Shown: piece after piece, positions 1 through 64,000 of the stretch
How positions within the stretch are numbered: position 1 is the first letter of the stretch
Layout: every line of letters starts with the position of its first letter
NCBI GenBank assembly: GCA_963698475.1
Contig: CAVOQX010000004.1
Span: 32,466 to 96,465, forward strand
Source: an uncultured Gammaproteobacteria bacterium
GTDB taxonomy: Bacteria; Pseudomonadota; Gammaproteobacteria; Xanthomonadales; Xanthomonadaceae
Reading direction: 5' to 3'
Length of the DNA stretch: 64,000 nucleotides
The notes under the pieces: generated by a model
What the model was told of the DNA's origin: nothing
What the model saw: only the letters and a program-made list of their open reading frames with translations
The model's database searches: none
Program-made: the position numbers and the translations under genes

Positions 1-182
1 TCGCCGCCGCCCATCACCCCGACCGGCAGCAGTCCGGCGGCGTGGATGAGCTCGCGCGGCACGTACACCGGCATGTGCCCGACCGCCTTGCCGCCGGTGC
101 GCGCCTTCCATTCGTGGACGCAATCGAGGTTGACGTCCCGGTACAGCCTTTCGCAGCGGTCGATGATCGCCTTGATGCCCAT
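1..182 (-). CDS. HgdB/BcrC-type 2-hydroxyacyl-CoA dehydratase / benzoyl-CoA reductase subunit, N-terminal fragment (continues left of window)
   Basis: ATG at 182 on - strand; own translation MGIKAIIDRCERLYRDVNLDCVHEWKARTGGKAVGHMPVYVPRELIHAAGLLPVGVMGGG resembles N-termini of this family; not in ORF track because no stop lies in the window. Confidence 0.4.
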   Translation of the reverse strand, partial: MGIKAIIDRCERLYRDVNLDCVHEWKARTGGKAVGHMPVYVPRELIHAAGLLPVGVMGGG

Positions 183-187
183 GTTCG

Positions 188-856
188 CTAGCCCTCGCCT
201 GGAGTCGCCTGCGCGCGCGGCAGGCAGCCTCGGGTGAATGTCAGGAAGATCTCCTCGGCCAGCGCGTCCACCGAGCCGTGCTGGTCGAACGAATACCAGC
301 CGAAGATCCAGTTCATCATTCCGAACAGCAGGTAGGTCCTGCGTTCCACGTCGCCGGCCGCGAGCGGCGCGCGGCGCGCGGCGATGTAGTCGCCGACCGC
401 CAGTTGCACGCAGTCGGTGTAGCGCTGCTTCAGCGCGCGGATCGCCTCGCCGTGCGCGCTGCTCATCGGCTGGGTGCCGAACATCAGGATCCGCATTTCG
501 TTGAGGTGGCTGCCGAAATAGCCCAGGTGGGCGCCGATCAGGTCGCACAGCAGCGCCGCGCTGGCCTTGCGCGACGGCCGTTGCGCGCTGCCGCGGCCGG
601 CGCGGTAAGCGGCCAGCAGTTGCTCGGCGTTCGCCAGCAGCGAGGCGAAGCCGCGTTCGTTGATCAGGAACAGCAGCTCCTCCTTGCTGGAGAAGTGGTG
701 GTACAGCCCGGCCAGCGAGCGCCCGGTGGCGGCCGCGAGGTCGCGCATCGAGGTGCCGTGGTAGCCCTCGCGCGCCATCAGTGCCGCGCACTCGGCGAGG
801 ATGTCGTCGGCCGGTTGGCTGCTGGGGGGGATGACCTGGCCGTCCATCTCAGGCAT
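188..856 (-). CDS. TetR/AcrR-family transcriptional regulator
   Basis: ORF 188..856; HTH signature GYHGTSMRDLAAATGRSLAGLYHHFSSKEELL. Confidence 0.8.
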   Translation of the reverse strand: MPEMDGQVIPPSSQPADDILAECAALMAREGYHGTSMRDLAAATGRSLAGLYHHFSSKEELLFLINERGFASLLANAEQLLAAYRAGRGSAQRPSRKASAALLCDLIGAHLGYFGSHLNEMRILMFGTQPMSSAHGEAIRALKQRYTDCVQLAVGDYIAARRAPLAAGDVERRTYLLFGMMNWIFGWYSFDQHGSVDALAEEIFLTFTRGCLPRAQATPGEG

Positions 857-1626
857 CCGTCCACGCCGGCGGGCGCTTGCCGATGAACGCGGCGATGCCT
901 TCGTTGGCGTCGTGGGTGGCCATCAATTCATCGAGGTACAGGCGTTCGGCGGCCCCGATGTGCTGGCGGTAATGCGCCAGCAGGCCGGCGCGCACGGCGC
1001 GGTGCGCGCAGCGCAGGCTGGCCGCGCTGCGCGGCAGCAGGTGGGTGCTGATCCAGGCGTCGGTGCGCGCCTCCAGGGTGCCGGCCGCGCAGCACGCGGC
1101 GAGCAGGCCGAAGCGTTCCAGCTCGGCGGCGTCGACGGTCTCGCCGGACAGCACCAGCCGCGGCGCCAGCGCGGAGGCGCCCAGCTGCGGCAGCAGCACC
1201 GCCGCCACCGGCGGGAACACGCCAAGCTGGATCTCCGGCACCGCGAAGCGCGCGCCCTCGTCGGCGAACAGCAGGGTGCAGGCCAGCGCCAGCTCGAAAC
1301 CGCCGCCGAGGCAGAACCCGGACACCCGCGCCAGCACCGGGACAGGGTGCGACAGCAGGTCGTCGACCAGGGCGTGGAACTGCGGCAGCATCGCCGCCGA
1401 CCTGGTCGGCCTGGTGCTCCGGCACGCTGGCGCCGAAGCAGAAGTGCGCGCCGCTGCCGGCCAGCACGATTGCCTTGCGCTGCGACGGTGCGCGCTCGGC
1501 GGCCAGCACCGCGCGCAGCTCGGCCATCATCGCGGCATCGAGGATGTTGGCCTTGGGCGCGTTGAGCGCCACCTCCAGCACCTGGCCATCGTGGGTTTCG
1601 CGCAGGACGAGCTTGGCGAAGTCCAT
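849..1626 (-). pseudogene. Enoyl-CoA hydratase (crotonase; Dch-like) with apparent frameshift
   Basis: N-terminal part in ORF 928..1626 (MDFAKLVLRETHDGQVLEVALNAPKANILD..FCFGASVPEH), C-terminal part in ORF 849..1391 (MLPQFHALV..GFCLGGGFELALAC..PEIQLGVFPP); frames switch in a GGCGGCG run near 1390-1400. Confidence 0.6.
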
Positions 1627-1629
1627 CGC

Positions 1630-2709
1630 TCAGGCCTTCGGCAGGATGCGCGCAAGCAGCGCGTCGTCCCACGGATGCGCCTCGGCCAGGGCGCGGCGCA
1701 GTTCGTGGAAATCGACCTCGCGCTGGTGGCGGGGGCCTTCGTTGAAGGCGCGGAAGCCGGCGCGGGCCTCGGTCATCATGTTCAGCGCCAGCCAGGAGCG
1801 GTTGGTCTCGCTGTTGCGCTGCCAGTGCTCGAGCTTCTTCTTGCGCACCGACTCCAGGGTCTTGGCCAGGCAGTCGGGCATGGTCAGCGACAGCTTGTAC
1901 GCCATCGCTTCGACTTCGGCGTCGAGCAGCGAGAGGTCGGTCGTGCATTCGGCCATCGCCGCCTTCGCCGCCTCGCGCCCGGTACCGTCCTTGAACGCAC
2001 CGTAGGCGGGGTTGCCCCAGGCATCGAAGCGTTCCAGCGAGACCATCGGGTTGCCGATGAAGCTGCCGTCGGGCGTGCGCAACACCGGAACGATCCTGTT
2101 GACCAGGCCGATGTCGACCGCGGCGTGCGCCGACCAGTGTTCGCACAGGGTGCAGGACGCCATCGCGCGGGTGATGCCGACGAACAGGTGCAGGAAATCG
2201 GTGGAGCCGCCGTCCGGCGCCGAGCCGTGCTTGGGGCCGGCCTGGCCGAAGCGCGCGGTGTCGGCGGCGATGCTGAAATCGCAGGCCATGCCGATCTCCT
2301 GGCCGCCACCGATGCGCATGCCGTTGACGCGGTTGATCACCGGCTTGTCGCACAACAGGATGGTGGTGACCATGTCGTTGAACAGGCGCATGTACTGCTT
2401 GTATTCCTGCGGATTGCCGGCGTAGTACTCGGCGTACTCCTTGGTGTTGCCGCCGGTGCAGAACGCCTTGTCGCCGACCGCGCTGAACACCACCGCGACC
2501 ACGCTGCGGTCGCACGAGGCCTCGCGGAAGGCCAGGATCAGCTCCTTCACCGCTTGCGTGGTGTAGGAGTTCAGCTGCTTCTCGTTGTTGAGCAGGATCC
2601 AGGCGTTGAACAGGCCGGGCACTTCGGCGCCGTGCGCATCGCGCAGCGGGCGCTTCTCGACCAGGATGTCGCGGTAGTCGCAGTGGTCGAGCAGGTGGTG
2701 GTTCTTCAT
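1630..2709 (-). CDS. Crotonase-superfamily ring hydrolase, 6-oxocyclohex-1-ene-1-carbonyl-CoA hydrolase (Oah/BamA)-like
   Basis: ORF 1630..2709, 359 aa; CDKPVINRVNGMRIGGGQEIGMACDF crotonase core and length typical of Oah/BamA-type enzymes; lies between Dch-like and Had-like genes. Confidence 0.6.
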   Translation of the reverse strand: MKNHHLLDHCDYRDILVEKRPLRDAHGAEVPGLFNAWILLNNEKQLNSYTTQAVKELILAFREASCDRSVVAVVFSAVGDKAFCTGGNTKEYAEYYAGNPQEYKQYMRLFNDMVTTILLCDKPVINRVNGMRIGGGQEIGMACDFSIAADTARFGQAGPKHGSAPDGGSTDFLHLFVGITRAMASCTLCEHWSAHAAVDIGLVNRIVPVLRTPDGSFIGNPMVSLERFDAWGNPAYGAFKDGTGREAAKAAMAECTTDLSLLDAEVEAMAYKLSLTMPDCLAKTLESVRKKKLEHWQRNSETNRSWLALNMMTEARAGFRAFNEGPRHQREVDFHELRRALAEAHPWDDALLARILPKA

Positions 2710-2731
2710 CGTCGGCTCGCAGGCAAGGAAG

Positions 2732-3793
2732 TCAGGGCACCAGCACGGCGCGCGCGTCGAGGCGGTGCGCGTGGGCGTCGGCGATCACCGCGTTGATCTC
2801 GGCGAGCGGGAACTGGCGGACGTTGCGGCGCACCTCGATGCGCCCGGCCAGCACGTCGGCGACCACCGCCGGGTAGTGCGCGGGCCGGCAGCCCCAGTTG
2901 CCGAACACGTCGGCGTCGAAGGCCATGATGTTGGACAGCCGCAGTTCGATCTTGTCCATGGTGAAGCCGACCACGCCGAGGGTGCCGGCGTGGCTCAGCA
3001 GCGAATAGGCGCTGCGCTGGCCGGCGGCGGTGCCGGAGGTCTCGAACACCCGCCAGCGGGTATCCGGCCAGCCGTGCGCCTTGCAGAAGGCGCGGATGTG
3101 CTTGCGCAGTTCGCGCTCGTCGACCTCGCCGGCATTGACGGTGAACGCGGCGCCCTGCGCGGCGGCGGCGTCGAGCCGGCGCGGGTCGATGTCGATCGCG
3201 ATCACATGCGCGCCGGCATTGCGCGCGTGCTGCACCAGGTACAGGCCGACGCCGCCGACACCGACCACGATCGCCACCTCGCCGGCGGCCAGCCCGCTGC
3301 GCAGCACCGACTGGTAGGGCGTGGTAATGGCGTCGGCGACCACGCTGAGCTCGGCCAGCGGAAAGCCGCCGAGGTCGTCCGGCAGCGGGCACAGGAAGCG
3401 CGCCGGCACCGACAGGTGGCTGGCGAAGCCGCCGTGGAAGTCGTTGCCCGGCATGCGCTGCTGCTGGCAGATGTTGTCGCGCCCGGCGGCGCACAACTCG
3501 CACTCGCCGCAGGGCAGCACCGCCGGCACCACCACCTGGCGGCCGAGCAGGTCGGCGGCGCCGTCGCCGGCTGCGACCACGGTGCCGGAGATCTCGTGCC
3601 CCAGCACCAGCGGCAGCGGGTGGCGGGTCTTCACCCCGCCGTCGATGAAGCCAAGGTCGGTGTGGCACAGGCCGCAACCGGCGACCTGCACCACCACCTC
3701 GCCGGCAGCCGGTGGCTCGATCCGGAACTCGCGCCGCTGCAGCGGCTGCCGAGGTTCCAGCAGGAACATCCCCCAGGCATCGATGGCCGTCAT
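2732..3793 (-). CDS. Zn-dependent alcohol dehydrogenase family (6-hydroxycyclohex-1-ene-1-carbonyl-CoA dehydrogenase, Had-like)
   Basis: ORF 2732..3883, internal ATG at 3793 (MTAIDAWGMF..); GCGLCHTDLGF and GHEISGTV Zn-ADH motifs. Confidence 0.7.
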   Translation of the reverse strand: MTAIDAWGMFLLEPRQPLQRREFRIEPPAAGEVVVQVAGCGLCHTDLGFIDGGVKTRHPLPLVLGHEISGTVVAAGDGAADLLGRQVVVPAVLPCGECELCAAGRDNICQQQRMPGNDFHGGFASHLSVPARFLCPLPDDLGGFPLAELSVVADAITTPYQSVLRSGLAAGEVAIVVGVGGVGLYLVQHARNAGAHVIAIDIDPRRLDAAAAQGAAFTVNAGEVDERELRKHIRAFCKAHGWPDTRWRVFETSGTAAGQRSAYSLLSHAGTLGVVGFTMDKIELRLSNIMAFDADVFGNWGCRPAHYPAVVADVLAGRIEVRRNVRQFPLAEINAVIADAHAHRLDARAVLVP

Positions 3794-3921
3794 GCACAAC
3801 CTCCCCAGGCTGGTGTTCGGTGACCAGCCGAACGTTCGTTCGGCTACTGAGGGAAATCTACGGGTTCGGGCGGGCGCGGTCAACCGCCCGCGCGGGCAAC
3901 CGGGTACGGCGGGCGGTGGGG

Positions 3922-5553
3922 TCAGGCGGCGCGCGCGCGCAACGCGCGGATGCCCTCGGAAAAGCGCTTCAGGGTTGGCGTGCTGTCACCGGGGGGCACC
4001 ATCATCTCGATCAGCTGGAAGCGGCCGCGCTCGGCGAACGCGGCATCCAGCGCGCGCTTGAACTCGCCGCGGGTATGCACGCGGTGGCCATGGCCGCCGA
4101 GGGTGTCGGCGATGTCGGCATAGCGCCAGTCGCCGAGGTCGGCGCACTTCGATTCGGGCTGGAAGGCGCGGATCATTTCCCAGCTCTGGTTGTTGAGCAG
4201 CACCACGATCGGGTCGATGCCGTAGCGGCGGCAGTGGCCAAGTTCCCAGCCGGTCATCTGGAATGCGCCGTCGCCGACCAGGATCACGGTGCGCTCGCCG
4301 GTGGTGACCTGCATGCCGATCCCGGCCGGCACCCCGAATCCCATCGTGGCGTAATAGCCGGGCGCGACCAGCTGCGTGGGCAGCAGCTCCATCGCCGCGA
4401 ACAGGCAGTCGCCGATGTCGGAGGCGACCGGAAAAGCGCCGTGCGCGCGGATGCGGTCGTTCAGCCCGCGCGCCAGGTCACCGGCGCACAGCGGCGCATC
4501 GTCGTCCTCCAGCCCCAGCGGGTACTCCGGGCGCGGCAGGTCCGCCAGCCGCGCGCGGTTGTGGGCCGGCAACTGGTCGAGCAGGGCGCGTACCAGCGCG
4601 GGTAGCGGGATGTCGTGGTACACCGCGTGGCCGATCCGCGCCTCGCGGTGCGAGGCCACCAGCGCGCGGCGGAAGTCGATACGCTCGCCGGCGATGCCGA
4701 AATTGCTGTCGGACTGGATCAGGCCCAGCATCACCGGCAGGTCGGACTTGTCGAGCAGGTCGCTGATCGCCGGATCGCCGGCCACGCCCAGGTACGTGCC
4801 GTAGCTTTCCAGCCCGGCGTCGGCCAGCAGGCCGCGGCCCATGAAGGTGGTCAGCACCGGCAGTGCCAGCCGCCGCGCCAGTTCGGCCACTTCCGCCTCG
4901 ATCCCGAAGCGGCGCACCTCGACCCCGGGCATCAGCACCGGTCGCTCGGCGGCGTGGATACGGGCCAGCCATTCGCGCGCGCATTCGTCCACCGCCGCCT
5001 GCACGAACGGGCTCGGCGGCAGCATCGGCACCGCGCCGATCTCGCGCTCGGCGAGGTCGCGCGGGATCTCGATCAGCACCGGCTGCGAGAACTCGCGGCA
5101 GCTGCGCAGTGCACGCGCAATCAACGCCGGCGCGGTGGCCGGGTCGTCCAGCCGCACCTGGTCGCAGGTGATTTCGGCGAACACCCGCAGCTGCGAATCC
5201 ACGTGCCGCACCTGGTGGTGCAGGACCAGCCCGGAGACCGCCTCGACCGCGCCCGGGCAACCGGCCAGCACCACCACCGGCGAGCGCTCGGCGTAGGCGC
5301 AGGCGATCGCGTTGACGGTATTGAGGGCGCCCGCGCCGTAGGTCACCGCGACCACCCCCAGGCCCATGTTCATGCGCGCCGCGGCATCCGCGGCGAAGCC
5401 CAGCGACGGTTCGTGGCTGAGCGCGACCAGCGGCAGGATCCCGCTGGCCTCCACGTGCTTGAAGAACGGCAGGATGAAATCACCCGGAATGCCGAAGATC
5501 TCGCGGGCGCCGTGCGCCTTGAGGGCGTGCAGCAATTGCAGGGCCAGGTTCAT
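3922..5553 (-). CDS. Thiamine-diphosphate-dependent indolepyruvate/phenylpyruvate decarboxylase family enzyme
   Basis: ORF 3922..5598, ATG at 5553 (MNLALQLLHALKAHGAREIFGIPGDF); TPP motif GDGAFQMTGWELG..VLLNNQSWEM. Confidence 0.8.
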   Translation of the reverse strand: MNLALQLLHALKAHGAREIFGIPGDFILPFFKHVEASGILPLVALSHEPSLGFAADAAARMNMGLGVVAVTYGAGALNTVNAIACAYAERSPVVVLAGCPGAVEAVSGLVLHHQVRHVDSQLRVFAEITCDQVRLDDPATAPALIARALRSCREFSQPVLIEIPRDLAEREIGAVPMLPPSPFVQAAVDECAREWLARIHAAERPVLMPGVEVRRFGIEAEVAELARRLALPVLTTFMGRGLLADAGLESYGTYLGVAGDPAISDLLDKSDLPVMLGLIQSDSNFGIAGERIDFRRALVASHREARIGHAVYHDIPLPALVRALLDQLPAHNRARLADLPRPEYPLGLEDDDAPLCAGDLARGLNDRIRAHGAFPVASDIGDCLFAAMELLPTQLVAPGYYATMGFGVPAGIGMQVTTGERTVILVGDGAFQMTGWELGHCRRYGIDPIVVLLNNQSWEMIRAFQPESKCADLGDWRYADIADTLGGHGHRVHTRGEFKRALDAAFAERGRFQLIEMMVPPGDSTPTLKRFSEGIRALRARAA

Positions 5554-5673
5554 GGACACTCGTGCGCAGGGGGCAACACGGCATCTGACACCAACCACCG
5601 ACGGCTGTCATTGACCTGCGTCAGACCGGCCGTCCCGTGCGCTTGCGTATGCCTTCGCCACGGCCGTGGCGCA

Positions 5674-6867
5674 TCAGTCCCCGCTGAAACCCACCGCCTG
5701 CAGCGCATGGGCGAAGCGCACCGCGCTGTCGTCGTTCAGCCCGGCCAGGTTGATCCGGCCCGATTCCAGCACGTAGATGGCGTGCTCCTCGCGCAGCTGG
5801 CGGGCACCGTCGGTCGGCAGGTTGACGAACGAAAACATCCCGCGTTGCCGACGCAGCGCGTCGCGCGGGCAGCCGAGCCCGGCCAGGGTGGTGGCGAGGC
5901 GGTCGCGCATGCCGGCGATGTGGACGCGCATCCCCGCCAGTTCCTGCTCCCAGTCCGCGCGCAGGTCCGGCCGCGCAAGCACCCGCGCCACCACGGCCGC
6001 GCCGTGCGCAGGCGGCATCGAGTAATTGGCGCGGATCCCGCGCAGCAGCACCGACATCGTCACCCGGGTGCGTTCGGCGGACGCGGCCAGCACGCTGATG
6101 GCGCCGATGCGCTCGCGGTACAGCCCGAAATTCTTGGAGCACGAAGAGGTCAGCAACAGCTCCGGCACCCGCGCGGCGAGCAGGCGCATGCCGGCCGCGT
6201 CCGCGTCCAGGCCGTCGCCCAGGCCCTGGTAGGCCATGTCGAGGATCGGCAGGAAGCCGCGGCGGGCGGCGATCGCGGCGATCTGCTCCCAGCTCTCGGC
6301 ATCGATGTCGACTCCGCTGGGATTGTGGCAACTGGCCTGCAACAGCACCGCATCGCCGGCCGGGATGGTCTCCAGCGTTTCCAGCATTGCGGCACGGCGC
6401 AGGCCGCTGCGCGCCGGATCCAGGTAAGGGTAATCCCGCACCTCCAGGCCGGCGGCGCGGAAGATCGGCGCGTGGTTGTCCCAGCTGGGATCGGCCAGCC
6501 ACACCCGCGCGTCGGGCCGCGCGGCGCGCACCAGGTCGGCGGCGGTGCGCAGCGCGGCAGTGCCGCCGGGGGTGTGCACGGTGGCCAGGCGATCGCCCAG
6601 GCTGGCCTCCAGCGCACCGAAGCACAACGACTGCACCGCGGCGTCGAACGCCACGTCGCCGAGCATGCCCTGGTAGGACTTGCTGTCCTCTTCCTCCAGG
6701 CGCATGCGCTCGGCGGCGTGCACGGCGCGCATCACCGGGGTGCGCCCGGAGGGGTCGCGGTACACGCCCACGCCGAGGTCGACCTTGTGCGCGCGCGGAT
6801 CCTCGCGGAACCGCGCCATCAGGCCCAGGATCGGGTCGGCCGCGGCCGCCTGCAGGGTCTCGAACAT
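5674..6867 (-). CDS. Aromatic/aspartate aminotransferase (class I, TyrB/AspC type)
   Basis: ORF 5674..6897, ATG at 6867; MFETLQAAAADPILGLMARFREDPRAHKVDLGVGVYRD typical TyrB/AspC N-terminus; SCSKNFGLYRERIG PLP-lysine region. Confidence 0.85.
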   Translation of the reverse strand: MFETLQAAAADPILGLMARFREDPRAHKVDLGVGVYRDPSGRTPVMRAVHAAERMRLEEEDSKSYQGMLGDVAFDAAVQSLCFGALEASLGDRLATVHTPGGTAALRTAADLVRAARPDARVWLADPSWDNHAPIFRAAGLEVRDYPYLDPARSGLRRAAMLETLETIPAGDAVLLQASCHNPSGVDIDAESWEQIAAIAARRGFLPILDMAYQGLGDGLDADAAGMRLLAARVPELLLTSSCSKNFGLYRERIGAISVLAASAERTRVTMSVLLRGIRANYSMPPAHGAAVVARVLARPDLRADWEQELAGMRVHIAGMRDRLATTLAGLGCPRDALRRQRGMFSFVNLPTDGARQLREEHAIYVLESGRINLAGLNDDSAVRFAHALQAVGFSGD

Positions 6868-6948
6868 CGGGGTGCACCATGGTGTGGGGGAGGGCAAGTG
6901 TCCCCGATGCGGGCGCCTGCCGCCATGTGCGGATTCCGGCAGTGCCGG

Positions 6949-9730
6949 TCACACCGCTGGAGATGCCTGCTGCGCGTGGCTGTCCAGGGCGCCAGAGCGA
7001 AGCAGGTGCATCAGCTCGTCTGCCGGCAGCGGACGGCTGATCAGGTAGCCTTGCAGCAGGTCGCAGCCGGCGCGGACCAATAACGCGCGCTGCGCCTCGG
7101 TCTCCACGCCTTCGGCAACGGTCTGGATGCGCAGGCGGCGGGCCAGGTCGATGAAGCTCTCGACGATCGCCGCCGCATCGGCGTTGTCGGTCACATCGCA
7201 GATGAAGGCTCGGTCGATCTTGAGCTGGTCGATCGGGAAGCGGCGCAGGTAGGCCAGCGACGAATAGCCGGTGCCGAAGTCGTCGACCGAAATCCCGAGG
7301 CCAAGCGCCCTCAGCTCGGCCATGACCTCCGCGGCTGCCTCGGCCTGCTCCATCACCACGCTCTCGGTGATCTCCAGCTTGAGCAGGCGCGGCGGCAGGC
7401 CGCTTTCCTGCAGCGCGCGGCGCACGATGTTCACCAGGTTGTGGTCGCGGAACTGCCGGGTCGACAGGTTGACCGCAACGCGCAGCTCGTTGCCTTCCTG
7501 CTGCCAGCGCCGCGCCTGCTGGCAGGCGCTGTTGAGCACCCATTCGCCGATCGGAACAATCAGCCCCGTGTGCTCGGCCACCGGTATGAACTCCGCCGGC
7601 GACACCAGTTCGTCGTTGCCTCTCGCGCCAACGCAGCAGCGCCTCGGCGTCGGTCACTCGCCCGGTGGCGGGATTCAGCAGCGGCTGGTAGTGCAGGACC
7701 AGCTCGCCCAGTCCCACGGCCTGGCGCAGTCCGGATTCGAGCTCCAGCCTGCGCATCGCCTCGGCGTTCAGGTTGCCGGTATAGAAGCGGCACGCGTTGC
7801 CGCCGGCTTCCTTGGCCTTGTACATCGCCGCGTCGGCGTTGCGCAACAGGGTGTCGTAGTCGTCGCCATCGGTGGGGAACACGCTCAGGCCGATGCTGGT
7901 GGTGATGTCGATCTCGCCGCCAGCCACCGAAATCGGCTGCATGACCTCGCGCAGGATCTGGCCCGCCATCTGCGATGCCTCCTGCAGATCGCCCATGTCG
8001 GTCAGCAGTAGCACGAATTCGTCGCCACCCAGCCTCGCCAGCGTGTCCCGCTCACGCACGCCGCCGGCAAGCCGCCCGGCGATGGCGCGCAGGATGCGGT
8101 CGCCTGCGTCGTGCCCCAGGCTGTCGTTGATGCGCTTGAAGTCGTCCAGGTCGATGAAGGCCAGGGCCACCATGCGGTGGTGGCGCGCGGCGAAGGCGAT
8201 GGCTTGCTCGGTGCGGTCGCGCAGCAGGTTGCGGCTGGCCAGCCCGGTCAGCGTGTCCTCGTTGTACTGGCGCTCCAGCTGCGCCTCGTACTGCTTCTGC
8301 TCGCTGATGTCGCTCATGATCTCGACGAAATGGGTTGCCATGCCGTCCGTGTCGAACACCGGGGCGATCGACAGTTCGTTCCAGAACAGGCTGCCGTCCT
8401 TGCGGTAGTTGCGAAGTACCGCCTTGCCCTCGCGCAATTCGCGGCGGGCGGCCTGGATCTCGGCCGTGCCGAACTGCTCGGTATCGCTGCCCATCAGGAA
8501 TTTCGGGTCGCGCCCCAGCACTTCTTCGCAGCTGTAGCCGGTGATGTGCTCGAACGCGGGGTTGACCTGGATGATCGGGCTCGCACCTGGCTCGATCGCG
8601 GTCAGCATGATGCCGTTTGCCGATGACTCCATCGCGCGGGAACTCAGACGGTTCTGCTGCTCGCTCTTGCGCAGTTTCTCCTCTGCGATCTGGCGCCTGG
8701 CCTCTTGCTCGAAGTGGTCGAGCGCGAAGGAAATGTCCGCGGCCATCTCTTCCACCAGCTTATGCAGTTCTGCGTCGAAATAATCCCGTTCCGCGGCGAA
8801 AAGGGTCAGCGTGCCGACCGCCTTGCCGGCCACCCGCAGCGGGCACGAGACGACCGATGCCAGCCCCGCGTCGCGCAGGTCGTGGCAGATGGGTGCCAAC
8901 GCCGGGTTGGTGGACAGGTCGTTGCACAGGTAGATGCGGTCCTCTGCCATTGCAATCTCGACCGTCGTATGCCGCGAATCCTTGTGGGTGGCGTGGCAGG
9001 CGGCCAGCAGCCGGTTCCCGTCCGCGCCTGCCGATGCCACCGGCACCATCTGGCCGCTGTCGGCATCCAGCATGCCGATCCATGCCATCGAGAAGCCGCC
9101 CTGTTCCACCGCCGTGCGGCAGATGGACTCGAACAGCGGGGCGCGCTCGGTCTGCTGGGCGATCGCCTGGTTGGTTGCGGAAAGCGTCTTGTAAAGGCGG
9201 CTCAGTCGCAGGATTTTGGCTTCCGAGGCAGCCAGTTCCGCGATGCGCTGTTCCAGTTGCGCCGCCTTCATGGTGAGCTTGTCGAGCAGCACCTGGGTGT
9301 GAACCTTCAACAACGCGTTTTCTTCCAGCGCCGGTAAGTGCGCCGGGGTGGCATCCTGTTTCACCTGCTGCAGCACGCCGTTCAGCCGCCGCATGAATTC
9401 TTCCGGCTCGGCGGGCTTGGTGATGAAATCATCGGCCCCGAGATTCAGAGCCAGCGCTTCGTCCTTGGGTTCGGTGTAGGTGGCGGTGTAGACAATGAAG
9501 GGAATCGAGGACAACCTTGCGTCTTCCTTCCACTCGCGCAGCAGGGTGTAGCCGTCCATGACCGGCATCAGCAGGTCGCTGATCACGATGTCTGGCGGCT
9601 GCAGGCGCGCCATTTCCAGCGCGATTGCGCCATTGTCGGCCTCGTCCACCTCGATGCCGTGGCCGGACAGCAGCGCCCGCAGCAGGTAGCGGTTCTGCAG
9701 ATTGTCTTCGACGATCAGCGCGCGCGTCAT
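6949..9730 (-). pseudogene. REC-GAF-PAS-GGDEF-EAL c-di-GMP signalling protein with apparent frameshift
   Basis: REC (MTRALIVEDNLQNRYLL), GAF, PAS and GGDEF (RLGGDEFVLLL) read in the frame of ORF 5621..9730 down to ~7620; EAL domain (EFIPVAEHTGLI, KLEITES, DDFGTGYSSL) is in ORF 6949..7605; frame change near 7610-7630. Confidence 0.7.
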
Positions 9731-10097
9731 CGGCTTGCCTCCAGGTACGCCTCCACCTGACCGACGAACGTGTCAGGGTCGATGGGCTTCTCGATGTAGC
9801 CGTTGCAACCCGCCGCCATGCAACGCTCGCGGTCGCCCGGCATGGCGTAGGAGGTCACCGCCACCACCGGCACCGCGGCCAGCGCAGGATTGGTGCGCAG
9901 GCGGCGGGCCACCTCGTGGCCATCCATGCACGGCAACTGGATGTCCAGCAGGATCAGTGCCGGGGCCACCTCCGCGGCCAGCGCCAGGCCCGATGGACCA
10001 TCCACGGCATGGATGACTTCCCAGTTGTTGGCCTCCATGAGGAAGGTGACCAGGTAGCGGTTCTGGTCGTTGTCCTCGATCAGCAGGATGCGCTTGT

Positions 10098-10101
<4 letters not shown>
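9727..10101 (-). CDS. CheY-like single-domain response regulator
   Basis: ATG at 10101 inside ORF 9727..10380; MNKRILLIEDNDQNRYLV..LDIQLPCMDG; ATGA overlaps with both neighbours. Confidence 0.85.
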
Positions 10102-11141
<1,040 letters not shown>

Positions 11142-11250
11142 CAGCCGCGAACCTCCAATGTCCTTGCGCCGCGTGCCGGCCTTCGCAGGCACCCGGCAAG
11201 CGTGGGTAGCAGCCATCGTAGCGCCAAACCGACGCGACGAGTGGCGGTTT

Positions 11251-12346
11251 TCAGGCCTGGCGCTGGCCACCGGCGCGCTTGGCCGAATACAACGCAAGAT
11301 CCGCGGCTTTCAGCAGGTCTTCCGGCAACTGCATCGCGTCCTGCAACTCCGCCGTGCCGATGCTGATGGCGCCGCTCCAGTATTCGTCGCCGTCCGCGTT
11401 GCGGTATGGCTTGATCTCTGCCAGCAGTTTGTTGGCCACCAGCCGTGCGCCCTGGACGTTGCTGCGCGGGCAAATCACCAGGAATTCGTCGCCACCCAGC
11501 CGACACACGATGTCGCTGGTGCGCACCGCGCGCCGGAGCTGCTGGGCCAGTTCACGCAGCAGATTGTCGCCCTCGGCATGGCCCCATGTGTCGTTGACTT
11601 GCTTGAACTTGTCGGCATCGACCATCAGCACGGCCAGCGGGCTGCCGTCGCTGCGTGCTTCCTGCCAAAGCTCGCGCATTGCCGTGACCGCGAATCGCCG
11701 GTTGGGCAGACCGGTCAGGTCGTCGTTGACCGCCAGCAGCTCAAGTTGCTGGTTCACCCGGTTCAGCTCTTCCGTGCGCTCCAGTACCCGCGCTTCCAGC
11801 TCCGCGTTCGCGGCACGCAGCTCGCGGTTGCGCTGCGAGACGACGTGCAACATGACGCTCAGCGCATCCAGCAGTGGGTCGCTGAGGTTGCCCCTGCGCG
11901 ACTGCTCGGCGTCGTATGCCTCTGCCGCGGAAGCGCCATTGCTGAAGCGACTGCAACTGCCGGGCCATGCTCTGGTCGATGCCGAGGATGTGGTGCGCCA
12001 GCCAGGACACCAGATATTTCAGGTTGGCCTGCAGCGTCTCCTCCGACAGATCCGGGCCCAGGCTGCCCATCTCCTCGATGAAGGACTGGTGTTGAGCCTT
12101 GTGGGCATCGATGAAACGCGAGTCCAGGCCCGCCTGCTGCATCAGCAGCTCTTCGTCGGTGAAGTGGACGCGCGCGTAGTCCGCCAGTGCTTCGCGAGTT
12201 TCGGTGAGCTCGGCATTGCCGTCGTTGCCGGCGTCAAACGCGCAGGCGGCCAGGTTGTTGATCAAATCCACGAGGCGGTGGTGCTGGGCATCCACGCTGT
12301 CGATGCCGGTCAGGAAGACATCGTTCCAGTTGAACAGGCGAACCAT
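11251..12346 (-). pseudogene. Bacteriohemerythrin-GGDEF diguanylate cyclase with apparent frameshift
   Basis: Hemerythrin-like N-terminus (MVRLFNWNDVFLTGIDSVDAQHHRLV, ATG 12346) in frame of ORF 11741..12748; GGDEF domain (RLGGDEFLVI) in ORF 11251..11853; 1096 nt is not a multiple of 3; junction ~11935-11945. Confidence 0.6.
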
Positions 12347-12596
12347 GATGCTCCGTTCCTTGCACGCGGGATGCCGCCATCCTAGATCAAAGCAGCCGTC
12401 GACCGCGACCATGCCAGGCCACGCTACCTGCAATGCGCGCTGGGGCACGCCTCGCCGGCTCGGTTGAGCACCGCGCACGGCATTCGCGCCAAATCGGGTA
12501 CGCCATGACTTTCGGGGCTGCCGCGCGGCGCCCGCTGCATCGATGATCGCGGGTACTGCAGGCCATTGGCGCCCGCCCCATGCCCGAGGACATTCC

Positions 12597-15263
12597 ATGC
12601 GTCGCAACCTGACGACCGCTGCAATCGTGTTGGCCCTGTGTGGCGCCGCGCCGGGATTGCGCGCGCAGACGCCGGTGCAGGTCTCGCGCGCGGCGACGCC
12701 ACCGGCGCTGCAGGCCACGACCCAGTTGCCGCGCAACACCAGGCCCACCCATTACGCGATCGAGGTCACCCCGCACGCGGGCAAGATGGCCTTCGACGGC
12801 AAGGTCAGGATCGACCTGGAGGTGCTGGAACCGACCTCGACCATCGTGCTGCAGGCGGTCAACCTGACGTTCGCCAACAGCCTGCTCACCAGCCGCGCCG
12901 GCCAGCGCCTGCTGCCGAAAGTAAGCATCGATGCCGGCAACCAGACCGTGACGTTCGCCTTCGAGGCGCCGCTGGCCGCGGGCGACTACGTGCTGGCCAC
13001 CGACTACGCCGGCGTCATCAACACCCAGGCCAATGGCCTGTTCGCGATCGACTACGACAGCGAGGCGGGCAAGCGGCGCGCGCTCTACACCCAGTTCGAG
13101 AACTCCGATGCGCGCAAGTTCGTGCCGTCGTGGGACGAGCCGAACTTCAAGGCGACCTTCGACCTCGCCGTCAATGCACCGGCTGGGCAGATGGTGGTCA
13201 GCAACATGCCCATCGCCTCCAGCAAGGACGGCGGCAACGGCCTGCAGCGGGTGGTGTTCCAGACCTCGCCGAAGATGTCGACGTACCTGCTGTTCCTCGG
13301 CATGGGCGAGTTCGAGCGCGCCACCGACGTGGTGGACGGCACCGAGATCGGTGTGGTCACCCTGAAGGGGAAAACCGGGCAGGCCGCGGGCGCGCTCGAG
13401 GCCTCGCGGGTGGCGTTGCGGGAGTTCAACGACTATTTCGGGGTGAAGTATCCGCTGCCCAAGCTGGACAACATCGCCGCGCCCGGGAGCAGCCAGTTCT
13501 TCGGCGCGATGGAAAACTGGGGCGCGATCTTCACCTTCGAATTCGTGCTGCTGGTCGACCCGAAGGTGTCGACCATCGGCAACGTGCAGAACATCTTTTC
13601 GACCGCCACGCACGAGATCGCGCACCAGTGGTTCGGCAACCTGGTGACCATGAGCTGGTGGGACGACCTGTGGCTGAACGAAGGGTTCGCGACCTGGATG
13701 GCCGCGCGCACCACCGAGAAATTCCATCCGGAATGGAATACCAGGCTCGACGCGGTCGGCGGCCGCGAAGCCGCGATGGGTCGCGATGCGGTCGCCACCA
13801 CCCATCCGGTGGTGCAGAAGATCGACACCGTGGAACAGGCCAGCCAGGCCTTTGACGCCATCACCTATTCAAAGGGCGGTGCAGTCATCCGCATGCTGGA
13901 GGGGTACGTGGGCGAGGACGCGTGGCGCGAGGGCGTGCGCGCTTACATGCAGAAGCACGCCTACGGCAACACCGTGTCCGACGACCTGTGGACCGCGGTG
14001 CAGGCGGCGGCCGGCAAGCCGATCCTCGACATCGCCCACGATTTCACCCTGCAGCCCGGGGTGCCGCTGATCAGGGTCGATTCCGCCACCTGCAGCGCTG
14101 GCAAGACCACCTTGCAGCTCACCCAGGGCGAGTTCACCAAGGATCGCCCGGACAAGACGCCGTTGCGCTGGCGGGTGCCGGTGGTGGCGCAGGCAGTCGG
14201 TGGTGCGCGCGTGGATACCGTTGTCGAGGGCGGCAAGGGTTCGCTGGTGGTGCCCGGCTGTGGCGCGGTGGTGGTGAATGCCGGCCAGAGCGGCTACTAC
14301 CGCACGCTGTACGGTGCCGACCAGTTCGCGGCGATCGGCAACGGGTTCGCGACGCTGCCCACGATCGACCAGCTGGGGATCATGAACGACACCTGGGCAT
14401 TGGGCATGGGTGGCCTGCGGCTTGCGTCCGACTATCTCGATCTGGCCAGGGCGCTGCCGGCCGATGCCGATCCGGCGCTGTGGGCGGATGTTGCCGGCAG
14501 CCTGTCGACGCTCGACGACTACTACGGCAACGACGGCAAGCGCCAGGCGCGTTTCCGCGCGTTCGCGCAGTCGATGCTGCGCCCGGTGTTCGCCCGGATT
14601 GGCTGGACCGAGAAGGCCAACGACTCAGCGCCGGTGCAATTGCTGCGCACCCAGCTGATCGGCACCCTGGCCGGTCTCGGCGACCAGGCGGTGATCGCCG
14701 AGGCACGCCGCCGCTTCGCCGCCGGCGCCGACGACACCACCGCGATGCCCGCGGCGCTGCGCAGCACCATCACCGGGATCGTCGCCTACAACGCGGACGC
14801 CGCCACCTGGGACACGCTGCACGCGATGGCCAGGGCGGAGAAGACGCCGATCATCAAGGACCAGCTGTACGGCATGCTGTCGATCGCCAAGGACAAGGCG
14901 CTGGCGCAGCGCGCGCTGGACCTCGCCCTGACCGACGAGCCCGGGGCCACCAACAGCGCCGGCATGATCGGCGCGGTGTCCGGTTCGCATCCGGACCTGG
15001 CCTTCGCCTTCGCCCTCGCGCATCGCGAGCAGGTCGACACCCTGGTCGATTCCACCTCGCGCGCGCGCTACTACCCGGGCATCGGTGGCGGCTCCTCGGA
15101 CCCGGCGATGATCGGCAGGCTGCGCGCCTATGCCGACAAGTACATCGCCCCCGGTTCGCGCAACGCCACCGAGACCGCCATCGCCGGCATCGAGTACCGG
15201 ATCAGGGTGCGCGAGCAACGGTTGCCGGCGATCGACGCCTGGCTGCAGCAGCACGGCGGCTGA
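12597..15263 (+). CDS. pepN: Aminopeptidase N (M1 family), secreted
   Basis: ATG 12597 (MRRNLTTAAIVLALCGAAPGLRAQ signal peptide); GAMENWG and HEIAHQWFGNLVTMSWWDDLWLNEGFA motifs. Confidence 0.9.
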   Translation: MRRNLTTAAIVLALCGAAPGLRAQTPVQVSRAATPPALQATTQLPRNTRPTHYAIEVTPHAGKMAFDGKVRIDLEVLEPTSTIVLQAVNLTFANSLLTSRAGQRLLPKVSIDAGNQTVTFAFEAPLAAGDYVLATDYAGVINTQANGLFAIDYDSEAGKRRALYTQFENSDARKFVPSWDEPNFKATFDLAVNAPAGQMVVSNMPIASSKDGGNGLQRVVFQTSPKMSTYLLFLGMGEFERATDVVDGTEIGVVTLKGKTGQAAGALEASRVALREFNDYFGVKYPLPKLDNIAAPGSSQFFGAMENWGAIFTFEFVLLVDPKVSTIGNVQNIFSTATHEIAHQWFGNLVTMSWWDDLWLNEGFATWMAARTTEKFHPEWNTRLDAVGGREAAMGRDAVATTHPVVQKIDTVEQASQAFDAITYSKGGAVIRMLEGYVGEDAWREGVRAYMQKHAYGNTVSDDLWTAVQAAAGKPILDIAHDFTLQPGVPLIRVDSATCSAGKTTLQLTQGEFTKDRPDKTPLRWRVPVVAQAVGGARVDTVVEGGKGSLVVPGCGAVVVNAGQSGYYRTLYGADQFAAIGNGFATLPTIDQLGIMNDTWALGMGGLRLASDYLDLARALPADADPALWADVAGSLSTLDDYYGNDGKRQARFRAFAQSMLRPVFARIGWTEKANDSAPVQLLRTQLIGTLAGLGDQAVIAEARRRFAAGADDTTAMPAALRSTITGIVAYNADAATWDTLHAMARAEKTPIIKDQLYGMLSIAKDKALAQRALDLALTDEPGATNSAGMIGAVSGSHPDLAFAFALAHREQVDTLVDSTSRARYYPGIGGGSSDPAMIGRLRAYADKYIAPGSRNATETAIAGIEYRIRVREQRLPAIDAWLQQHGG

Positions 15264-15277
15264 TCCGGGCCGGATCC

Positions 15278-15316
15278 GAAAAAGCGAAGGCCCCGCAATG
15301 CGGGGCCTCCGTTTGT
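15278..15316. terminator. Bidirectional rho-independent terminator between pepN and TonB receptor gene
   Basis: GGCCCCGC-aat-GCGGGGCC stem (15289-15307) flanked by A-run upstream and T-rich run downstream. Confidence 0.7.
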
Positions 15317-15338
15317 GCGGGGCGGATCGACTGCGTGC

Positions 15339-18272
15339 TTACCAGAAGCTGTATTCCACCAGCAGGGTGTAGGCGCGCCCGCGCGGATCGGCGATGCGCG
15401 GTTCCCAGCCAGCACCGGAAGCGAAGTCGTTCTGGTGTGCGGTGAACGGCGGGTCACGATCCGCCAGGTTTTTGATACCAAGACCCAGCCTGAGCTTGTC
15501 GATTCCGGTCCAGGTCACGTTGTAGTTCCAGATGCTGTAGGACTCGACGCGCGGCTTCCACTCGGAAGGGATATAACAGCCTGCCCGATTCAGCAGGCAG
15601 GCATCGACGCTGATCGGAAGTTCGTCCTCGTAACCATCCCGATAGATCTGGCTGAGCCCATGTGACCAGTCACCGCGGCTGTAACTGAAGTTCAGGGTGT
15701 GCTTCCAGCGCAATGGGGCCAGGCGGTGCGTGATGTTCGAGTAGGTTCCGACTTCGTTGCCGCCGTAGGGCAGGGATTGCAGGAACTTGGTGCGGTACAT
15801 CGTGATCAAGCTGCCATTGAGGTTGATCTTGAACTCGCCACCGGCCATGTCGGTCGTGAAGTTCGCGTCCATTTCGACGCCGCGCGTGAGGCTGCCACCG
15901 GAATTGATGAAGCGGCGGTCGATCGCCACCACTTCGCCGCTGGCATCGCGAATCCAGTTGTCCTTGAACAGATCGTAGTAGGTGACAAGCACCGTGCGAT
16001 CAGCGGGACGGATGGTGCTGTCGCGTTCCACTTCCCACCAGTCAAGCGCAATGTTGAACCACTGCATGGGCGAGTAGACCAAGCCGAAGCTCTTTTGCGT
16101 GGCAGTTTCAGGTTGCAGATCCGGCTTGCCGCCGAACAGCTCATCCGGCCGGATCACCTCGCAGCCAGGGATGGCCGCATTGGCGCGACCGCCCGGGCAC
16201 GTTGCCGGGTCGGCGAGATCCAGGCCGACATATTGCTGCGCGCTGATGCCACGGAACAGTTGGGCGAAGGTGGGTACCTTGAAGCCGGTGCTGTACGCGC
16301 CGCGGAACAGCAGCGATTCGAATGGCTGGTACTTGAACGAATACTTGGGATTGGTGGTGCTGCCAAAGCCGCTGTAGCGGTCATGGCGCGCGGCTACGTT
16401 CACGTCGAAATTCTTGAACACGGGCAGCTGGAACTCGACGTAGACCGCCTTTATGTCGCGGCTGACATCGTTGATCGCGTTGGTGTCATCGAATGGTGCC
16501 TGGAAGATGGCGCGCTTGTCAGCACGCTGGTCACCCTGCAGCCGGTACTCTTCGCGCCGCAGATCGAAGCCCGTGGCCATGGCGATGGCACCACCCGGCA
16601 GACCAAACCACGGCAGGTCGCCGGAGATCGAGCCGTCCAGAGTTGTCACTTGAGTCTCGCCGGTGTACAGCTCCACGCCCTCGGCGGAGCCGGCTTGCAG
16701 CGCCGCCATGGCCGCAGCGGATTGCTCCTCGCCTGGCATCAGGAACGGATTGAGCAGGCCACTGCCCATCGCCGCCTTCAATGCGTCGGTGTAGATGTAG
16801 CCGGTGCCCAAAACCGTGGTCACCTTGTTCGCGCCGCGTGACAGGGCGAAATCGTAGCTCCAGTCGCCAAGCAGGCCATTGATCCCGGTCAGGAAGCGGT
16901 AGGAATCCGTGGTGGTAGTGAGTTCACGGGGCCCGCAGGCCATGCAGCGCCAGCGGTAGGTGATCGGGGCACCGTACGGCTGCAACTGGTTTGCGCCGAA
17001 GTAACCCGCCATCGCGTTGTAGATCTTGTCGTAGGTGGGTTTGGTGAGAGCGTTGAGGGGATACCAGGTTGATGGCCCCAACGATGTTGCTGCAGTCGAG
17101 GTCGATGAACTTAACTGTTGCGGCTCGAATTCATTGCGCGATTCGACCTTGGAGGCCGTCAGCTCGACATAGGCTTCGTGTGCTTCTCCGATGCGGAACG
17201 AGGCACGGCCGATGAAGTCGGCACTTTCCACCGGCTGCTGGATCACGCCGGCACCTGCATAGTCCCAAGCACAGGCAAAGCGCGCCGCGGGGAAGTCCCA
17301 GAGTTGGTGGTCGTAGGCAAACATATTGTCGCCGCCACTCTCGCAGCCGCCGCCCCCGGGCAGGTCCAGGATACTGATCGAAGTGAGGCGGGTGGTATCG
17401 CCTGGTCGCGCCGGATCCAGCACGCCGGTGCCAAGCAGGGCGGTATTGCCGACACCACCTCCCGGGCGCACCAAAGTAGCGAACGGTGCGCCGCGCGTGT
17501 CCTGCACCAGGCCGCGCGCCGGCTGATTGCCGTTGGAGAAATCACGATCATGACCACGCAGAATCGTATTGCGCTTGAAGCTCAAGCTGCCGAATGCATT
17601 CCAGCCATCGGCATCCAGGTTGCCGGCACCGAACAGCAGGTTTCCGCGATAAATGTTGGCTCCGCCGGCTTCGGTCACATCGGTAAACGCCGAGGCTTGC
17701 AGGCCACGGTAGTCGGAGCGGGTGATGAAATTGATCACGCCGCCGATGGCATCCGTGCCGTATATCGCGGAGGCACCGTCACGCAAGATTTCAACCCGCT
17801 CGATGGCAGCGAACGGAATGGAGTTGAGATCCACGGTCTTGCCGGCCAGGCCGTGTGTGGCCACGCGCCTGCCATTGAGCAGAACCAGCGTCGCATCGGC
17901 CCCTTGGCTGCGCAGGTTGGCGCCAGACACACCGCGGCTGCTGCGCAATTCGTCGCCGCCGCCGAGGCCCACATTCGCGGCCAGGTTGTCCGCGCCGTTG
18001 CCGGCCACGTTGAGGTTGAGCAAAAGCTGTTCGGCCGAGGTGATGCCGGCCGCGTCGATCTGCGCCTTGGTGATCGAAGTGATCGGCAAGGCTTCTTCGA
18101 TCTCGACGCGCCGGATGCGCGAACCGGTCACAGTCATCCGGTCAAGGGTCTTGACCGATTTCCCGGAGGCCTCCGCTTGCTCGGTGGTTTGCTGCGCGAA
18201 CGCCGGCAGGGCGATCGCGGCGAGCAGGGCAATGGTCAGGCGGTGGACGTTTGGAACGGCGCGCACGTGCAT
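15339..18272 (-). CDS. TonB-dependent outer-membrane receptor
   Basis: ORF 15339..18272; signal peptide, TonB-box/plug region (LDRMTVTGSRIRR), C-terminal ..LLVEYSFW. Confidence 0.9.
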   Translation of the reverse strand: MHVRAVPNVHRLTIALLAAIALPAFAQQTTEQAEASGKSVKTLDRMTVTGSRIRRVEIEEALPITSITKAQIDAAGITSAEQLLLNLNVAGNGADNLAANVGLGGGDELRSSRGVSGANLRSQGADATLVLLNGRRVATHGLAGKTVDLNSIPFAAIERVEILRDGASAIYGTDAIGGVINFITRSDYRGLQASAFTDVTEAGGANIYRGNLLFGAGNLDADGWNAFGSLSFKRNTILRGHDRDFSNGNQPARGLVQDTRGAPFATLVRPGGGVGNTALLGTGVLDPARPGDTTRLTSISILDLPGGGGCESGGDNMFAYDHQLWDFPAARFACAWDYAGAGVIQQPVESADFIGRASFRIGEAHEAYVELTASKVESRNEFEPQQLSSSTSTAATSLGPSTWYPLNALTKPTYDKIYNAMAGYFGANQLQPYGAPITYRWRCMACGPRELTTTTDSYRFLTGINGLLGDWSYDFALSRGANKVTTVLGTGYIYTDALKAAMGSGLLNPFLMPGEEQSAAAMAALQAGSAEGVELYTGETQVTTLDGSISGDLPWFGLPGGAIAMATGFDLRREEYRLQGDQRADKRAIFQAPFDDTNAINDVSRDIKAVYVEFQLPVFKNFDVNVAARHDRYSGFGSTTNPKYSFKYQPFESLLFRGAYSTGFKVPTFAQLFRGISAQQYVGLDLADPATCPGGRANAAIPGCEVIRPDELFGGKPDLQPETATQKSFGLVYSPMQWFNIALDWWEVERDSTIRPADRTVLVTYYDLFKDNWIRDASGEVVAIDRRFINSGGSLTRGVEMDANFTTDMAGGEFKINLNGSLITMYRTKFLQSLPYGGNEVGTYSNITHRLAPLRWKHTLNFSYSRGDWSHGLSQIYRDGYEDELPISVDACLLNRAGCYIPSEWKPRVESYSIWNYNVTWTGIDKLRLGLGIKNLADRDPPFTAHQNDFASGAGWEPRIADPRGRAYTLLVEYSFW

Positions 18273-18425
18273 CAGGCTTTCTCCCCGGGAATTGACTGGA
18301 CCGGGTGTCCCTGCCGGGCTTGCTTGCCATCCATGGTCGTGGACGTCCCCCTCCCGGGGCCGTCCTGCAGGGTCACCGCGTCACCGGACTGTAACGTGTC
18401 CGGTGGGCGGTGTCTGCGGCCGGGA

Positions 18426-21359
18426 TCAGATCGCCATCGGTTCGCTGAAGGCTTCCGGCTCGTCCTTGAAATCACCGATCGGCACGCAGCTGCACATCAC
18501 GTTCTTGTCGCCGTAGACGTTGTCCACGCGCGCCACCGGCGGCCAGTATTTCTGCTGGCGCAAGCTGGCCAGCGGGAACACCGCCAGTTCCCGGCTGTAC
18601 GCACGCTTCCACTCGGCAGCCGCCGCCTGGGTCGCGGTGTGCGGGGCATGTTTGAGCGGGTTGTCCTCGCGATCCAGTTCGCCGCGCTCGACCATGCGGA
18701 TCTCGTCGCGGATCTGGATCATGGCGTCGATGAAGCGGTCGAGTTCATGCAGGGATTCGGACTCGGTCGGCTCCACCATCAGCGTGCCCGCGACCGGGAA
18801 GCTCAGGGTCGGCGCATGGAAGCCGAAATCGATCAGGCGCTTGGCGACGTCTTCGGCGCTGATGCCGCTGATCTTTTCCAGCGGGCGAAGGTCGAGGATG
18901 CACTCGTGCGCCACCAGTCCATTGCGGCCGGTGTAAAGCGTCGGATAGTGCGGGGCCAGCCGCCTGGCGACGTAGTTGGCATTGAGCATCGCGACCTGGG
19001 TGGCCTTGCGCAGGCCGGTCGCGCCCATCAGGGTGATGTACATCCAGCTGATCGGCAGGATCGACGCCGAGCCATACGTCGCGGCGCTCACCATGTTGCC
19101 GGCGCCCACGCCCTCGGTGGCAAAGGTGCCGGGCGTGATCGCCTTCGGCAGGAACGGCGCCAGGTGCGCCTTGACCGCGCACGGGCCAACGCCCGGGCCG
19201 CCACCGCCATGCGGAATGCAGAAGGTCTTGTGCAGGTTGAGGTGGGACACGTCCGAACCCCATTTGCCCGGCTTGGCCACGCCGACCAGTGCGTTCATGT
19301 TCGCGCCATCGGTATAAACCTGCCCGCCGTGCTGGTGCACGATCTCGCAAATCTCGACCACGTCCTCCTCGAACACACCATGGGTCGACGGGTAGGTGAT
19401 CATGATCGCCGCCAGCCGGTCGCTGTATTTCTCGGCGTTGCGGCGGATGTCCTCGACGTCCACGTTGCCGTTGGCGTCGCACTTGGTCACCACGACTTTC
19501 ATCCCGCACATCTGGGCCGATGCCGGGTTGGTGCCGTGTGCCGACTCCGGGATCAGGCAGATGTCGCGCTGGGCCTGCTCGCGCGACGCGTGGTAGGCGC
19601 GGATCGCCAGCAGGCCGGTGTATTCGCCCTGCGCGCCGGAGTTGGGCTGCAGGCTGACCGCGTCATAGCCGGTGCATTCCACCAGCATGGCTTCCAGCCC
19701 TTCGATCAATTCCTTGTAACCCTGCACTTGCGCGGCAGGTGCGAAGGGATGGATGTTGCCGAATTCCGGCCAGGTCACCGGGATCATCTCGGCGGTGGCG
19801 TTGAGCTTCATCGTGCAGCTGCCCAGCGGGATCATGGTGCGATCCATCGCCAGGTCCTTGTCCGACAGCGCACGCATGTAGCGCAGCAGTTCGTGCTCGC
19901 TGTGGTGGGTGTTGAACACCGGATGGGTGAGGAAATCGCTGGTGCGTGCCAACGCGTCCGGAATCAGCGAGGGTGCGCTCGCATCCAGGGCATCGATGGA
20001 CGGCAGCGCGCCATCGTCGGTCGAGAAGATGCGCCACAGCAGTTCCAGGTCGGCACGCGTGGTGGTTTCGTCCAGCGAAATGCAGATCGAGCCATTGCCA
20101 CGCAACCGCAGGTTGGCGCGCAGCGCTTGGGCGCGCGCCACGATCGCGGCTGAAGCGCCACCTGCTTCGATGCAGAGGGTATCGAACGCGCTGGCATGCA
20201 CCACCTGGTGGCCGAGATCGCGCAGGCCGGCGGCCAGGATCGCGGTCATCCGCGCAACGCGCTGCGCGATGCGGGTCAGGCCTTGCGGACCGTGGTAGAC
20301 CGCATACATCGCGGCCATCACCGCCAGCAGGACCTGCGCGGTGCAGATGTTGGAGGTCGCCTTCTCGCGGCGGATATGCTGTTCGCGGGTCTGCAGGGTC
20401 AACCGGTAGGCCACCTTGCCCTCGGCATCCAGCGATGCGCCGATCAGGCGGCCCGGCATCGAGCGCTTGTAGGCGTCGCGGCACGCCATGAAGGCCGCAT
20501 GCGGGCCACCAAAGCCGAATGGCACGCCGAAGCGCTGGGTGTTGCCGATCACGATGTCCGCGCCCATCTCGCCCGGCGGCTTGAGCAAGGTCAGCGCGAG
20601 CAGGTCGGTGGCGACCACGAACAGCGCATCGTGCGAATGGATCATGTCGGCATCGCGGTCCCATTCGGCAATCCAGCCGCTCGATGCGGGGTATTGCACC
20701 AGCACGCCGAAGTAGTCGCCCGCAGCGAGTTTCTCGTGGAAGGCGTCGGTGGAACGGACGACTTCGACCACGAGGCCCAATGGTTCGGCGCGGGTGTGGA
20801 GTACTTCCAGGGTCTGCGGGTGGGTGTCGCCGGCCACCAGGAAGGTATTGGACTTCGACTTGGCCGAGCGCTTGGCAAGGGTCATGCCCTCGGCCGCCGC
20901 CGTGGCTTCGTCCAGCAACGACGCACTGGCGATATCCATCGCGGTGAGGTCGGTGATCATGGTCTGGAAGTTGATCAGCGCTTCCATGCGGCCTTGCGAT
21001 ATCTCCGCCTGGTAGGGGGTGTAGGCGGTATACCAAGCCGGGTTTTCCAGGATGTTGCGCAGGATCACGTTCGGGGTGTGGGTGCCGTAGTAGCCCTGGC
21101 CGATGAAGCTGCGGAATACCTGGTTCTTCTGCGCGATGGCGCGGATGCTGGAGAGTGCATCGACTTCGCTGATCGCTTCGGGCATGGCCAGGGGAATGGA
21201 GGATCTGATCGACGCCGGGACGATGGCATCGGTCATGGCTTCCAGCGAGTCCTGGCCGACTACCGCCAGCATCGTTGCGATTTCCGCATCGTTCGGGCCG
21301 ATGTGGCGTTCGATGAAGGCGTCGTGGTGTTCGAGGGCGCGGAGATTGGGCGTCGACAT
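18426..21359 (-). CDS. gcvP: Glycine dehydrogenase (decarboxylating), glycine cleavage P protein
   Basis: ATG 21359 inside ORF 18426..21416; [22 protein letters not shown].. and full-length single-chain P protein similarity. Confidence 0.95.
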
Positions 21360-21464
21360 GGGGGGCGTCCGGAAGATACGGCGAGGATGGGGGCGTTGCG
21401 GCCCGCCGCGATGCATCGCGGTGGGTGCTTGCAGGGTCGCGGCTGGCGCCGCTCGAAAGCCCTG

Positions 21465-21668
21465 CTCGCCCCTCTGTCCTTTTGCCTGAGAGTTTGGAAG
21501 CGCGCAGGCAGGGGAGGCGAACCTGCAGCGACTTCTTGCCCCTTCGGCGCCGGCATGCGTGTGCTGCCGATCTCTCCAGAGTTGTGGTCACACGGCGGTA
21601 TCGGGCCTGAGCGATTCCGGGCGGTTGCGCCTTCGGCAGTGGCGATGCGCGCCACTTCTCCCACCATG
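21465..21668 (-). promoter_or_regulatory. Tandem glycine riboswitch in gcvP leader
   Basis: - strand reads GGGAGAAG..CUGCCGAAGGCGCAA..CUCAGGCCCGAUACC then CUCUGGAGAG..GCGCCGAAGGGGCAAG..CUCUCAGGCAAAAGGAC, the hallmark blocks of two glycine aptamers. Confidence 0.85.
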
Positions 21669-21730
21669 TGCAGGCGGAATTATAACCGCTAAATGGCCGC
21701 TTCCCCCGGCGGCTTCCGTACCATGCCCGG

Positions 21731-22987
21731 ATGCAATCCCCCCCAAAAAAGCTGTCGTATGGTCGACTGGCCGCCATCCTGGGCGCGCTGGCGATGTTCG
21801 GCCCGTTCTCGATCGACACCATCTTCCCCGCGTTCCCGCAGATAGGCGCCGACCTTGGCGCGGGCAGGCTGGCGATGCAGCAGACCATCAGCGTCTACCT
21901 GCTGGCGTATGCGGCGATGAGCATCGTGCACGGGCCGTTGTCGGATGCCATTGGCCGCAAGCGGGTCATCCTGACGGGCCTCGCGGTGTTCATGCTGGCC
22001 TCGGTGGGCTGCGCATTGTCCACCTCGATGCCGATGCTCCTGCTGTTCCGTGCGCTGCAGGGCCTGAGCGCGGGCGTGGGGATGATCGTGGGCCGCGCCG
22101 TGATCCGCGACGTGCTGCAGGGCGACGATGCCCAGCGGTTGATGAGCCAGGTCTCGATGATCTTTGGCATCGCACCGGCCATCGCGCCGATGATCGGTGG
22201 CTGGATCGTCGGCTGGAGCGCATGGCAGGCGATCTTCTGGTTCCTTGCGTTGTTCGCGGCGGTGCTGTGGGTGGTCGCTGCATACGCGTTGCCGGAGACG
22301 CATCCAGCCGAGGCGCGCGTGCACCTGCGGCCTGCCGCCTTGTTGCGCAATTATTTCGGCATCCTCGGCAACCCGCGTTTCGTGCGGCTGTCGATCGCCG
22401 GCGCGCTCAATTTCGGTGCGTTGTTCGTCTATATCGCCTCGGCACCCGCCTTCGTGCTGGACCTGATGCGCCTGGACGAGCGCCAGTTCGGCTGGTTCTT
22501 CGTGCCGATGATCAGCGGGATGATGCTGGGTGCGTTCGCGTCCGGTCGCGCCGCCGGCCGGATCGATGGCGTGCGCCTGGCCAACATCGGTTTCATCTGT
22601 TGCGGCGCCGCTGCACTTGCGAACGTTGGCTACAACCTGCTGGTCGAAGCGCCGCGGCTGCCATGGGCGGTATTGCCGATCAGCCTCAATGCCTTCGGCA
22701 TCGCACTGGTATTCCCGATCCTTACCCTGGCGATCCTCGACATGTATCCGCACCAGCGCGGCGGGGCCTCGTCGCTGCAGGCGTTTACCGGCTTGTTCTC
22801 CAACGCCGTGATCGCGGGCGTGTTGTCGTCGATGGTCAGTGGAAAGGGCATTGCCCTGGCATCGACCTCGTCGGCTTTCAGCGCCTTCGCATGGCTGGTC
22901 TGGCGCCACGAGCAACGTGACCAATGCCGACTGCGCACCGCATCCGCAGCGCAGGTCATGGGACTGGAGCCGGCCGACAAGATGTAG
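21731..22987 (+). CDS. MFS transporter, Bcr/CflA drug-resistance subfamily
   Basis: ORF 21731..22987; 12-TM profile; GPLSDAIGRKRVIL motif. Confidence 0.85.
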   Translation: MQSPPKKLSYGRLAAILGALAMFGPFSIDTIFPAFPQIGADLGAGRLAMQQTISVYLLAYAAMSIVHGPLSDAIGRKRVILTGLAVFMLASVGCALSTSMPMLLLFRALQGLSAGVGMIVGRAVIRDVLQGDDAQRLMSQVSMIFGIAPAIAPMIGGWIVGWSAWQAIFWFLALFAAVLWVVAAYALPETHPAEARVHLRPAALLRNYFGILGNPRFVRLSIAGALNFGALFVYIASAPAFVLDLMRLDERQFGWFFVPMISGMMLGAFASGRAAGRIDGVRLANIGFICCGAAALANVGYNLLVEAPRLPWAVLPISLNAFGIALVFPILTLAILDMYPHQRGGASSLQAFTGLFSNAVIAGVLSSMVSGKGIALASTSSAFSAFAWLVWRHEQRDQCRLRTASAAQVMGLEPADKM

Positions 22988-23195
22988 GGCGGCTCATGCC
23001 GTCGGGTCGCGCGCGGGAACCGGTATCGGCCGGTTCACGTGCCGCCACGATGGACCGGCACGCCTCAAGCCAAGGCACCGCGGTGGCGGTGGCGAGGGTT
23101 TGCGGGGCGAGGTCGCTCATGGCGGCAGTCTCGCCGCCGTTGCCCGGTTGCGCCAGACGAAGGCGACCGAGGCGGACGGAAGTCCTGTCATTGGA

Positions 23196-23227
23196 TCGAA
23201 AGAAAAGCCGGCTTTCGCCGGCTTTCC
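23196..23227 (-). terminator. Rho-independent terminator downstream of M2 peptidase gene
   Basis: - strand AAGCCGGC-gaaa-GCCGGCTT followed by TTTCTTTC. Confidence 0.7.
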
Positions 23228-23249
23228 GTCATCGCGATGGCGGCTTGCC

Positions 23250-25253
23250 TCAGCCCGCTGCCGCGCCTGCTGCCGGAGCCTGCGTTGCTGCCGGAGCGCC
23301 CGTACTCCAGCCGCACTGCTGGCCGGCATTTTGCTGCTTCAGCCAATCCTGCAGCGGCGCGAAATATTCAAGCACGGCGCTGGCGTCCATCTTTTCGCCG
23401 CCGGTCAATTCCTTCAAGGTCTGCTGCCAAGGCTGGCTGGCGCCCTGGGACAGCATCGCCGAAAACTTCTCGCCCGCTTCCTTGCTGCCGTAGAAGCTGC
23501 ATTCGTACAGCGGGCCCGTGTAGCCGGACGCATCGCACAGGGCCTTGTAGAACTGGAACTGCAGGATGCGGGCCAGGAAGTAGCGGGTGTAAGGTGTGTT
23601 GCCGGGCACGTGGTATTTTGCGCCCGGGTCGAAATAGGTCTCGCCACGGGCGCTGACCGGTGCCACGCCCTGGTACTTGGCCTTCAGGTCCCACCAGGCC
23701 TGGTTGTAGTTGTCGGGCTTGATCGAGCCATCGAACACGCCCCAGCGCCAGCGGTCGATCATCAGCCCGAAGGGCAGGAACGCCACCTTGGTCAGGGCCA
23801 TGCGCATCTGTGCGTTGATGACCGCTTCCTTGCTCTGCTGCGGCTTGCCGACCAGACCGACCGAATGCATGTAGCCGGGCGTCATCGCCAGCACGATGGT
23901 GTCGCCGATGGCTTCATGGAAACCGTCGTGGGCCGCATTCTGGAAGATCGGTGGCTGCTTGTTGTAGGCCAGGTCGTAATACAGGTGGCCGAGCTCGTGG
24001 TAGATCGTGGTCAGCTCTTCCTCGCTTGGCGTGATGCACATCTTGGTGCGCACGTCGCCCGCCATGTTCATGTCCCAGGCGCTGGCATGGCACACCACGT
24101 CGCGGTCCAGCGGCTTGATGAACTGCGACTTCTCCCAGTAGCTCTCCGGCAGCTTCTGCATGCCAAGGGACACGTAGAAGTCCTGCGCGCGTTCGGTCAT
24201 CTTCCTGGCGGTGGCGAGCGCCGCCGCGCGCTGTGCGTCGACCTCACGCTGGGCCGGTGACACGCCCGGGGTCGCGGGCTTGCTGCGCTCGCTGGTGATG
24301 TCGGCATGGGCGATCGCACGCAGCGCGGCATTGACGTCAAGGCTGCCGGCGCCCGGATAGGGCTGCATCAGGTCCCACAGGTTGCCCCATTCCTGCTGCC
24401 ACAGGTTCCCCATCAGGTGCGCAGGCAGCATGCCGCCGGCCACCTGCCCCTTGTCAGGTCCGTACTTGGTCTCCAGCTTGCCGCGCGCATAGCAGTGCAG
24501 CTGCTCGTACAGCGGCTTGACCTGGTCCCACAGGCGATCGGTCTCGGCGGCAAGCTCGGCCGGGGTCATGTCGTAACCGGCGCGCCACATCTCGCCTGCA
24601 TCGGCGAACCCCATTTCCCTGGCACCCTTGTTCACCAGTTCGGCAAAGCGCACATAGTCCTTGCGCATCGGCTGGCTGATCGTGTGCCAACCGTTGAATG
24701 CATCCAGTTGCGCGTCATAGTCACGGCTGGTCGCCAGCACGTCGCTGAGCTGGCCGATGTCGCGGCATGTGCGTGCTTCGCCTTCGCCCGTGCAGTAGCT
24801 GCCCGCGCCGTACGTGCCTTCCATGCGCGTCGCGATCCTGGTGAGCTCCGCCAGTTCAGCCGGATCCTTCGGCGCCGGCATCGCCGTCATCAGCTTGATC
24901 AGCTTGAGGGCACGCGCGGTTTCGGGCGACAACTGCTGGCCGTCGAAGCGCCGGGACTGCGCGATCCACGCATTGAGCTGGGTCAACCAGCGTTCGTTGG
25001 CCTTGGCCGCCACCAGTTCGCTGTCACTGTTGATGTAGGTGCTCGACAGCCATTGAGCGGAATTGCTTTCTTCGCTGATCTTGCGCAGTTCGTCGTTGAC
25101 CCTGGCGACGAACTGATCCGCGGTTTCAGACCCGGGCGCTGCGGGAATGCCGGTGGCCGTGGTGGCTACGGATGCGGCGGGATCGGGTTTGCACGCGGCA
25201 AGGCCAAGTGCGCCGACGATGGCGAGTGCAAGCAGGGCGGGGCGTAAAGTCAC
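23250..25253 (-). CDS. Peptidyl-dipeptidase A (M2, angiotensin-converting-enzyme-like) lipoprotein
   Basis: ORF 23250..25307; HELGHLYYDLAY plus GFHEAIGD M2 zinc site; preferred GTG start 25253 behind AGGAAG gives lipobox LGLAAC; alternative start 25307. Confidence 0.8.
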   Translation of the reverse strand: MTLRPALLALAIVGALGLAACKPDPAASVATTATGIPAAPGSETADQFVARVNDELRKISEESNSAQWLSSTYINSDSELVAAKANERWLTQLNAWIAQSRRFDGQQLSPETARALKLIKLMTAMPAPKDPAELAELTRIATRMEGTYGAGSYCTGEGEARTCRDIGQLSDVLATSRDYDAQLDAFNGWHTISQPMRKDYVRFAELVNKGAREMGFADAGEMWRAGYDMTPAELAAETDRLWDQVKPLYEQLHCYARGKLETKYGPDKGQVAGGMLPAHLMGNLWQQEWGNLWDLMQPYPGAGSLDVNAALRAIAHADITSERSKPATPGVSPAQREVDAQRAAALATARKMTERAQDFYVSLGMQKLPESYWEKSQFIKPLDRDVVCHASAWDMNMAGDVRTKMCITPSEEELTTIYHELGHLYYDLAYNKQPPIFQNAAHDGFHEAIGDTIVLAMTPGYMHSVGLVGKPQQSKEAVINAQMRMALTKVAFLPFGLMIDRWRWGVFDGSIKPDNYNQAWWDLKAKYQGVAPVSARGETYFDPGAKYHVPGNTPYTRYFLARILQFQFYKALCDASGYTGPLYECSFYGSKEAGEKFSAMLSQGASQPWQQTLKELTGGEKMDASAVLEYFAPLQDWLKQQNAGQQCGWSTGAPAATQAPAAGAAAG

Positions 25254-25331
25254 GGCAGCTTCCTGGTTCGGCGGGTGCGCCGGGGAGGCCAAGGCTAGAC
25301 TGCGCACGCGGCACGCTGCAAGTTGCGGGGT

Positions 25332-25826
25332 TCAACCCGGAGGCAGGATCAGCATCCGATCGGGATCGACCAGGCCGCGTGCCTGCAGCCAGGTCCATGC
25401 GGTTTCGGCGTCGTGTTCGACATACGCGCGTGCAGAACCCAGCCGGAATGTGTAGCCCCATGCGTCCATGTCGGCGAGCACCCGTTCGCGGCCAACGCCG
25501 GCAAGTGCGTCACCCAGCAAAGCCTGCAACACGCAGACGGCATCTTCTTCCTCGATGCTGTCGGTGGCGTCGGTATGCACGTCAATGCGGCGCTCCGGCG
25601 GCAGCACGATCAGGTGGCAGGCTTCGTGGAGCAATGAATGCACGGGGGTGTCGCTGCGCACATGCACATCGCTGCCGATGATCCCGGCCTCGCATTCGCC
25701 CCAGTAGCTGCCGGGGATCGGCTCACCATCCGGGACGTGCATCAGCGCCAGCCCGAAGCGGGCGAGCAGGGTTGCGGCATCGTCGAATTCGATGTCCGCG
25801 AGTGTCAGGACGGAATTGGTTGCCAT
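25332..25826 (-). CDS. Conserved hypothetical protein with HEACH metalloprotease-like motif
   Basis: ATG 25826 inside ORF 25332..25958 (MATNSVLTLADIEFDD..SLLHEACHLIV). Confidence 0.55.
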   Translation of the reverse strand: MATNSVLTLADIEFDDAATLLARFGLALMHVPDGEPIPGSYWGECEAGIIGSDVHVRSDTPVHSLLHEACHLIVLPPERRIDVHTDATDSIEEEDAVCVLQALLGDALAGVGRERVLADMDAWGYTFRLGSARAYVEHDAETAWTWLQARGLVDPDRMLILPPG

Positions 25827-25970
25827 TGCATCGTCCCCGCGCCAGGTCACTGACTTGGCCCAGCCAGCGGGTGCTCTGTCACGGGTGAGCTTGTGGTGCA
25901 GGCGGCAGGCATTCGACAGGCATTCAGCGCCCGAGAAGGCCTGCCGCCTGCGCCCCAAGCCGGGGCAAGA

Positions 25971-26237
25971 TCAGGCGCTCGCCTGCGCGCGTTCTTCCGG
26001 CAGCGCGACCGAGATGTCCAGCACGTCGTGCTCGCCATCCTTGACCACATCGACCTTGACCGCATCGACATCCACGTTGACGTACTTGCGGATCACTTCC
26101 AGCAACTCGCGACGCAGCAATGGCAGGTAGTCGGGCTGGCCGTCGCTCTTGCGCTCCTGCGCGATGATGATGCGCAAGCGATCCTTGGCGACCGAAGCGG
26201 TGTTCTTCTTGGGCTTGAGGAAATCAAAAATCGACAT
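25971..26237 (-). CDS. minE: Cell division topological specificity factor MinE
   Basis: ORF 25971..26237; [29 protein letters not shown]. Confidence 0.9.
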
Positions 26238-26240
26238 GCA

Positions 26241-27053
26241 TCAGCCTCCGAACAGCTTGCTGAAGAAACCCTTGCGCTCGGTCTGGGTGAAGCGCATCGG
26301 CCGCTCCTCCCCCATCAGGCGCGCCACTGCGTCGTCATACGCCTGTCCGGCGTTGGACTCGGCATCCATGATCACCGGCTCGCCCTTGTTGGACGCATTG
26401 AGCACATCGCCGGATTCCGGGATCACGCCGATCGACTTCAGGCCGAGGACTTCCTCGACATCGAGGATCGACAGCATCTCGCCGGCTTCCACCCGCGACG
26501 GGCTGTAACGGGTCAGCAACAGGTAGGCGCCGACTTCGCCGTCGCCCTGTTCGGCACGGCGGGTCTTGGAGGCCAGCAGGCCCAGGATGCGATCGGAGTC
26601 ACGCACGCTGGAGACTTCCGGGTTGACCACCACGATTGCCTTGTCGGCGAAGTACATCGACAGGAACGCGCCTTTTTCGATACCGGCGGGCGAGTCGCAG
26701 ACGATGTAATCGAAACCGTCATCGGCCAGGTCCTTCAGGACCTTTTCGACCCCTTCCTTGGTGAGTGCATCCTTGTCGCGTGTCTGCGAGGCCGCCAGCA
26801 CGAACAGGTTGTCGTGGCGCTTGTCCTTGATCAGTGCCTGCTTGAGCGAAGCCTCGCCATGGATCACGTTGACGAAGTCATACACCACGCGTCGTTCGCA
26901 ACCCATGATCAGGTCGAGGTTGCGCAGGCCGACGTCGAAGTCGATGACCGCGACCTTCTTGCCGCGGCGGGCAAGGCCAGTGGCAAGGCTGGCGCTGGAC
27001 GTGGTCTTGCCGACGCCGCCCTTGCCCGATGTGACTACGATGATTTCCGCCAA
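26241..27053 (-). CDS. minD: Septum site-determining ATPase MinD
   Basis: TTG start 27053 behind GGAGA; (M)AEIIVVTSGKGGVGKTT Walker A; C-terminal amphipathic KGFFSKLFGG. Confidence 0.9.
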   Translation of the reverse strand: MAEIIVVTSGKGGVGKTTSSASLATGLARRGKKVAVIDFDVGLRNLDLIMGCERRVVYDFVNVIHGEASLKQALIKDKRHDNLFVLAASQTRDKDALTKEGVEKVLKDLADDGFDYIVCDSPAGIEKGAFLSMYFADKAIVVVNPEVSSVRDSDRILGLLASKTRRAEQGDGEVGAYLLLTRYSPSRVEAGEMLSILDVEEVLGLKSIGVIPESGDVLNASNKGEPVIMDAESNAGQAYDDAVARLMGEERPMRFTQTERKGFFSKLFGG

Positions 27054-27084
27054 GTTGGCATTCTCCGTTGAGGGGTGTTCGCGC

Positions 27085-27864
27085 TCAGTCGAGCGCGGCG
27101 AGCTTGAGTTGACCTTGATCCAGCCAGACCTGCACGGCCTTGCCGTGCAATTCCGCCGGGATGTCGTCCAGCACCTTGTAATGCCCGGCCACCGCGACAA
27201 GCTCCGCGTGGAATTCCCGGCAGAAGATGCGCGCGTTCTCGTCGCCCTGCGCACCGGCCAGTGCGCGGCCGCGGAGTGCGCCGTAGATGTGGATCGAGCC
27301 ATCGGCAATGACTTCCGCGCCGGCGCCAACGGTGTTGACCACCGTCAGGTCGCGGTTGTCCGCATAGACCTGCTGGCCAGAGCGCACCGGAGTGGCATGC
27401 ACCAGGCCAGGTCCGGTTTTCGGCGTAACGCTCGGCTTTGCGGCAGCCGATGCAGTGGCAGGAGCGCCGGGGGCGGCTTCAGCGGCTGCCGGCTGCGCAC
27501 TCGCCGCTGAAACGCCTGCAACGGGCTCGTACTGTGCCCGGAACTTGGCCAGCAGGGGCAGGCCAAGTGCCTGTGACAGCGCATCGACCTCCTTGGTGCC
27601 ATAGGCCAGTGCAACAGGGAACACGCCGGCTTCGTGAAGACGTTCGACCAGGCTGCGTGCTTCTTCCAGCGATGGCGCCTTGTTCAGGCCACCGAAATCC
27701 AGCACCACTGCCGCGCGTCCGAACAGGTTGGGCGCGCGCTGCACGCGTTCGCGCATCTCGCTGGCCAGTTGGATCACATCGAGGGTGCGCACGCGCAGGT
27801 TGGCGATGCCGACCTGGCCGAACTTCAGCTCACCGGCCTGCGCGTAATCGACCACCGCACTCAT
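27085..27864 (-). CDS. minC: Septum site-determining protein MinC
   Basis: ATG 27864 inside ORF 27085..28242; C-terminal beta-helix region SGQQVYADNRDLTVVNTVGAGAEVIADGSIHIYG. Confidence 0.85.
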   Translation of the reverse strand: MSAVVDYAQAGELKFGQVGIANLRVRTLDVIQLASEMRERVQRAPNLFGRAAVVLDFGGLNKAPSLEEARSLVERLHEAGVFPVALAYGTKEVDALSQALGLPLLAKFRAQYEPVAGVSAASAQPAAAEAAPGAPATASAAAKPSVTPKTGPGLVHATPVRSGQQVYADNRDLTVVNTVGAGAEVIADGSIHIYGALRGRALAGAQGDENARIFCREFHAELVAVAGHYKVLDDIPAELHGKAVQVWLDQGQLKLAALD

Positions 27865-28460
27865 GCGCGCGTCTCCGCGGCGCGTTGTGCCAGGGGCAGG
27901 GCCCGCGGATGCGCCACCCAGGGCTCGTCCGGCAATGCATCGCCATAGGTTTCGTGAACCCAAGCGTAGCTGCAAAGCGGCTTCATCAGCATCGCCGCAC
28001 GAAGATCGTGGCCCGGCATCACATGCTGGCCCACCTCGCGGAAACCGAAACTGCCGTGGAACAGCAAGGCATGGTCGGTGCCGGTCTGCAGGAAAACCTC
28101 GCAGGCCAGATTCGGGTAGCGCAGTTCCGCATAGCTCTGCACATCGGCATACAGCGCGCGTCCGACGCCACCGCCGCGGCGGCGGCTGGCCACGACCACG
28201 CGGTCGATGTAGAAAAAGTCCGGATAGCGCTGGCCGAACCACACGAAGTTGCTGCTGTCGTGGTCCCTGGTTGTGCCGAATCCGATCAGGAAACCCGCAA
28301 GCGTGCCGTCGCGCTCGGCCACGCGGAAATACTCCGCAGTCTCGAACAAATGACGCAGCTTGGCTGCGTCAAGGGGGAGGATCGCGGGTCCCGCGGCGTT
28401 GTTGAGGGCAAGGACGGAATCCAGCTCGTGCTCGCGCACGTCGCGGATGGCGATCGACAT
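27861..28460 (-). CDS. GNAT-family N-acetyltransferase
   Basis: ATG 28460 inside ORF 27861..28565; acetyl-CoA motif VVVASRRRGGGVGRALY; ATGA overlap with minC. Confidence 0.75.
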   Translation of the reverse strand: MSIAIRDVREHELDSVLALNNAAGPAILPLDAAKLRHLFETAEYFRVAERDGTLAGFLIGFGTTRDHDSSNFVWFGQRYPDFFYIDRVVVASRRRGGGVGRALYADVQSYAELRYPNLACEVFLQTGTDHALLFHGSFGFREVGQHVMPGHDLRAAMLMKPLCSYAWVHETYGDALPDEPWVAHPRALPLAQRAAETRA

Positions 28461-28594
28461 TCCTTTGGCTCCGTGGCTTGTTGCGGATGGTCCGGGTCGC
28501 GTGCGACCTGTCTTTTGATTATTGCACGCACCGATGCGTGCGGCCATGACCTTCGGTGCAGGCACGGGCAGCGTGGAAGGGGTTATAAACGCGT

Positions 28595-29792
28595 CATGCT
28601 AGCCAGTCTTTCGCATACCCGCCTGTTGCGCCTCGCCGGCCTGTTCACCTGGGCCATGGTGGGGCTACCCCTGCTTTACTCGTGGATCGGGCAGTGGCAG
28701 GGGCCACTACCCGAGGACATCGTCACCCACGCCATGCCGTGGGAGGGCTGGGCGTGTTACCTGGCCTTCGGTGTGGGCTATCACTGGTTGACCCGCGCCC
28801 TCGGGGAACGCCGCAAGACGCTGGACTACGTGTTGCTGGCGGTCACAACGCTGGCGGCGATCGGCCTGGGTTTCTACAGCGAAACCGGCTTGGGCAGTGT
28901 CTTGCTGATGGTCGCGGCATGCGTCCTGCCGTGGCTACTTCCGTTGCGGCTGGGCATCGCATGGCTGCTGGGGGCGCAGTTGGCGGTCGTGCCGATGTTC
29001 ATGCTGGGCCTGCATTTCCCGTTGGTGGAAGCGTTGATGCAGTCGATGTTGTATGCGGGATTCTCTGGCTTCGTCTTCATTACCAGTCTTGTTGCGCTGC
29101 AGCAGTCGCAGGCGCGGGAAGAGCAGCGCAGGCTCAACGCCGAACTGCGCTCCACGCGTGCCCTGCTGGCGGAAAGTGCACGCGTCAACGAGCGCACCCG
29201 GATCTCCCGCGAGCTGCATGACCTGCTGGGCCATCACCTGACCGCGCTCAGCCTGAACCTGGAAGTTGCCGGCCATCTTTCGGAAGGGCGGGTCAAGGAA
29301 CATGTGCAACAGGCACACACACTTGCCAGATTGCTGTTGACCGACGTCCGCGAAGCGGTCAGCCAACTGCGCGACAGTGGCGCAATCGACCTTGGTGCGG
29401 CACTGCGCCCCTTGGCCGAAAACGTACCCAGGCTCGCCATCCACATGCATGTCCAGCACCCGTTGACGGTCGAGGATCCGGAGCGCGCGCATGTCCTGCT
29501 GCGCTGCGCGCAGGAAGCCATTACCAATGCCGTGCGGCATGCCGGCGCACACAATCTATGGCTGAATGCCAGAAACGATGGACAATCCATCACCCTGCAG
29601 GTGCGCGATGATGGTTCCGGAACCGATCAGCTTGCCAGCGGCAATGGCTTGCAGGGCATGCGCGAACGCCTGCGCCAGCTTGGTGGCCGATTGGAGATCG
29701 AGACCCGTGCAGGACAAGGCTTCAAGCTCACAATGATCCTGCCGGCCGGCACCAATGCCGATCCCTGCATCCCCGAAGGAGCCCCCGCATGA
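28595..29792 (+). CDS. Membrane sensor histidine kinase (HisKA_3 / NarL-partner type)
   Basis: ATG 28595 inside ORF 27438..29792; multiple TM segments then RISRELHDLLGHHLTAL H-box. Confidence 0.8.
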
Positions 29793-30430
29793 TTCGAGTT
29801 TTCCTGGTCGATGACCAGACCCTGGTTCGCCAAGGCATCCGTTCCCTGCTGGCGCTTGCGGAAGGCATCGAGGTCGTTGCAGAGGCGTCCGATGGCCGCC
29901 AGGCGGTCGAGACCATCCCGCAGGTGAAGCCTGATGTCGTGCTGATGGATATGCGCATGCCAGCAATGTCGGGACTGGAGGCCCTGCAGGCCCTTGGCCG
30001 GATGGGGGCGTTGCCGCCGACGATCATCCTGACCACGTTCGACGACGACCAACTGGTGCTGGCCGGGATCAAGGCAGGCGCCAAGGGCTACCTGCTCAAG
30101 GATGTCTCGCTGGAGCAGCTCGTGAATGCAATACAGGCCGTGGCTGATGGTGGCTCGCTGGTGCAGCCGGTCGTGACCCAGCGCCTGCTGTCCGGGCTGG
30201 AGCACATGCGCAATGAGTTCGTCAGCCTGGACCGACCCGACCCATTGACAGACCGGGAGACTGAAATCCTGCGGCTGATGGCATCAGGCTTCTCCAACAA
30301 GGAGATTGCCAATTCCCTTGGAGTCGCCGAAGGCACGATCAAGAATCACGTCTCCAACATCCTGTCCAAGCTGGGCGTTCGCGACCGCACACGGGCCGTG
30401 CTGAAGGCCTTCGAGCTGCAACTGGTTTGA
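29789..30430 (+). CDS. NarL/LuxR-family response regulator
   Basis: ORF 29789..30430; REC (MIRVFLVDDQTLVRQG..VLMDMRMP) plus LuxR HTH (TDRETEILRLMASGFSNKEIA). Confidence 0.9.
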   Translation: MIRVFLVDDQTLVRQGIRSLLALAEGIEVVAEASDGRQAVETIPQVKPDVVLMDMRMPAMSGLEALQALGRMGALPPTIILTTFDDDQLVLAGIKAGAKGYLLKDVSLEQLVNAIQAVADGGSLVQPVVTQRLLSGLEHMRNEFVSLDRPDPLTDRETEILRLMASGFSNKEIANSLGVAEGTIKNHVSNILSKLGVRDRTRAVLKAFELQLV

Positions 30431-30730
30431 GCGACAGGATGTCCGGCCCGGCGCACGGCGCCGGGCGTTCCCGGACGCGCGCGCCATGGCGCGCAGCAGC
30501 GTCCGCTCACCCTGTCCAAGCTGGGCGTGCGCGACCGCACACGGGCCGTGCTGAAGGCGTTCGAGTTGCAACTGGTTTGACCGACAGGATGTCCGGCCCG
30601 GCGCACGGCGCCGGGCGTTCCCGGACGCGCGCGCCATGGCGCGCAGCAGCGTCCGCTCGCCCTGTCCAAGCTGGGCGTGCGCGACCGCACACGGGCCGTG
30701 CTGAAGGCGTTCGAGCTGCAATTGGTGTGA
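30361..30730 (+). repeat. 150-bp tandem repeat, about 2.45 units, duplicating the 3' end of the response regulator gene
   Basis: gtccaagctgggcg..caactggtttga..gcgcgccatggcgcgc..ccct units begin at 30364, 30514, 30664 (period exactly 150). Confidence 0.9.
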
Positions 30731-30836
30731 TCCGTCGCGATTTCTTGCGATTGCCCCTCGCCCGCGCGCGGGATGGTTTGGTAGGATGGCGGGTCTGCGC
30801 GGCCACCCCGCGAGCGGCCCTCCCGGAGATTCCTGA

Positions 30837-31898
30837 ATGACTCGCTTGATCGAGATCCTGATTTCCCTCGCAATTGTTGCGGCGCTGTACTTGGCCGTGG
30901 CCTTGGTCCTCCCCTCGGAACGCCATTTGTCCGAGAAGATCGAAACCAATCGCAAGATGACCATCGTGTTCGACTCCTTGAACAGCCTGCGTCGCTTCAA
31001 GGCGTGGAACCCGCTGGTACTGCGTGATCCCGCCGTCAAGCTGAACTACTCCGGGCCGGAATCAGGTGTCGGCGCACGCCTGGACTACGTGTCCGAGAAT
31101 GACCGGATCGGCGAGGGGTCGTGGGAAATCACCGAGAGCATCCCGCGCGAGAAGGTCTCCTACAAGATCGATAACATCGAGCGAGGCGGCAACAAGCGCA
31201 CGTCGTTCGAATTCAAGCCCACTGGCCGCAACAACCGCAACGTCGAGATCACCCAGACCTTCGACGTCGACTACGGCTGGGATCTCGTCGGCCGTTATGC
31301 CGGCCTGTATGTTGCCCGCCATGTGGGCGATGACATGAAGTTGGGCCTGTCGCGCATCGTGACCATGTTGGCCGCGGTGCCTAACGTCGATTACGCCGTG
31401 GCGGGTAGCAAGATGACCACGCCGAAGATGGTCCAGCGCCCTGCAGAGGATCTGCTGTACATCGTCGCGGGCAACGTGGATCGCGGCAATTCGCAGATCC
31501 AGGCCTCGCTGACCGCGAACAGCGAATGGATTCGCCGGGTCATGGAAGCCAATGATCTGGAAGCCGCTGGTCCAATGCGGATCATCACCACGGACCTGGG
31601 CCGTGAGACCTACAGCTTCGATGTCGCCCAGCCCGTGCGCAAGAAGGGTGGCGGCGAAACTGGCACTCCGACCCTGCAGGGCCCGGTCCTGTTCGCGCAG
31701 ACCAAGCCCGGCAAGGTCGCCATGGCCTCCTATACGGGTTACATGGCAGAGCTTGAAGCCGTGCGCAATGCATTGCGCGCGTGGGCGGTTACCGCGGGAT
31801 ACGAAGTCACCGATCGTGCGTATGAATCGTACAAGTCCGGCATCTCGGGCTCATTCACCGAAAATGGCGAGTTCGACGTTTACTGGCCCCTGAAGTAA
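30837..31898 (+). CDS. Membrane-anchored SRPBCC (START-like) + GyrI-like two-domain protein
   Basis: ORF 30837..31898; N-terminal TM helix; domain call from overall resemblance only. Confidence 0.55.
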   Translation: MTRLIEILISLAIVAALYLAVALVLPSERHLSEKIETNRKMTIVFDSLNSLRRFKAWNPLVLRDPAVKLNYSGPESGVGARLDYVSENDRIGEGSWEITESIPREKVSYKIDNIERGGNKRTSFEFKPTGRNNRNVEITQTFDVDYGWDLVGRYAGLYVARHVGDDMKLGLSRIVTMLAAVPNVDYAVAGSKMTTPKMVQRPAEDLLYIVAGNVDRGNSQIQASLTANSEWIRRVMEANDLEAAGPMRIITTDLGRETYSFDVAQPVRKKGGGETGTPTLQGPVLFAQTKPGKVAMASYTGYMAELEAVRNALRAWAVTAGYEVTDRAYESYKSGISGSFTENGEFDVYWPLK

Positions 31899-31922
31899 GC
31901 CATCCATTCCATCGTGACCAAC

Positions 31923-31953
31923 AAACGCCGCGCTTGTCGCGGCGTTTGTTTTT
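31923..31953 (+). terminator. Rho-independent terminator
   Basis: AAACGCCGCG-cttgt-CGCGGCGTTT followed by GTTTTT. Confidence 0.8.
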
Positions 31954-32061
31954 GAACGCCCACACGCTTCAACACACGGCCAAGGTAACGTCCTGGCCCC
32001 TCAGCCCTCTGCAACGCACTATCTACATCTATGTGTCGTGCTTGCGGGTTGAATTCGCCCC

Positions 32062-32529
32062 TCACAGCCAGCGCCTGGCAGAATTCCGGTACTGGGCGTA
32101 ATCGTCTCCGAACTTCGCAAGCAGAAGTCGTTCTTCCGGGACGATCTGAAAGCATGTGATGTAGGCGACAAAGGCGACAACCGCAATTGCAGACAAGGGG
32201 TTTTCGAGGTACGTGCAAAAGCCGAGCAGCACGAGTGCCATGCCCAGGTACATGGGATTCCGAGTGAATGCATATGGGCCGTTCTGGACGATTGACGTCG
32301 ACCTGTCGGGGGAGAGCGGATTGAGTGTGGTCCTGGCCTTCCGAAAGGCCATCAGGCCGGAAAGATCCAGTGCAATTCCGGAAAGCAGAAGAATCGCCAC
32401 GATCGGAATCCGGGCAGGAACCTGATAGGTGAATCCCGGCGTGTAGCGTGCGAGTGCCCATGCCAATCCCGCACACGCAAGTGCGATGACAGGTGGCGGA
32501 ATCTTGTGATCGAGTGCGCTCATTGTCAT
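32062..32529 (-). CDS. Isoprenylcysteine carboxyl methyltransferase (ICMT)-family membrane protein, probable terminal cassette
   Basis: ORF 32062..32559, ATG 32529; GPYAFTRNPMYLG and EERLLLAKFGDDYAQY motifs. Confidence 0.7.
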   Translation of the reverse strand: MTMSALDHKIPPPVIALACAGLAWALARYTPGFTYQVPARIPIVAILLLSGIALDLSGLMAFRKARTTLNPLSPDRSTSIVQNGPYAFTRNPMYLGMALVLLGFCTYLENPLSAIAVVAFVAYITCFQIVPEERLLLAKFGDDYAQYRNSARRWL

Positions 32530-32536
32530 GGGGGCA

Positions 32537-32645
32537 AGTGCCTGGGTTGCGCCATGCACGCAGCGGCAGAGCGACGTGCTGCACCATAGCGCATCAAGTC
32601 AAGCGAGCTCGTGAAGCGGGCGCCGCTCGAACGAATGCCTAGCGT
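32537..32645 (-). repeat. Decayed attC
   Basis: gtgctgcaccatagcgcatcaagtcaagcgagctcgtgaagcgggcgccgctcgaacgaatgcctagcg aligns with canonical attC right half; left arm eroded. Confidence 0.45.
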
Positions 32646-33034
32646 TCAAAAGTCACGACAAACGACATGAAGAAGTGCGGGCGCTGATCGGTTGGATAGG
32701 CCCCCTTGGACAACTCTCGTTCCACACAACGCACCATTGGCACGTTGTTGTTCCGCCATGAGTTCAATGAATGCCCTGCAGAATCCAGTTCTAGGACAAT
32801 CGTGAAGTCAGGGAGCTTTCCCGGTGCAAGATCCACACATCCGGCCATCGCTGCACGCAGGAGGGTGTCCTGGTTGCGAACCAGCGCTGCCTTGATGATC
32901 GGATCAAGCGCGGCCTCGTTTGTGTCGGCGCGCTTGAGTGCGTCATTGAATTCGAGTGGCGCAGCCGGTGCGGTCAGCGCTTGCGCAGCAAACAGCAAGG
33001 AAAGCACGGCAATCATCTTGAAGCCCCGGGACAT
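32639..33034 (-). CDS. Secreted hypothetical protein (paralogue of 49583..49960)
   Basis: ORF 32639..33034; signal peptide MIAVLSLLFAAQALTAPA; shares PLEF.DAL.RAD.NEAALDP..VPMVRCVEREL..FFMSFVVTFE with the other copy. Confidence 0.7.
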   Translation of the reverse strand: MSRGFKMIAVLSLLFAAQALTAPAAPLEFNDALKRADTNEAALDPIIKAALVRNQDTLLRAAMAGCVDLAPGKLPDFTIVLELDSAGHSLNSWRNNNVPMVRCVERELSKGAYPTDQRPHFFMSFVVTFER

Positions 33035-33076
33035 GAGTCAAGCCGAGCCCGCGGCAGGATCGGCAACATCACAAGC

Positions 33077-33529
33077 TTAACCTGCCATGCCGCTGACGTA
33101 GTGATGCGAGGTCGGCTTGAACGAAGCCATGGACCACCCCGGACTACCGGCAATGGTTGTCATGATCTCTACAAAGTATCCGAACAAGACGGGGTCGCTC
33201 TTCGTGCCACTTTCACTGCGCATTATTTCCATGGTCTCTTCGTGGGAACGCGCGGCATGGTACGGACGGGCTGTGGTCATTGCATCGTAACTATCCGCCA
33301 ATGAAATGATCCTTGAGGTAGACAGCACCTCATCCGCGATGCCGATCTTCCCAAGATCGTGGAGGTTTGCGGCAACCCGAAGAAGGGTGCGCTCACGGCT
33401 TCTCAAGTTGCAGAGGAGTCCAAGATGCCGGCACAGGTATTCAACGCGGTTACCGTGTATGCCCGTATATCCATCCCGCTGCATCAGCGCCACTCCGAGG
33501 CATTCACGTTGCTGCAATAGGACAGGCAT
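33077..33529 (-). CDS. HD-domain (HD-GYP-like) protein, apparently shortened
   Basis: ORF 33077..33529; AANLHDLGKIGIADEVL and LADSYDAMTTARPYH motifs lie much closer together than in typical HD-GYP domains. Confidence 0.5.
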   Translation of the reverse strand: MPVLLQQRECLGVALMQRDGYTGIHGNRVEYLCRHLGLLCNLRSRERTLLRVAANLHDLGKIGIADEVLSTSRIISLADSYDAMTTARPYHAARSHEETMEIMRSESGTKSDPVLFGYFVEIMTTIAGSPGWSMASFKPTSHHYVSGMAG

Positions 33530-33728
33530 TGAATTGCTCTCGCTTTAGGTGGCGACGCACCTGGTTCGCGTCTGGCTGGCCCGGCGGCTGAAAGGTCCAT
33601 CCAGCGAATATAGAAGATGTACCGACTAAGGCGAACCCATGGCATCTCCAGGTCGAGCGTCCGCCCGCGCGCTGATCGCATGAACACCATGAACGGATCG
33701 TATATCCGAAGTACAGGACACGAGGAGC

Positions 33729-33841
33729 TTCATGTGTTCCAGCACCCAGGTTGAGTCGGGCACCTGCGTTGCACGGCGGAGCGACACATCACCACGCAAG
33801 CCGAGCTGCTCGGCGGTCGCGGCTTGAACGAATCGTTAGGC
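33729..33841 (-). repeat. Decayed attC
   Basis: ccagcacccaggttgagtcggg..caagccgagctgctcggcggtcgcggcttgaacgaatcgttaggc. Confidence 0.55.
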
Positions 33842-34041
33842 GGCAGCCCCCAAAGTAGCCGACGCCAGCACAAGGCCGCCAAGCACCAATGAACACAAGC
33901 CTATCAGCGCGATGAAGCGCGTTGCGCGCGGAACAGCTTGCTTGGCGAAGCGATGATGCCATCGCCACGGAACCGTGAGCAAGTCGGGCCAAGAAGCGGT
34001 TTCGCCGTGAACGAACAGTCGGGCGTCTTATCAGTGGCCTC

Positions 34042-34512
34042 TTACGGGACTGTCAGGGCACGAATCCATTGTTTGCCGATCTTGCGCATCGCGTGAAATG
34101 TATGCAGATCATCGCCTCCGCCGGCCAAGTCCACTGGCCTGCCAAAGCTGATCCTGTACGCCTGTCGACGGATCACGACCACGATGCTGCCGGCGAAGGT
34201 GTACCAAGGGCAGTGCGTCGAGACATCCAGCAAGGCCTCGCTGAAGAGTGTGGCGCTTCCTGTTTCTTTGAGACGACTGGCGAACTCGGCAACACCTGAC
34301 CGTCGCTCGAGCTTCCTGAGTTGCCAGTCCCACGCGCTTCCGGTCCCGCTTGCCGTGAAAGTGAGGCGCGATCCGCTCAGATCGAGCTCGCCGGGAACAG
34401 AACTTATCCCGCACAGGAGCCAAGCAGCAGAACGCATGTTGCGCCGTGTGGGGCCGCCTGATTTTTTCAGTTGCAGGGATCGCATGAGTAGCTCGGAATA
34501 CGCCTGGCTCAT
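34042..34512 (-). CDS. Hypothetical protein
   Basis: ORF 34042..34512, 156 aa; no recognisable motif; followed by eroded attC-like tail (cggtttcgccgtgaacgaacagtcgggc). Confidence 0.45.
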   Translation of the reverse strand: MSQAYSELLMRSLQLKKSGGPTRRNMRSAAWLLCGISSVPGELDLSGSRLTFTASGTGSAWDWQLRKLERRSGVAEFASRLKETGSATLFSEALLDVSTHCPWYTFAGSIVVVIRRQAYRISFGRPVDLAGGGDDLHTFHAMRKIGKQWIRALTVP

Positions 34513-34550
34513 TAATCGAACTACGAAGAGGTTTCAGCTTGAACGAATTG

Positions 34551-34856
34551 CTACACGCCACCAACTGTCAGCCAGAAGGAAATTTCCGGCGGGCCGGCGA
34601 GAAATGCCCCTGCGCTCTGGATGAAGGACTGGATGTGCGGTTGTTGCATGTGCGGGCCCAGGAAGACCTCTTGGCTGGGCCAACGTTCGATGAGGGTGAT
34701 CCGACAGGAGTCGTTTGCATCCTGGAGCATGGTTATGCCGCCGCACTCTGGCTCGGAAGCGTGGACTGCGGCAATGAGTGCAGCGATTTCGTGTTTGGCA
34801 GTGCTTACTTGATCCGGTAGCACGCGATAGTTGACGACGACAGTTGTTCCGCTCAT
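34551..34856 (-). CDS. Antibiotic-biosynthesis-monooxygenase (ABM) domain protein
   Basis: ORF 34551..34856, 101 aa; ..ITLIERWPSQEVFLGPHMQQPHIQSFI.. typical ABM ferredoxin-like fold signature. Confidence 0.6.
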   Translation of the reverse strand: MSGTTVVVNYRVLPDQVSTAKHEIAALIAAVHASEPECGGITMLQDANDSCRITLIERWPSQEVFLGPHMQQPHIQSFIQSAGAFLAGPPEISFWLTVGGV

Positions 34857-35079
34857 GGACAGGCTCCGAGATATGGCTTATGGCGTCCATTGCCTTGCGA
34901 CCGAAATCAAGCCGTCTAGCACGCCAATGGTTGCAGGAGTTGAAACGGATTGGCCGATATTGAGGCTGCTCAGATCGAACTTCTTCATTGCGATTCCAGG
35001 ATCGAGCGTGTGGTCCGGAGTCTAGCGAAGAGAACTCGCCACCGTCCAACACGGGTGTTTGCGGTCGCTTTGTGATGCC

Positions 35080-35388
35080 TCACTCGCCTGATCGGCGACG
35101 TTTGCGAACTTGGAACATCTTGCGTGCTTGCGCACCTACGACGCCAATACCAACTGCCATGAACAGGATGCCCCGCGCACCGATGAACTGACTGATGCGC
35201 GCTTCGGGTGTGGAGCTGGATGTTGGAAAGAACACCAACCAGCAAATGAGAAGGAATGCCGCGGCGAGAACGGTTCCGGCAAATTTCTGCGCGATGCCGC
35301 CACGCTGCCGCGCTACTTGCCACAGGAAGATTCCTGGTGCAAGCACCGCAAAAATGACAATCACGATTGCAAAAATCCGAGCGAGCAT
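35080..35388 (-). CDS. Small membrane protein
   Basis: ATG 35388 inside ORF 35080..35544 (upstream part of that ORF is attC translation); three hydrophobic helices. Confidence 0.5.
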   Translation of the reverse strand: MLARIFAIVIVIFAVLAPGIFLWQVARQRGGIAQKFAGTVLAAAFLLICWLVFFPTSSSTPEARISQFIGARGILFMAVGIGVVGAQARKMFQVRKRRRSGE

Positions 35389-35402
35389 TGTGGTGACGCT
35401 GT

Positions 35403-35509
35403 ACCTGACACCTGCGTTAAGGAGGTCCGCTGCGCGGACCGGCGGTGTGGTACGAGATACCGCACAAGCCGAGCCGCGCAGCGGTCTCGGCTTGAACCAA
35501 TGGTCAAGC
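35403..35509 (-). repeat. Partly decayed attC
   Basis: acctgacacctgcgttaagg..ggtacgagataccgcacaagccgagccgcgcagcggtctcggcttgaaccaatggtcaag. Confidence 0.6.
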
Positions 35510-35899
35510 GTCACTCCGTTCTTTTTTGAGCGCCGTGACCTCAATCTCGATCCGCATTCTGGGATCCGCTAGGCCTGCTGAGATCATCATGGCGGCAGGC
35601 CGCACTTCACCGAAATACTTGCGAAGCACTGGCCAGCACTTCTCGAAATCCGTTGCGTCTGGGAGGACATAGGTGACTTTCACCACGTCACCAAAGCACG
35701 ACCCTGCTTGCTCCAGAGCAACACCGATGTTCTTCAGGCATTGCTCGGCCTGATCAGCCACACCCGGAGCAATTGTCATTGTCGGGTAGTCGAATCCCGT
35801 CGTTCCCGAGACGAACACCCAATTACCCTCTGCGACTGCGCGGGAATAGCCAATCTCTTTCTCGAACGTCGAACCGGAACTGATGAGCTGGCGAGTCAT
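35504..35899 (-). CDS. RidA/YjgF/L-PSP-family enamine/imine deaminase
   Basis: ORF 35504..35899; GYSRAV..GNWVFVSGTTG..VKVTYVL..PAAMMISAGLADPRMRIEIEV. Confidence 0.8.
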   Translation of the reverse strand: MTRQLISSGSTFEKEIGYSRAVAEGNWVFVSGTTGFDYPTMTIAPGVADQAEQCLKNIGVALEQAGSCFGDVVKVTYVLPDATDFEKCWPVLRKYFGEVRPAAMMISAGLADPRMRIEIEVTALKKERSDA

Positions 35900-35931
35900 G
35901 GGTCAATGCTCAGGTTGCTGAATAGCTCTGT

Positions 35932-36044
35932 CGGACACCTGGCGCCTGAGTTAATCCTGGACGCGCAGCAAGCCGAGGGGTCTGCTACACGATAGCGCAT
36001 GAGCCGAGCCGCGGAGCGGTCTCGGCTTGAATGAATAGTTGGGT
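35932..36044 (-). repeat. Partly decayed attC abutting IS
   Basis: cggacacctggcgcctgagttaatcc..gctacacgatagcgcatgagccgagccgcggagcggtctcggcttgaatgaatagttgggt. Confidence 0.6.
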
Positions 36045-36080
36045 CTGGGTGGAGCGACCCGGCTTTCTCGGACAGTGGAC

Positions 36081-36992
36081 CTAAGGCACATACCTTAGGC
36101 GATTGAACCGCTCTTCGTATTGAGCCGGCGATTGATATTCCAAAGCCGAGTGCATCCGCGTGCGGTTGTAGAAGACCTCGATGTAGTTGAACAGCGCGAT
36201 TCTGGCTGCTTCGCGGGTTGCGAAGGCTTTGTCCGGAACCCCTTCCAGCTTGAGCGTGCTGAAGAAGCTCTCGGCCATCGCGTTGTCATACGGCATGCCC
36301 GGTCGGCTCATGCTCAGGATCATTTTCGCTGACTCCACTTTTGCCCGGTAGCGGGCGCTGGTGTATTGGCAGCCCCGGTCGTGATGAAGGACCAGGCCCG
36401 GCTTGGGGCGACGATGCACGATCGCCATGTGCAGGGCACGCTCGGCCAGTTCGAGCGTCTGCCGCGAGCCCATCGCCCAACCGACGATGCGGCGACTGCA
36501 CACGTCGAGCACGGTGGCCAGATAGAGCCAGCCCTCGCGCGTCGCAACGTGCGTGATGTCGCCCACCCACACCCGATCGGGAGTCGAGCTTGCAAACGGC
36601 CACGCGAGGCGATTGGGCGCTGCAGGCACCCGCTGGTACGCGGCGCGAGTACGCACGAAGCGACGCCGACGCAGCGTCACCACGCCATGTCGACTGCGCA
36701 GTCGCGCGACACGATGCCGGCCGCATGCCTCGCCGCGAGCGACCAGCACCCGCCAGAGTCGACGCGTGCCGTAGACCTGCCGGTGCTCCATGTGTGTCGC
36801 CTGGATCACTATTGCCAAGCGCACATCGGCCTGCTCGCGCGCACTCGGCTTGCGCTGCTGCCACGCATGGAAGCCGCTGCGTGAGACGCCCAGCGCGCGA
36901 CACATCGCGGTCACCGGGTAGGCGACTTGCTGCTCTTGGATCCAGGCGTACCGCGCGCTGGCGCGCTCGCGAAGTACGCCTCGGCTTTTTTT
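36081..36992 (-). CDS. IS3-family transposase OrfB (DDE), expressed by -1 frameshift
   Basis: ORF 36081..37124; VWVGDITHVATREGWLYLATVLDVCSRRIVGW..HHDRGCQYTS..PYDNAMAESFFSTLKLE. Confidence 0.8.
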   Translation of the reverse strand, partial: KKSRGVLRERASARYAWIQEQQVAYPVTAMCRALGVSRSGFHAWQQRKPSAREQADVRLAIVIQATHMEHRQVYGTRRLWRVLVARGEACGRHRVARLRSRHGVVTLRRRRFVRTRAAYQRVPAAPNRLAWPFASSTPDRVWVGDITHVATREGWLYLATVLDVCSRRIVGWAMGSRQTLELAERALHMAIVHRRPKPGLVLHHDRGCQYTSARYRAKVESAKMILSMSRPGMPYDNAMAESFFSTLKLEGVPDKAFATREAARIALFNYIEVFYNRTRMHSALEYQSPAQYEERFNRLRYVP

Positions 36993-37211
36993 AGGATCTC
37001 GAGCTCCATCTCGGCGCTGGCCAAGGCCCGACGCAATCGCATGAGCTCGGCTTGCTCGAGCGAACGTCTCCCCGATCCGGGAAATGCCTCCTTCTCGCCA
37101 ACGGCCTGCACGGCCGAGCTCCACTTGTACAGACGATTGCGAGGCACACCGAGTTCGCGCGACAGCTGCGCGATCGGCTTGTCGCCGATCTGCATCTGTC
37201 GCACCGCCTCG
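36911..37211 (-). pseudogene. IS3-family transposase OrfA, N-terminally truncated
   Basis: ..EAVRQMQIGDKPIAQLSRELGVPRNRLYKW..ELEILKKAEAYFAS; first nine codons of ORF 36911..37237 (MSVKSGVNP) are read from the IS-B terminal repeat. Confidence 0.7.
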
Positions 37212-37273
37212 GGGTTCACCCCCGATTTCACGGACACTTACGAGAAGGCCGATACGGCCGATTAGGAGTGTTC

Positions 37274-37561
37274 ATGTCGAAGCGAAGAAAGTTCAGTGCG
37301 GAGTTCAAGCGTGGTGCGCTTGAACAAGCTAATCAGCCGGGGGTCAGTTGTGCCCAGGTGGCTCGTGAGCTGGGGATCCGGGACAACCTGTTGACTCGCT
37401 GGAAGCGTGAGGCCGGGAGCCAAGGCAAGAACGCATTTGCCGGCACGGGAACGCCACGGGATGAGGAGCTGGCGGGTTTGAAGCGCGAGCTGGCGCGGGT
37501 GAAGAAGGAACGAGATTTTTTGCGAGAAGCGGCGACGTTCTTTGCCAAGGGATCATCCTGA
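37274..37561 (+). CDS. IS3-family transposase OrfA
   Basis: [46 protein letters not shown]..; TTTTTTG run near 3' end. Confidence 0.85.
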
Positions 37562-37569
37562 GGTATCAG

Positions 37570-38409
37570 GTGATCGAACGTTGTCGCGATGAGTTCCCAG
37601 TCCGGCTGATGTGTCGTTGCTTGCGGGTATCGGCCAGCGGTTATTACGATTGGCGCCAGCACATACCCAGCGCCCGTCAGCTCGACAACGAACGCTTGCT
37701 GGGGCGTATCCGTGGGCTTCACGAAGACAGTCGGGGGGCGTTGGGAGCGGGACGGATGCAGGAAGACCTTGCCGATGAAGGCGAGACAGCCAGCCTGAAC
37801 CGCGTCGCACGGTTGATGGCCGTCGATGGCTTGCAGGGCTGGCCGCGCCCGAAGCGACGAGGCCAGCGGGGGCGTCCAGCGCTTACCCCGCCAGGCGTGC
37901 GCAACCGGCTGGAACGGGACTTCACCGCACTGGAGCCAGAGACCAAATGGGTCACCGACATCACCGAGATCAAGACCAAGGAAGGCAAGCTGTATTTGTG
38001 CGTTGTGCTGGACCTGTTCGACTACCGCGTGGTGGGCTGGTCAATGCATCATCGGCAGGATCGGCAGATGGTTGTCCGAGCCGTGCAGATGGCCGTATGG
38101 CAGCGCCAGGGCAACGAACCGGTGATCATGCATTCGGATAGAGGCAGTCAGTTTCGAAGCGGTGACTACCAGAAGTATTTGCTGGCCAATGCCCTGGTGT
38201 GCTCGATGAGCGCCGTGGGTCATTGCGGAGACAACGCCGCATGCGAGGGCTTCTTCGGCCTGCTCAAGCGCGAACGGATTTACCGCATGACATATCCGAC
38301 ACTCGATGCGGCAAGAGCGGATGTGTTTGAATACATCGAGCGGCGCCACAACCCAAGGATGCGGCGAAGAACCGCCAGAGAGGATTTGAAGTTTTCCACC
38401 CTTTCATAA
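37570..38409 (+). CDS. IS3-family transposase OrfB (DDE), -1 frame relative to OrfA
   Basis: ORF 37570..38409; [57 protein letters not shown]. Confidence 0.85.
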
Positions 38410-38435
38410 CCGTCCGTGATTTCGGGGGTGAACCC

Positions 38436-38555
38436 CACCAAGTGATTGAGTGCATCTGCGGCCTCTGCGATTTCCAGCCGTGTGACTGGACTCTTGTCCA
38501 AAAAATAAATCGCGAAGAAGATCCAAGCAATCGTCGAGGTGGCACTTCTTTCCAT
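38436..38555 (-). pseudogene. 5' fragment of a cassette gene cut by IS-B copy 1
   Basis: ATG 38555; MERSATSTIAWIFFAIYFLDKSPVTRLEIAEAADALNHLV then IS-B end. Confidence 0.5.
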
Positions 38556-38558
38556 GCG

Positions 38559-38665
38559 GTCTAACACCTGAGTTAAGCCGGGACGCGTAGCGGCTCGGCG
38601 GAGTGGTACACGTCACCACGCAAGCCGAGCCGCGAAGCGGTCTCGGCTTGAACGAATAGTTAGGT
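38559..38665 (-). repeat. attC01 (type A)
   Basis: gtctaac..gttaggt, conserved arms. Confidence 0.85.
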
Positions 38666-38977
38666 TTGGGGCTTGTGCTGCCGAAGCGCACTGCGACGAA
38701 GTAGCCGCTCGGTTCGCATGACATGCACGATGAATACGTGTGTTCCGTCGAAGCGATAGAAGACGCGGCAGGGTGGCTCGACGATCTGGCGATAGCGAGT
38801 GCGAGGTCCAAGCTCACGAGGCCGGCTACCACTTTCTGGATGTTCTCGAAGTTGGCGCACATGGGCGACGATACGTTGGACAAGCGCGCTTGCTGCGAAA
38901 GGGTTCTCCAGCGCGATGTAGTCTGCAACAGCCTCTAGGTCAGCGATTGCAGGTTCAGTCCAGACTATTTCAGCCAT
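38660..38977 (-). CDS. parE: ParE/RelE-superfamily toxin
   Basis: ORF 38660..38977; MAEIVWTEPAIADLEAVADYIALENPFAASALVQRI..YRQIVEPPCRVFYRFDGTHVFIVHVMRTER. Confidence 0.75.
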   Translation of the reverse strand: MAEIVWTEPAIADLEAVADYIALENPFAASALVQRIVAHVRQLREHPESGSRPRELGPRTRYRQIVEPPCRVFYRFDGTHVFIVHVMRTERLLRRSALRQHKPQT

Positions 38978-39222
38978 TTGCCAAGGCGCTTCTCGGCTTG
39001 AGCTAGGGTGAGTGTCCGCTTCTCGGAAACGGCGACCTCACCACGAGCGATACCCTCAAGGATCGTCATGCGCTCTTGTTGGAGCTGATAGCTTTCAACG
39101 TCAACGAGGTAGGCGCTAGGCAAACCATGTTGGGTGATCAGAATGGGTTTCTTGTCGCGTTCAATGTCCGCGAGCAAGTCCGTGGCCTGGCGCTTGAGTG
39201 TGGTGACGAGTTCGGTACGCAT
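38965..39222 (-). CDS. Phd/YefM-family antitoxin
   Basis: ATG 39222 inside ORF 38965..39330; MRTELVTTLKRQATDLLADIERDKKPILITQHGLPSAYLVDVESYQ; overlaps toxin start. Confidence 0.75.
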   Translation of the reverse strand: MRTELVTTLKRQATDLLADIERDKKPILITQHGLPSAYLVDVESYQLQQERMTILEGIARGEVAVSEKRTLTLAQAEKRLGKWLK

Positions 39223-39266
39223 GGAGTGATACTGAAGTGCCACTCGCTTGAAGTCAAGGGTCCCAA

Positions 39267-39375
39267 ACCTAACACCTGGAATTAAGTCGGCCCGCGCAGC
39301 GGCCGAGCGTTGTGCTACACGATACCGCACAAGGCGAGGCCGCGAAGCGGGCTCGGCTTGAATGACTTGTTAGGC
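39267..39375 (-). repeat. attC02 (type A variant)
   Basis: acctaac..gttaggc; centre gtcggcccgcgcagcggccgagcg. Confidence 0.85.
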
Positions 39376-39634
39376 AACGCTGGACAATGAGCGAAGCGCT
39401 GCTCTGTCGACTGCGATGGAAGCCGGGAGCCGATTGTCACGTGATGCAAACCAGCGCAAGTGAGCGGCGGGTGCTCGACCATCCGAAGCCGGCCCTGGAA
39501 TCTGTGCCGCAAGCGAGAACCTTTGACCCGTTGTCACCGAAGTCCTGACCCAATGTGACAGCGGCCAAAGAATGCTTGAACAGGCGAGGGCGATCAGGTT
39601 GCGAGAACACACAACAGGAACTCTTTGGTCCGCT
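39376..39634 (-). repeat. R-family ORF-less cassette, diverged member R0
   Basis: 259 nt; shares agccgggagccgattgtcacgtgatgcaa..gcgcaagtgagcgg..gtgctcga and gcgatcaggttgcgagaacacaca blocks with R1-R12, middle unrelated. Confidence 0.75.
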
Positions 39635-39746
39635 GCCTAACACCTGAGTTAAGCCGGGCCGCGCAGTGGCGAAAGCTTTGCGCTAGCGTAGCGCAAGCGC
39701 AAAGGTGAAGCTACGAAGCGGCGTCGGCTTGAACGAATTGTTAGGC
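39635..39746 (-). repeat. attC03 (type B, 112 bp)
   Basis: gcctaac..gttaggc; centre gtggcgaaagctttgcgctagcgtagcgcaagcgcaaagg. Confidence 0.85.
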
Positions 39747-40061
39747 AGCGCCCAGTTTGGCCGCTACCGGTGGTGCAACAAGCCAAGGATACTGCTCGGA
39801 CCTGAGTGTTCCGCCACGCTTCCATTGGTCATAGCGGTTACGCATGCAATGACCGCAAGGGCGATAGCCAGCCGCAATAGCTGCGTCTTCGTTGGCGAAG
39901 AAGACGCGGTGCTTGGAATAGCCGCCCTTAGCCAAGTGGGAATTCGCAGACCAACATGTCAGTTGTCCATAAATTTTCTTTGGACTGTATCCGCCGAGTT
40001 GACCAGGCTCCAAGCTTTCATAAGTAGAGCCGTCGGGAGCCAGCAGCTTGTAGGGCTTCAT
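39741..40061 (-). CDS. Ada-like metal-binding domain protein
   Basis: ORF 39741..40061; ..HRVFFANEDAAIAAGYRPCGHCMRNRY.. resembles Ada Zn-binding domain. Confidence 0.6.
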   Translation of the reverse strand: MKPYKLLAPDGSTYESLEPGQLGGYSPKKIYGQLTCWSANSHLAKGGYSKHRVFFANEDAAIAAGYRPCGHCMRNRYDQWKRGGTLRSEQYPWLVAPPVAAKLGAA

Positions 40062-40092
40062 GGGCTGTGAGTACCTAGCGTGTTCATGCGCT

Positions 40093-40180
40093 GCCTAACG
40101 CATGACTTAAGCCGGCCCGCCCGGCGTGAATAGGAGCGCCGAGACCGCGAAGCGGGCTCGGCTTGAAGGAATTGTTATGC
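40093..40180 (-). repeat. attC04 (short, 88 bp)
   Basis: gcctaac..gttatgc; shortened centre. Confidence 0.75.
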
Positions 40181-40195
40181 AGCAACGGAGGATGT

Positions 40196-40405
40196 ATGGA
40201 GACCGGAATAACTGAGGTATTGACGGTACTCGCGATATTGGCGCTGGCTGTCTTTGATGTGATCGCATCCTGGAGAATCAGTAAATCCTACTGCGCCGAC
40301 TACGGGTTCACGGCGTGGCTAGATTCACGTGAGAGGCGCGTAGCCATCAGGCCGCTTGGCGGTGTTTATTTGGTCTTGCGGCGGTGGTTGTCCGGTGCTG
40401 CATAA
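40196..40405 (+). CDS. Small membrane protein encoded opposite to cassette orientation
   Basis: ATG 40196 five nt after GGAGG, inside ORF 40163..40405; METGITEVLTVLAILALAVFDVIASW TM helix; no - strand ORF in this cassette. Confidence 0.4.
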   Translation: METGITEVLTVLAILALAVFDVIASWRISKSYCADYGFTAWLDSRERRVAIRPLGGVYLVLRRWLSGAA

Positions 40406-40506
40406 CACCTGAGTTAAGGCGGACCGCTGCGCGGCCCGGCGGAGTGGTACACGACACCGCTCAAGCCGAGCCGCGAAGCGGTCTCGGCTTGAACGAATAG
40501 TTAGGG
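40400..40506 (-). repeat. attC05 (type A)
   Basis: gcataac..gttaggg. Confidence 0.85.
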
Positions 40507-40863
40507 CTGCGGTCTGCGGAGCTTTTTTGCAAAGCGAAAGACTCGTAGTCCCGTCAGAACCAATATTGGCGGAAACGCAGAAAAAATATGTAAATTGAAC
40601 CAGTACCGCTGTGGCTCAACAGAGAGCTTGATCATGTCATGGCAGTGCCTCGAGGTCATACATATGACCTCTCCGTCCCGGAGGCTGACAAAAAGCATAA
40701 AGAAACTTATTAGGCCGATGAGTAATATTGTGATGCCGCCCAAGGATAGGTCTCTAGTCGATATCTTTTGGCTTGAATTTTCTGGATTTGCGTCAGGAAT
40801 AGCGCGCAAGATTAAAGCCCAGATGGCACCAGACAGAATCACAATTGAAATTACGGTGATCAT
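40501..40863 (-). CDS. Membrane protein (3-4 TM), AT-rich cassette
   Basis: ORF 40501..40863. Confidence 0.6.
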   Translation of the reverse strand: MITVISIVILSGAIWALILRAIPDANPENSSQKISTRDLSLGGITILLIGLISFFMLFVSLRDGEVICMTSRHCHDMIKLSVEPQRYWFNLHIFSAFPPILVLTGLRVFRFAKKLRRPQP

Positions 40864-40873
40864 TTTTAAGCAG

Positions 40874-40981
40874 CCCTAACACCTGAGTTAAGCCGGGACG
40901 CGCAGCGGCCGAGCGGTGTGGTACACGATACCGCACAAGGCGAGGCCGCGAAGCGGTCTCGGCTTGAACGACTTGTTAGGC
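40874..40981 (-). repeat. attC06 (type A)
   Basis: ccctaac..gttaggc. Confidence 0.85.
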
Positions 40982-41203
40982 CGCTGGCCCGTTTTTGAGT
41001 GGGTCGTCCGACTCTTCTGGTGGCTCGCGCTCATCAACGAACTGCGGGTTGAACTTCTTTAGGTGCACGCGAAGAACCTCATAGTCCTCAAGCGCAATGT
41101 CTAACTTTTTCTCAAGAGACTTCATGCGCTCTCGCATGGACGCCACGTAGAAGGTGAGCGGAAGAATTGCGATCAGAACTAGCCATGAAGAGTCTTCAAG
41201 CAC
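40976..41203 (-). CDS. Small single-TM protein with coiled-coil tail
   Basis: GTG 41203 behind AGGAAGG inside ORF 40976..41338 (rest of that ORF is attC translation). Confidence 0.5.
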   Translation of the reverse strand: MLEDSSWLVLIAILPLTFYVASMRERMKSLEKKLDIALEDYEVLRVHLKKFNPQFVDEREPPEESDDPLKNGPAA

Positions 41204-41221
41204 AATGATTTCCTTCCTGCG

Positions 41222-41328
41222 GCCTAACACCTGAGTTAAGGCGGACCGCTGCGCGGCCCGGCGGAGTGGTACACGATACCGCTCAAGCCGAGCCGCGAAG
41301 CGGTCTCGGCTTGAACGAATAGTTAGGC
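41222..41328 (-). repeat. attC07 (type A)
   Basis: gcctaac..gttaggc. Confidence 0.85.
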
Positions 41329-41712
41329 ACGTAGCCAAAATGTAGCAAGAAGCAGTGCAAGAACTCCTAGTGACCGTGCCACGAATATTGCGGGAACGTA
41401 ACCCAAAGCCCTAGCGGTAGCGGGACTGAGCAATCCTTTGAAATTGCCTTCAAATCTGGCTGGAGCGGGCAAGTACATGGCCATTGACGCGAGAGCAAAA
41501 GCCCAAGCGAGGCTTGGCTGCAGCCACGAGGCAATGACACAGAGAGTAAGCGCAAGAGACGTGAGCATCATCCGGGTGCCAACGTAACGAATTCTGGCGC
41601 GAGGTAGATCAGCACTGTCCGGGAGCGCAAATACGTTGAGCGATGAATGAAAGCAAGCCAACGCAGGAAGCGCGTGGAGAGTTCCAATGCACTCGATCAC
41701 CGGGACAATCAT
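41323..41712 (-). CDS. Membrane protein
   Basis: ORF 41323..41712, hydrophobic throughout. Confidence 0.55.
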   Translation of the reverse strand: MIVPVIECIGTLHALPALACFHSSLNVFALPDSADLPRARIRYVGTRMMLTSLALTLCVIASWLQPSLAWAFALASMAMYLPAPARFEGNFKGLLSPATARALGYVPAIFVARSLGVLALLLATFWLRA

Positions 41713-41717
41713 CTAGT

Positions 41718-41824
41718 GCCTAACACCTGAGTTAAGCCGGGACGCGCAGCGGCTCGGCGGGGTGGTACACGATACCGCGTGAGCCGAGCCGCGAAGCGGT
41801 CTCGGCTTGAACGAATAGTTAGAC
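41718..41824 (-). repeat. attC08 (type A)
   Basis: gcctaac..gttagac. Confidence 0.85.
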
Positions 41825-42304
41825 CGCATTGCGCCGCAATTGACGAGCGTATTCGACGGCCTCCTGCAAACGATCAAAGTGCATGGTCTCAACCACGAAG
41901 TAGTCACCGTTGTGACTGATATCGAGTTCCGTCATGAGGCTTCGATCCGGGTCCGAGATCTTGGCCGGGGCGGCGGTGGAGGGCCAAGGCTTCTTGTATT
42001 TGACTAGTTTTGGGAAAAAAGCGCCAACCAGCATAGCTGGCCAGTAGCTGGCGAATAGTCCAAACAGGATGGAAACGTAGATTGCGGCCGCTGACTCAGG
42101 CCATGTTTCAGATGCAAGGAACAATGCAACTCCCATCAACAGAACTGCGATGGAAAGGCTCATCAGTTTTGACAAAATCGTAGTGTCGTTCTGCGCCCCG
42201 CACAACGGACAATCGATGGGGTAGCGTCCACCGCCCAGAAAATTCCATGAGGCGACGGCTATGGAATTCTTACAGTGTGCGCAAGTGGTGAGTACTGCCT
42301 TCAA
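41819..42304 (-). CDS. Zinc-ribbon + 2-TM protein
   Basis: ORF 41819..42304; CAHC..CPLC pairs at N-terminus then two TM helices. Confidence 0.6.
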   Translation of the reverse strand: MKAVLTTCAHCKNSIAVASWNFLGGGRYPIDCPLCGAQNDTTILSKLMSLSIAVLLMGVALFLASETWPESAAAIYVSILFGLFASYWPAMLVGAFFPKLVKYKKPWPSTAAPAKISDPDRSLMTELDISHNGDYFVVETMHFDRLQEAVEYARQLRRNAV

Positions 42305-42308
42305 TGCG

Positions 42309-42415
42309 GTCTAACACCTGAGTTAAGCCGGACTGCGTAGCGGCGCGGCGTTGTGGTACACGATACCGCGTTAGCCGAGCCGCGAAGCGGTCTCGGCTTG
42401 AACGAATAGTTAGCT
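42309..42415 (-). repeat. attC09 (type A)
   Basis: gtctaac..gttagct. Confidence 0.85.
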
Positions 42416-42417
42416 AC

Positions 42418-42957
42418 TCACTCATTGACAAATTTATCGGACAGGGTGATTGACGTTCCACTGTTCTTGTCATGGAGCGTAACCTCAACTTTGTACTCAC
42501 CTTTTTGGTCGGATGGCTCCGAGATGAACTTCAGAGTGGCGCTTGTCATGTAAAGATTCTTGGGGTTGCCAGGCACTTTGGTCTTGAAGCACTCCGTTCC
42601 TTTCTGATCAATCGAATAGGTCCCATCTGGTCGGAGAACAGAGAAATCGCATTCCACATTCGCTTGTAGATCAGTATCAAGTTTGGGGTTTGAAAGAACA
42701 GTAAGGACGTTCAGTTCTTTCCCCAAGCTCACAGAATGCGACTCCGTGAAATGCGGGTCGTATTCAGGCGGTTTGCTCCACTCCTCAAGCCAATTGGGAT
42801 CAGATGTAATCGTGAGCATGGCAGCAAAGCCATGTTTCGACTTAACTTGGTCAGTCTCTGGGATGGGCGTTCCGTCCTTGGATTGCCACTGGGCATTGCA
42901 GGCGGCTGGCAACCCAAGCAAGGCAATGATTGCAATTGACGTGGCGAGATTCTTCAT
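42418..42957 (-). CDS. Secreted hypothetical protein
   Basis: ORF 42418..42957; signal peptide MKNLATSIAIIALLGLPAACNA. Confidence 0.65.
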   Translation of the reverse strand: MKNLATSIAIIALLGLPAACNAQWQSKDGTPIPETDQVKSKHGFAAMLTITSDPNWLEEWSKPPEYDPHFTESHSVSLGKELNVLTVLSNPKLDTDLQANVECDFSVLRPDGTYSIDQKGTECFKTKVPGNPKNLYMTSATLKFISEPSDQKGEYKVEVTLHDKNSGTSITLSDKFVNE

Positions 42958-42961
42958 GAGT

Positions 42962-43073
42962 AGCTAACACCTGAGTTAAGCCGCGCCGCGCAGTGGCGAA
43001 AGCTTTGCGCTAGCGTAGCGCAAGCGCAAAGGTGAAGCTACGAAGCGGCGTCGGCTTGAACGAATAGTTAGGC
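42962..43073 (-). repeat. attC10 (type B)
   Basis: agctaac..gttaggc. Confidence 0.85.
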
Positions 43074-43332
43074 GACGCACGGCAATGGCCGGAGTTGGAC
43101 ACGGCGGCCCGCGACGAGAGCGGGGAGCCGCTTGTCACCAGATGCAATCCGGCGCAAGTGAGCGGCCCGTGCTCGAGTGTCCGAAGAAGCGCTTTTACCA
43201 GCGATGCTTCAGGCACGAGCAATGTCCAATGTGTCCGAAGCCTAGACCGGAAACCATCAGGTGCCAAAGATGCCTGGAGATGCGCGAGCGATCAGGTTGC
43301 GAGAGCACACAGAAAGAACTGTTTGATCCGTG
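43074..43332 (-). repeat. R-family ORF-less cassette R1
   Basis: 259-nt body, own attC = attC10. Confidence 0.9.
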
Positions 43333-43444
43333 GCCTAACACCTGAGTTAAGCCGCGCCGCGCAGTGGCGAAAGCTTTGCGCTAGCGTAGCGCAAGCGCAA
43401 AGCTGAAGCTACGAAGCGGCGTCGGCTTGAACGAATAGTTAGGC
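43333..43444 (-). repeat. attC11 (type B)
   Basis: gcctaac..gttaggc. Confidence 0.85.
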
Positions 43445-43704
43445 GACGCACGGCAATGGACGAAGTGGGACACGGCGGCCCGCGACGAGAGCCGGGAGCC
43501 GATTGTCACGTGATGCAATCCCGTGCAAGTGAGCGGCCCGTGCTCGAGTGTCCGAAGAAGCGCTTTTACCAGCGATGCTTCAGGTACGAGCAATGTCCAA
43601 TGTGTCCGAAGCCTAGACCGGAAACCATCAGGTGCCAAAAGATGCCTGGAGATGCGCGAGCGATCAGGTTGCCGCGACACACAGAAAGAACTGTTTGATC
43701 CGTG
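43445..43704 (-). repeat. R-family ORF-less cassette R2
   Basis: 260-nt body, own attC = attC11. Confidence 0.9.
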
Positions 43705-43811
43705 GCCTAACACCTGAGTTAAGCCGGACCGCGCAGCGGCTTGGCGATGTGGTACACGATACCGCGTTAGCCGAGCCGCGAAGCGGTCTCGGCTTGAACG
43801 AATAGTTAGAG
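43705..43811 (-). repeat. attC12 (type A)
   Basis: gcctaac..gttagag. Confidence 0.85.
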
Positions 43812-44177
43812 CGCACGAAAGACGTTAGTGAGTTCTCTGTCTGTGTGTGGCGTTTCCCACTTTGAGATGTAACAGAACGACATGCCAGCTTTTTCTGCGG
43901 CCTTCTTGAAGTTCTCAAGCTCATATTGCGTAGGAACGTAGTGTTCCGGGATGAAGTGCATCAAGCCCGTTGGCTTGCGTAGTGAAAAGCCAGGCGACAG
44001 ATCCTTGATCAAGGATTTGAGCGTCCCACGGATCTTTGAGAAATCCTGTATCGCGCTCCTGCGATTGTCGAGCGCATGGCAGTCCTTTCTCACTCTTCTG
44101 TCGCCGCCCAGCAAGCGGCCAGTGAAATGATCCGGATAGACCTGAATATAGAGAATTGATCTGCGGAAAAACTTCAC
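43806..44177 (-). CDS. Hypothetical protein
   Basis: GTG 44177 inside ORF 43806..44192 (first codons of that ORF lie in attC). Confidence 0.5.
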   Translation of the reverse strand: MKFFRRSILYIQVYPDHFTGRLLGGDRRVRKDCHALDNRRSAIQDFSKIRGTLKSLIKDLSPGFSLRKPTGLMHFIPEHYVPTQYELENFKKAAEKAGMSFCYISKWETPHTDRELTNVFRAL

Positions 44178-44183
44178 TGTGCG

Positions 44184-44295
44184 CTCTAACACCTGAGTTA
44201 AGCCGCGCCGCGCAGTGGCGAAAGCTTTGCGCTAGCGTAGCGCAAGCGCAAAGGTGAAGCTACGAAGCGGCGTCGGCTTGAACGAATAGTTAGGC
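44184..44295 (-). repeat. attC13 (type B)
   Basis: ctctaac..gttaggc. Confidence 0.85.
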
Positions 44296-44555
44296 GACGC
44301 ACGGCAATGGACGAAGTTGGACACGGCGGCCCGCGACGAGAGCCGGGAGCCGATTGTCACGTGATGCAATCCCGTGCAAGTGAGCGGCCCGTGCTCGAGT
44401 GTCCGAAGAAGCGCTTTTACCAGCGATGCTTCAGGTACGAGCAATGTCCAATGTGTCCGAAGCCGAGACCGGAAACCATCAGCGGCCAAAAGATGCCTGG
44501 AGAAGCGCGAGCGATCAGGTTGCGACAACACACAGAAAGAACTGTTTGATCCGTG
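44296..44555 (-). repeat. R-family ORF-less cassette R3
   Basis: 260-nt body, own attC = attC13. Confidence 0.9.
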
Positions 44556-44667
44556 GCCTAACACCTGAGTTAAGCCGCGCCGCGCAGTGGCGAAAGCTTT
44601 GCGCTAGCGTAGCGCAAGCGCAAAGGTGAAGCTACGAAGCGGCGTCGGCTTGAACGAATAGTTAGGC
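44556..44667 (-). repeat. attC14 (type B)
   Basis: gcctaac..gttaggc. Confidence 0.85.
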
Positions 44668-44925
44668 GACGCACGGCAATGGCCGAAGTTGGACACGGCG
44701 GCCCGCGACGAGAGCCGGGAGCCGATTGTCACTGGATGCAACCCGCGCAAGTGAGCGGCCCGTGCTCGAGTGTCCGAAGAAGCGCTTTTCCCAGCGATGC
44801 TTCAGGTACGAGCAATGTCCAATGTGTCCGAAGCCTAGACCGGAAACCATCAGGTGCCAAAGATGCCTGGAGATGCGCGAGCGATCAGGTTGCCGTGACA
44901 CACAGAAAGAACTGTTTGATCCGTG
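44668..44925 (-). repeat. R-family ORF-less cassette R4
   Basis: 258-nt body, own attC = attC14. Confidence 0.9.
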
Positions 44926-45032
44926 GCCTAACACCTGAGTTAAGCCGGACCGCGCAGCGGCTTGGCGATGTGGTACACGATACCGCGTTAGCCGAGCCGC
45001 GAAGCGGTCTCGGCTTGAACGAATAGTTAGGG
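44926..45032 (-). repeat. attC15 (type A)
   Basis: gcctaac..gttaggg. Confidence 0.85.
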
Positions 45033-45479
45033 CGCAGGCTCGTCGAGCATTGGCTGGACATATAAATACCAGTCAGATGCGTCTGACTCCCAAGGCCAAA
45101 CGCCAGCGGTGGTGGGCCACACGGCTTGAAGGACCCGGAAATTGTCGCCCTTGTACAGCCAAAGCGCCCACCCAAAGTAGTCTCTGTAATGGGACTTGTT
45201 GACAAGGCGGAACTCAATGTCAAATCCTTCAATGAACCCCGAACCTCGTTGTCCTGGCTGAAAATGATCACCAGCCTTTACGCGGCGGTTGTACTCATTG
45301 ACGATGAAATGAGCCATCTCACTTTTGAGACCAGCGACGATTAGCTCTGGTTGCCCGGAGGTCTGCTCTATGCCAATTGAGTAGGTGAATTTCGGATGGT
45401 CAGAATCCTCCAGCACATGGATGACGTGGCAACCGTAAGCGTTGATGTCTTTGAGGGCTTTGGTCTCACCCTTGTCCAC
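45027..45479 (-). CDS. DUF4262-like protein, copy 1
   Basis: ORF 45027..45479; GCHVIHVLEDSDHPKFTYSIGIEQTSGQPELIVAGL; identical protein at 62175..62627. Confidence 0.65.
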   Translation of the reverse strand: MDKGETKALKDINAYGCHVIHVLEDSDHPKFTYSIGIEQTSGQPELIVAGLKSEMAHFIVNEYNRRVKAGDHFQPGQRGSGFIEGFDIEFRLVNKSHYRDYFGWALWLYKGDNFRVLQAVWPTTAGVWPWESDASDWYLYVQPMLDEPAP

Positions 45480-45494
45480 AAACTATCTCCTGCG

Positions 45495-45606
45495 CCCTAA
45501 CACCTGAGTTAAGCCGCGCCGCGCAGTGGCGAAAGCTTTGCGCTAGCGTAGCGCAAGCGCAAAGGTGAAGCTACGAAGCGGCGTCGGCTTGAACGAATAG
45601 TTAGGC
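45495..45606 (-). repeat. attC16 (type B)
   Basis: ccctaac..gttaggc. Confidence 0.85.
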
Positions 45607-45864
45607 GATGCACGGCAATGGACGAAGTTGGACACGGCGGCCCGCGACGAGAGCCGGGAGCCGATTGTCACTGGATGCAACCCGCGCAAGTGAGCGGCCC
45701 GTGCTCGAGTGTCCGAAGAAGCGCTTTTACCAGCGATGCTTCAGGCACGAGCAATGTCCAATGTGTCCGAAGCCTAGACCGGAAACCATCAGGTGCCAAA
45801 GATGCCTGGAGATGCGCGAGCGATCAGGTTGCGAGAGCACACAGAAAGAACTGTTTGATCCGTG
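45607..45864 (-). repeat. R-family ORF-less cassette R5
   Basis: 258-nt body, own attC = attC16. Confidence 0.9.
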
Positions 45865-45971
45865 GCCTAACACCTGAGTTAAGCCGGACTGCGTAGCGGC
45901 GCGGCGTTGTGGTACACGATACCGCGTTAGCCGAGCCGCGAAGCGGTCTCGGCTTGAACGACTTGTTATAC
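45865..45971 (-). repeat. attC17 (type A)
   Basis: gcctaac..gttatac. Confidence 0.85.
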
Positions 45972-46631
45972 CTCTAGCTCATGAGCCAGAAGATCTACAT
46001 TCCGGCCGGCGTGCGGGTCGTTGTAGCCAAACTGCTTGTCTGCCAAAGCCCGAAGCGCGCTGGGGAGTAATGGGTTGGCCGCGTACGGGTTGTGATACGC
46101 AACAAGCTTCGTCTCGTTCGGTGACGGTGTAGAAAGTACACACACGGCGCTCAACCCGCGGCAAGTGTTCCGCGTAACTTTGCGCTGATCCGTGAAGCCT
46201 TGGCCTGTGTGATGAATGATGCCGTCTTGTCCGAGTGCAAGGTATGCGGCCATTCCTCCGAACATTGCACGAGTGACAGTGAAATTATCAATCCAGTTCA
46301 TGGCGCCAGCGTTGTTGTAGCAGACCACAATGGCAGGGGTGCCGTGCGCCGCATAGGGTTTGATCTGACGATATGCGTCACTCAATAGATTGCGAAGGCG
46401 TTTCGTTGGCGCATAGCCTGCGCCCATCAACTGACCCGGCGGAGTTGACTCCCTAGCAAGGTCTTGTTGGTTGGGATCAAATTGTTTGATCTCTGCAACG
46501 GCTAGCCCAGTACTCAACGTGAGTTCAAAATCCGCCACCTTTTTGTCAGTCTCTTCGATACGTTGGTACGAGACACCTCGAGCTGCGCAGTGCTGCTTGA
46601 AGAGTGCTTCAGATCGCGTCTCAATTGTCAC
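45966..46631 (-). CDS. Hypothetical protein with possible PD-(D/E)xK nuclease motif
   Basis: ORF 45966..46631; ..KKVADFELTLSTGLAVAEIKQF.. (D..ExK spacing). Confidence 0.55.
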   Translation of the reverse strand: MTIETRSEALFKQHCAARGVSYQRIEETDKKVADFELTLSTGLAVAEIKQFDPNQQDLARESTPPGQLMGAGYAPTKRLRNLLSDAYRQIKPYAAHGTPAIVVCYNNAGAMNWIDNFTVTRAMFGGMAAYLALGQDGIIHHTGQGFTDQRKVTRNTCRGLSAVCVLSTPSPNETKLVAYHNPYAANPLLPSALRALADKQFGYNDPHAGRNVDLLAHELEV

Positions 46632-46636
46632 TAGAG

Positions 46637-46748
46637 GTATAACACCTGAGTTAAGCCGCGCCGCGCAGTGGCGAAAGCTTTGCGCTAGCGTAGCGCAGGC
46701 GCAAAGGTGAAGCTACGAAGCGGCGTCGGCTTGAACGAATAGTTAGGC
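46637..46748 (-). repeat. attC18 (type B)
   Basis: gtataac..gttaggc. Confidence 0.85.
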
Positions 46749-47008
46749 GACGCACGGCAATGGACGAAGTTGGACACGGCGGCCCGCGACGAGAGCCGGG
46801 AGCCGATTGTCACGTGATGCAATCCCGTGCAAGTGAGCGGCCCGTGCTCGAGTGTCCGAAGAAGCGCTTTTACCAGCGATGCTTCAGGTACGAGCAAAGT
46901 CCAATGTCTCCGAAGCCGAGACCGGAAACCATCAGCTGGCAAAAGATACCTGGAGATGCGCGAGCGATCAGGTTGCCGCGACACACAGAAAGAACTGTTT
47001 GATCCGTG
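46749..47008 (-). repeat. R-family ORF-less cassette R6
   Basis: 260-nt body, own attC = attC18. Confidence 0.9.
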
Positions 47009-47115
47009 GCCTAACACCTGAGTTAAGGCGGACCGCGCAGCGGAACGGCGGTGTGCTACACGATAGCGCATGAGCCGAGCCGCGAAGCGGTCTCGGCTTG
47101 AACGAATAGTTAGGC
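47009..47115 (-). repeat. attC19 (type A)
   Basis: gcctaac..gttaggc. Confidence 0.85.
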
Positions 47116-47403
47116 CGCTGCCACTGTGATCTTGAGACCGAGAGCATGGGCAACTTTGGAGACAGTGGCAAAACTCGGATTGCCTTGGCCAGAAAGAGCC
47201 TTGTAGAGCCCCATACGCGTCATGCCGGTTTTCAAGGCAAGTTGCGTCATGTTCCTGGCACGAGCCACGTCACCGAGCGCCGCAAGGAGAAGAGAAGGGT
47301 CATCTTCTTCCGCGCAGGCCGTCAGATACGCAGCAATATCCGCTTCTGACTCGAGGTAGTCAGCGGTGTCATAGCGGCTGAAGGATTCTTTGGGTGTGTT
47401 CAT
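47110..47403 (-). CDS. HigA-like addiction-module antidote (HTH) protein
   Basis: ATG 47403 (ATGA overlap with toxin stop) inside ORF 47110..47418; ..ARARNMTQLALKTGMTRMGLYKALSGQGNPSFATVSKVAHALG. Confidence 0.75.
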   Translation of the reverse strand: MNTPKESFSRYDTADYLESEADIAAYLTACAEEDDPSLLLAALGDVARARNMTQLALKTGMTRMGLYKALSGQGNPSFATVSKVAHALGLKITVAAA

Positions 47404-47702
47404 GATTGAGCTTCCCATTGCTTTGCAATGCGTGATGCGAGTTTGATGTCATCTTGCTGCGTGGGTTTGATACCACCGCACAAGAGCAACACAAGTGTTT
47501 GGTTCTTGAATGTGTAATAGACCCTGTAGCCTGGTCCATGATCGACTTTAAGCTCAAATAGGCCATCCTTGAGTGCACGTGATTGGCCAGCATTTCCAAG
47601 CGAGAGGCGACGGATGCGCACCTCAATCCGTGCTCTCGCCTGACGATCACGAAGACTACGAAGCCACGTGTCAAAAGTGCTGCTTTTGATGATCTCAAGC
47701 AT
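47400..47702 (-). CDS. RelE/HigB-like addiction-module killer protein
   Basis: ORF 47400..47702; FDTWLRSLRD..ARARIEVRIRRLSLGNAGQSRALKDGLFELKVDHGPGYRVYY. Confidence 0.75.
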   Translation of the reverse strand: MLEIIKSSTFDTWLRSLRDRQARARIEVRIRRLSLGNAGQSRALKDGLFELKVDHGPGYRVYYTFKNQTLVLLLCGGIKPTQQDDIKLASRIAKQWEAQS

Positions 47703-47707
47703 GTTCG

Positions 47708-47747
47708 GAGCGTAAACTACAGTTTGCTATTTGTCAACTGAGGTTGA
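47708..47747 (-). promoter_or_regulatory. Candidate TA promoter/operator
   Basis: Palindrome GTCAAC-tgag-GTTGAC (47732-47747) overlapping a perfect - strand TTGACA; weak TACGCT 17 nt downstream, only ~6 nt before the ATG (would imply a leaderless mRNA). Confidence 0.3.
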
Positions 47748-47760
47748 CTATGCAAAAGCG

Positions 47761-47872
47761 GCCTAACACCTGAGTTAAGCCGCGCCGCGCAGTGGCGAAA
47801 GCTTTGCGCTAGCGTAGCGCAAGCGCAAAGGTGAAGCTACGAAGCGGCGTCGGCTTGAACGAATAGTTAGGC
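47761..47872 (-). repeat. attC20 (type B)
   Basis: gcctaac..gttaggc. Confidence 0.85.
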
Positions 47873-48131
47873 GACGCACGGCAATGGACGAAGTTGGACA
47901 CGGCGGCCTGCGACGAGAGCCGGGAGCCGATTGTCACTGGATGCAAAGCCGCGCAAGTGAGCGGCCCGTGCTCGAGTGTCCGAAGAAGCGCTTTTCCCAG
48001 CGATGCTTCAGGTACGAGCAATGTCCAATGTGTCCGAAGCCTAGACCGGAAACCATCAGGTGCCAAAGATGCCTGGAGATGCGCGAGCGATCAGGTTGCC
48101 GCGACACACAGAAAGAACTGTTTGATCCGTG
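47873..48131 (-). repeat. R-family ORF-less cassette R7
   Basis: 259-nt body, own attC = attC20. Confidence 0.9.
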
Positions 48132-48241
48132 GCCTAACACCTGAGTTAAGCCGGCACCGCTGCGCGGCGGCGGCAAGGCACACAATCATAGATGCTTTGC
48201 CGACGCCGCGAAGCGGTGTCGGCTTGAACGAATTGTTAGAC
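48132..48241 (-). repeat. attC21 (variant centre, 110 bp)
   Basis: gcctaac..gttagac. Confidence 0.8.
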
Positions 48242-48251
48242 GTGTGATGCT

Positions 48252-48605
48252 CTACTTAGGCCCACACGAGCTGTTCACGGCATTCTTGCCGCGCCGCAAG
48301 GCCGATAGCCGTACGTCTCGATTGATTTGAGAAGTCTCGGCGAACTGCTCAATATTCTGGATGTCACGCGTAAGTGATTCACAAAGTTTTTTTACCGCCG
48401 CAGCGTGGTCGCCTTTGTTTAAGTCGGCAAGCACGTATGACGTCACCAGGGTGCTAGTCACCGAATCGCTCTCCTTCCATGTGGCAGTCGCTTGGGAAGT
48501 CATTAGCAAATCTTTTGCGTACTCACGCCTAGCCATGGCGAGTGCTGCCGTGAAAAGAATCACGCCGATTGTTGAGATCCCCAAAATTTCAGCAGCTTTG
48601 TTCAC
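48252..48605 (-). CDS. Single-TM hypothetical protein
   Basis: GTG 48605 inside ORF 48252..48671; (M)NKAAEILGISTIGVILFTAALAMA.. Confidence 0.5.
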   Translation of the reverse strand: MNKAAEILGISTIGVILFTAALAMARREYAKDLLMTSQATATWKESDSVTSTLVTSYVLADLNKGDHAAAVKKLCESLTRDIQNIEQFAETSQINRDVRLSALRRGKNAVNSSCGPK

Positions 48606-48607
48606 AC

Positions 48608-48716
48608 GTCTAACACCTGAGTTAAGCCGGGCCGGCGCAGCGGCCGAGCGTTGTGCTACACGATAACGCACAAGGCGAGGCCGCGAAGCGGGCTCGGCTT
48701 GAACGAATTGTTAGGG
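48608..48716 (-). repeat. attC22 (type A variant)
   Basis: gtctaac..gttaggg. Confidence 0.85.
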
Positions 48717-48739
48717 CGCAAAGCCACGATCTGCAAGTC

Positions 48740-49477
48740 CTACCCGAAGAGCCAGAAGGCTAATGGGAAAAGGGACGCTCCAGCCAAGATGACGCTTGAA
48801 GTGACAACCAATTTCGGAGAGGTGCGTGCAGAAAGGCCGCCGACGGTTGCGGCGACGAGCATGACAATAACGCCGGCAAAAAGAAGTGTGTAGCCGCGGT
48901 CGCGTGCGGCTGCAATAGCTGCGGGGTCGGTGGGAACGAGATCAACCCACAAGCCGCCAAGGCCGGAAAGGAATAGGTACGAGCCCAAGACTGCAAGGCC
49001 AAGAGAAAATAAGCCGCCGGTGAGTTTCATCTTGCGCCCTAACACCTGAGTTAAGCCGGGACGCGTAGCGGCTCGGCGGGGTGGTACACGATACCGCGCA
49101 AGCCGAGCCGCGAAGCGGTCTCGGCTTGAACGAATAGTTAGGCCTCTGTGCGGGCTTTCAGCTTTGATGTATCCCTCGACATCTCGACGAGCGGCTGGAT
49201 CCAGATCTCTAATTCTTGCTGCAAGAATATCCTCGCTCGTAGGGATCCGAATGGGCTCAGCATTTCCGCCGAACAGCAGCCAGTCTGTAGTGACATGCAA
49301 GTAGCGTGCGATAAGCATGAGGTGCGCGATTGGAGGCTCATTGCGTCCACTCATGTAGTGCCCGACTCGCGCCGGCAGGGCTCCGATGCCTTCTCCAAGC
49401 TGGGCCTGAGTGATACCCAGGTCTTTCATCCGGGCTCTCGCTCTATCGATCCATGATTTGTCGTCGATATCTGTCAT
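48740..49477 (-). CDS. Read-through ORF: XRE-type HTH cassette gene fused through attC23 to a 3-TM cassette gene
   Basis: ATG 49477 (MTDIDDKSWIDRARARMKDLGITQAQLGEGIG..) has no in-frame stop before or inside attC23 and continues into MKLTGGLFSLGLAVLG.. (independent ATG at 49030, 96 aa, paralogue of 61100..61393). Confidence 0.5.
   Translation of the reverse strand: MTDIDDKSWIDRARARMKDLGITQAQLGEGIGALPARVGHYMSGRNEPPIAHLMLIARYLHVTTDWLLFGGNAEPIRIPTSEDILAARIRDLDPAARRDVEGYIKAESPHRGLTIRSSRDRFAARLARYRVPPRRAATRPGLTQVLGRKMKLTGGLFSLGLAVLGSYLFLSGLGGLWVDLVPTDPAAIAAARDRGYTLLFAGVIVMLVAATVGGLSARTSPKLVVTSSVILAGASLFPLAFWLFG
49037..49143 (-). repeat. attC23 (type A)
   Basis: ccctaac..gttaggc. Confidence 0.85.
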
Positions 49478-49480
49478 GAG

Positions 49481-49588
49481 GCCTAACACCTGAGTTAAGC
49501 CGGGACCGCGTAGCGGATCGGCGGGGTGGTACACGATACCGCGCAAGCCGAGCCGCGAAGCGGTCTCGGCTTGAACGAATAGTTAGGG
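49481..49588 (-). repeat. attC24 (type A)
   Basis: gcctaac..gttaggg. Confidence 0.85.
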
Positions 49589-49960
49589 CTCAAAGGTCAC
49601 GACAAATGACATGAAGAAATCCGCAGCGTGATTTGTTGGATAGGTTGCTTTGGCCAACTCCCGCTCAACACAACGCACCATTGGCACATTGTCGTTCCGC
49701 CATGAGTTCAAGGACCGTCCGGCCGAATCCAACTGTAGAACCACTGTGAAATTTGGAAGCTTGCCTGGAGCGAGGTCCACGCAGCTAGCCATGGCCGAAT
49801 GCAATTGAGCATCTTGACTCTCAACGAGCGTTGCCTTGATGGTCGGGTCAAGCGCAGCCTCATTTGCATCAGCGCGCCTGAGTGCGTCACTGAATTCAAG
49901 CGGGGTAGCCGGTGAGGCCACCGTTTGCGCCGCAACCAACAAAGCAACCATTGCAATCAT
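49583..49960 (-). CDS. Secreted hypothetical protein (paralogue of 32639..33034)
   Basis: ATG 49960 inside ORF 49583..49975; MIAMVALLVAAQTVASPA signal peptide. Confidence 0.7.
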   Translation of the reverse strand: MIAMVALLVAAQTVASPATPLEFSDALRRADANEAALDPTIKATLVESQDAQLHSAMASCVDLAPGKLPNFTVVLQLDSAGRSLNSWRNDNVPMVRCVERELAKATYPTNHAADFFMSFVVTFEP

Positions 49961-49966
49961 CTTGAG

Positions 49967-50073
49967 CCCTAACACCTGAGTTAAGCCGGGACGCGTAGCG
50001 GATCGGCGGGGTGGTACACGATACCGCGCAAGCCGAGCCGCGAAGCGGTCTCGGCTTGAACGAATAGTTAGCG
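49967..50073 (-). repeat. attC25 (type A)
   Basis: ccctaac..gttagcg. Confidence 0.85.
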
Positions 50074-50074
50074 C

Positions 50075-50566
50075 TCAGTGCGGCGGACCCTGCCACCACT
50101 TGAGATCTCTAACGTTTGCTGCGCCCACGAGACGAGACAAGTTGGAAACTAGCTGATTGGCCCGATCCATTCCCTCAAGCGGAATTGTCTCTTTACTGTG
50201 TCTGACCAAATACACAACCTTTGGCTCTTGGGACCTGCGATCAACTGCGATGGACTTCAATGATTTGGTAGGAATCTCGTACGTGCCACCGGAATCCAAG
50301 AAACGTAGCGATTCAGTGTTCACCTCAAGCGCTACGTGGGGAAGCTGTGCTGCCGCAGCGCGGCTGAGCTTCATGTTCTTGACGAACATGCCACCAACGA
50401 TGATTGAACCCACGGCCATTCCGAGCAACGGGTGCAAAGATCCGTTCCAACTCATTGCAAAAACTACGAGCGCTACGAATAGTGCAAAAGCAACAGCACC
50501 CGCAATTGGATCCCGAATTCTCTTGCGGATGTAGGACTCTCTGAGTCGATACGTGGTTGGGTGCAT
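50075..50566 (-). CDS. 2-TM protein with soluble C-terminal domain
   Basis: ORF 50075..50566. Confidence 0.6.
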   Translation of the reverse strand: MHPTTYRLRESYIRKRIRDPIAGAVAFALFVALVVFAMSWNGSLHPLLGMAVGSIIVGGMFVKNMKLSRAAAAQLPHVALEVNTESLRFLDSGGTYEIPTKSLKSIAVDRRSQEPKVVYLVRHSKETIPLEGMDRANQLVSNLSRLVGAANVRDLKWWQGPPH

Positions 50567-50570
50567 TGAG

Positions 50571-50682
50571 CGCTAACACCTGAGTTAAGCCGCGCCGCGC
50601 AGTGGCGAAAGCTTTGCGCTAGCGTAGCGCAAGCGCAAAGGTGAAGCTACGAAGCGGCGTCGGCTTGAACGAATAGTTAGGC
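50571..50682 (-). repeat. attC26 (type B)
   Basis: cgctaac..gttaggc. Confidence 0.85.
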
Positions 50683-50941
50683 GACGCACGGCAATGGACG
50701 AAGTTGGACACGGCGGCCCGCGACGAGAGCCGGGAGCCGATTGTCACTGGATGCAACCCGCGCAAGTGAGCGGCCCGTGCTCGAGTGTCCGAAGAAGCGC
50801 TTTTCCCAGCGATGCTTCAGGTACGAGCAATGTCCAATGTGTCCGAAGCCTAGACCGGAAACCATCAGGTGCCAAAAGATGCCTGGAGATGCGCGAGCGA
50901 TCAGGTTGCGAGAGCACACAGAAAGAACTGTTTGATCCGTG
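50683..50941 (-). repeat. R-family ORF-less cassette R8
   Basis: 259-nt body, own attC = attC26. Confidence 0.9.
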
Positions 50942-51048
50942 GCCTAACACCTGAGTTAAGCCGGGCCGCTGCGCGGCTTGGCGTAGTGGTACAAATTACC
51001 ATTTAAGCCGAGCCGCGAAGCGGTCTCGGCTTGAACGAATAGTTAGGT
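50942..51048 (-). repeat. attC27 (type A)
   Basis: gcctaac..gttaggt. Confidence 0.85.
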
Positions 51049-51747
51049 TGCACCACGCGTGTGGTCAATGAAGCTGAGCGTGTTGTCATACTTCTTTAGG
51101 ACTGAGGCGCCAAACGGCTGTTGCTCCGAGAAAATTTTAGTCATGAGCTGCCTCACGGTCTTGCCACTATCAGACGGATAGCCGCACTGAAGGAAGCCGG
51201 GCCAGTTGAGCGCGTGAAGATTGGCAGTCTGCTCATTCTTGAGTGGTACGTCGTATCTGATGTAGGCAGGCAAGGGCTTTCCTTCCCACGCGAAGTTGAT
51301 GTTTGACAGGAGGTCAATCGAGAAGCTTGTGACAGGGGTTGCAATCACACCTACCCAGTCACTTGCCTCGTGCCAAGTCGCGGTGTCGTCTATGGCAGGA
51401 CCCAGGAAAACGTTACCGGACTGAGTGAACTCACCCCAGCCGATCGCACCACGAATCAATAAGCCAGAAGTCAGGAAATGGCGCATTACGTCTATGACGA
51501 TTTCCGCTAGTAGCAAAAGAGCTGCTTGGTGGTCTGACTCTATTGTTATTACGACAGTATCAGACAGGATCGTGACGCTAGGCTTCCCGACGGTGGGCCA
51601 ACCTGAGTCCTTTGGAGGGACGCGATTGCGGCTTTCAACGACAGACTGAACCGCGAGCAGGCTCTTCAAGACACCGTCCTCTTCTCGGCTGCTCCAAATA
51701 CCTTTGAAGCCAAGAATATCTAAGAATGCAACCGCACCCTTCTTCAT
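51043..51747 (-). CDS. Hypothetical protein with nucleotidyl-cyclase-like motifs
   Basis: ORF 51043..51747; AFLDILGFKG .. ILSDTVVITI .. IRGAIGWGEF resemble the F-D-x-x-G-F / xD / R-x-G-I-x-x-G pattern of class III cyclase / GGDEF-fold enzymes. Confidence 0.6.
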   Translation of the reverse strand: MKKGAVAFLDILGFKGIWSSREEDGVLKSLLAVQSVVESRNRVPPKDSGWPTVGKPSVTILSDTVVITIESDHQAALLLLAEIVIDVMRHFLTSGLLIRGAIGWGEFTQSGNVFLGPAIDDTATWHEASDWVGVIATPVTSFSIDLLSNINFAWEGKPLPAYIRYDVPLKNEQTANLHALNWPGFLQCGYPSDSGKTVRQLMTKIFSEQQPFGASVLKKYDNTLSFIDHTRGAT

Positions 51748-51772
51748 GACGCAGCGATCCTCTTGATTGGCA

Positions 51773-51879
51773 ACCTAACACCTGAGTTAAGCCGGACCGC
51801 GTAGCGGCTCGGCGGGGTGGTACACGATACCGCGCAAGCCGAGCCGCGAAGCGGTCTCGGCTTGAACGAATAGTTAGGT
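51773..51879 (-). repeat. attC28 (type A)
   Basis: acctaac..gttaggt. Confidence 0.85.
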
Positions 51880-51884
51880 GGCGC

Positions 51885-52217
51885 CTATGGCAACTGCACG
51901 TGCTCCACCCACCAGTCCGCTGTGAATCCAAGAATCAAGCCCAAGACAGCTGCCAAGCCATAGCCCTCGTTGCTTGCGTTGAAGAGGGCGGCGATTGCCA
52001 TGGCCAAGGCGACTCCCAGAACTGTCTGAGCGGCAAGTGAGAGCGAACGCTTCTTTTCCGCGGTGCCAAATATGACAAGAGCACAGTAAAAGCCAAAGAG
52101 AAAGCACGCTATGACAAAGCGATGTACGTTTGAGTCAACCGCCTCAATTCGCCAGAAACCGAAGAGTGCAAATATTCCGCCGAAAAAGATTGCTCCAGCT
52201 AGCGACCAACGGTTCAT
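51885..52217 (-). CDS. Membrane protein (4 TM)
   Basis: ATG 52217 inside ORF 51885..52223. Confidence 0.6.
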   Translation of the reverse strand: MNRWSLAGAIFFGGIFALFGFWRIEAVDSNVHRFVIACFLFGFYCALVIFGTAEKKRSLSLAAQTVLGVALAMAIAALFNASNEGYGLAAVLGLILGFTADWWVEHVQLP

Positions 52218-52221
52218 AGCC

Positions 52222-52333
52222 ACCTAACACCTGAGTTAAGCCGCGCCGCGCAGTGGCGAAGGCTTTGCGCTAGCGTAGCGCAAGCGCAAAGGTGAAGCCA
52301 CGAAGCGGCGTCGGCTTGAACGAATTGTTAGGG
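52222..52333 (-). repeat. attC29 (type B)
   Basis: acctaac..gttaggg. Confidence 0.85.
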
Positions 52334-52681
52334 CTCAACCCGCATATCTACGACTGCGCAAGCAATTTGCTGGTCCCCGCAGAGTCTAGATTCTGTAAGT
52401 TCACACGTTATCTGAACCGACTTTCCTACGTAACGCTCATACTGGACATGATACTCCTCCGGCATGATCAGCTCCACGTGAGTCGCGCCGCGTACCGCTC
52501 CAAACGTTACGGGTTGAGCGAGATTGAGTGTTGCTACTCTCTGCGAATTGAGGGTCGGGAATACGCAAGTCTTGTAGCCAGGAACCCCATAAAGAAGTGC
52601 GTTTGGATTGCTGCCAAGCAAATATGACTCTGTACTACATGAGCATAGAAGAATTCCTACGGCGGCGACCATTCTCTGCAT
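52328..52681 (-). CDS. Putative lipoprotein
   Basis: ORF 52328..52681; MQRMVAAVGILLCSCS lipobox-like. Confidence 0.6.
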   Translation of the reverse strand: MQRMVAAVGILLCSCSTESYLLGSNPNALLYGVPGYKTCVFPTLNSQRVATLNLAQPVTFGAVRGATHVELIMPEEYHVQYERYVGKSVQITCELTESRLCGDQQIACAVVDMRVEP

Positions 52682-52685
52682 TGAG

Positions 52686-52792
52686 CCCTAACACCTGAGT
52701 TAAGCCGGGACGCGTAGCGGCTCGGCGGGGTGGTACACGTCACCGCGCGAGCCGAGCCGCGAAGCGGTCTCGGCTTGAACGAATAGTTAGGC
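52686..52792 (-). repeat. attC30 (type A)
   Basis: ccctaac..gttaggc. Confidence 0.85.
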
Positions 52793-52795
52793 GTG

Positions 52796-53269
52796 TTATT
52801 GCGCACCAAAAGTTGTCTTCTTTGAGAGCCAGTAGCCTGAAAGTTGCCACTTGCCGTCGATCATCTGGAAGACAAGTTTCTCTTCTACGCCCTTGGCATT
52901 CTTGAAATCAGTTTGCACAGCGATCAGACCGAAATTTCCCTCAACGCCATCAAGCGTCTTGGGGAAATTGAAGCCTTTCACTTCTCGGTGACCAGGCGGT
53001 CCTAAAGTGTTTCGCATTGCGCTGATGCTAGTGGAAAAGACAGCCTGATTCGTCTTGGAACGAATCAGTGGGCCAGCTGTGGCCCAAACTTCATCGAATT
53101 GCCCTTGGTCGAACTGGTCGACTACTAAGCGAGCCGCATCCAGCACGGATTCTTGTTGATCGGTGGTGCCCACGTTGACCGGCTCATTGTCCTGTCCCTG
53201 ATCGCCTACGCTAATCGTACAAGCGGTGATCGTGAGAACAATAGCTAAGAGAATCGAGAAATTTTTCAT
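52796..53269 (-). CDS. Putative lipoprotein
   Basis: ATG 53269 inside ORF 52796..53284; MKNFSILLAIVLTITACT. Confidence 0.65.
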   Translation of the reverse strand: MKNFSILLAIVLTITACTISVGDQGQDNEPVNVGTTDQQESVLDAARLVVDQFDQGQFDEVWATAGPLIRSKTNQAVFSTSISAMRNTLGPPGHREVKGFNFPKTLDGVEGNFGLIAVQTDFKNAKGVEEKLVFQMIDGKWQLSGYWLSKKTTFGAQ

Positions 53270-53275
53270 GAACAC

Positions 53276-53382
53276 GCCTAACACCTGAGTTAAGCCGGGA
53301 CGCGTAGCGGCTCGGCGGGGTGGTACACGATACCGCGCAAGCCGAGCCGCGAAGCGGTCTCGGCTTGAACGAATAGTTAGCC
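53276..53382 (-). repeat. attC31 (type A)
   Basis: gcctaac..gttagcc. Confidence 0.85.
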
Positions 53383-53557
53383 CTCAGCCTGTGCCTTTTT
53401 TGCTATACCAAACGTTGCCCGGAGCCTCTCTCCAAAGGTCTCCTCGCGGAAGTCCTTGAACTCGCCAGCGTCAAAAAAGACGCCATGGCAAAAGCCGCAC
53501 GATTCATAAGCAATGTGAGGCTGGCCCGCAACAACCATGGCAAATAGCCGCTGCTGA
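53377..53557 (-). pseudogene. 3' fragment of a zinc-ribbon cassette gene cut by IS-B copy 2
   Basis: ..AGQPHIAYESCGFCHGVFFDAGEFKDFREE..; the MSVKSGVNP start of ORF 53377..53583 is read from the IS-B terminal repeat. Confidence 0.55.
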
Positions 53558-53619
53558 GGGTTCACCCCCGATTTCACGGACACTTACGAGAAGGCCGATA
53601 CGGCCGATTAGGAGTGTTC

Positions 53620-53907
53620 ATGTCGAAGCGAAGAAAGTTCAGTGCGGAGTTCAAGCGTGGTGCGCTTGAACAAGCTAATCAGCCGGGGGTCAGTTGTGCC
53701 CAGGTGGCTCGTGAGCTGGGGATCCGGGACAACCTGTTGACTCGCTGGAAGCGTGAGGCCGGGAGCCAAGGCAAGAACGCATTTGCCGGCACGGGAACGC
53801 CACGGGATGAGGAGCTGGCGGGTTTGAAGCGCGAGCTGGCGCGGGTGAAGAAGGAACGAGATTTTTTGCGAGAAGCGGCGACGTTCTTTGCCAAGGGATC
53901 ATCCTGA
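53620..53907 (+). CDS. IS3-family transposase OrfA
   Basis: Identical product to 37274..37561. Confidence 0.85.
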
Positions 53908-53915
53908 GGTATCAG

Positions 53916-54755
53916 GTGATCGAACGTTGTCGCGATGAGTTCCCAGTCCGGCTGATGTGTCGTTGCTTGCGGGTATCGGCCAGCGGTTATTACGATTGGC
54001 GCCAGCACATACCCAGCGCCCGTCAGCTCGACAACGAACGCTTGCTGGGGCGTATCCGTGGGCTTCACGAAGACAGTCGGGGGGCGTTGGGAGCGGGACG
54101 GATGCAGGAAGACCTTGCCGATGAAGGCGAGACAGCCAGCCTGAACCGCGTCGCACGGTTGATGGCCGTCGATGGCTTGCAGGGCTGGCCGCGCCCGAAG
54201 CGACGAGGCCAGCGGGGGCGTCCAGCGCTTACCCCGCCAGGCGTGCGCAACCGGCTGGAACGGGACTTCACCGCACTGGAGCCAGAGACCAAATGGGTCA
54301 CCGACATCACCGAGATCAAGACCAAGGAAGGCAAGCTGTATTTGTGCGTTGTGCTGGACCTGTTCGACTACCGCGTGGTGGGCTGGTCAATGCATCATCG
54401 GCAGGATCGGCAGATGGTTGTCCGAGCCGTGCAGATGGCCGTATGGCAGCGCCAGGGCAACGAACCGGTGATCATGCATTCGGATAGAGGCAGTCAGTTT
54501 CGAAGCGGTGACTACCAGAAGTATTTGCTGGCCAATGCCCTGGTGTGCTCGATGAGCGCCGTGGGTCATTGCGGAGACAACGCCGCATGCGAGGGCTTCT
54601 TCGGCCTGCTCAAGCGCGAACGGATTTACCGCATGACATATCCGACACTCGATGCGGCAAGAGCGGATGTGTTTGAATACATCGAGCGGCGCCACAACCC
54701 AAGGATGCGGCGAAGAACCGCCAGAGAGGATTTGAAGTTTTCCACCCTTTCATAA
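53916..54755 (+). CDS. IS3-family transposase OrfB (DDE)
   Basis: ORF 53916..54755, identical product to 37570..38409. Confidence 0.85.
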
Positions 54756-54781
54756 CCGTCCGTGATTTCGGGGGTGAACCC

Positions 54782-54832
54782 AGCGCAAAGGTGAAGCTAC
54801 GAAGCGGCGTCGGCTTGAACGAATAGTTAGGG
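54782..54832 (-). repeat. attC32 (type B), truncated by IS-B copy 2
   Basis: Only agcgcaaaggtgaagctacgaagcggcgtcggcttgaacgaatagttaggg remains. Confidence 0.8.
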
Positions 54833-55267
54833 GGATATGCCGCAATCCGCTGGTGCGATGATCAAGCGAGTGATCTCTGCACCATCCTTTCCGCGATAGA
54901 TGTAATGAACGGTTACGCCTTTCTGAAACATAGGGCGCATATCAGTCGATCCACAAACATTCCCCTTCACGACGGGCGCGATTGCTGCATGAACAGCTTG
55001 CGGGTCAACCTCCGTGGATGCGTAGGTGGGGAAAGTGTAGAAATAGGTGAATTTGAGACCAGGGCCACCGACCGTAGTGTCAAGCCTAGTCTCCTTGTCC
55101 ACCATCATTGGGAGATTGGAGTTCATCTTGCTTGCGACTTGGGTAAGCACTTTGTCGATGTTCGGCGCGGTTGTGCTTTCAACGGCGGCTCGGCCTAGTC
55201 CTTTGCCGATCACCATTGCAATAATCAGAACGATGAACGTGGTTATTCCACCAAGTAGCTTCTTCAT
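54827..55267 (-). CDS. Single-TM anchored periplasmic protein
   Basis: ORF 54827..55267; MKKLLGGITTFIVLIIAMVIG. Confidence 0.65.
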   Translation of the reverse strand: MKKLLGGITTFIVLIIAMVIGKGLGRAAVESTTAPNIDKVLTQVASKMNSNLPMMVDKETRLDTTVGGPGLKFTYFYTFPTYASTEVDPQAVHAAIAPVVKGNVCGSTDMRPMFQKGVTVHYIYRGKDGAEITRLIIAPADCGISP

Positions 55268-55277
55268 TTGGAAATCC

Positions 55278-55389
55278 CCCTAACACCTGAGTTAAGCCGC
55301 GCCGCGCAGTGGCGAAAGCTTTGCGCTAGCGTAGCGCAAGCGCAAAGGTGAAGCCACGAAGCGGTGTCGGCTTGAACGAATAGTTAGGC
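55278..55389 (-). repeat. attC33 (type B)
   Basis: ccctaac..gttaggc. Confidence 0.85.
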
Positions 55390-55581
55390 GCATGAAGTGA
55401 GCTGTTTGTGTGTGTGCTGGCAGTCTGGCAGATGGCGCTGAAGCGAAGATCTGTCACCAGCCGGAGGCATAACGGGTTTGAGTTATGCCGCAGGCTGGGC
55501 GAGGCTGCAGCAGCCAAGGTGCAACAGCCGGCGCTGTCTGACTGTTTTCAATAGCTCTTTGCCTAGATGCATTTCTTCTGC
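55390..55581 (-). other. Short ORF-less cassette (192 bp)
   Basis: No ORF of 60 aa or more that is not attC read-through; contains hairpin GGCATAAC-gggtttga-GTTATGCC. Confidence 0.6.
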
Positions 55582-55688
55582 GGCCTAACACCTGAGTTAA
55601 GCCGGACCGCTGCGCGGCACGGCGGTGTGGTACACGTTACCGCATAAGCCGAGCCGCGAAGCGGTCTCGGCTTGAACGACTTGTTAGG
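55582..55688 (-). repeat. attC34 (type A)
   Basis: gcctaac..gttaggc. Confidence 0.85.
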
Positions 55689-56386
55689 CGTCAATTCAAC
55701 GATGCTGGTCTTGCGGTACACAGACCATCTGTCGTCTTTGAACAAGTAGAGCGCAGCTGATACTCGCAGGTTGTCGCTTGACTCATACAGGAACTGGATG
55801 CTGCGCTCCAAGGAGGATGACAGCTTGCTTATCAGCAGCGGGAGCGTAGATGAGGCCGCCGCGTTTGGGGACGCCAACAATCAGTCCATCCGGGTGCTTT
55901 TGCAGCAAACTCTCCCAGAATTCTTGGTCAAGAAAGTAGCTGCTGTCCAGGTCTGGAGAATCCCGCAGAGACCAGCATGATTCCATCTTGCCCAAGGAGT
56001 GGCTTGGGGCGAGCCATAGCGGCTCTTGATGTTCGTAATTGCGATCTCTGCGGCATGCTCCGGTGTTAGGCCTAGAGCCGAGAACTCCTCGGCCGACAGG
56101 TTTTGCATGGAATGTTCGCCGTCAATCACGAACCGAACGTGCATGTCTCCAATGAGGTCATACCACGCGTTGTTCAGTGTGACTCGTCTCGCCGTCGCTC
56201 AACGTAGCAGTAGATGGCCCAGTTGGCTTGAAGCCAAAGTCTTGCTTGTTTGCGCCCTCAACTTCGCGGAGAACCAGCATGAAGTTGTCGTCTGAGCAGT
56301 GGCCTGTCGGTTGCGATCGAGGTCATAGCGGTGAGCAACAAGAAAAGCGAGAGCGAATTTCTGAGTGCCATGATCTTTCCATTGAC
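55689..56386 (-). pseudogene. Decayed cassette gene (multiple frameshifts)
   Basis: Signal-peptide-like start MALRNSLSLFLLLTAMTS (ATG ~56371) then coding signal hops between the frames of ORFs 55881..56144, 55783..55995 and 55563..55880. Confidence 0.5.
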
Positions 56387-56498
56387 GCCTAACACCTGAG
56401 TTAAGCCGCGCCGCGCAGTGGCGAAAGCTTTGCGCTAGCGTAGCGCAAGCGCAAAGCTGAAGCTACGAAGCGGCGTCGGCTTGAACGAATAGTTAGGC
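56387..56498 (-). repeat. attC35 (type B)
   Basis: gcctaac..gttaggc. Confidence 0.85.
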
Positions 56499-56757
56499 GA
56501 CGCACGGCAATGGACGAAGTTGGACACGGCGGCCCGCGACGAGAGCCGGGAGCCGATTGTCACTGGATGCAAACCCGCGCAAGTGAGCGGCCCGTGCTCG
56601 AGTGTCCGAAGAAGCGCTTTTACCAGCGATGCTTCAGGTACGAGCAATGTCCAATGTGTCCGAAGCCGAGACCGGAAACCATCAGGTGCCAAAGATGCCT
56701 GGAGATGCGCGAGCGATCAGGTTGCCGTGACACACAGAAAGAACTGTTTGATCCGTG
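56499..56757 (-). repeat. R-family ORF-less cassette R9
   Basis: 259-nt body, own attC = attC35. Confidence 0.9.
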
Positions 56758-56869
56758 GCCTAACACCTGAGTTAAGCCGCGCCGCGCAGTGGCGAAAGCT
56801 TTGCGCTAGCGTAGCGCAAGCGCAAAGGTGAAGCTACGAAGCGGCGTCGGCTTGAACGAATAGTTAGGC
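56758..56869 (-). repeat. attC36 (type B)
   Basis: gcctaac..gttaggc. Confidence 0.85.
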
Positions 56870-57127
56870 GACGCACGGCAATGGACGAAGTTGGACACGG
56901 CGGCCCGCGACGAGAGCCGGGAGCCGATTGTCACTGGATGCAACCCGCGCAAGTGAGCGGCCCGTGCTCGAGTGTCCGAAGAAGCGCTTTTACCAGCGAT
57001 GCTTCAGGTACGAGCAATGTCCAATGTGTCCGAAGCCTAGACCGGAAACCATCAGGTGCCAAAGATGCCTGGAGATGCGCGAGCGATCAGGTTGCCGCGA
57101 CACACAGAAAGAACTGTTTGATCCGTG
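56870..57127 (-). repeat. R-family ORF-less cassette R10
   Basis: 258-nt body, own attC = attC36. Confidence 0.9.
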
Positions 57128-57239
57128 GCCTAACACCTGAGTTAAGCCGCGCCGCGCAGTGGCGAAAGCTTTGCGCTAGCGTAGCGCAGGCGCAAAGCTG
57201 AAGCTACGAAGCGGCGTCGGCTTGAACGAATAGTTAGGC
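57128..57239 (-). repeat. attC37 (type B)
   Basis: gcctaac..gttaggc. Confidence 0.85.
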
Positions 57240-57498
57240 GACGCACGGCAATGGACGAAGTGGGACACGGCGGCCCGCGACGAGAGCCGGGAGCCGATTG
57301 TCACGTGATGCAATCCCGTGCAAGTGAGCGGCCCGTGCTCGAGTGTCCGAAGAAGCGCTTTTACCAGCGATGCTTCAGGTACGAGCAATGTCCAATGTGT
57401 CCGAAGCCGAGACCGGAAACCATCAGGTGCCAAAGATGCCTGGAGATGCGCTAGCGATCAGGTTGCCGTGACACACAGAAAGAACTGTTTGATCCGTG
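57240..57498 (-). repeat. R-family ORF-less cassette R11
   Basis: 259-nt body, own attC = attC37. Confidence 0.9.
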
Positions 57499-57606
57499 GC
57501 CTAACACCTGAGTTAAGTCGGCCCGCGCAGCGGCCGAGCAATGTGCTACACGATAACGCACAAGGCGAGGCCGCGAAGCGGGCTCGGCTTGAACGACTTG
57601 TTAGGC
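57499..57606 (-). repeat. attC38 (type A variant)
   Basis: gcctaac..gttaggc. Confidence 0.85.
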
Positions 57607-57607
57607 C

Positions 57608-57892
57608 TCAACTCGGGCTGTTACGTGCGCTAAGTCTTTCTTGGCGCCAGTTGAAGACGAGAAGCCCCGCGAAATACAGGACAAAGTAGGTGACTGCATA
57701 GATGCCGAGTGGCCACTGCACAAGATTGAACTTTGTAAGCGCGACCGGGAGCAAAGCGCCGAAGCCGGCTAAGAGATTGATTAGCGGTTCCCACAAGCGG
57801 CCGAATCTTCTTGGGTAGCGTTTGAATAACAGGAGAGCAGGCACCAAACCCAGGATCATTGCGACAGTCAATGCTGTTGGTTCCGTTGTCAT
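57608..57892 (-). CDS. Small membrane protein (3 TM)
   Basis: ATG 57892 inside ORF 57608..58198 (upstream part is attC and neighbouring cassette read-through). Confidence 0.6.
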   Translation of the reverse strand: MTTEPTALTVAMILGLVPALLLFKRYPRRFGRLWEPLINLLAGFGALLPVALTKFNLVQWPLGIYAVTYFVLYFAGLLVFNWRQERLSARNSPS

Positions 57893-57906
57893 GTGATGTC
57901 TTTGAG

Positions 57907-58013
57907 GCCTAACACCTGAGTTAAGCCGGGCCGCGTAGCGGCTTGGCGATGTGGTACACGATACCGCGTTAGCCGAGCCGCGAAGCGGTCTCGGCTTGAA
58001 CGACTTGTTAGGC
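57907..58013 (-). repeat. attC39 (type A)
   Basis: gcctaac..gttaggc. Confidence 0.85.
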
Positions 58014-58424
58014 GCTATGGCCCACGTTAGCGTCCGCTGAATTGAAAACGAATGCCTGAACATTTTGAGGATTTTCGAATACGGGCGGCTGATTCCAGTC
58101 GATGACGTTGTAGACCTCAAGGAACTGTAATGAGCCATCAACGACGTAAAGAATGCATCCGGCCGGCTCTTTGCAACCATGAACAGGTATGTCCGCATTT
58201 CCGCCGCATTGACTCGGTGCTACCACGCGTGGTGCCTCGCTTGGAACTGAGATATCCGCATAGAAGCCGCATGGAGATGGTTGACTGATTGTCACAGTTG
58301 CTAGAGGCCACTGCTGCCGCAGAATCTGCATGCGCGGATCGTCACCTTGAAGAAGCAAGGGAATCAACTCATGAGCTAGCCGCAGCATTTCTGGTATTGC
58401 GGCAGCCAGTTCATCTTCTTCCAT
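58008..58424 (-). CDS. Hypothetical cytoplasmic protein
   Basis: ATG 58424 inside ORF 58008..58436; MEEDELAAAIPEMLRLAHEL.. Confidence 0.6.
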   Translation of the reverse strand: MEEDELAAAIPEMLRLAHELIPLLLQGDDPRMQILRQQWPLATVTISQPSPCGFYADISVPSEAPRVVAPSQCGGNADIPVHGCKEPAGCILYVVDGSLQFLEVYNVIDWNQPPVFENPQNVQAFVFNSADANVGHSA

Positions 58425-58427
58425 AGC

Positions 58428-58534
58428 GCCTAACACCTGAGTTAAGCCGGGACGCGTAGCGGCTCGGCGGGGTGGTACACGATACCGCGCGAGCCGAGCC
58501 GCGAAGCGGTCTCGGCTTGAACGAATAGTTAGAT
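58428..58534 (-). repeat. attC40 (type A)
   Basis: gcctaac..gttagat. Confidence 0.85.
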
Positions 58535-59599
58535 TGCAACAGGTGCTATCTCCAAAAACTCACAAATTATGCGGAGCCTTTCGCGAAGATTGGATGCGTC
58601 ATTTGTACCTTGCTGGGATAAGCGGTCGTACTCCAGTAGTTCGAAGTTCGCGTCCTCATAATCGTTCTCTGCCGAAATACGGTTCTGACGAACTGCTTCC
58701 CGGAATGCGAAGATCTCTGAGCGCGTGAGCGCATGTGCGGACTCATCGGCACTCTTTACTAGCAAATAATAAAGTGCCATGTTGCCCTGTGCTCGTAACA
58801 GCTCGTCTCCCTGGACGAATAGAGTATTCATGCGGTTCAAGTTATTACGGACTATTCCTGCAAGGCTATTAACTTCAGAAAGTTTTCCGGTCTTGTAGTT
58901 GCGCGCCAAGGCGTCGAGATACACTTTCTTTGTGTCCGAAATTTTACCAAGAGCGCCAATGTTGTGTTCAATCAACAGCAGTCGCGCCGCAACTTCTCGA
59001 TGTTGGAATCTTCGATTGCTGAAGGAAACTTTGTTTTGAAAAAGCGGATGAGATGAGATATCACGAATCGCAGATACTAAGTCGCCACCAATTGCGTTTC
59101 GTTTTTCAGCGGCATTTAGAGGTACCGCTTCATTCAAGCGCGAAAACATGTCCTCAATAAGTTCGATGTCATCGGTCTCAACGCATACAATTGGTAGAAC
59201 GAATGAGTCAAAATATATTTTCAGTTTTGGAAATGAAGCAGCCAGATCGCTATAGCCAAGACTCATAAGCAAGATGGATGGATCTTCTTGGTACTCAAAG
59301 TCGGGCGAGAGCGTAAACGCACCCTCCATGAATTGCCATATAGTTTCTAGTCTTTGCTTGCCGTCAATAATTGCATACGAAAATTCATTCCCGGCGCGTT
59401 GCTCTCGAGTGAAAGCGTGTAAATATATTTTTGGGATGTCATATGAATTTAGAATTGAGTCTATGAGAAGTTGCTTTTTCTCAAGCGTCCAGATTCCACC
59501 AGCGCGTTGATAATCAGGTTCTGTGTTAATCAAATCTTTTTCTGAGTAGAGCCGCATGATAGTGCTGTGTTGCATTGGAAAGGTTTCAATGTAGCTCAT
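58529..59599 (-). CDS. DUF262 (ParB-like nuclease superfamily, GmrSD N-terminal type) protein
   Basis: ORF 58529..59599; PDYQRAGGIW, IIDGKQRLETI (DGQQR motif), FSRLNEAVPLNAAEKRNA; no recognisable DUF1524/HNH half. Confidence 0.8.
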   Translation of the reverse strand: MSYIETFPMQHSTIMRLYSEKDLINTEPDYQRAGGIWTLEKKQLLIDSILNSYDIPKIYLHAFTREQRAGNEFSYAIIDGKQRLETIWQFMEGAFTLSPDFEYQEDPSILLMSLGYSDLAASFPKLKIYFDSFVLPIVCVETDDIELIEDMFSRLNEAVPLNAAEKRNAIGGDLVSAIRDISSHPLFQNKVSFSNRRFQHREVAARLLLIEHNIGALGKISDTKKVYLDALARNYKTGKLSEVNSLAGIVRNNLNRMNTLFVQGDELLRAQGNMALYYLLVKSADESAHALTRSEIFAFREAVRQNRISAENDYEDANFELLEYDRLSQQGTNDASNLRERLRIICEFLEIAPVAI

Positions 59600-60345
59600 C
59601 TCAGTGTGCTCCGAATGTTTTCACCGATGCTTGATAGTTCCGGAAATAGAGAGAACTTTGAATACCCTAATAGCTTTAATTCACGTCGGAAAACATCCCG
59701 TGACTCTGGAGGGATTTCATACTTAATGACGTGTGTACGTGCTCCAACGTCTTCCAGTGCAATATTGTCAAGATGGTGAATTGTAAATGCACCAAGTTGA
59801 GCCTGGATTCGTGAGTTATTTCTAGTTGCGATGCTGGCTATAGGAAGGAGGCGCGTTCGTTTAGGGCCGGCGGCAAGTGTTTCTAGCTTGTAGTTGCTTA
59901 GCTCTTCGTCTTCGAAGGAAGGAATGAAGAATTCTTCACTTTGATCGTTGATGTGTGCCTCCTTATTTAGCTCGGAAGGCTTGAGCACCCAGAGAGCTGA
60001 GTCACCATCGTGATCTGGTTGTGAGTCGTTTACTGCAAAATACAAAGCCACGAGCGGGCTTTCTGACCAATCCAAAAGCCTTGTTGGCAGACCATAGTGC
60101 TGCATCAAGAAGAGCCAATCGTAGCTGTCCTTTGGCTCTCGATGTACCAGCAGGGCAGCGCTCTGTTTGAACCTCTTTAGAAGCGTTCCCTCGGATGGGG
60201 CTTCCACTAGTCTCAGGTAGCCTGGTAGCAGCTTCCAATTGCTGTTGGAGTGCCCGCGGAACCAGACGGCTCCGTTGTAGGAGCCAACGTCTTCTTCCAG
60301 GCCCTCAAGAAGTTGAGCTAGATTGCTTATTCTTCGAGTCGTCAT
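59596..60345 (-). CDS. FRG-domain protein
   Basis: ATG 60345 inside ORF 59596..60369; VWFRGHSNSNWKLLPG, LMQHYGLPTRLLDWSESPLVALYFA, NSRIQAQLGAFTI; stop overlaps DUF262 start (ATGA). Confidence 0.8.
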   Translation of the reverse strand: MTTRRISNLAQLLEGLEEDVGSYNGAVWFRGHSNSNWKLLPGYLRLVEAPSEGTLLKRFKQSAALLVHREPKDSYDWLFLMQHYGLPTRLLDWSESPLVALYFAVNDSQPDHDGDSALWVLKPSELNKEAHINDQSEEFFIPSFEDEELSNYKLETLAAGPKRTRLLPIASIATRNNSRIQAQLGAFTIHHLDNIALEDVGARTHVIKYEIPPESRDVFRRELKLLGYSKFSLFPELSSIGENIRSTLR

Positions 60346-60360
60346 GATGTCTCCATTGCA

Positions 60361-60467
60361 ATCTAACACCTGAGTTAAGCCGGACTGCGAAGCGGCGCGG
60401 CGTTGTGGTACACGATACCGCGTTAGCCGAGCCGCGAAGCGGTCTCGGCTTGAACGAATAGTTAGAC
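60361..60467 (-). repeat. attC41 (type A)
   Basis: atctaac..gttagac. Confidence 0.85.
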
Positions 60468-60938
60468 CCCTCTCGATGCTTCTTTTTCGAAGCTGCGAAG
60501 CCGACTCAGTTCGTAAAGGATGAGTCCAAAGACTCCGAGGCCGCCCAGAAGTGCAACTGCCATGCCAAGTACAAAGAACTCAGCGCCACTCTCACTGTGC
60601 GAAGTCATGGAAGCCCGCATGAGCGGAGTAGCGATCCAACCCAAAATGCTTGAAGCTGCCCCAACATATAGAAGAAATGTGCCTGTAGCTCGCAGTAGAG
60701 CGATGAAGCCAGTAGCTTGAAATGCAGCGAGAGTTCTTGGAATGCGAGCCACCACATAGATCCGATAGCCCCCGAGCAGAAGAAACAAAATTGTACCGAT
60801 GTAAGGAATATTGCCGACGAGATTTGAGCCAGTAGCCATAGCTACCCAGCTGGAACGAGTGATTCCAAATGGAACTATTGCACCGAGCACTACAATGCAA
60901 TATGCGATCTTTGTGAAAAGTGATGCGTCCTTGCTCAT
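60462..60938 (-). CDS. Membrane protein (4-5 TM)
   Basis: ORF 60462..60938. Confidence 0.65.
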   Translation of the reverse strand: MSKDASLFTKIAYCIVVLGAIVPFGITRSSWVAMATGSNLVGNIPYIGTILFLLLGGYRIYVVARIPRTLAAFQATGFIALLRATGTFLLYVGAASSILGWIATPLMRASMTSHSESGAEFFVLGMAVALLGGLGVFGLILYELSRLRSFEKEASRGV

Positions 60939-60969
60939 CTGTGGCCTGCAATTGTTGGTTGGTTGAGGG

Positions 60970-61076
60970 GTCTAACACCTGAGTTAAGCCGGACCGCTGC
61001 GCGGCGCGGCGTTGTGGTACACGATACCGCGTTAGCCGAGCCGCGAAGCGGTCTCGGCTTGAACGACTTGTTAGGG
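60970..61076 (-). repeat. attC42 (type A)
   Basis: gtctaac..gttaggg. Confidence 0.85.
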
Positions 61077-61099
61077 CGCAGAGCCGGGTGCGCTGACCC

Positions 61100-61393
61100 T
61101 TACGCGAAAAGCCAGAAAGCGAAAGGGAATAGCGTTGTGCCTGCGAGGATTAGGGAAGTCACGGCAGCAAGTCTCGGAGCGCTCCGGATAGCGGACCCAG
61201 CGAATGCAGATCCGATGATCATGGCAAGTACACCGGAGAAGAGCTGCACGTAAGCACGATCACGAGCAGCAGAAATCACTGCTTGTCCAACGGATGGTGC
61301 GTAGTCCATCCACAAACCGCCAAGACCTGACAGGTAGAGGAACGAACCCAACGCCGCTAATGCTATTGAACTAACGCCCGCGTTGAACTTCAT
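61100..61393 (-). CDS. Small 3-TM protein (paralogue of 48740..49030)
   Basis: ATG 61393 inside ORF 61100..61408; shares ..LSGLGGLW..AARDR.Y..LF.GV..LILAG..LFPFAFWLF with the other copy. Confidence 0.65.
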   Translation of the reverse strand: MKFNAGVSSIALAALGSFLYLSGLGGLWMDYAPSVGQAVISAARDRAYVQLFSGVLAMIIGSAFAGSAIRSAPRLAAVTSLILAGTTLFPFAFWLFA

Positions 61394-61399
61394 CTTGCG

Positions 61400-61506
61400 C
61401 CCTAACACCTGAGTTAAGCCGGACCGCGCAGCGGCTTGGCGATGTGGTACACGATACCGCGTTAGCCGAGCCGCGAAGCGGTCTCGGCTTGAACGAATAG
61501 TTAGGT
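61400..61506 (-). repeat. attC43 (type A)
   Basis: ccctaac..gttaggt. Confidence 0.85.
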
Positions 61507-61514
61507 GCCGGATC

Positions 61515-61554
61515 TTGACACTGACAGCCTTTCATTGTACAAGTACGCGTACAA
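61515..61554 (+). promoter_or_regulatory. yefM-yoeB promoter/operator
   Basis: TTGACA at 61515-61520; TGTACA (61536-41), aGTACg, cGTACAA (61549-54) GTAC-core repeats just upstream of GGAG and ATG 61567, like the TGTACA operator cores described for E. coli yefM-yoeB. Confidence 0.55.
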
Positions 61555-61566
61555 CTGGAGACAGCG

Positions 61567-61818
61567 ATGGACGCAATCACCTACAGCACCGCACGAGCGA
61601 AATTGGCCGACACCATGGACCGCGTCTGCGACGACCACGAGCCGATCATCATCACCCGCAATGGCCAGCAGGCGGTTGTGATGATGTCACTGGACGATTT
61701 CAAGTCGCTCGAAGAGACGTCCTACTTGCTGCGTAGCCCGAAGAACGCCAAGCGTCTGCTTGAGAGCATTGCGGCACTTGAAGCAGGGAAGGGTACTGCA
61801 CGGAGCTTGGCCGAGTGA
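61567..61818 (+). CDS. yefM: YefM/Phd-family antitoxin (encoded opposite to cassette orientation)
   Basis: ORF 61567..61818; MDAITYSTARAKLADTMDRVCDDHEPIIITRNGQQAVVMMSLDDFKSLEETSYLLRSP. Confidence 0.85.
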   Translation: MDAITYSTARAKLADTMDRVCDDHEPIIITRNGQQAVVMMSLDDFKSLEETSYLLRSPKNAKRLLESIAALEAGKGTARSLAE

Positions 61819-62069
61819 ACCTGGTCTTCTCTGAGCAAGCATGGGAAGACTATTTGTATTGGCAAAAGATCGACAAGAAGCTGGTCAAGCGAATCAATGA
61901 CTTGATCAAGGAGATTTCCAGGACGCCACACACTGGAACCGGCAAGCCCGAGCCTTTGAAGCACGCCTTATCCGGCTATTGGTCGAGGCGAATCAACGAC
62001 GAGCACAGGATTGTCTACAAGGCCACCGCTGATTCGGTGCTGATCGCTCAGTTGCGATTCCACTACTAA
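61815..62069 (+). CDS. yoeB: YoeB/Txe-family mRNA interferase toxin
   Basis: ORF 61815..62069; ..AWEDYLYWQKIDKKLVKRINDLIKEISRTPHTGTGKPEPLKHALSGYWSRRINDEHRIVY; 4-nt overlap with yefM. Confidence 0.85.
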   Translation: MNLVFSEQAWEDYLYWQKIDKKLVKRINDLIKEISRTPHTGTGKPEPLKHALSGYWSRRINDEHRIVYKATADSVLIAQLRFHY

Positions 62070-62073
62070 CGGC

Positions 62074-62180
62074 ACCTAACACCTGAGTTAAGCCGGACCG
62101 CGTAGCGGATCGGCGGGGTGGTACACGATACCGCGCAAGCCGAGCCGCGAAGCGGTCTCGGCTTGAACGAATAGTTAGGG
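62074..62180 (-). repeat. attC44 (type A)
   Basis: acctaac..gttaggg. Confidence 0.85.
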
Positions 62181-62627
62181 CGCAGGCTCGTCGAGCATTG
62201 GCTGGACATATAAATACCAGTCAGATGCGTCTGACTCCCAAGGCCAAACGCCAGCGGTGGTGGGCCACACGGCTTGAAGGACCCGGAAATTGTCGCCCTT
62301 GTACAGCCAAAGCGCCCACCCAAAGTAGTCTCTGTAATGGGACTTGTTGACAAGGCGGAACTCAATGTCAAATCCTTCAATGAACCCCGAACCTCGTTGT
62401 CCTGGCTGAAAATGATCACCAGCCTTTACGCGGCGGTTGTACTCATTGACGATGAAATGAGCCATCTCACTTTTGAGACCAGCGACGATTAGCTCTGGTT
62501 GCCCGGAGGTCTGCTCTATGCCAATTGAGTAGGTGAATTTCGGATGGTCAGAATCCTCCAGCACATGGATGACGTGGCAACCGTAAGCGTTGATGTCTTT
62601 GAGGGCTTTGGTCTCACCCTTGTCCAC
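62175..62627 (-). CDS. DUF4262-like protein, copy 2
   Basis: ORF 62175..62627, product identical to 45027..45479. Confidence 0.65.
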   Translation of the reverse strand: MDKGETKALKDINAYGCHVIHVLEDSDHPKFTYSIGIEQTSGQPELIVAGLKSEMAHFIVNEYNRRVKAGDHFQPGQRGSGFIEGFDIEFRLVNKSHYRDYFGWALWLYKGDNFRVLQAVWPTTAGVWPWESDASDWYLYVQPMLDEPAP

Positions 62628-62642
62628 AAACTATCTCCTGCG

Positions 62643-62754
62643 CCCTAACACCTGAGTTAAGCCGCGCCGCGCAGTGGCGAAAGCTTTGCGCTAGCGTAGC
62701 GCAAGCGCAAAGCTGAAGCTACGAAGCGGCGTCGGCTTGAACGAATAGTTAGGC
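62643..62754 (-). repeat. attC45 (type B)
   Basis: ccctaac..gttaggc. Confidence 0.85.
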
Positions 62755-63013
62755 GACGCACGGCAATGGACGAAGTTGGACACGGCGGCCCGCGACGAGA
62801 GCCGGGAGCCGATTGTCACTGGATGCAAACCCGCGCAAGTGAGCGGCCCGTGCTCGAGTGTCCGAAGAAGCGCTTTTACCAGCGATGCTTCAGGTACGAG
62901 CAATGTCCAATGTGTCCGAAGCCGAGACCGGAAACCATCAGGTGCCAAAGATGCCTGGAGATGCGCTAGCGATCAGGTTGCCGTGACACACAGAAAGAAC
63001 TGTTTGATCCGTG
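62755..63013 (-). repeat. R-family ORF-less cassette R12
   Basis: 259-nt body, own attC = attC45. Confidence 0.9.
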
Positions 63014-63121
63014 GCCTAACGCCTGAGTTAAGCCGGAGCGCTTTGCGGCCGCGGCGTTGTGACAATTTGCCGAACAACTCCGCGGCCGCGAAGCGATCTC
63101 GGCTTGAACGAATTGTTAGGT
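63014..63121 (-). repeat. attC46 (variant centre)
   Basis: gcctaac..gttaggt; centre ggagcgctttgcggccgcggcg. Confidence 0.8.
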
Positions 63122-63502
63122 GCGCACTACCGTGATTGCCCACCGCCAAAGCAAGAATAGGGCAAGCAGCCAGACCACAACAATGACACCTGCGGCGAGC
63201 TTACTGATGGGGCGCTCGGTGGCAAGTTGCGCTTGCTCGCGTGCAGAAATCATTACGGGTTCTGGCAGCAGGCGAATGACGAGAGCGAGGCCAAGTGGCA
63301 CGATTAGCAAGTCATCCAGGTACCCGAGTACGGGAATGAAGTCCGGGATGAGATCAATTGGGCTAAGCGCATATGCAGCCACGCATAAGGCGAGCAGGCG
63401 AACCAGTGTTGGAGTTCTTGGATCCCGCGCTGCGTAGTACGCAACCAGCGTGAACTGTTTGAGTTCCTTGGCTCGCCTCTTCAACGAGCTAAGCATCTGC
63501 AT
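63116..63502 (-). CDS. DUF1232 (YkvA-like) membrane protein
   Basis: ATG 63502 inside ORF 63116..63508; YALSPIDLIPDFIPVLGYLDDLLIV. Confidence 0.75.
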   Translation of the reverse strand: MQMLSSLKRRAKELKQFTLVAYYAARDPRTPTLVRLLALCVAAYALSPIDLIPDFIPVLGYLDDLLIVPLGLALVIRLLPEPVMISAREQAQLATERPISKLAAGVIVVVWLLALFLLWRWAITVVRT

Positions 63503-63506
63503 GCGC

Positions 63507-63613
63507 ACCTAACACCTGAGTTAAGCCGGACCGCGCAGCGGCTTGGCGATGTGGTACACGATACCGCGTTAGCCGAGCCGCGAAGCGGTCTCGGCTTGAA
63601 CGAATAGTTAGGC
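63507..63613 (-). repeat. attC47 (type A)
   Basis: acctaac..gttaggc. Confidence 0.85.
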
Positions 63614-63628
63614 GGCTGAGCCCGGTTC

Positions 63629-63928
63629 CTACCAGCGGTAGTCCTGGAGATGGGGATAAGTGCGCATTAGCCAGAAGATAAGGACGAACGCCACTATGGT
63701 CGACACGAGCCAAGCTATTGCTCGCGCTGCGATTGCTCGATCTCGATCCGGGTTTGCCCACCCGCCCAGCAGTTCGTCGTCAAGAGTGACCAATTGCCCT
63801 AACGAGCTCCAGCCCAAGACAATTAGTACGGTGATGATGTAGGGGCTGCGGAAGTAGAATGTCAGGAGCGCCACAATCGCGGCGGGAAAGCCAAATTGAA
63901 ACACCGTGAGTAGCGGAAATCGTTTCAA
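63629..63928 (-). CDS. Small membrane protein (3 TM)
   Basis: ORF 63629..63928; start is TTG, so start uncertain. Confidence 0.5.
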   Translation of the reverse strand: MKRFPLLTVFQFGFPAAIVALLTFYFRSPYIITVLIVLGWSSLGQLVTLDDELLGGWANPDRDRAIAARAIAWLVSTIVAFVLIFWLMRTYPHLQDYRW

Positions 63929-63932
63929 TGCC

Positions 63933-64000
63933 GCCTAACACCTGAGTTAAGCCGGACCGTGCAGCGGCGAGGCGATGTGGTACACGATACCGCGTTAGCC
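63933..64000 (-). repeat. attC48 (partial, cut by window edge)
   Basis: gcctaacacctgagttaagccggaccg.. runs off the window. Confidence 0.8.

What the first reader, a model, noticed from the sequence alone, without database searches (positions are those of the whole stretch)
39376..63013. A 12(+1)-copy ORF-less integron cassette family (R cassettes): candidate structured RNA or cis-acting element amplified inside the array
Seen in the sequence:
- A 258-260-nt cassette body with its own 112-bp type-B attC (period 370-372 bp) occurs 12 times, with bodies starting at 43074, 43445, 44296, 44668, 45607, 46749, 47873, 50683, 56499, 56870, 57240 and 62755. Two pairs and one triplet are in tandem.
- One diverged relative lies at 39376-39634 and has a different attC.
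- The copies are near-identical but differ by 1-nt indels (gatgcaa[-/a/t]cc; ccaaagatg vs ccaaaagatg) and by changes that create stops (gcgcgagc to gcgctagc; ggtaaaag vs gggaaaag on the - strand).
- As a result, every long ORF in the track over these units (the 86-aa Cys-rich + strand ORF and the 80/85/110-aa - strand ORFs) is broken or frame-switched in some copies.
- The diverged copy keeps the same length but conserves only two nucleotide blocks: agccgggagccgattgtcac..gatgcaa..gcgcaagtgagcgg..gtgctcga, and gcgatcaggttgcgaga.cacaca. These fall in different frames, and its + strand has no ORF of 60 aa or more.
- A hairpin, GAAGCGCT-tttacc-AGCGatGCTTC, has its only variant (a to c) in the loop.

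Inference: constraint acts on the nucleotide sequence rather than on a protein. The unit could be an ncRNA, a protein-binding or decoy element, or a selfishly duplicating cassette. I could not establish base-pair covariation by eye.
Basis: partly seen in the sequence, partly recalled or inferred. Interest (0 to 1): 0.85.

Follow-up and report, generated by a model that had tools for sequence, protein, structure and literature searches.

The report
Multi-copy non-coding integron cassette family
A short stretch of DNA that encodes no protein and shows no conserved RNA fold has been copied 13 times as a mobile "cassette" inside one bacterial gene-capture array; it is real, but it is a new example of a kind already described in Vibrio.

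Summary
Twelve near-identical 258-260-nt bodies and one diverged relative each sit beside an attC site, making up 13 of 47 cassettes between 35.4 and 64 kb. About 45 more copies turned up in one MAG and several metagenome contigs, some only about 60% identical. Across these lineages no reading frame is kept, pN/pS is 0.82-0.95 in all six frames, and variable sites show no codon periodicity, so R is non-coding. The structured-RNA idea is not supported: no Rfam match, MFE z-scores of -0.6 and +0.2, an RNAalifold covariation term near zero, and the proposed hairpin breaks in relatives. A 60-nt core is significantly more conserved than the rest. Copies are mosaics reshuffled by gene conversion, and one two-cassette block was duplicated exactly at attC boundaries. 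Highly paralogous non-coding cassette families were described in Vibrio superintegrons in 2006, and many gene-less cassettes act as promoters. R is a new member of that kind; its function is unresolved, most likely selfish or cis-acting.

The parts
42962..43332 (-). R cassette: type-B attC 42962-43073 plus body 43074-43332 (259 nt)
43333..43704 (-). R cassette: type-B attC 43333-43444 plus body 43445-43704 (260 nt); in tandem with the previous copy
44184..44555 (-). R cassette: type-B attC 44184-44295 plus body 44296-44555 (260 nt)
44556..44925 (-). R cassette: type-B attC 44556-44667 plus body 44668-44925 (258 nt); in tandem with the previous copy
45495..45864 (-). R cassette: type-B attC 45495-45606 plus body 45607-45864 (258 nt). 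Part of the duplicated two-cassette block 44927-45864 together with the DUF4262 cassette.
46637..47008 (-). R cassette: type-B attC 46637-46748 plus body 46749-47008 (260 nt)
47761..48131 (-). R cassette: type-B attC 47761-47872 plus body 47873-48131 (259 nt)
50571..50941 (-). R cassette: type-B attC 50571-50682 plus body 50683-50941 (259 nt)
56387..56757 (-). R cassette: type-B attC 56387-56498 plus body 56499-56757 (259 nt); first of a tandem triplet. The most conserved core of the family maps to 56546-56605 in this copy.
56758..57127 (-). R cassette: type-B attC 56758-56869 plus body 56870-57127 (258 nt); 100% identical to MAG copy L001_5376
57128..57498 (-). R cassette: type-B attC 57128-57239 plus body 57240-57498 (259 nt)
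62643..63013 (-). R cassette: type-B attC 62643-62754 plus body 62755-63013 (259 nt). Second copy of the duplicated two-cassette block 62075-63013.
39267..39634 (-). Diverged R relative: body 39376-39634 (259 nt, about 70% identical) with a common-type, non-B attC at 39267-39375

Best explanation
R is a gene-less (non-coding) integron gene cassette. It consists of a 258-260-nt body plus its own 112-nt type-B attC and is read on the window's minus strand, which is the top strand of the array. It has multiplied to 13 of 47 cassettes here and to about 20 copies in a related MAG. Its boundaries are exactly the attC core sites, so it most likely spreads by integrase-mediated excision and re-insertion, either as a single cassette or, at least once, as a two-cassette unit. 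Tandem runs may then be extended by unequal crossing-over between the 371-bp repeats (inferred, not shown). The copies do not evolve independently: short-tract gene conversion between paralogues reshuffles a pool of variants, which produces the clustered 'hypervariable' patches, the 1-nt indels and the stop-creating changes. No protein and no conserved RNA fold is encoded. I commit to this reading: R persists mainly as a self-propagating passenger of the integron. Its 60-nt conserved core (GGGAGCCGATTGTCAC..GATGCAA..GCGCAAGTGAGCGG..GTGCT) acts in cis at the DNA or transcription level, not as a gene product. Shown: cassette anatomy, orientation, non-coding status, mosaicism, block duplication and the conserved core. 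Inferred: the integrase as the motor, the selfish character and the cis role of the core.
For: Anatomy and orientation:
- 28 of 33 non-R cassette bodies have a full-length stop-free frame on the minus strand.
- Many non-R cassettes start with ATG within about 15 nt of the core site on that strand.
- All 12 R bodies in the window, and those in L007, L008, L010-L013 and L106, are joined to a type-B attC on the side that is 3' in that orientation. The attC on the other side varies.

Non-coding status:
- No frame is intact in all copies.
- pN/pS is 0.67-0.82 among close lineages and 0.82-0.95 among 8 deep lineages.
- Variable columns fall 50/45/45 on the three codon positions.
- Pfam, NCBIfam, PHROGs and PADLOC give no hit, and the only PDB match is non-significant (E=0.11).
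- The only 'homologous proteins' are translations of other R-like cassettes.

Amplification at attC boundaries:
- The block 44927-45864 equals 62075-63013.

Gene conversion:
- Within that block the unique 462-nt body is 100% identical and the attC-B 99.1%, but the R bodies are only 96.9% identical.
- Patch variants occur in nearly all combinations, and some are shared with distant lineages.

Conserved core:
- Mean pairwise identity is 0.79-0.88 in the core against 0.48 in the attC-proximal tail; the heterogeneity has p<0.0002.

Precedent:
- Vibrio arrays hold highly paralogous non-coding cassette families, up to 45 copies in V. vulnificus CMCP6. The authors found them conserved, suggested gene conversion could add to that conservation, and proposed that they are selfish or regulatory (PMC1382264).
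Against: - A purely selfish cassette needs only its attC, so a body core conserved across lineages that are otherwise about 50% diverged suggests some function that I could not identify.
- The integrase gene is not in the window, so integrase activity in this genome is not shown.
- Tandem runs could arise from homologous unequal crossing-over alone.
- Three other cassettes with a type-B attC are single-copy, so the attC type alone does not explain the amplification.
- Gene conversion plus horizontal transfer of cassettes could mimic purifying selection on the core.
Confidence: 0.45

Rival explanations
1. Promoter cassette. R carries an internal promoter on the sense (window minus) strand that re-starts transcription of downstream cassettes far from Pc. 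Many copies are kept because they switch on otherwise silent parts of a long array.
For: Most gene-less cassettes tested from Vibrio superintegrons have sense-strand promoter activity (10.1101/2023.11.21.568050), as do ORF-less oral cassettes (PMC6557892). The most conserved block of R contains an almost invariant -10-like GACAAT on the sense strand. A variable patch lies where a spacer would be, and the block sits at the 3' side of the body, facing the attC and the next cassette. Every R or R run is followed on that strand by a protein-coding cassette.
Against: The consensus scan finds no sigma-70-like site on either strand of 42900-45100. The best conserved candidate scores only 6-8 of 12, with a poor -35. 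Conservation extends over most of the 260 nt, not just about 40 nt. In tandem runs, R would mostly drive other R copies.
Confidence: 0.25
2. Trans-acting small RNA gene. R is transcribed, possibly by read-through, into a largely unstructured RNA whose conserved core pairs with a target or binds a protein. The copy number sets the dosage.
For: There is nucleotide-level conservation without coding signal. There is a precedent for an integron-cassette sRNA in Xanthomonas, sRNA-Xcc1, which is carried on a cassette with symE (10.1101/2025.06.18.660453). Non-coding cassettes are detectably expressed in Vibrio sp. DAT722 (PMC2945992).
Against: There is no Rfam match, including to sRNA-Xcc1. No promoter or terminator is predicted in or next to R. 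There is no excess folding stability and no covariation. No extra match to the core is present elsewhere in the window.
Confidence: 0.15
3. Decayed or fast-evolving small Cys-rich protein gene on the window plus strand (the 86-aa ORF with CPxC/CxxC motifs), oriented against the array. Many copies would be pseudogenes.
For: Ten of the 34 unique copies keep the 86-aa frame. Four diverged relatives were called as 76-92-aa proteins by gene finders. The variable patches happen to align with whole codons of that frame.
Against: The cysteines are not conserved in relatives. The ATG is missing or followed by an early stop in L007, L008_1977 and L001_3280, and W39376 ends after 53 aa without the motif. 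pN/pS in that frame is 0.78-0.93, and codon positions vary equally. In the core block even the synonymous sites are almost invariant. The relatives found as 'proteins' are a biased sample, because only open frames enter a protein database. No family or structure matches.
Confidence: 0.05
4. Structured non-coding RNA or riboswitch-like element.
For: An invariant 8-bp interrupted helix (GCCG..TCAC / GTGA.CGGC) encloses the most variable patch, and a second small helix encloses another variable patch.
Against: Those pairs hardly vary, so they say nothing either way. The other proposed helix breaks in relatives, covariation equals that of shuffles, and the covariation terms are about zero. Z-scores are -0.59 and +0.17, and there is no Rfam family.
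Confidence: 0.05

Closest known systems
Highly paralogous non-coding cassettes of Vibrio superintegrons (Boucher et al. 2006, PMC1382264)
   Same: Both are cassettes without a conserved ORF. Both occur in many copies within one array (6 in DAT722, 34-45 in V. vulnificus). Both are conserved over their length with no synonymous-site pattern, have homologues only in related integrons, and show signs of gene conversion. Selfish and regulatory roles were both proposed.
   Different: The host lineage differs: a high-GC, Xanthomonadales-like gammaproteobacterium instead of Vibrio. There is no sequence relationship. R is GC-rich, so chance ORFs longer than 150 bp exist and the simple 'no ORF' rule fails. 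R is tied to a distinct attC subtype (type B) and here makes up 28% of the cassettes in the window.
Gene-less or ORF-less promoter cassettes (Blanco et al. 2024, 10.1101/2023.11.21.568050; Tansirichaiya et al. 2019, PMC6557892)
   Same: Both are gene-less cassettes in a long sedentary array, followed on the sense strand by protein-coding cassettes.
   Different: Promoter activity is the defining property and was not testable here. No consensus sigma-70 site was found.
sRNA-Xcc1 / symE integron cassette of Xanthomonas (Chen et al. 2011, cited in 10.1101/2025.06.18.660453)
   Same: Both involve a non-coding function carried by a cassette in a Xanthomonas-type integron.
   Different: R carries no toxin gene and is multi-copy.

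Membership tests
Integron gene cassette | Bounded by attC core sites (GTTRRRY / RYYYAAC), with one attC of imperfect inverted repeats at its 3' end, inside a cassette array | tested here: met
   Every R body lies between GTTAGGC and GCCTAAC cores. The 112-nt type-B attC is attached on the 3' side in array orientation in 12 of 12 window copies and in four other assemblies. The cassette ends are complementary beyond the core, as in neighbouring cassettes.
Integron gene cassette | Mobilised by an integron integrase (intI/attI platform present) | not testable with these tools
   No intI lies in the window or in the fetched loci, and it should lie beyond 64000. The two-cassette duplication ending exactly at attC boundaries is indirect support only.
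Non-coding (gene-less) cassette, criteria of PMC1382264 | No protein-level database match in any frame | tested here: met
   Searches gave nothing significant. Searches returned only translations of other R-like cassettes.
Non-coding (gene-less) cassette, criteria of PMC1382264 | No ORF longer than 150 bp | tested here: not met
   Stop-free frames of 72-86 aa exist in every copy, on one strand or the other. This is expected at about 58% GC, and the frame and strand differ between copies.
Non-coding (gene-less) cassette, criteria of PMC1382264 | Homologues conserved without a synonymous-site pattern | tested here: met
   pN/pS is 0.82-0.95 in six frames, and variable columns fall 50/45/45 by codon position.
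Promoter cassette | [quoted passage not shown] | not testable with these tools
   The consensus scan was negative. Only a weak conserved candidate with a GACAAT -10 was found.
Known RNA family (Rfam 15; should include sRNA-Xcc1, from memory) | Covariance-model match | tested here: not met
   There was no hit on R at the gathering threshold or at E<=10 in the window, and none at E<=5 in five loci with diverged copies.
Structured RNA in general | Compensatory base changes or folding stability above shuffled controls | tested here: not met
Protein-coding gene | One frame intact across homologues and under purifying selection | tested here: not met

The most novel reading that the evidence does not exclude
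The conserved 60-nt core is a cis-acting or RNA-level module that makes R something new. It could be a cassette that boosts its own integrase-mediated capture and duplication (a true 'parasite of the integron'). Or it could be a multi-copy decoy or sRNA whose dosage matters to the host, with short variable patches acting as specificity determinants.
Probability: 0.12. Interest if true: 0.65.

Novelty: new member of a known kind. Interest (0 to 1): 0.3.

Why it matters
What highly paralogous non-coding cassettes do has been an open question since they were described in Vibrio. R shows the same phenomenon in an unrelated, GC-rich soil lineage with a different attC family, so it is a general property of large chromosomal integrons and not a Vibrio oddity. 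R offers a compact test case: a 260-nt body with a defined 60-nt conserved core. That makes it practical to ask whether such cassettes are promoters, RNAs or selfish passengers. There is also a practical lesson. In GC-rich arrays, gene callers report chance ORFs on either strand of these cassettes, and four such 'proteins' are already in public collections.

Tried and rejected
- **Protein searches.** Word-indexed searches with the plus-strand 86-aa ORF found nothing. With the minus-strand translation they found only other R copies. The exhaustive HMMER search gave four weak hits that are all R-like cassette translations, plus one repeat protein.
- **Metagenome pattern scans.** The first pattern was too strict and gave 0 hits. 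The second, with 15 specified bases, gave 120 loci, of which only L106 is a real R relative.
- **Walking right of 64000 to find intI.** One look-up found only a short Logan contig without DNA, and three found no record. No intI-sized ORF was seen in the MAG loci.
- **Sigma-54, CRP/Clp-like, LexA-like and attI-like IntI-binding motifs in the core.** I compared these by eye with consensus sequences recalled from memory. None fitted in spacing or sequence, and I do not count these as tests.
- **UUCG tetraloop or d(GCGAAGC) mini-hairpin reading of the three conserved CGAAG/CTTCG motifs.** The flanking bases do not pair consistently, so I dropped it.
- **Diversifying selection on the 'hypervariable' patches.** I rejected this in favour of gene-conversion mosaicism. 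The same patch variants recur in distant lineages and in nearly all combinations, and the co-duplicated unique neighbour is unchanged.


Full report

Yes. A repeat search recovers a 12-member family at the stated positions, with spacings of 370-372 nt where copies are in tandem. The extracted bodies are 258, 259 or 260 nt long. A 41-nt core pattern matches 13 times against 0 expected. A profile built later finds exactly these 13 copies and no other fragment in the window. The indels, the TAG in copies 57240 and 62755, the a/c loop variant and the diverged 259-nt copy at 39376 are all as described.

**2. Setting and orientation**

The window carries a long attC array running from about 35.4 kb (with attC-like remnants from about 33.8 kb) to its right end. 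I mapped 47 cassettes, of which R accounts for 13. The array has lower G+C (0.47-0.58, mostly about 0.55) than the left flank (0.63-0.71). The flank encodes a polyketide cyclase of the XAC1230 type, which suggests a Xanthomonadales-like host; this is an inference.

Three observations show this:
- 28 of 33 non-R cassette bodies have a stop-free frame spanning the whole body on the minus strand.
- On that strand many of them begin with ATG within about 15 nt of the core site.
- All 12 main R bodies are preceded on the plus strand by the same 112-nt type-B attC, while the attC that follows varies unless the next cassette is another R.

The plus strand also reads like the bottom strand of a canonical attC, with the extra base in the right-hand L box. 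That comparison rests on my recollection of the aadA7 attC.

An R cassette is therefore the body followed by the type-B attC on the minus strand, and intI should lie beyond 64000. I could not reach it.

**3. Relatives elsewhere**

- One species-representative genome of 185,579 carries R. It is a MAG of an uncultured gammaproteobacterium (CAVQPZ010000005.1) with about 20 copies. These include a run of five in tandem, a subfamily 85-90% identical to the window copies, and one copy split by an IS3 that is identical to the IS3 in the window.
- Translations of R used as bait pulled out further metagenome contigs with R cassettes: L007 and L008, L009-L014 and L106.
- Several of these are only about 60-80% identical, yet L007, L008, L010-L013 and L106 again carry the type-B attC on the same side.
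- In these contigs the neighbouring genes are again on the opposite strand to the chance plus-strand ORF.

**4. Coding?**

No.
- The plus and minus strands each have frames that happen to be open in some copies. This is expected at about 58% G+C, and the open frame and strand change from copy to copy.
- The most protein-like candidate is the 86-aa Cys-rich plus-strand ORF, which is complete in 10 of 34 unique copies. It lacks its ATG or stops early in L007, L008_1977 and L001_3280, and it loses its cysteines in W39376 and in the distant relatives.
- Nei-Gojobori pN/pS is 0.67-0.82 among close lineages and 0.82-0.95 among eight deep lineages, in all six frames. Variable columns fall 50, 45 and 45 on the three codon positions of the plus ORF.
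- In the core block the would-be synonymous sites are almost invariant, which is the opposite of what a protein constraint predicts.
- Pfam, NCBIfam, PHROGs and PADLOC give no hit, and the only PDB match is non-significant (E=0.11).

**5. Structured RNA?**

Not supported.
- Rfam gives no hit on R at the gathering threshold or at E<=10, in the window or at E<=5 in five loci with diverged copies.
- A representative copy folds no better than dinucleotide shuffles, with z = -0.59 for the top strand and +0.17 for the bottom strand.
- RNAalifold covariation terms are -0.15 kcal/mol (18 sequences, top strand), and +0.17 and -0.29 (13 deep lineages, both strands).
One pair is broken in 7 of 13, and the covariation score is reached by 112 of 500 shuffles.
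- An interrupted 8-bp helix in the core hardly varies, so it is uninformative.

**6. What the variation shows**

Conservation is strongly uneven. A 60-nt core (56546-56605 in the copy at 56499) has mean pairwise identity of 0.79-0.88 among eight lineages, against 0.48 for the attC-proximal 40 nt (p<0.0002 by column shuffling).

Among near-identical copies the differences cluster in a few short patches (p=0.02). The variants at these patches occur in nearly all combinations, and some are identical to the state in distant lineages. This is the signature of short-tract gene conversion.

The clearest case is a two-cassette block consisting of a DUF4262 cassette plus R, at 44927-45864 and 62075-63013. 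It is duplicated with ends at attC boundaries. Within it the unique 462-nt body is 100% identical and the attC-B is 99.1% identical, but the two R bodies differ at 8 positions (96.9%). The perfect identity of the unique body also argues that the 1-nt indels in R are real and not assembly noise.

**7. Mechanism**

- Shown: R is a bona fide cassette, it is non-coding, it is multiplied in several genomes, it is mosaic, and it has a conserved core.
- Inferred: copies arise by integrase-mediated excision and re-insertion. In the current model of cassette recombination, as I recall it and without checking the literature here, this process is semi-conservative and can therefore duplicate a cassette. 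Tandem runs may also grow by unequal crossing-over.

I could not assign a function to the core. No sigma-70-like promoter passes the consensus scan. The only conserved candidate is a weak one on the sense strand with a GACAAT -10 element. My estimates are:
- mainly self-propagating passenger with a cis-acting core: 0.45
- sense-strand promoter cassette: 0.25
- trans-acting sRNA: 0.15
- decayed protein gene: 0.05
- structured RNA: 0.05

**8. Comparison with what is known**

- Boucher et al. 2006 (PMC1382264) reported that non-coding cassettes in Vibrio arrays "tend to be paralogous", with one family having 45 and 34 members in two V. vulnificus strains. They found these cassettes conserved without a codon pattern, suggested gene conversion could add to that conservation, and proposed that they are either selfish or regulatory.
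- Michael and Labbate 2010 (PMC2945992) found that such cassettes are detectably expressed.
- Blanco et al. (10.1101/2023.11.21.568050) and Tansirichaiya et al. (PMC6557892) showed promoter activity in many gene-less cassettes.
- A Xanthomonas cassette carries the sRNA-Xcc1 (10.1101/2025.06.18.660453), but R does not match any Rfam family; I recall sRNA-Xcc1 being in Rfam, but did not check it here.

R is therefore a new member of a known kind in a different lineage, not a new kind of element.

**9. Verdict**

The non-coding inference is correct, the structured-RNA idea is not supported, and the orientation needed correcting. Interest is modest, because the class and the competing hypotheses about it are already in the literature.

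Noticed in passing
window 21464-21589 (-): Glycine riboswitch aptamer (RF00504, 64.6 bits, E=4e-11). It is the only Rfam hit in the window at the gathering threshold.
   Followed up: no
window 37212-38435 and 53558-54781; L001 1839-3062: Two copies of an IS3-family element lie inside the array. The same 1224-nt stretch is 100% identical in the MAG, where it splits an R-like copy (L001 1702-1839 and 3075-3174).
   Followed up: partly
window 58529-60369 (-): One 1.8-kb cassette carries two genes, an FRG-domain protein (257 aa) and a GmrSD_N/DUF262 protein (356 aa). It is probably a restriction-like anti-phage module carried as a cassette.
   Followed up: partly
window 44926-45494 and 62074-62642 (-): A DUF4262 cassette is present twice with 100% identical 462-nt bodies, each directly downstream of an R cassette. 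Its own attC copies are only 92.5% identical, so attC sites also appear to undergo conversion.
   Followed up: yes
whole array, e.g. 43812-44183, 45033-45494, 45972-46636: In most cassettes the first 4-7 nt after the core and the last 4-7 nt before their own attC are complementary (for example CGCAGG...CCTGCG). This would lengthen the R'/R'' stem in the circular cassette. R lineages keep such complementarity with different sequences.
   Followed up: partly
window 42957-42985 (-) and other cassette starts: Cassette genes often start only a few nt after the core site. The conserved AGGTG at the end of the preceding attC sits where a ribosome-binding site would be.
   Followed up: no
type-B attC, e.g. 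window 42962-43073; L010 820-930; L106: The 112-nt type-B attC, with its central 9-bp hairpin CTTTGCGCT...AGCGCAAAG, is almost identical across window, MAG and unrelated metagenome contigs, even where the attached R body has diverged to about 60%. Three single-copy protein cassettes in the window (39747-40092, 52334-52685, 55390-55582) also use it.
   Followed up: partly
R bodies, e.g. 56499-56757: There are short internal repeats: three CGAAG motifs and three TCAGGT motifs on the plus strand. The TCAGGT motif is the same hexamer that precedes the core site on the top strand of the attC. The CGAAG motifs are conserved in all lineages.
   Followed up: partly
public protein collections: P0001-P0006: Chance ORFs across R-like cassettes, some running into the attC on either strand, have been called as 76-158-aa hypothetical proteins in public assemblies.
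   Followed up: yes

Follow-up and report, generated by a model that had tools for sequence, protein, structure and literature searches.

Two genes on the minus strand of the window (the whole 64-kb stretch of DNA that was analysed) encode an FRG-domain protein and a DUF262 protein, and together they form a single integron cassette of 1,933 bp between two folding attC sites (Table 1). The start codon of the FRG gene is an ATG; a longer open reading frame from the GTG at 60369 would begin inside the attC R' box. A preliminary description of this DNA, made from the letters alone, had named the two genes and the ATGA overlap that joins them, and all three were located.

Table 1. Features of the FRG-DUF262 cassette, in window coordinates
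Feature	Position	Strand	Basis and remarks
Attachment site (attC) of the preceding cassette	60361..60469	-	attC consensus matches; R' box GTTAGAT (60367-60361) is the 5' boundary of the FRG-DUF262 cassette
Integron cassette with two genes and its own attC	58434..60366	-	G|TT sites of two canonical attCs; same cassette in L001
GGAG Shine-Dalgarno sequence	60351..60354	-	Read from sequence; 5 nt upstream of the FRG ATG
FRG-domain protein, 249 aa, putative effector	59596..60345	-	Pfam PF08867, E=1.1e-25; PADLOC PDC-S15, E=1.6e-53
Pfam FRG core, residues 27-111 of 249	60013..60267	-	Holds W28-x-R30-G31, E52 and H83-x3-PTRLLDW93
ATGA stop/start overlap of the FRG and DUF262 genes	59596..59599	-	Read from sequence
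DUF262-only (NsnA-like) ParB-family NTPase, 356 aa, putative DNA sensor/regulator	58529..59599	-	Pfam GmrSD_N, E=4.5e-17; PADLOC NsnA, E=2.8e-29
ParB/DUF262 NTPase domain, residues 22-169	59093..59536	-	Pfam; PxYQR, DGKQR and FSRLN...EKRN motifs
All-helical C-terminal domain, residues ~173-349	58553..59083	-	Model secondary structure; full-length NsnA HMM match; equivalent to NsnA ParBDB; without HNH/DUF1524
attC of the FRG-DUF262 cassette	58428..58536	-	Consensus match; R'' box overlaps the DUF262 stop TAA (58529-58531)

The cassette ends at the G|TT sites 60367/60366 and 58434/58433, and the flanking attC sites carry the RYYYAAC...GTTRRRY boxes and fold as imperfect hairpins: the bottom strand of the preceding attC at -29 kcal/mol (z=-4.7) and the cassette's own attC at -33.4 kcal/mol (z=-5.2). 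A second genome (L001) has the same cassette with the same boundaries, the DNA homology beginning exactly at G|TTAGAT (60367), which bears out the earlier view that the two genes are carried as one cassette. Across the window, 47 matches to the 3' end and 51 to the 5' end of attC were found, every one on the minus strand where chance predicts 0, giving an array of about 47-51 sites. The window contains neither intI nor attI, which presumably lie beyond position 64000. At least eight cassettes separate the FRG-DUF262 cassette from the unseen Pc promoter. Upstream of the genes within the cassette no sigma-70-like promoter was found, and such sites occur in the region at chance level; the cassette may be barely expressed in its present host.

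The AT-richness remarked on previously is pronounced, in that the GC content of the cassette is 0.470 (0.461 for its genes), the minimum of the array, versus 0.495-0.61 for other cassettes, 0.559 for the array and 0.659 for the core (bases 1-33000). The cassette had also been called the largest in the window. As worded this is incorrect, because two inter-attC intervals, of 2,002 and 3,156 bp, are longer; however, both contain IS3-family transposases, and the FRG-DUF262 cassette is therefore the largest that is not inflated by insertion sequences.

The FRG protein matches 14 PADLOC models of the candidate system PDC-S15, and its homologues are likewise about 249 aa long. The motifs quoted in the preliminary description are real, as they are in the DUF262 protein. 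Down to ~29-30% identity, most core motif residues are kept (W28/R30/G31, H83, P87-W93, R179 and Q183). Comparison with L001 gives a dN/dS of ~0.036, indicating purifying selection. The AlphaFold model is least confident at residues 66-90, in the region of the most conserved motif (H83...W93). When this model was searched with Foldseek against the PDB and BFVD, nothing scored below E=0.02, and the top ART-like match was EcPltA at E=1.7. Similarity to nuclease folds or families was not detected in the FRG protein by Pfam, Foldseek or a profile search of PDB sequences, a search in which neither the FRG family nor the DUF262 family had any match; NCBIfam models matched neither protein. The Aravind group assigns FRG to the ART superfamily as a predicted antiviral effector or NADase (PMC9503650, PMC12522546).

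In the DUF262 protein, GmrSD_N is the sole Pfam domain. The NsnA model of PADLOC matches at 100 bits and aligns residues 4-350 with positions 46-380 of its 385-position profile, and a weak match to PD-T4-2_A was also obtained (E=2.7e-13). The top Foldseek match is BrxU (7p9k, probability 0.96); ParB CTPases and SspE (7drs) come next. Among 69 sequences, D79, G80, Q82 and R83 are conserved in at least 95%, and most core motif residues (D79/G80/Q82/R83, F152/R154-N156 and E165-R167) persist to ~29-30% identity; dN/dS is ~0.055, again indicating purifying selection. The earlier observation that a DUF1524/HNH half is missing also holds: neither Pfam nor NCBIfam detects such a nuclease domain, no histidine in the C-terminal half is conserved in 95% or more of the 69 sequences, and the C-terminus is all-helical, resembling NsnA, whose ParBDB domain is defined in PMC12065111. 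The DUF262 domains of NsnA, GmrSD and SspE are DNA sensors (PMC12065111).

The pairing of the two genes is not by chance. FRG lies directly upstream of DUF262 in all 19 genome loci seeded with DUF262, which come from Gamma-, Beta- and Alphaproteobacteria, Bacteroidota, Planctomycetota, Acidobacteriota, Verrucomicrobiota, Omnitrophota, Paceibacterota and others. Conversely, among close FRG relatives (score of at least 180 bits), DUF262 directly follows FRG in 43/43 metagenomic and 8/8 viral loci. The same pair is present on annotated Ralstonia and Hymenobacter replicons. The junction is conserved as well: among 88 non-redundant pair loci, 62 have a 4-bp overlap and 87 have a junction in the range of -13 to +6 bp. 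Divergence is correlated between the two proteins, with a Mantel r of 0.90 that was reached by 0/999 permutations. The co-occurrence in other genomes on which the preliminary description had staked its proposal is thus nearly complete within the clade. The distribution of the pair is patchy, and it is horizontally transferred on integrons, prophages, plasmids and islands. The paired clade is a small part of the family (~100 clusters at 50% identity, in an FRG superfamily of ~27,000 clusters). Fusions of FRG with DUF262 are absent from the best 150 of 27,013 FRG representatives, all of which are at most 374 aa long. More distant FRG proteins occur alone, without any conserved partner that we could find, and the effector may therefore not strictly need its partner.

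Pair loci are rich in defense and mobilome genes, as would be expected under the proposed role in defense. The Alcaligenes locus has an integrase together with Vsr, DUF2357/PDDEXK_7, Dcm and DUF4917; a ZorA-like (Zorya-like) operon is near the pair in Betaproteobacteria; CI/CII genes are nearby on prophage contigs; and other neighbors include Mrr, ResIII, HNH, Eco29kI and integrases. A specific association is with C5-cytosine methylases, which occur within 4 kb in 14 of 41 pair loci and in 2 of 54 FRG-only loci (p=1.4e-4, from a census that has only this internal control and whose loci are not phylogenetically independent). A C5 methylase adjoins about one third of homologous pairs elsewhere, in several arrangements: in tandem, as methylase, FRG, DUF262 and in some cases Vsr, with gaps of 36-44 bp (L133, L143 and L185); convergently, with gaps of 22-110 bp (L018, L068 and L017); or as an Eco29kI-type methylase and endonuclease immediately upstream of the pair (L057, L061 and L064). 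The methylase co-diverges partially with DUF262 (Mantel r=0.52, 2/999). Vsr repair genes recur near the pair, always accompanying the methylase rather than the pair. The strong methylase link had not been seen previously and may matter for the mechanism.

The methylase is not an obligatory component. It is present in roughly half of mid-clade loci and in 3 of 27 loci of the window's clade, and the window contains no homologue of C5 methylase, Vsr or Eco29kI, hence no cognate methyltransferase. Because neither the cassette nor the window has a protective methylase, such an enzyme is not required. Clustering of 442 neighboring ORFs from 89 non-redundant pair loci yielded only methylase, Vsr, Eco29kI, integrase and ResIII clusters, and no universal third gene.

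The absence of a conserved third gene also separates the pair from known systems, in each of which a defining partner or domain is lacking here; we therefore rejected membership in Menshen, GmrSD, PD-T4-2 and Dazbog. Menshen (NsnABC) was reportedly described by Millman et al. in 2022, and it was analyzed further in PMC12065111. The DUF262 protein has the NsnA architecture, consisting of a ParB-DUF262 NTPase and a helical ParBDB without a nuclease, and a DNA-sensing ParB-like protein that controls a separate effector is likely to be a shared logic. However, the match to NsnA is distant, the two-gene cassette has neither the NsnB ABC ATPase nor the NsnC inPIN-nuclease effector adjacent to it, and the putative effector is instead FRG, encoded upstream and translationally coupled. 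With the type IV enzymes GmrSD and BrxU and with SspE, the pair shares an N-terminal DUF262 domain with DGxQR and QRxxxW motifs, the structural matches given above and an association with DNA-modification genes. Unlike in those proteins, the C-terminal DUF1524/His-Me nuclease half is missing, and the effector would be the FRG protein, a separate polypeptide of unrelated sequence.

PD-T4-2 and Dazbog, each a two-gene system whose central component is a DUF262 protein without a nuclease (PMC12065111), are similar in this respect. However, no PD-T4-2_B match was obtained for the FRG protein, nor did either protein match the Dazbog models DzbA and DzbB (PADLOC, E<=0.1 for each). PDC-S15 differs in being a computational candidate modeled as a single gene, whereas the clade studied here is obligately paired with DUF262; we found no experimental validation of PDC-S15 in the literature, where its sole support is its appearance as a correlative feature in a model of host range for P. 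aeruginosa. Should FRG belong to the ART superfamily, NAD+ consumption or ADP-ribosylation would be shared with ART/NADase defenses (DarTG, RES toxins and AbiGi, and those of Thoeris/SIR2 type), although neither sequence nor structure searches matched the pair to any of these. We know of no ART/NADase-based defense for which control by a ParB-like NTPase has been described. For FRG as an immune effector, the primary source is said to be the article by Burroughs and Aravind in the Journal of Bacteriology in 2020. The searchable literature, which does not extend to that article, has no paper that mentions FRG together with DUF262, and this agrees with the earlier impression that the pairing is not a named system.

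Integron cassettes are known carriers of defense systems. Since the two genes are inherited together across many phyla beside restriction-modification genes, we regard it as a good candidate anti-phage system that has no name as yet. Our preferred reading, to which we assign a probability of roughly 0.6, is that the cassette encodes a two-protein module against phages or other mobile elements, with DUF262 as sensor and FRG as effector. The cassette would be transcribed by read-through from upstream cassettes. Because the two genes are translationally coupled, their products probably work together in a complex. The DUF262 protein, with its NsnA-type helical DNA-binding domain and no nuclease, would bind DNA and separate invader from self, plausibly through the state of cytosine modification, and would then license FRG. 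Given the assignment of FRG to the ART superfamily, this effector would use up NAD+ or ADP-ribosylate a target, possibly DNA, thereby halting infection.

A different reading of the methylase linkage is that the pair is a GmrSD-like restriction system split over two proteins, or else serves a restriction-modification system as its restriction arm. DUF262 would read cytosine modification, FRG would be a DNA-targeting effector (a nuclease or a DNA-modifying enzyme) that replaces DUF1524, the neighboring C5 methylase would mark self in many lineages, and the window's clade would be a free-standing derivative. The geometry of the adjoining methylases (tandem, convergent and Eco29kI-type) is that of restriction-modification loci, their enrichment is specific to pairs and their divergence partly follows that of DUF262. 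Furthermore, DUF262 is coupled to a nuclease in GmrSD, BrxU and SspE, and the conserved FRG residues H83, D92, E52 and N127 could serve as metal ligands. However, the methylase is missing from the window and from most loci of its clade, FRG has no detectable similarity to nucleases, and several methylase-linked loci already possess the Eco29kI endonuclease. We consider this explanation unlikely.

A bolder form of the sensor-effector reading also draws on the methylase, and we offer it tentatively, as a doubtful proposition. The pair might be the executive arm of an unrecognized cytosine-methylation-linked immunity, in which the ParB-type NTPase reads m5C or another modification state and targets an ART-fold enzyme to the DNA of the invader (one example would be DarT-like DNA ADP-ribosylation) or triggers NAD+ collapse. 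It would replace the restriction endonuclease in operons of methylase, FRG, DUF262 and Vsr, and the integron cassette would be a portable, methylase-independent version.

It is quite improbable that the cassette is instead a toxin-antitoxin or addiction module, with FRG as toxin and DUF262 as its neutralizer, that mainly stabilizes the array or other mobile elements and is not dedicated to defense against phages. Sedentary chromosomal integrons commonly hold toxin-antitoxin cassettes, the bicistron overlaps tightly, FRG is a predicted and potentially toxic NAD+-using enzyme, and the pair travels on plasmids, prophages and islands. Yet type II toxin-antitoxin systems are small pairs with their own autoregulated promoter. 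The proteins here, at 249 and 356 aa, are far larger than is typical, and no promoter-like site of the kind that integron toxin-antitoxin cassettes usually have was detected. Moreover, strong purifying selection acts on the supposed antitoxin, in which the NTPase site is complete and a DNA-binding domain is retained, and a linkage that is specific to C5 methylases and restriction-modification genes fits immunity better. Abortive-infection defense and toxin-antitoxin behavior are not mutually exclusive. Finally, the solitary FRG relatives, the single-gene PDC-S15 model and the recurrence of Vsr might suggest that each gene functions on its own and the two simply happen to be transferred together, or that they have a non-defense housekeeping role, for example as DNA-repair accessories of Dcm/Vsr loci. 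Both possibilities seem very improbable in view of the 100% co-occurrence in both directions within the clade, the 4-bp overlaps and co-divergence, the patchy and horizontally transferred distribution, a base composition atypical for the host, and the fact that Vsr tracks the methylase.

If the module is indeed a sensor-effector defense, it would add a widespread two-gene system, known from many phyla as well as from prophages, plasmids and integrons, to the defense families centered on ParB/DUF262 proteins, and would give the large, uncharacterized FRG family its first functional context. With sensor and effector both small and on separate polypeptides, it would be a simple system in which to see how a ParB-type NTPase that lacks a nuclease communicates with its effector, and the specific linkage to C5 methylases suggests a new coupling of DNA methylation to immunity. 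It would also take the idea of integrons as defense biobanks past Vibrio, to the chromosomal integron of a high-GC proteobacterium. Cultured organisms that carry the pair include Ralstonia solanacearum, Alcaligenes faecalis, Pseudomonas fluorescens R124, P. corrugata and Rhodoferax sediminis.

Both genes of the pair lie in a single 1,933-bp integron cassette whose two flanking attC sites fold into imperfect hairpins as expected (z = -4.7 and -5.2), and the genes share the ATGA overlap reported in the preliminary description. A longer, mechanically called FRG ORF (GTG-60369) would begin within the attC R' box, and the DUF262 stop codon falls within the R'' box of the cassette's own attC. The cassette is AT-rich, as previously noted, with a GC content of 0.47 vs 0.495-0.61 in all other cassettes, 0.559 in the array and 0.659 in the core genome. 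Its description as the largest cassette requires qualification. Two inter-attC intervals are longer (2,002 and 3,156 bp), and because each contains IS3-family transposases (one of which interrupts an attC), the FRG-DUF262 cassette is the largest among those that no insertion sequence has expanded. No promoter-like site was found 5' of the FRG gene, in a region where such sites occur only at chance level. At least eight cassettes precede it inside the window, and its expression must come from read-through transcription.

Coordinates of features in the window and in homologous loci (L-numbers)
Feature	Position	Strand	Remarks
FRG-DUF262 cassette	58434-60366	-	1,933 bp, between G|TT crossover points 60367/60366 and 58434/58433
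FRG gene	59596-60345	-	249 aa; ATG start, GGAG Shine-Dalgarno 5 nt upstream
DUF262 gene	58529-59599	-	356 aa; ATGA overlap with FRG gene
Integron array	~33.8 kb-64 kb	attCs all -	right half of window; sedentary-type
IS3-family transposase ORF	37570-38409	+	rve + HTH_21; inserted in array
IS3-family transposase ORF	53916-54755	+	rve + HTH_21; inserted in array
IS3-family transposase ORF	36081-37124	-	rve + HTH_21; inserted in array
~371-bp cassette, example copies	57501-57130, 57130-56760, 56760-56389, 44928-44558, 43707-43335
Methylase-linked loci	L133:4858-7832; L143:4923-7943; L185:3599-7194; L018:5208-8349
ResIII/DEAD helicase + ~175-aa protein	L013:37-2093; L015, L074, L077, L068, L112

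The co-occurrence in other genomes on which the preliminary description depended was near-absolute within the clade of this pair. A DUF262-seeded scan across GTDB, with each species represented by one genome, yielded 19 loci (41-83% identity, at least 10 phyla), and in all 19 the FRG gene ends at the DUF262 start. Scans seeded with an FRG alignment recovered metagenomic and viral loci, 80 of each. Among those with an FRG match of 180 bits or more and sequence available downstream, DUF262 followed immediately in 43/43 metagenomic and 8/8 viral cases; below 180 bits, the share drops to 7/22 and lower. The pairing is therefore real in both directions. No conserved neighbor was found for the more distant FRG proteins, which fits the single-gene treatment of the FRG-domain defense candidate PDC-S15 by PADLOC. 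Among 88 nonredundant pairs, the junction is a 4-bp overlap in 62 and lies within -13 to +6 bp in 87. Across pairs of loci, the divergence of one protein tightly tracks that of the other (Mantel r = 0.90, 0/999 permutations). Compared with the nearest cassette copy, FRG has a dN/dS of 0.036 and DUF262 one of 0.055. We found no third conserved gene beside the pair, and no FRG fusion protein among the best 150 of 27,013 FRG representatives.

The pair is also associated with mobile DNA in diverse genomes. A Gammaproteobacteria MAG (JAHFRW010000005.1, 5233-7088) carries the same cassette with identical boundaries, at 93% (FRG) and 83% (DUF262) amino acid identity. DNA homology starts at window position 60367 (the G of G|TTAGAT) and ends 20 nt into attC; the MAG cassette has remnants GTTAGATTGCAATGGAG and TCTAACAATTCGTTCAAGCCGAC at its ends, and its downstream attC is different and truncated. 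Upstream of the MAG cassette, a 15-nt inverted repeat (gagcctgtagaaaaa / tttttctacaggctc) looks like another attC type. This pattern points to exchange of the cassette between integrons whose attC families differ. Elsewhere, the pair adjoins a tyrosine integrase, a Vsr + DUF2357/PDDEXK_7 + Dcm cluster and DUF4917 (Alcaligenes faecalis), follows a ZorA-like three-gene operon (Betaproteobacteria), or lies beside CI and CII genes (prophage contigs). It is also present on Ralstonia solanacearum megaplasmids (20 records) and one Hymenobacter plasmid, annotated as 'FRG domain-containing protein' then 'DUF262 domain-containing protein'.

A neighbor census by Pfam and PADLOC (113 proteins, 21 species-level loci) was led by C5-cytosine methylase (seven loci), followed by ResIII, Mrr_cat, Eco29kI, integrase, HNH and DDE transposases. 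Enrichment near defense genes, previously proposed as a test, is supported by the presence of such families and, for the methylase, by direct comparison: a methylase lies within 4 kb of 14/41 pair loci vs 2/54 FRG-only loci (Fisher p = 1.4e-4; like-for-like FRG-seeded data), an enrichment specific to pairs. In four to five loci, a ResIII/DEAD helicase (~510 aa) and a ~175-aa protein that belongs to no known family adjoin the pair; these may be another co-traveling defense module.

The methylases flank the pair in a geometry resembling restriction-modification systems: in tandem as M-FRG-DUF262 with gaps of 36-44 bp, once followed by Vsr (L133, L143, L185); convergently with gaps of 22-110 bp (L018, L068, L017); or as members of an Eco29kI-type set, with endonuclease and Vsr, that directly precedes the pair (L057, L061, L064). 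They share 26-73% identity and co-diverge partially with DUF262 (r = 0.52). The main rival explanation, to which we give a low probability, is a split restriction activity linked to m5C methylation; this geometry speaks for it, and the many loci that lack a methylase, the present one among them, speak against it. The link occurs in 3/27 loci of the window's clade, 13/24 of the middle clade and 4/12 of the distant one, and the 64-kb window contains no methylase, Vsr or Eco29kI homologue. In L185, a viral or prophage contig, two tandem TsiV genes (1217-3466) lie directly 5' of the M-FRG-DUF262-Vsr operon; TsiV is a type VI immunity protein for VRR-NUC.

The best-supported reading, held with a confidence of 0.6, is a two-component immunity module, given the obligate pairing, the defense-type contexts and the known roles of DUF262 in GmrSD, BrxU, SspE and Menshen. 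In this reading, DNA sensing or binding would fall to the DUF262 protein, an NsnA-like ParB-type NTPase, and the FRG protein, whose translation is coupled to it, would be the effector. A pure addiction module fits the data less well and is improbable; independent or housekeeping genes also fit less well and are very improbable. We class the pair as a putative ParB/DUF262-centered defense in which the effector has been swapped and is encoded separately. Its wide distribution, compactness and experimental tractability make it of interest, as does the methylase linkage.

The preliminary description did not recognize the pairing as a named system, and the pair indeed belongs to none of GmrSD, Menshen, PD-T4-2 and Dazbog. 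It lacks the nuclease domain of GmrSD and the NsnB and NsnC of Menshen, and has no partner matches to PD-T4-2 or Dazbog. In the literature searched, FRG together with DUF262, ParB or integron defense found no mention, although an earlier computational one is possible.

PADLOC, run on both proteins as had been suggested, places the FRG half in the computational candidate PDC-S15 (14 models, best E = 1.6e-53). The NsnA model spans almost the entire DUF262 protein (E = 2.8e-29), with a weaker match to PD-T4-2_A. Pfam finds only GmrSD_N in the latter (residues 22-169), consistent with the reported lack of a DUF1524/HNH half. Its model (pLDDT 86) has an alpha/beta N-terminal domain, then an all-helical C-terminal domain, corresponding to the ParB-DUF262 + ParBDB architecture described for the Menshen sensor NsnA (PMC12065111). 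Foldseek had been proposed for the FRG protein and the C-terminal ~170 aa of the DUF262 protein. Run on the DUF262 protein, it ranked BrxU first (probability 0.96), with ParB CTPases and SspE; the FRG model (AlphaFold2; pLDDT 76, pTM 0.79) had no significant match in PDB or BFVD, and its sole ADP-ribosyltransferase (ART)-like hit was EcPltA (E = 1.7).

The FRG protein matches PF08867 (E = 1.1e-25) and nothing in NCBIfam. Published work places FRG in the ADP-ribosyltransferase superfamily and predicts that it is an antiviral effector or NADase (PMC9503650; also Legionella ART surveys). From this literature, the effector chemistry would be NAD+ consumption or ADP-ribosylation, to which our structure searches lent no support. 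Residues with a catalytic look stay at least 95% conserved down to ~29-30% identity: W28, R30, G31, E52, H83, P87-W93, N127, R179 and Q183 in FRG, and PxYQR, DGxQR, FxRLN...EKR and the C-terminal R197, K224, D229, D265, R293 and R341 in DUF262. Model confidence is lowest at the most conserved FRG motif, H83-x-G-x-PTRLLDW. Residues 66-90 (QHYGxPTRLLDW; window ~60076-60150) have pLDDT 47-53, and may become ordered only on binding a ligand or partner. Dozens of viral contigs in IMG/VR (L152-L187, many from sample 3300045988) encode proteins whose similarity to FRG is confined to its N-terminal ~120 residues; their C-terminal halves differ and DUF262 is absent, so the FRG core is widely reused in phage or prophage genomes. 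Conversely, phrog_4962 matches the C-terminal two-thirds.

The core-genome part of the window contains a glycine riboswitch (21464-21589, minus strand; Rfam RF00504, 64.6 bits) upstream of a 996-aa ORF (18426-21416), unrelated to the FRG-DUF262 finding. The array contains 51 5'-half and 47 3'-half attC matches, and there are 27 copies of a 23-nt attC core vs 0 expected by chance. The minus-strand orientation of the cassettes means that intI and attI must be located past position 64000. At the distal end (33800-36050), attCs become increasingly degenerate (~36.0, 35.5, 34.5 and 33.8 kb), beyond which GC jumps to the core value. Two of the three IS3-family transposase ORFs score identically; the ORF at about 54.8 kb cuts into an attC (5' half at 54829). 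Twelve copies of a ~371-bp cassette with a variant attC (...CAAGCCGACGCCGCTTCGTAGC...) lie within 42964-63016 and are 94-99.7% identical. No convincing ORF runs in the cassette direction in these copies and Rfam has no match there; they may represent a noncoding or regulatory cassette that was amplified in the array.
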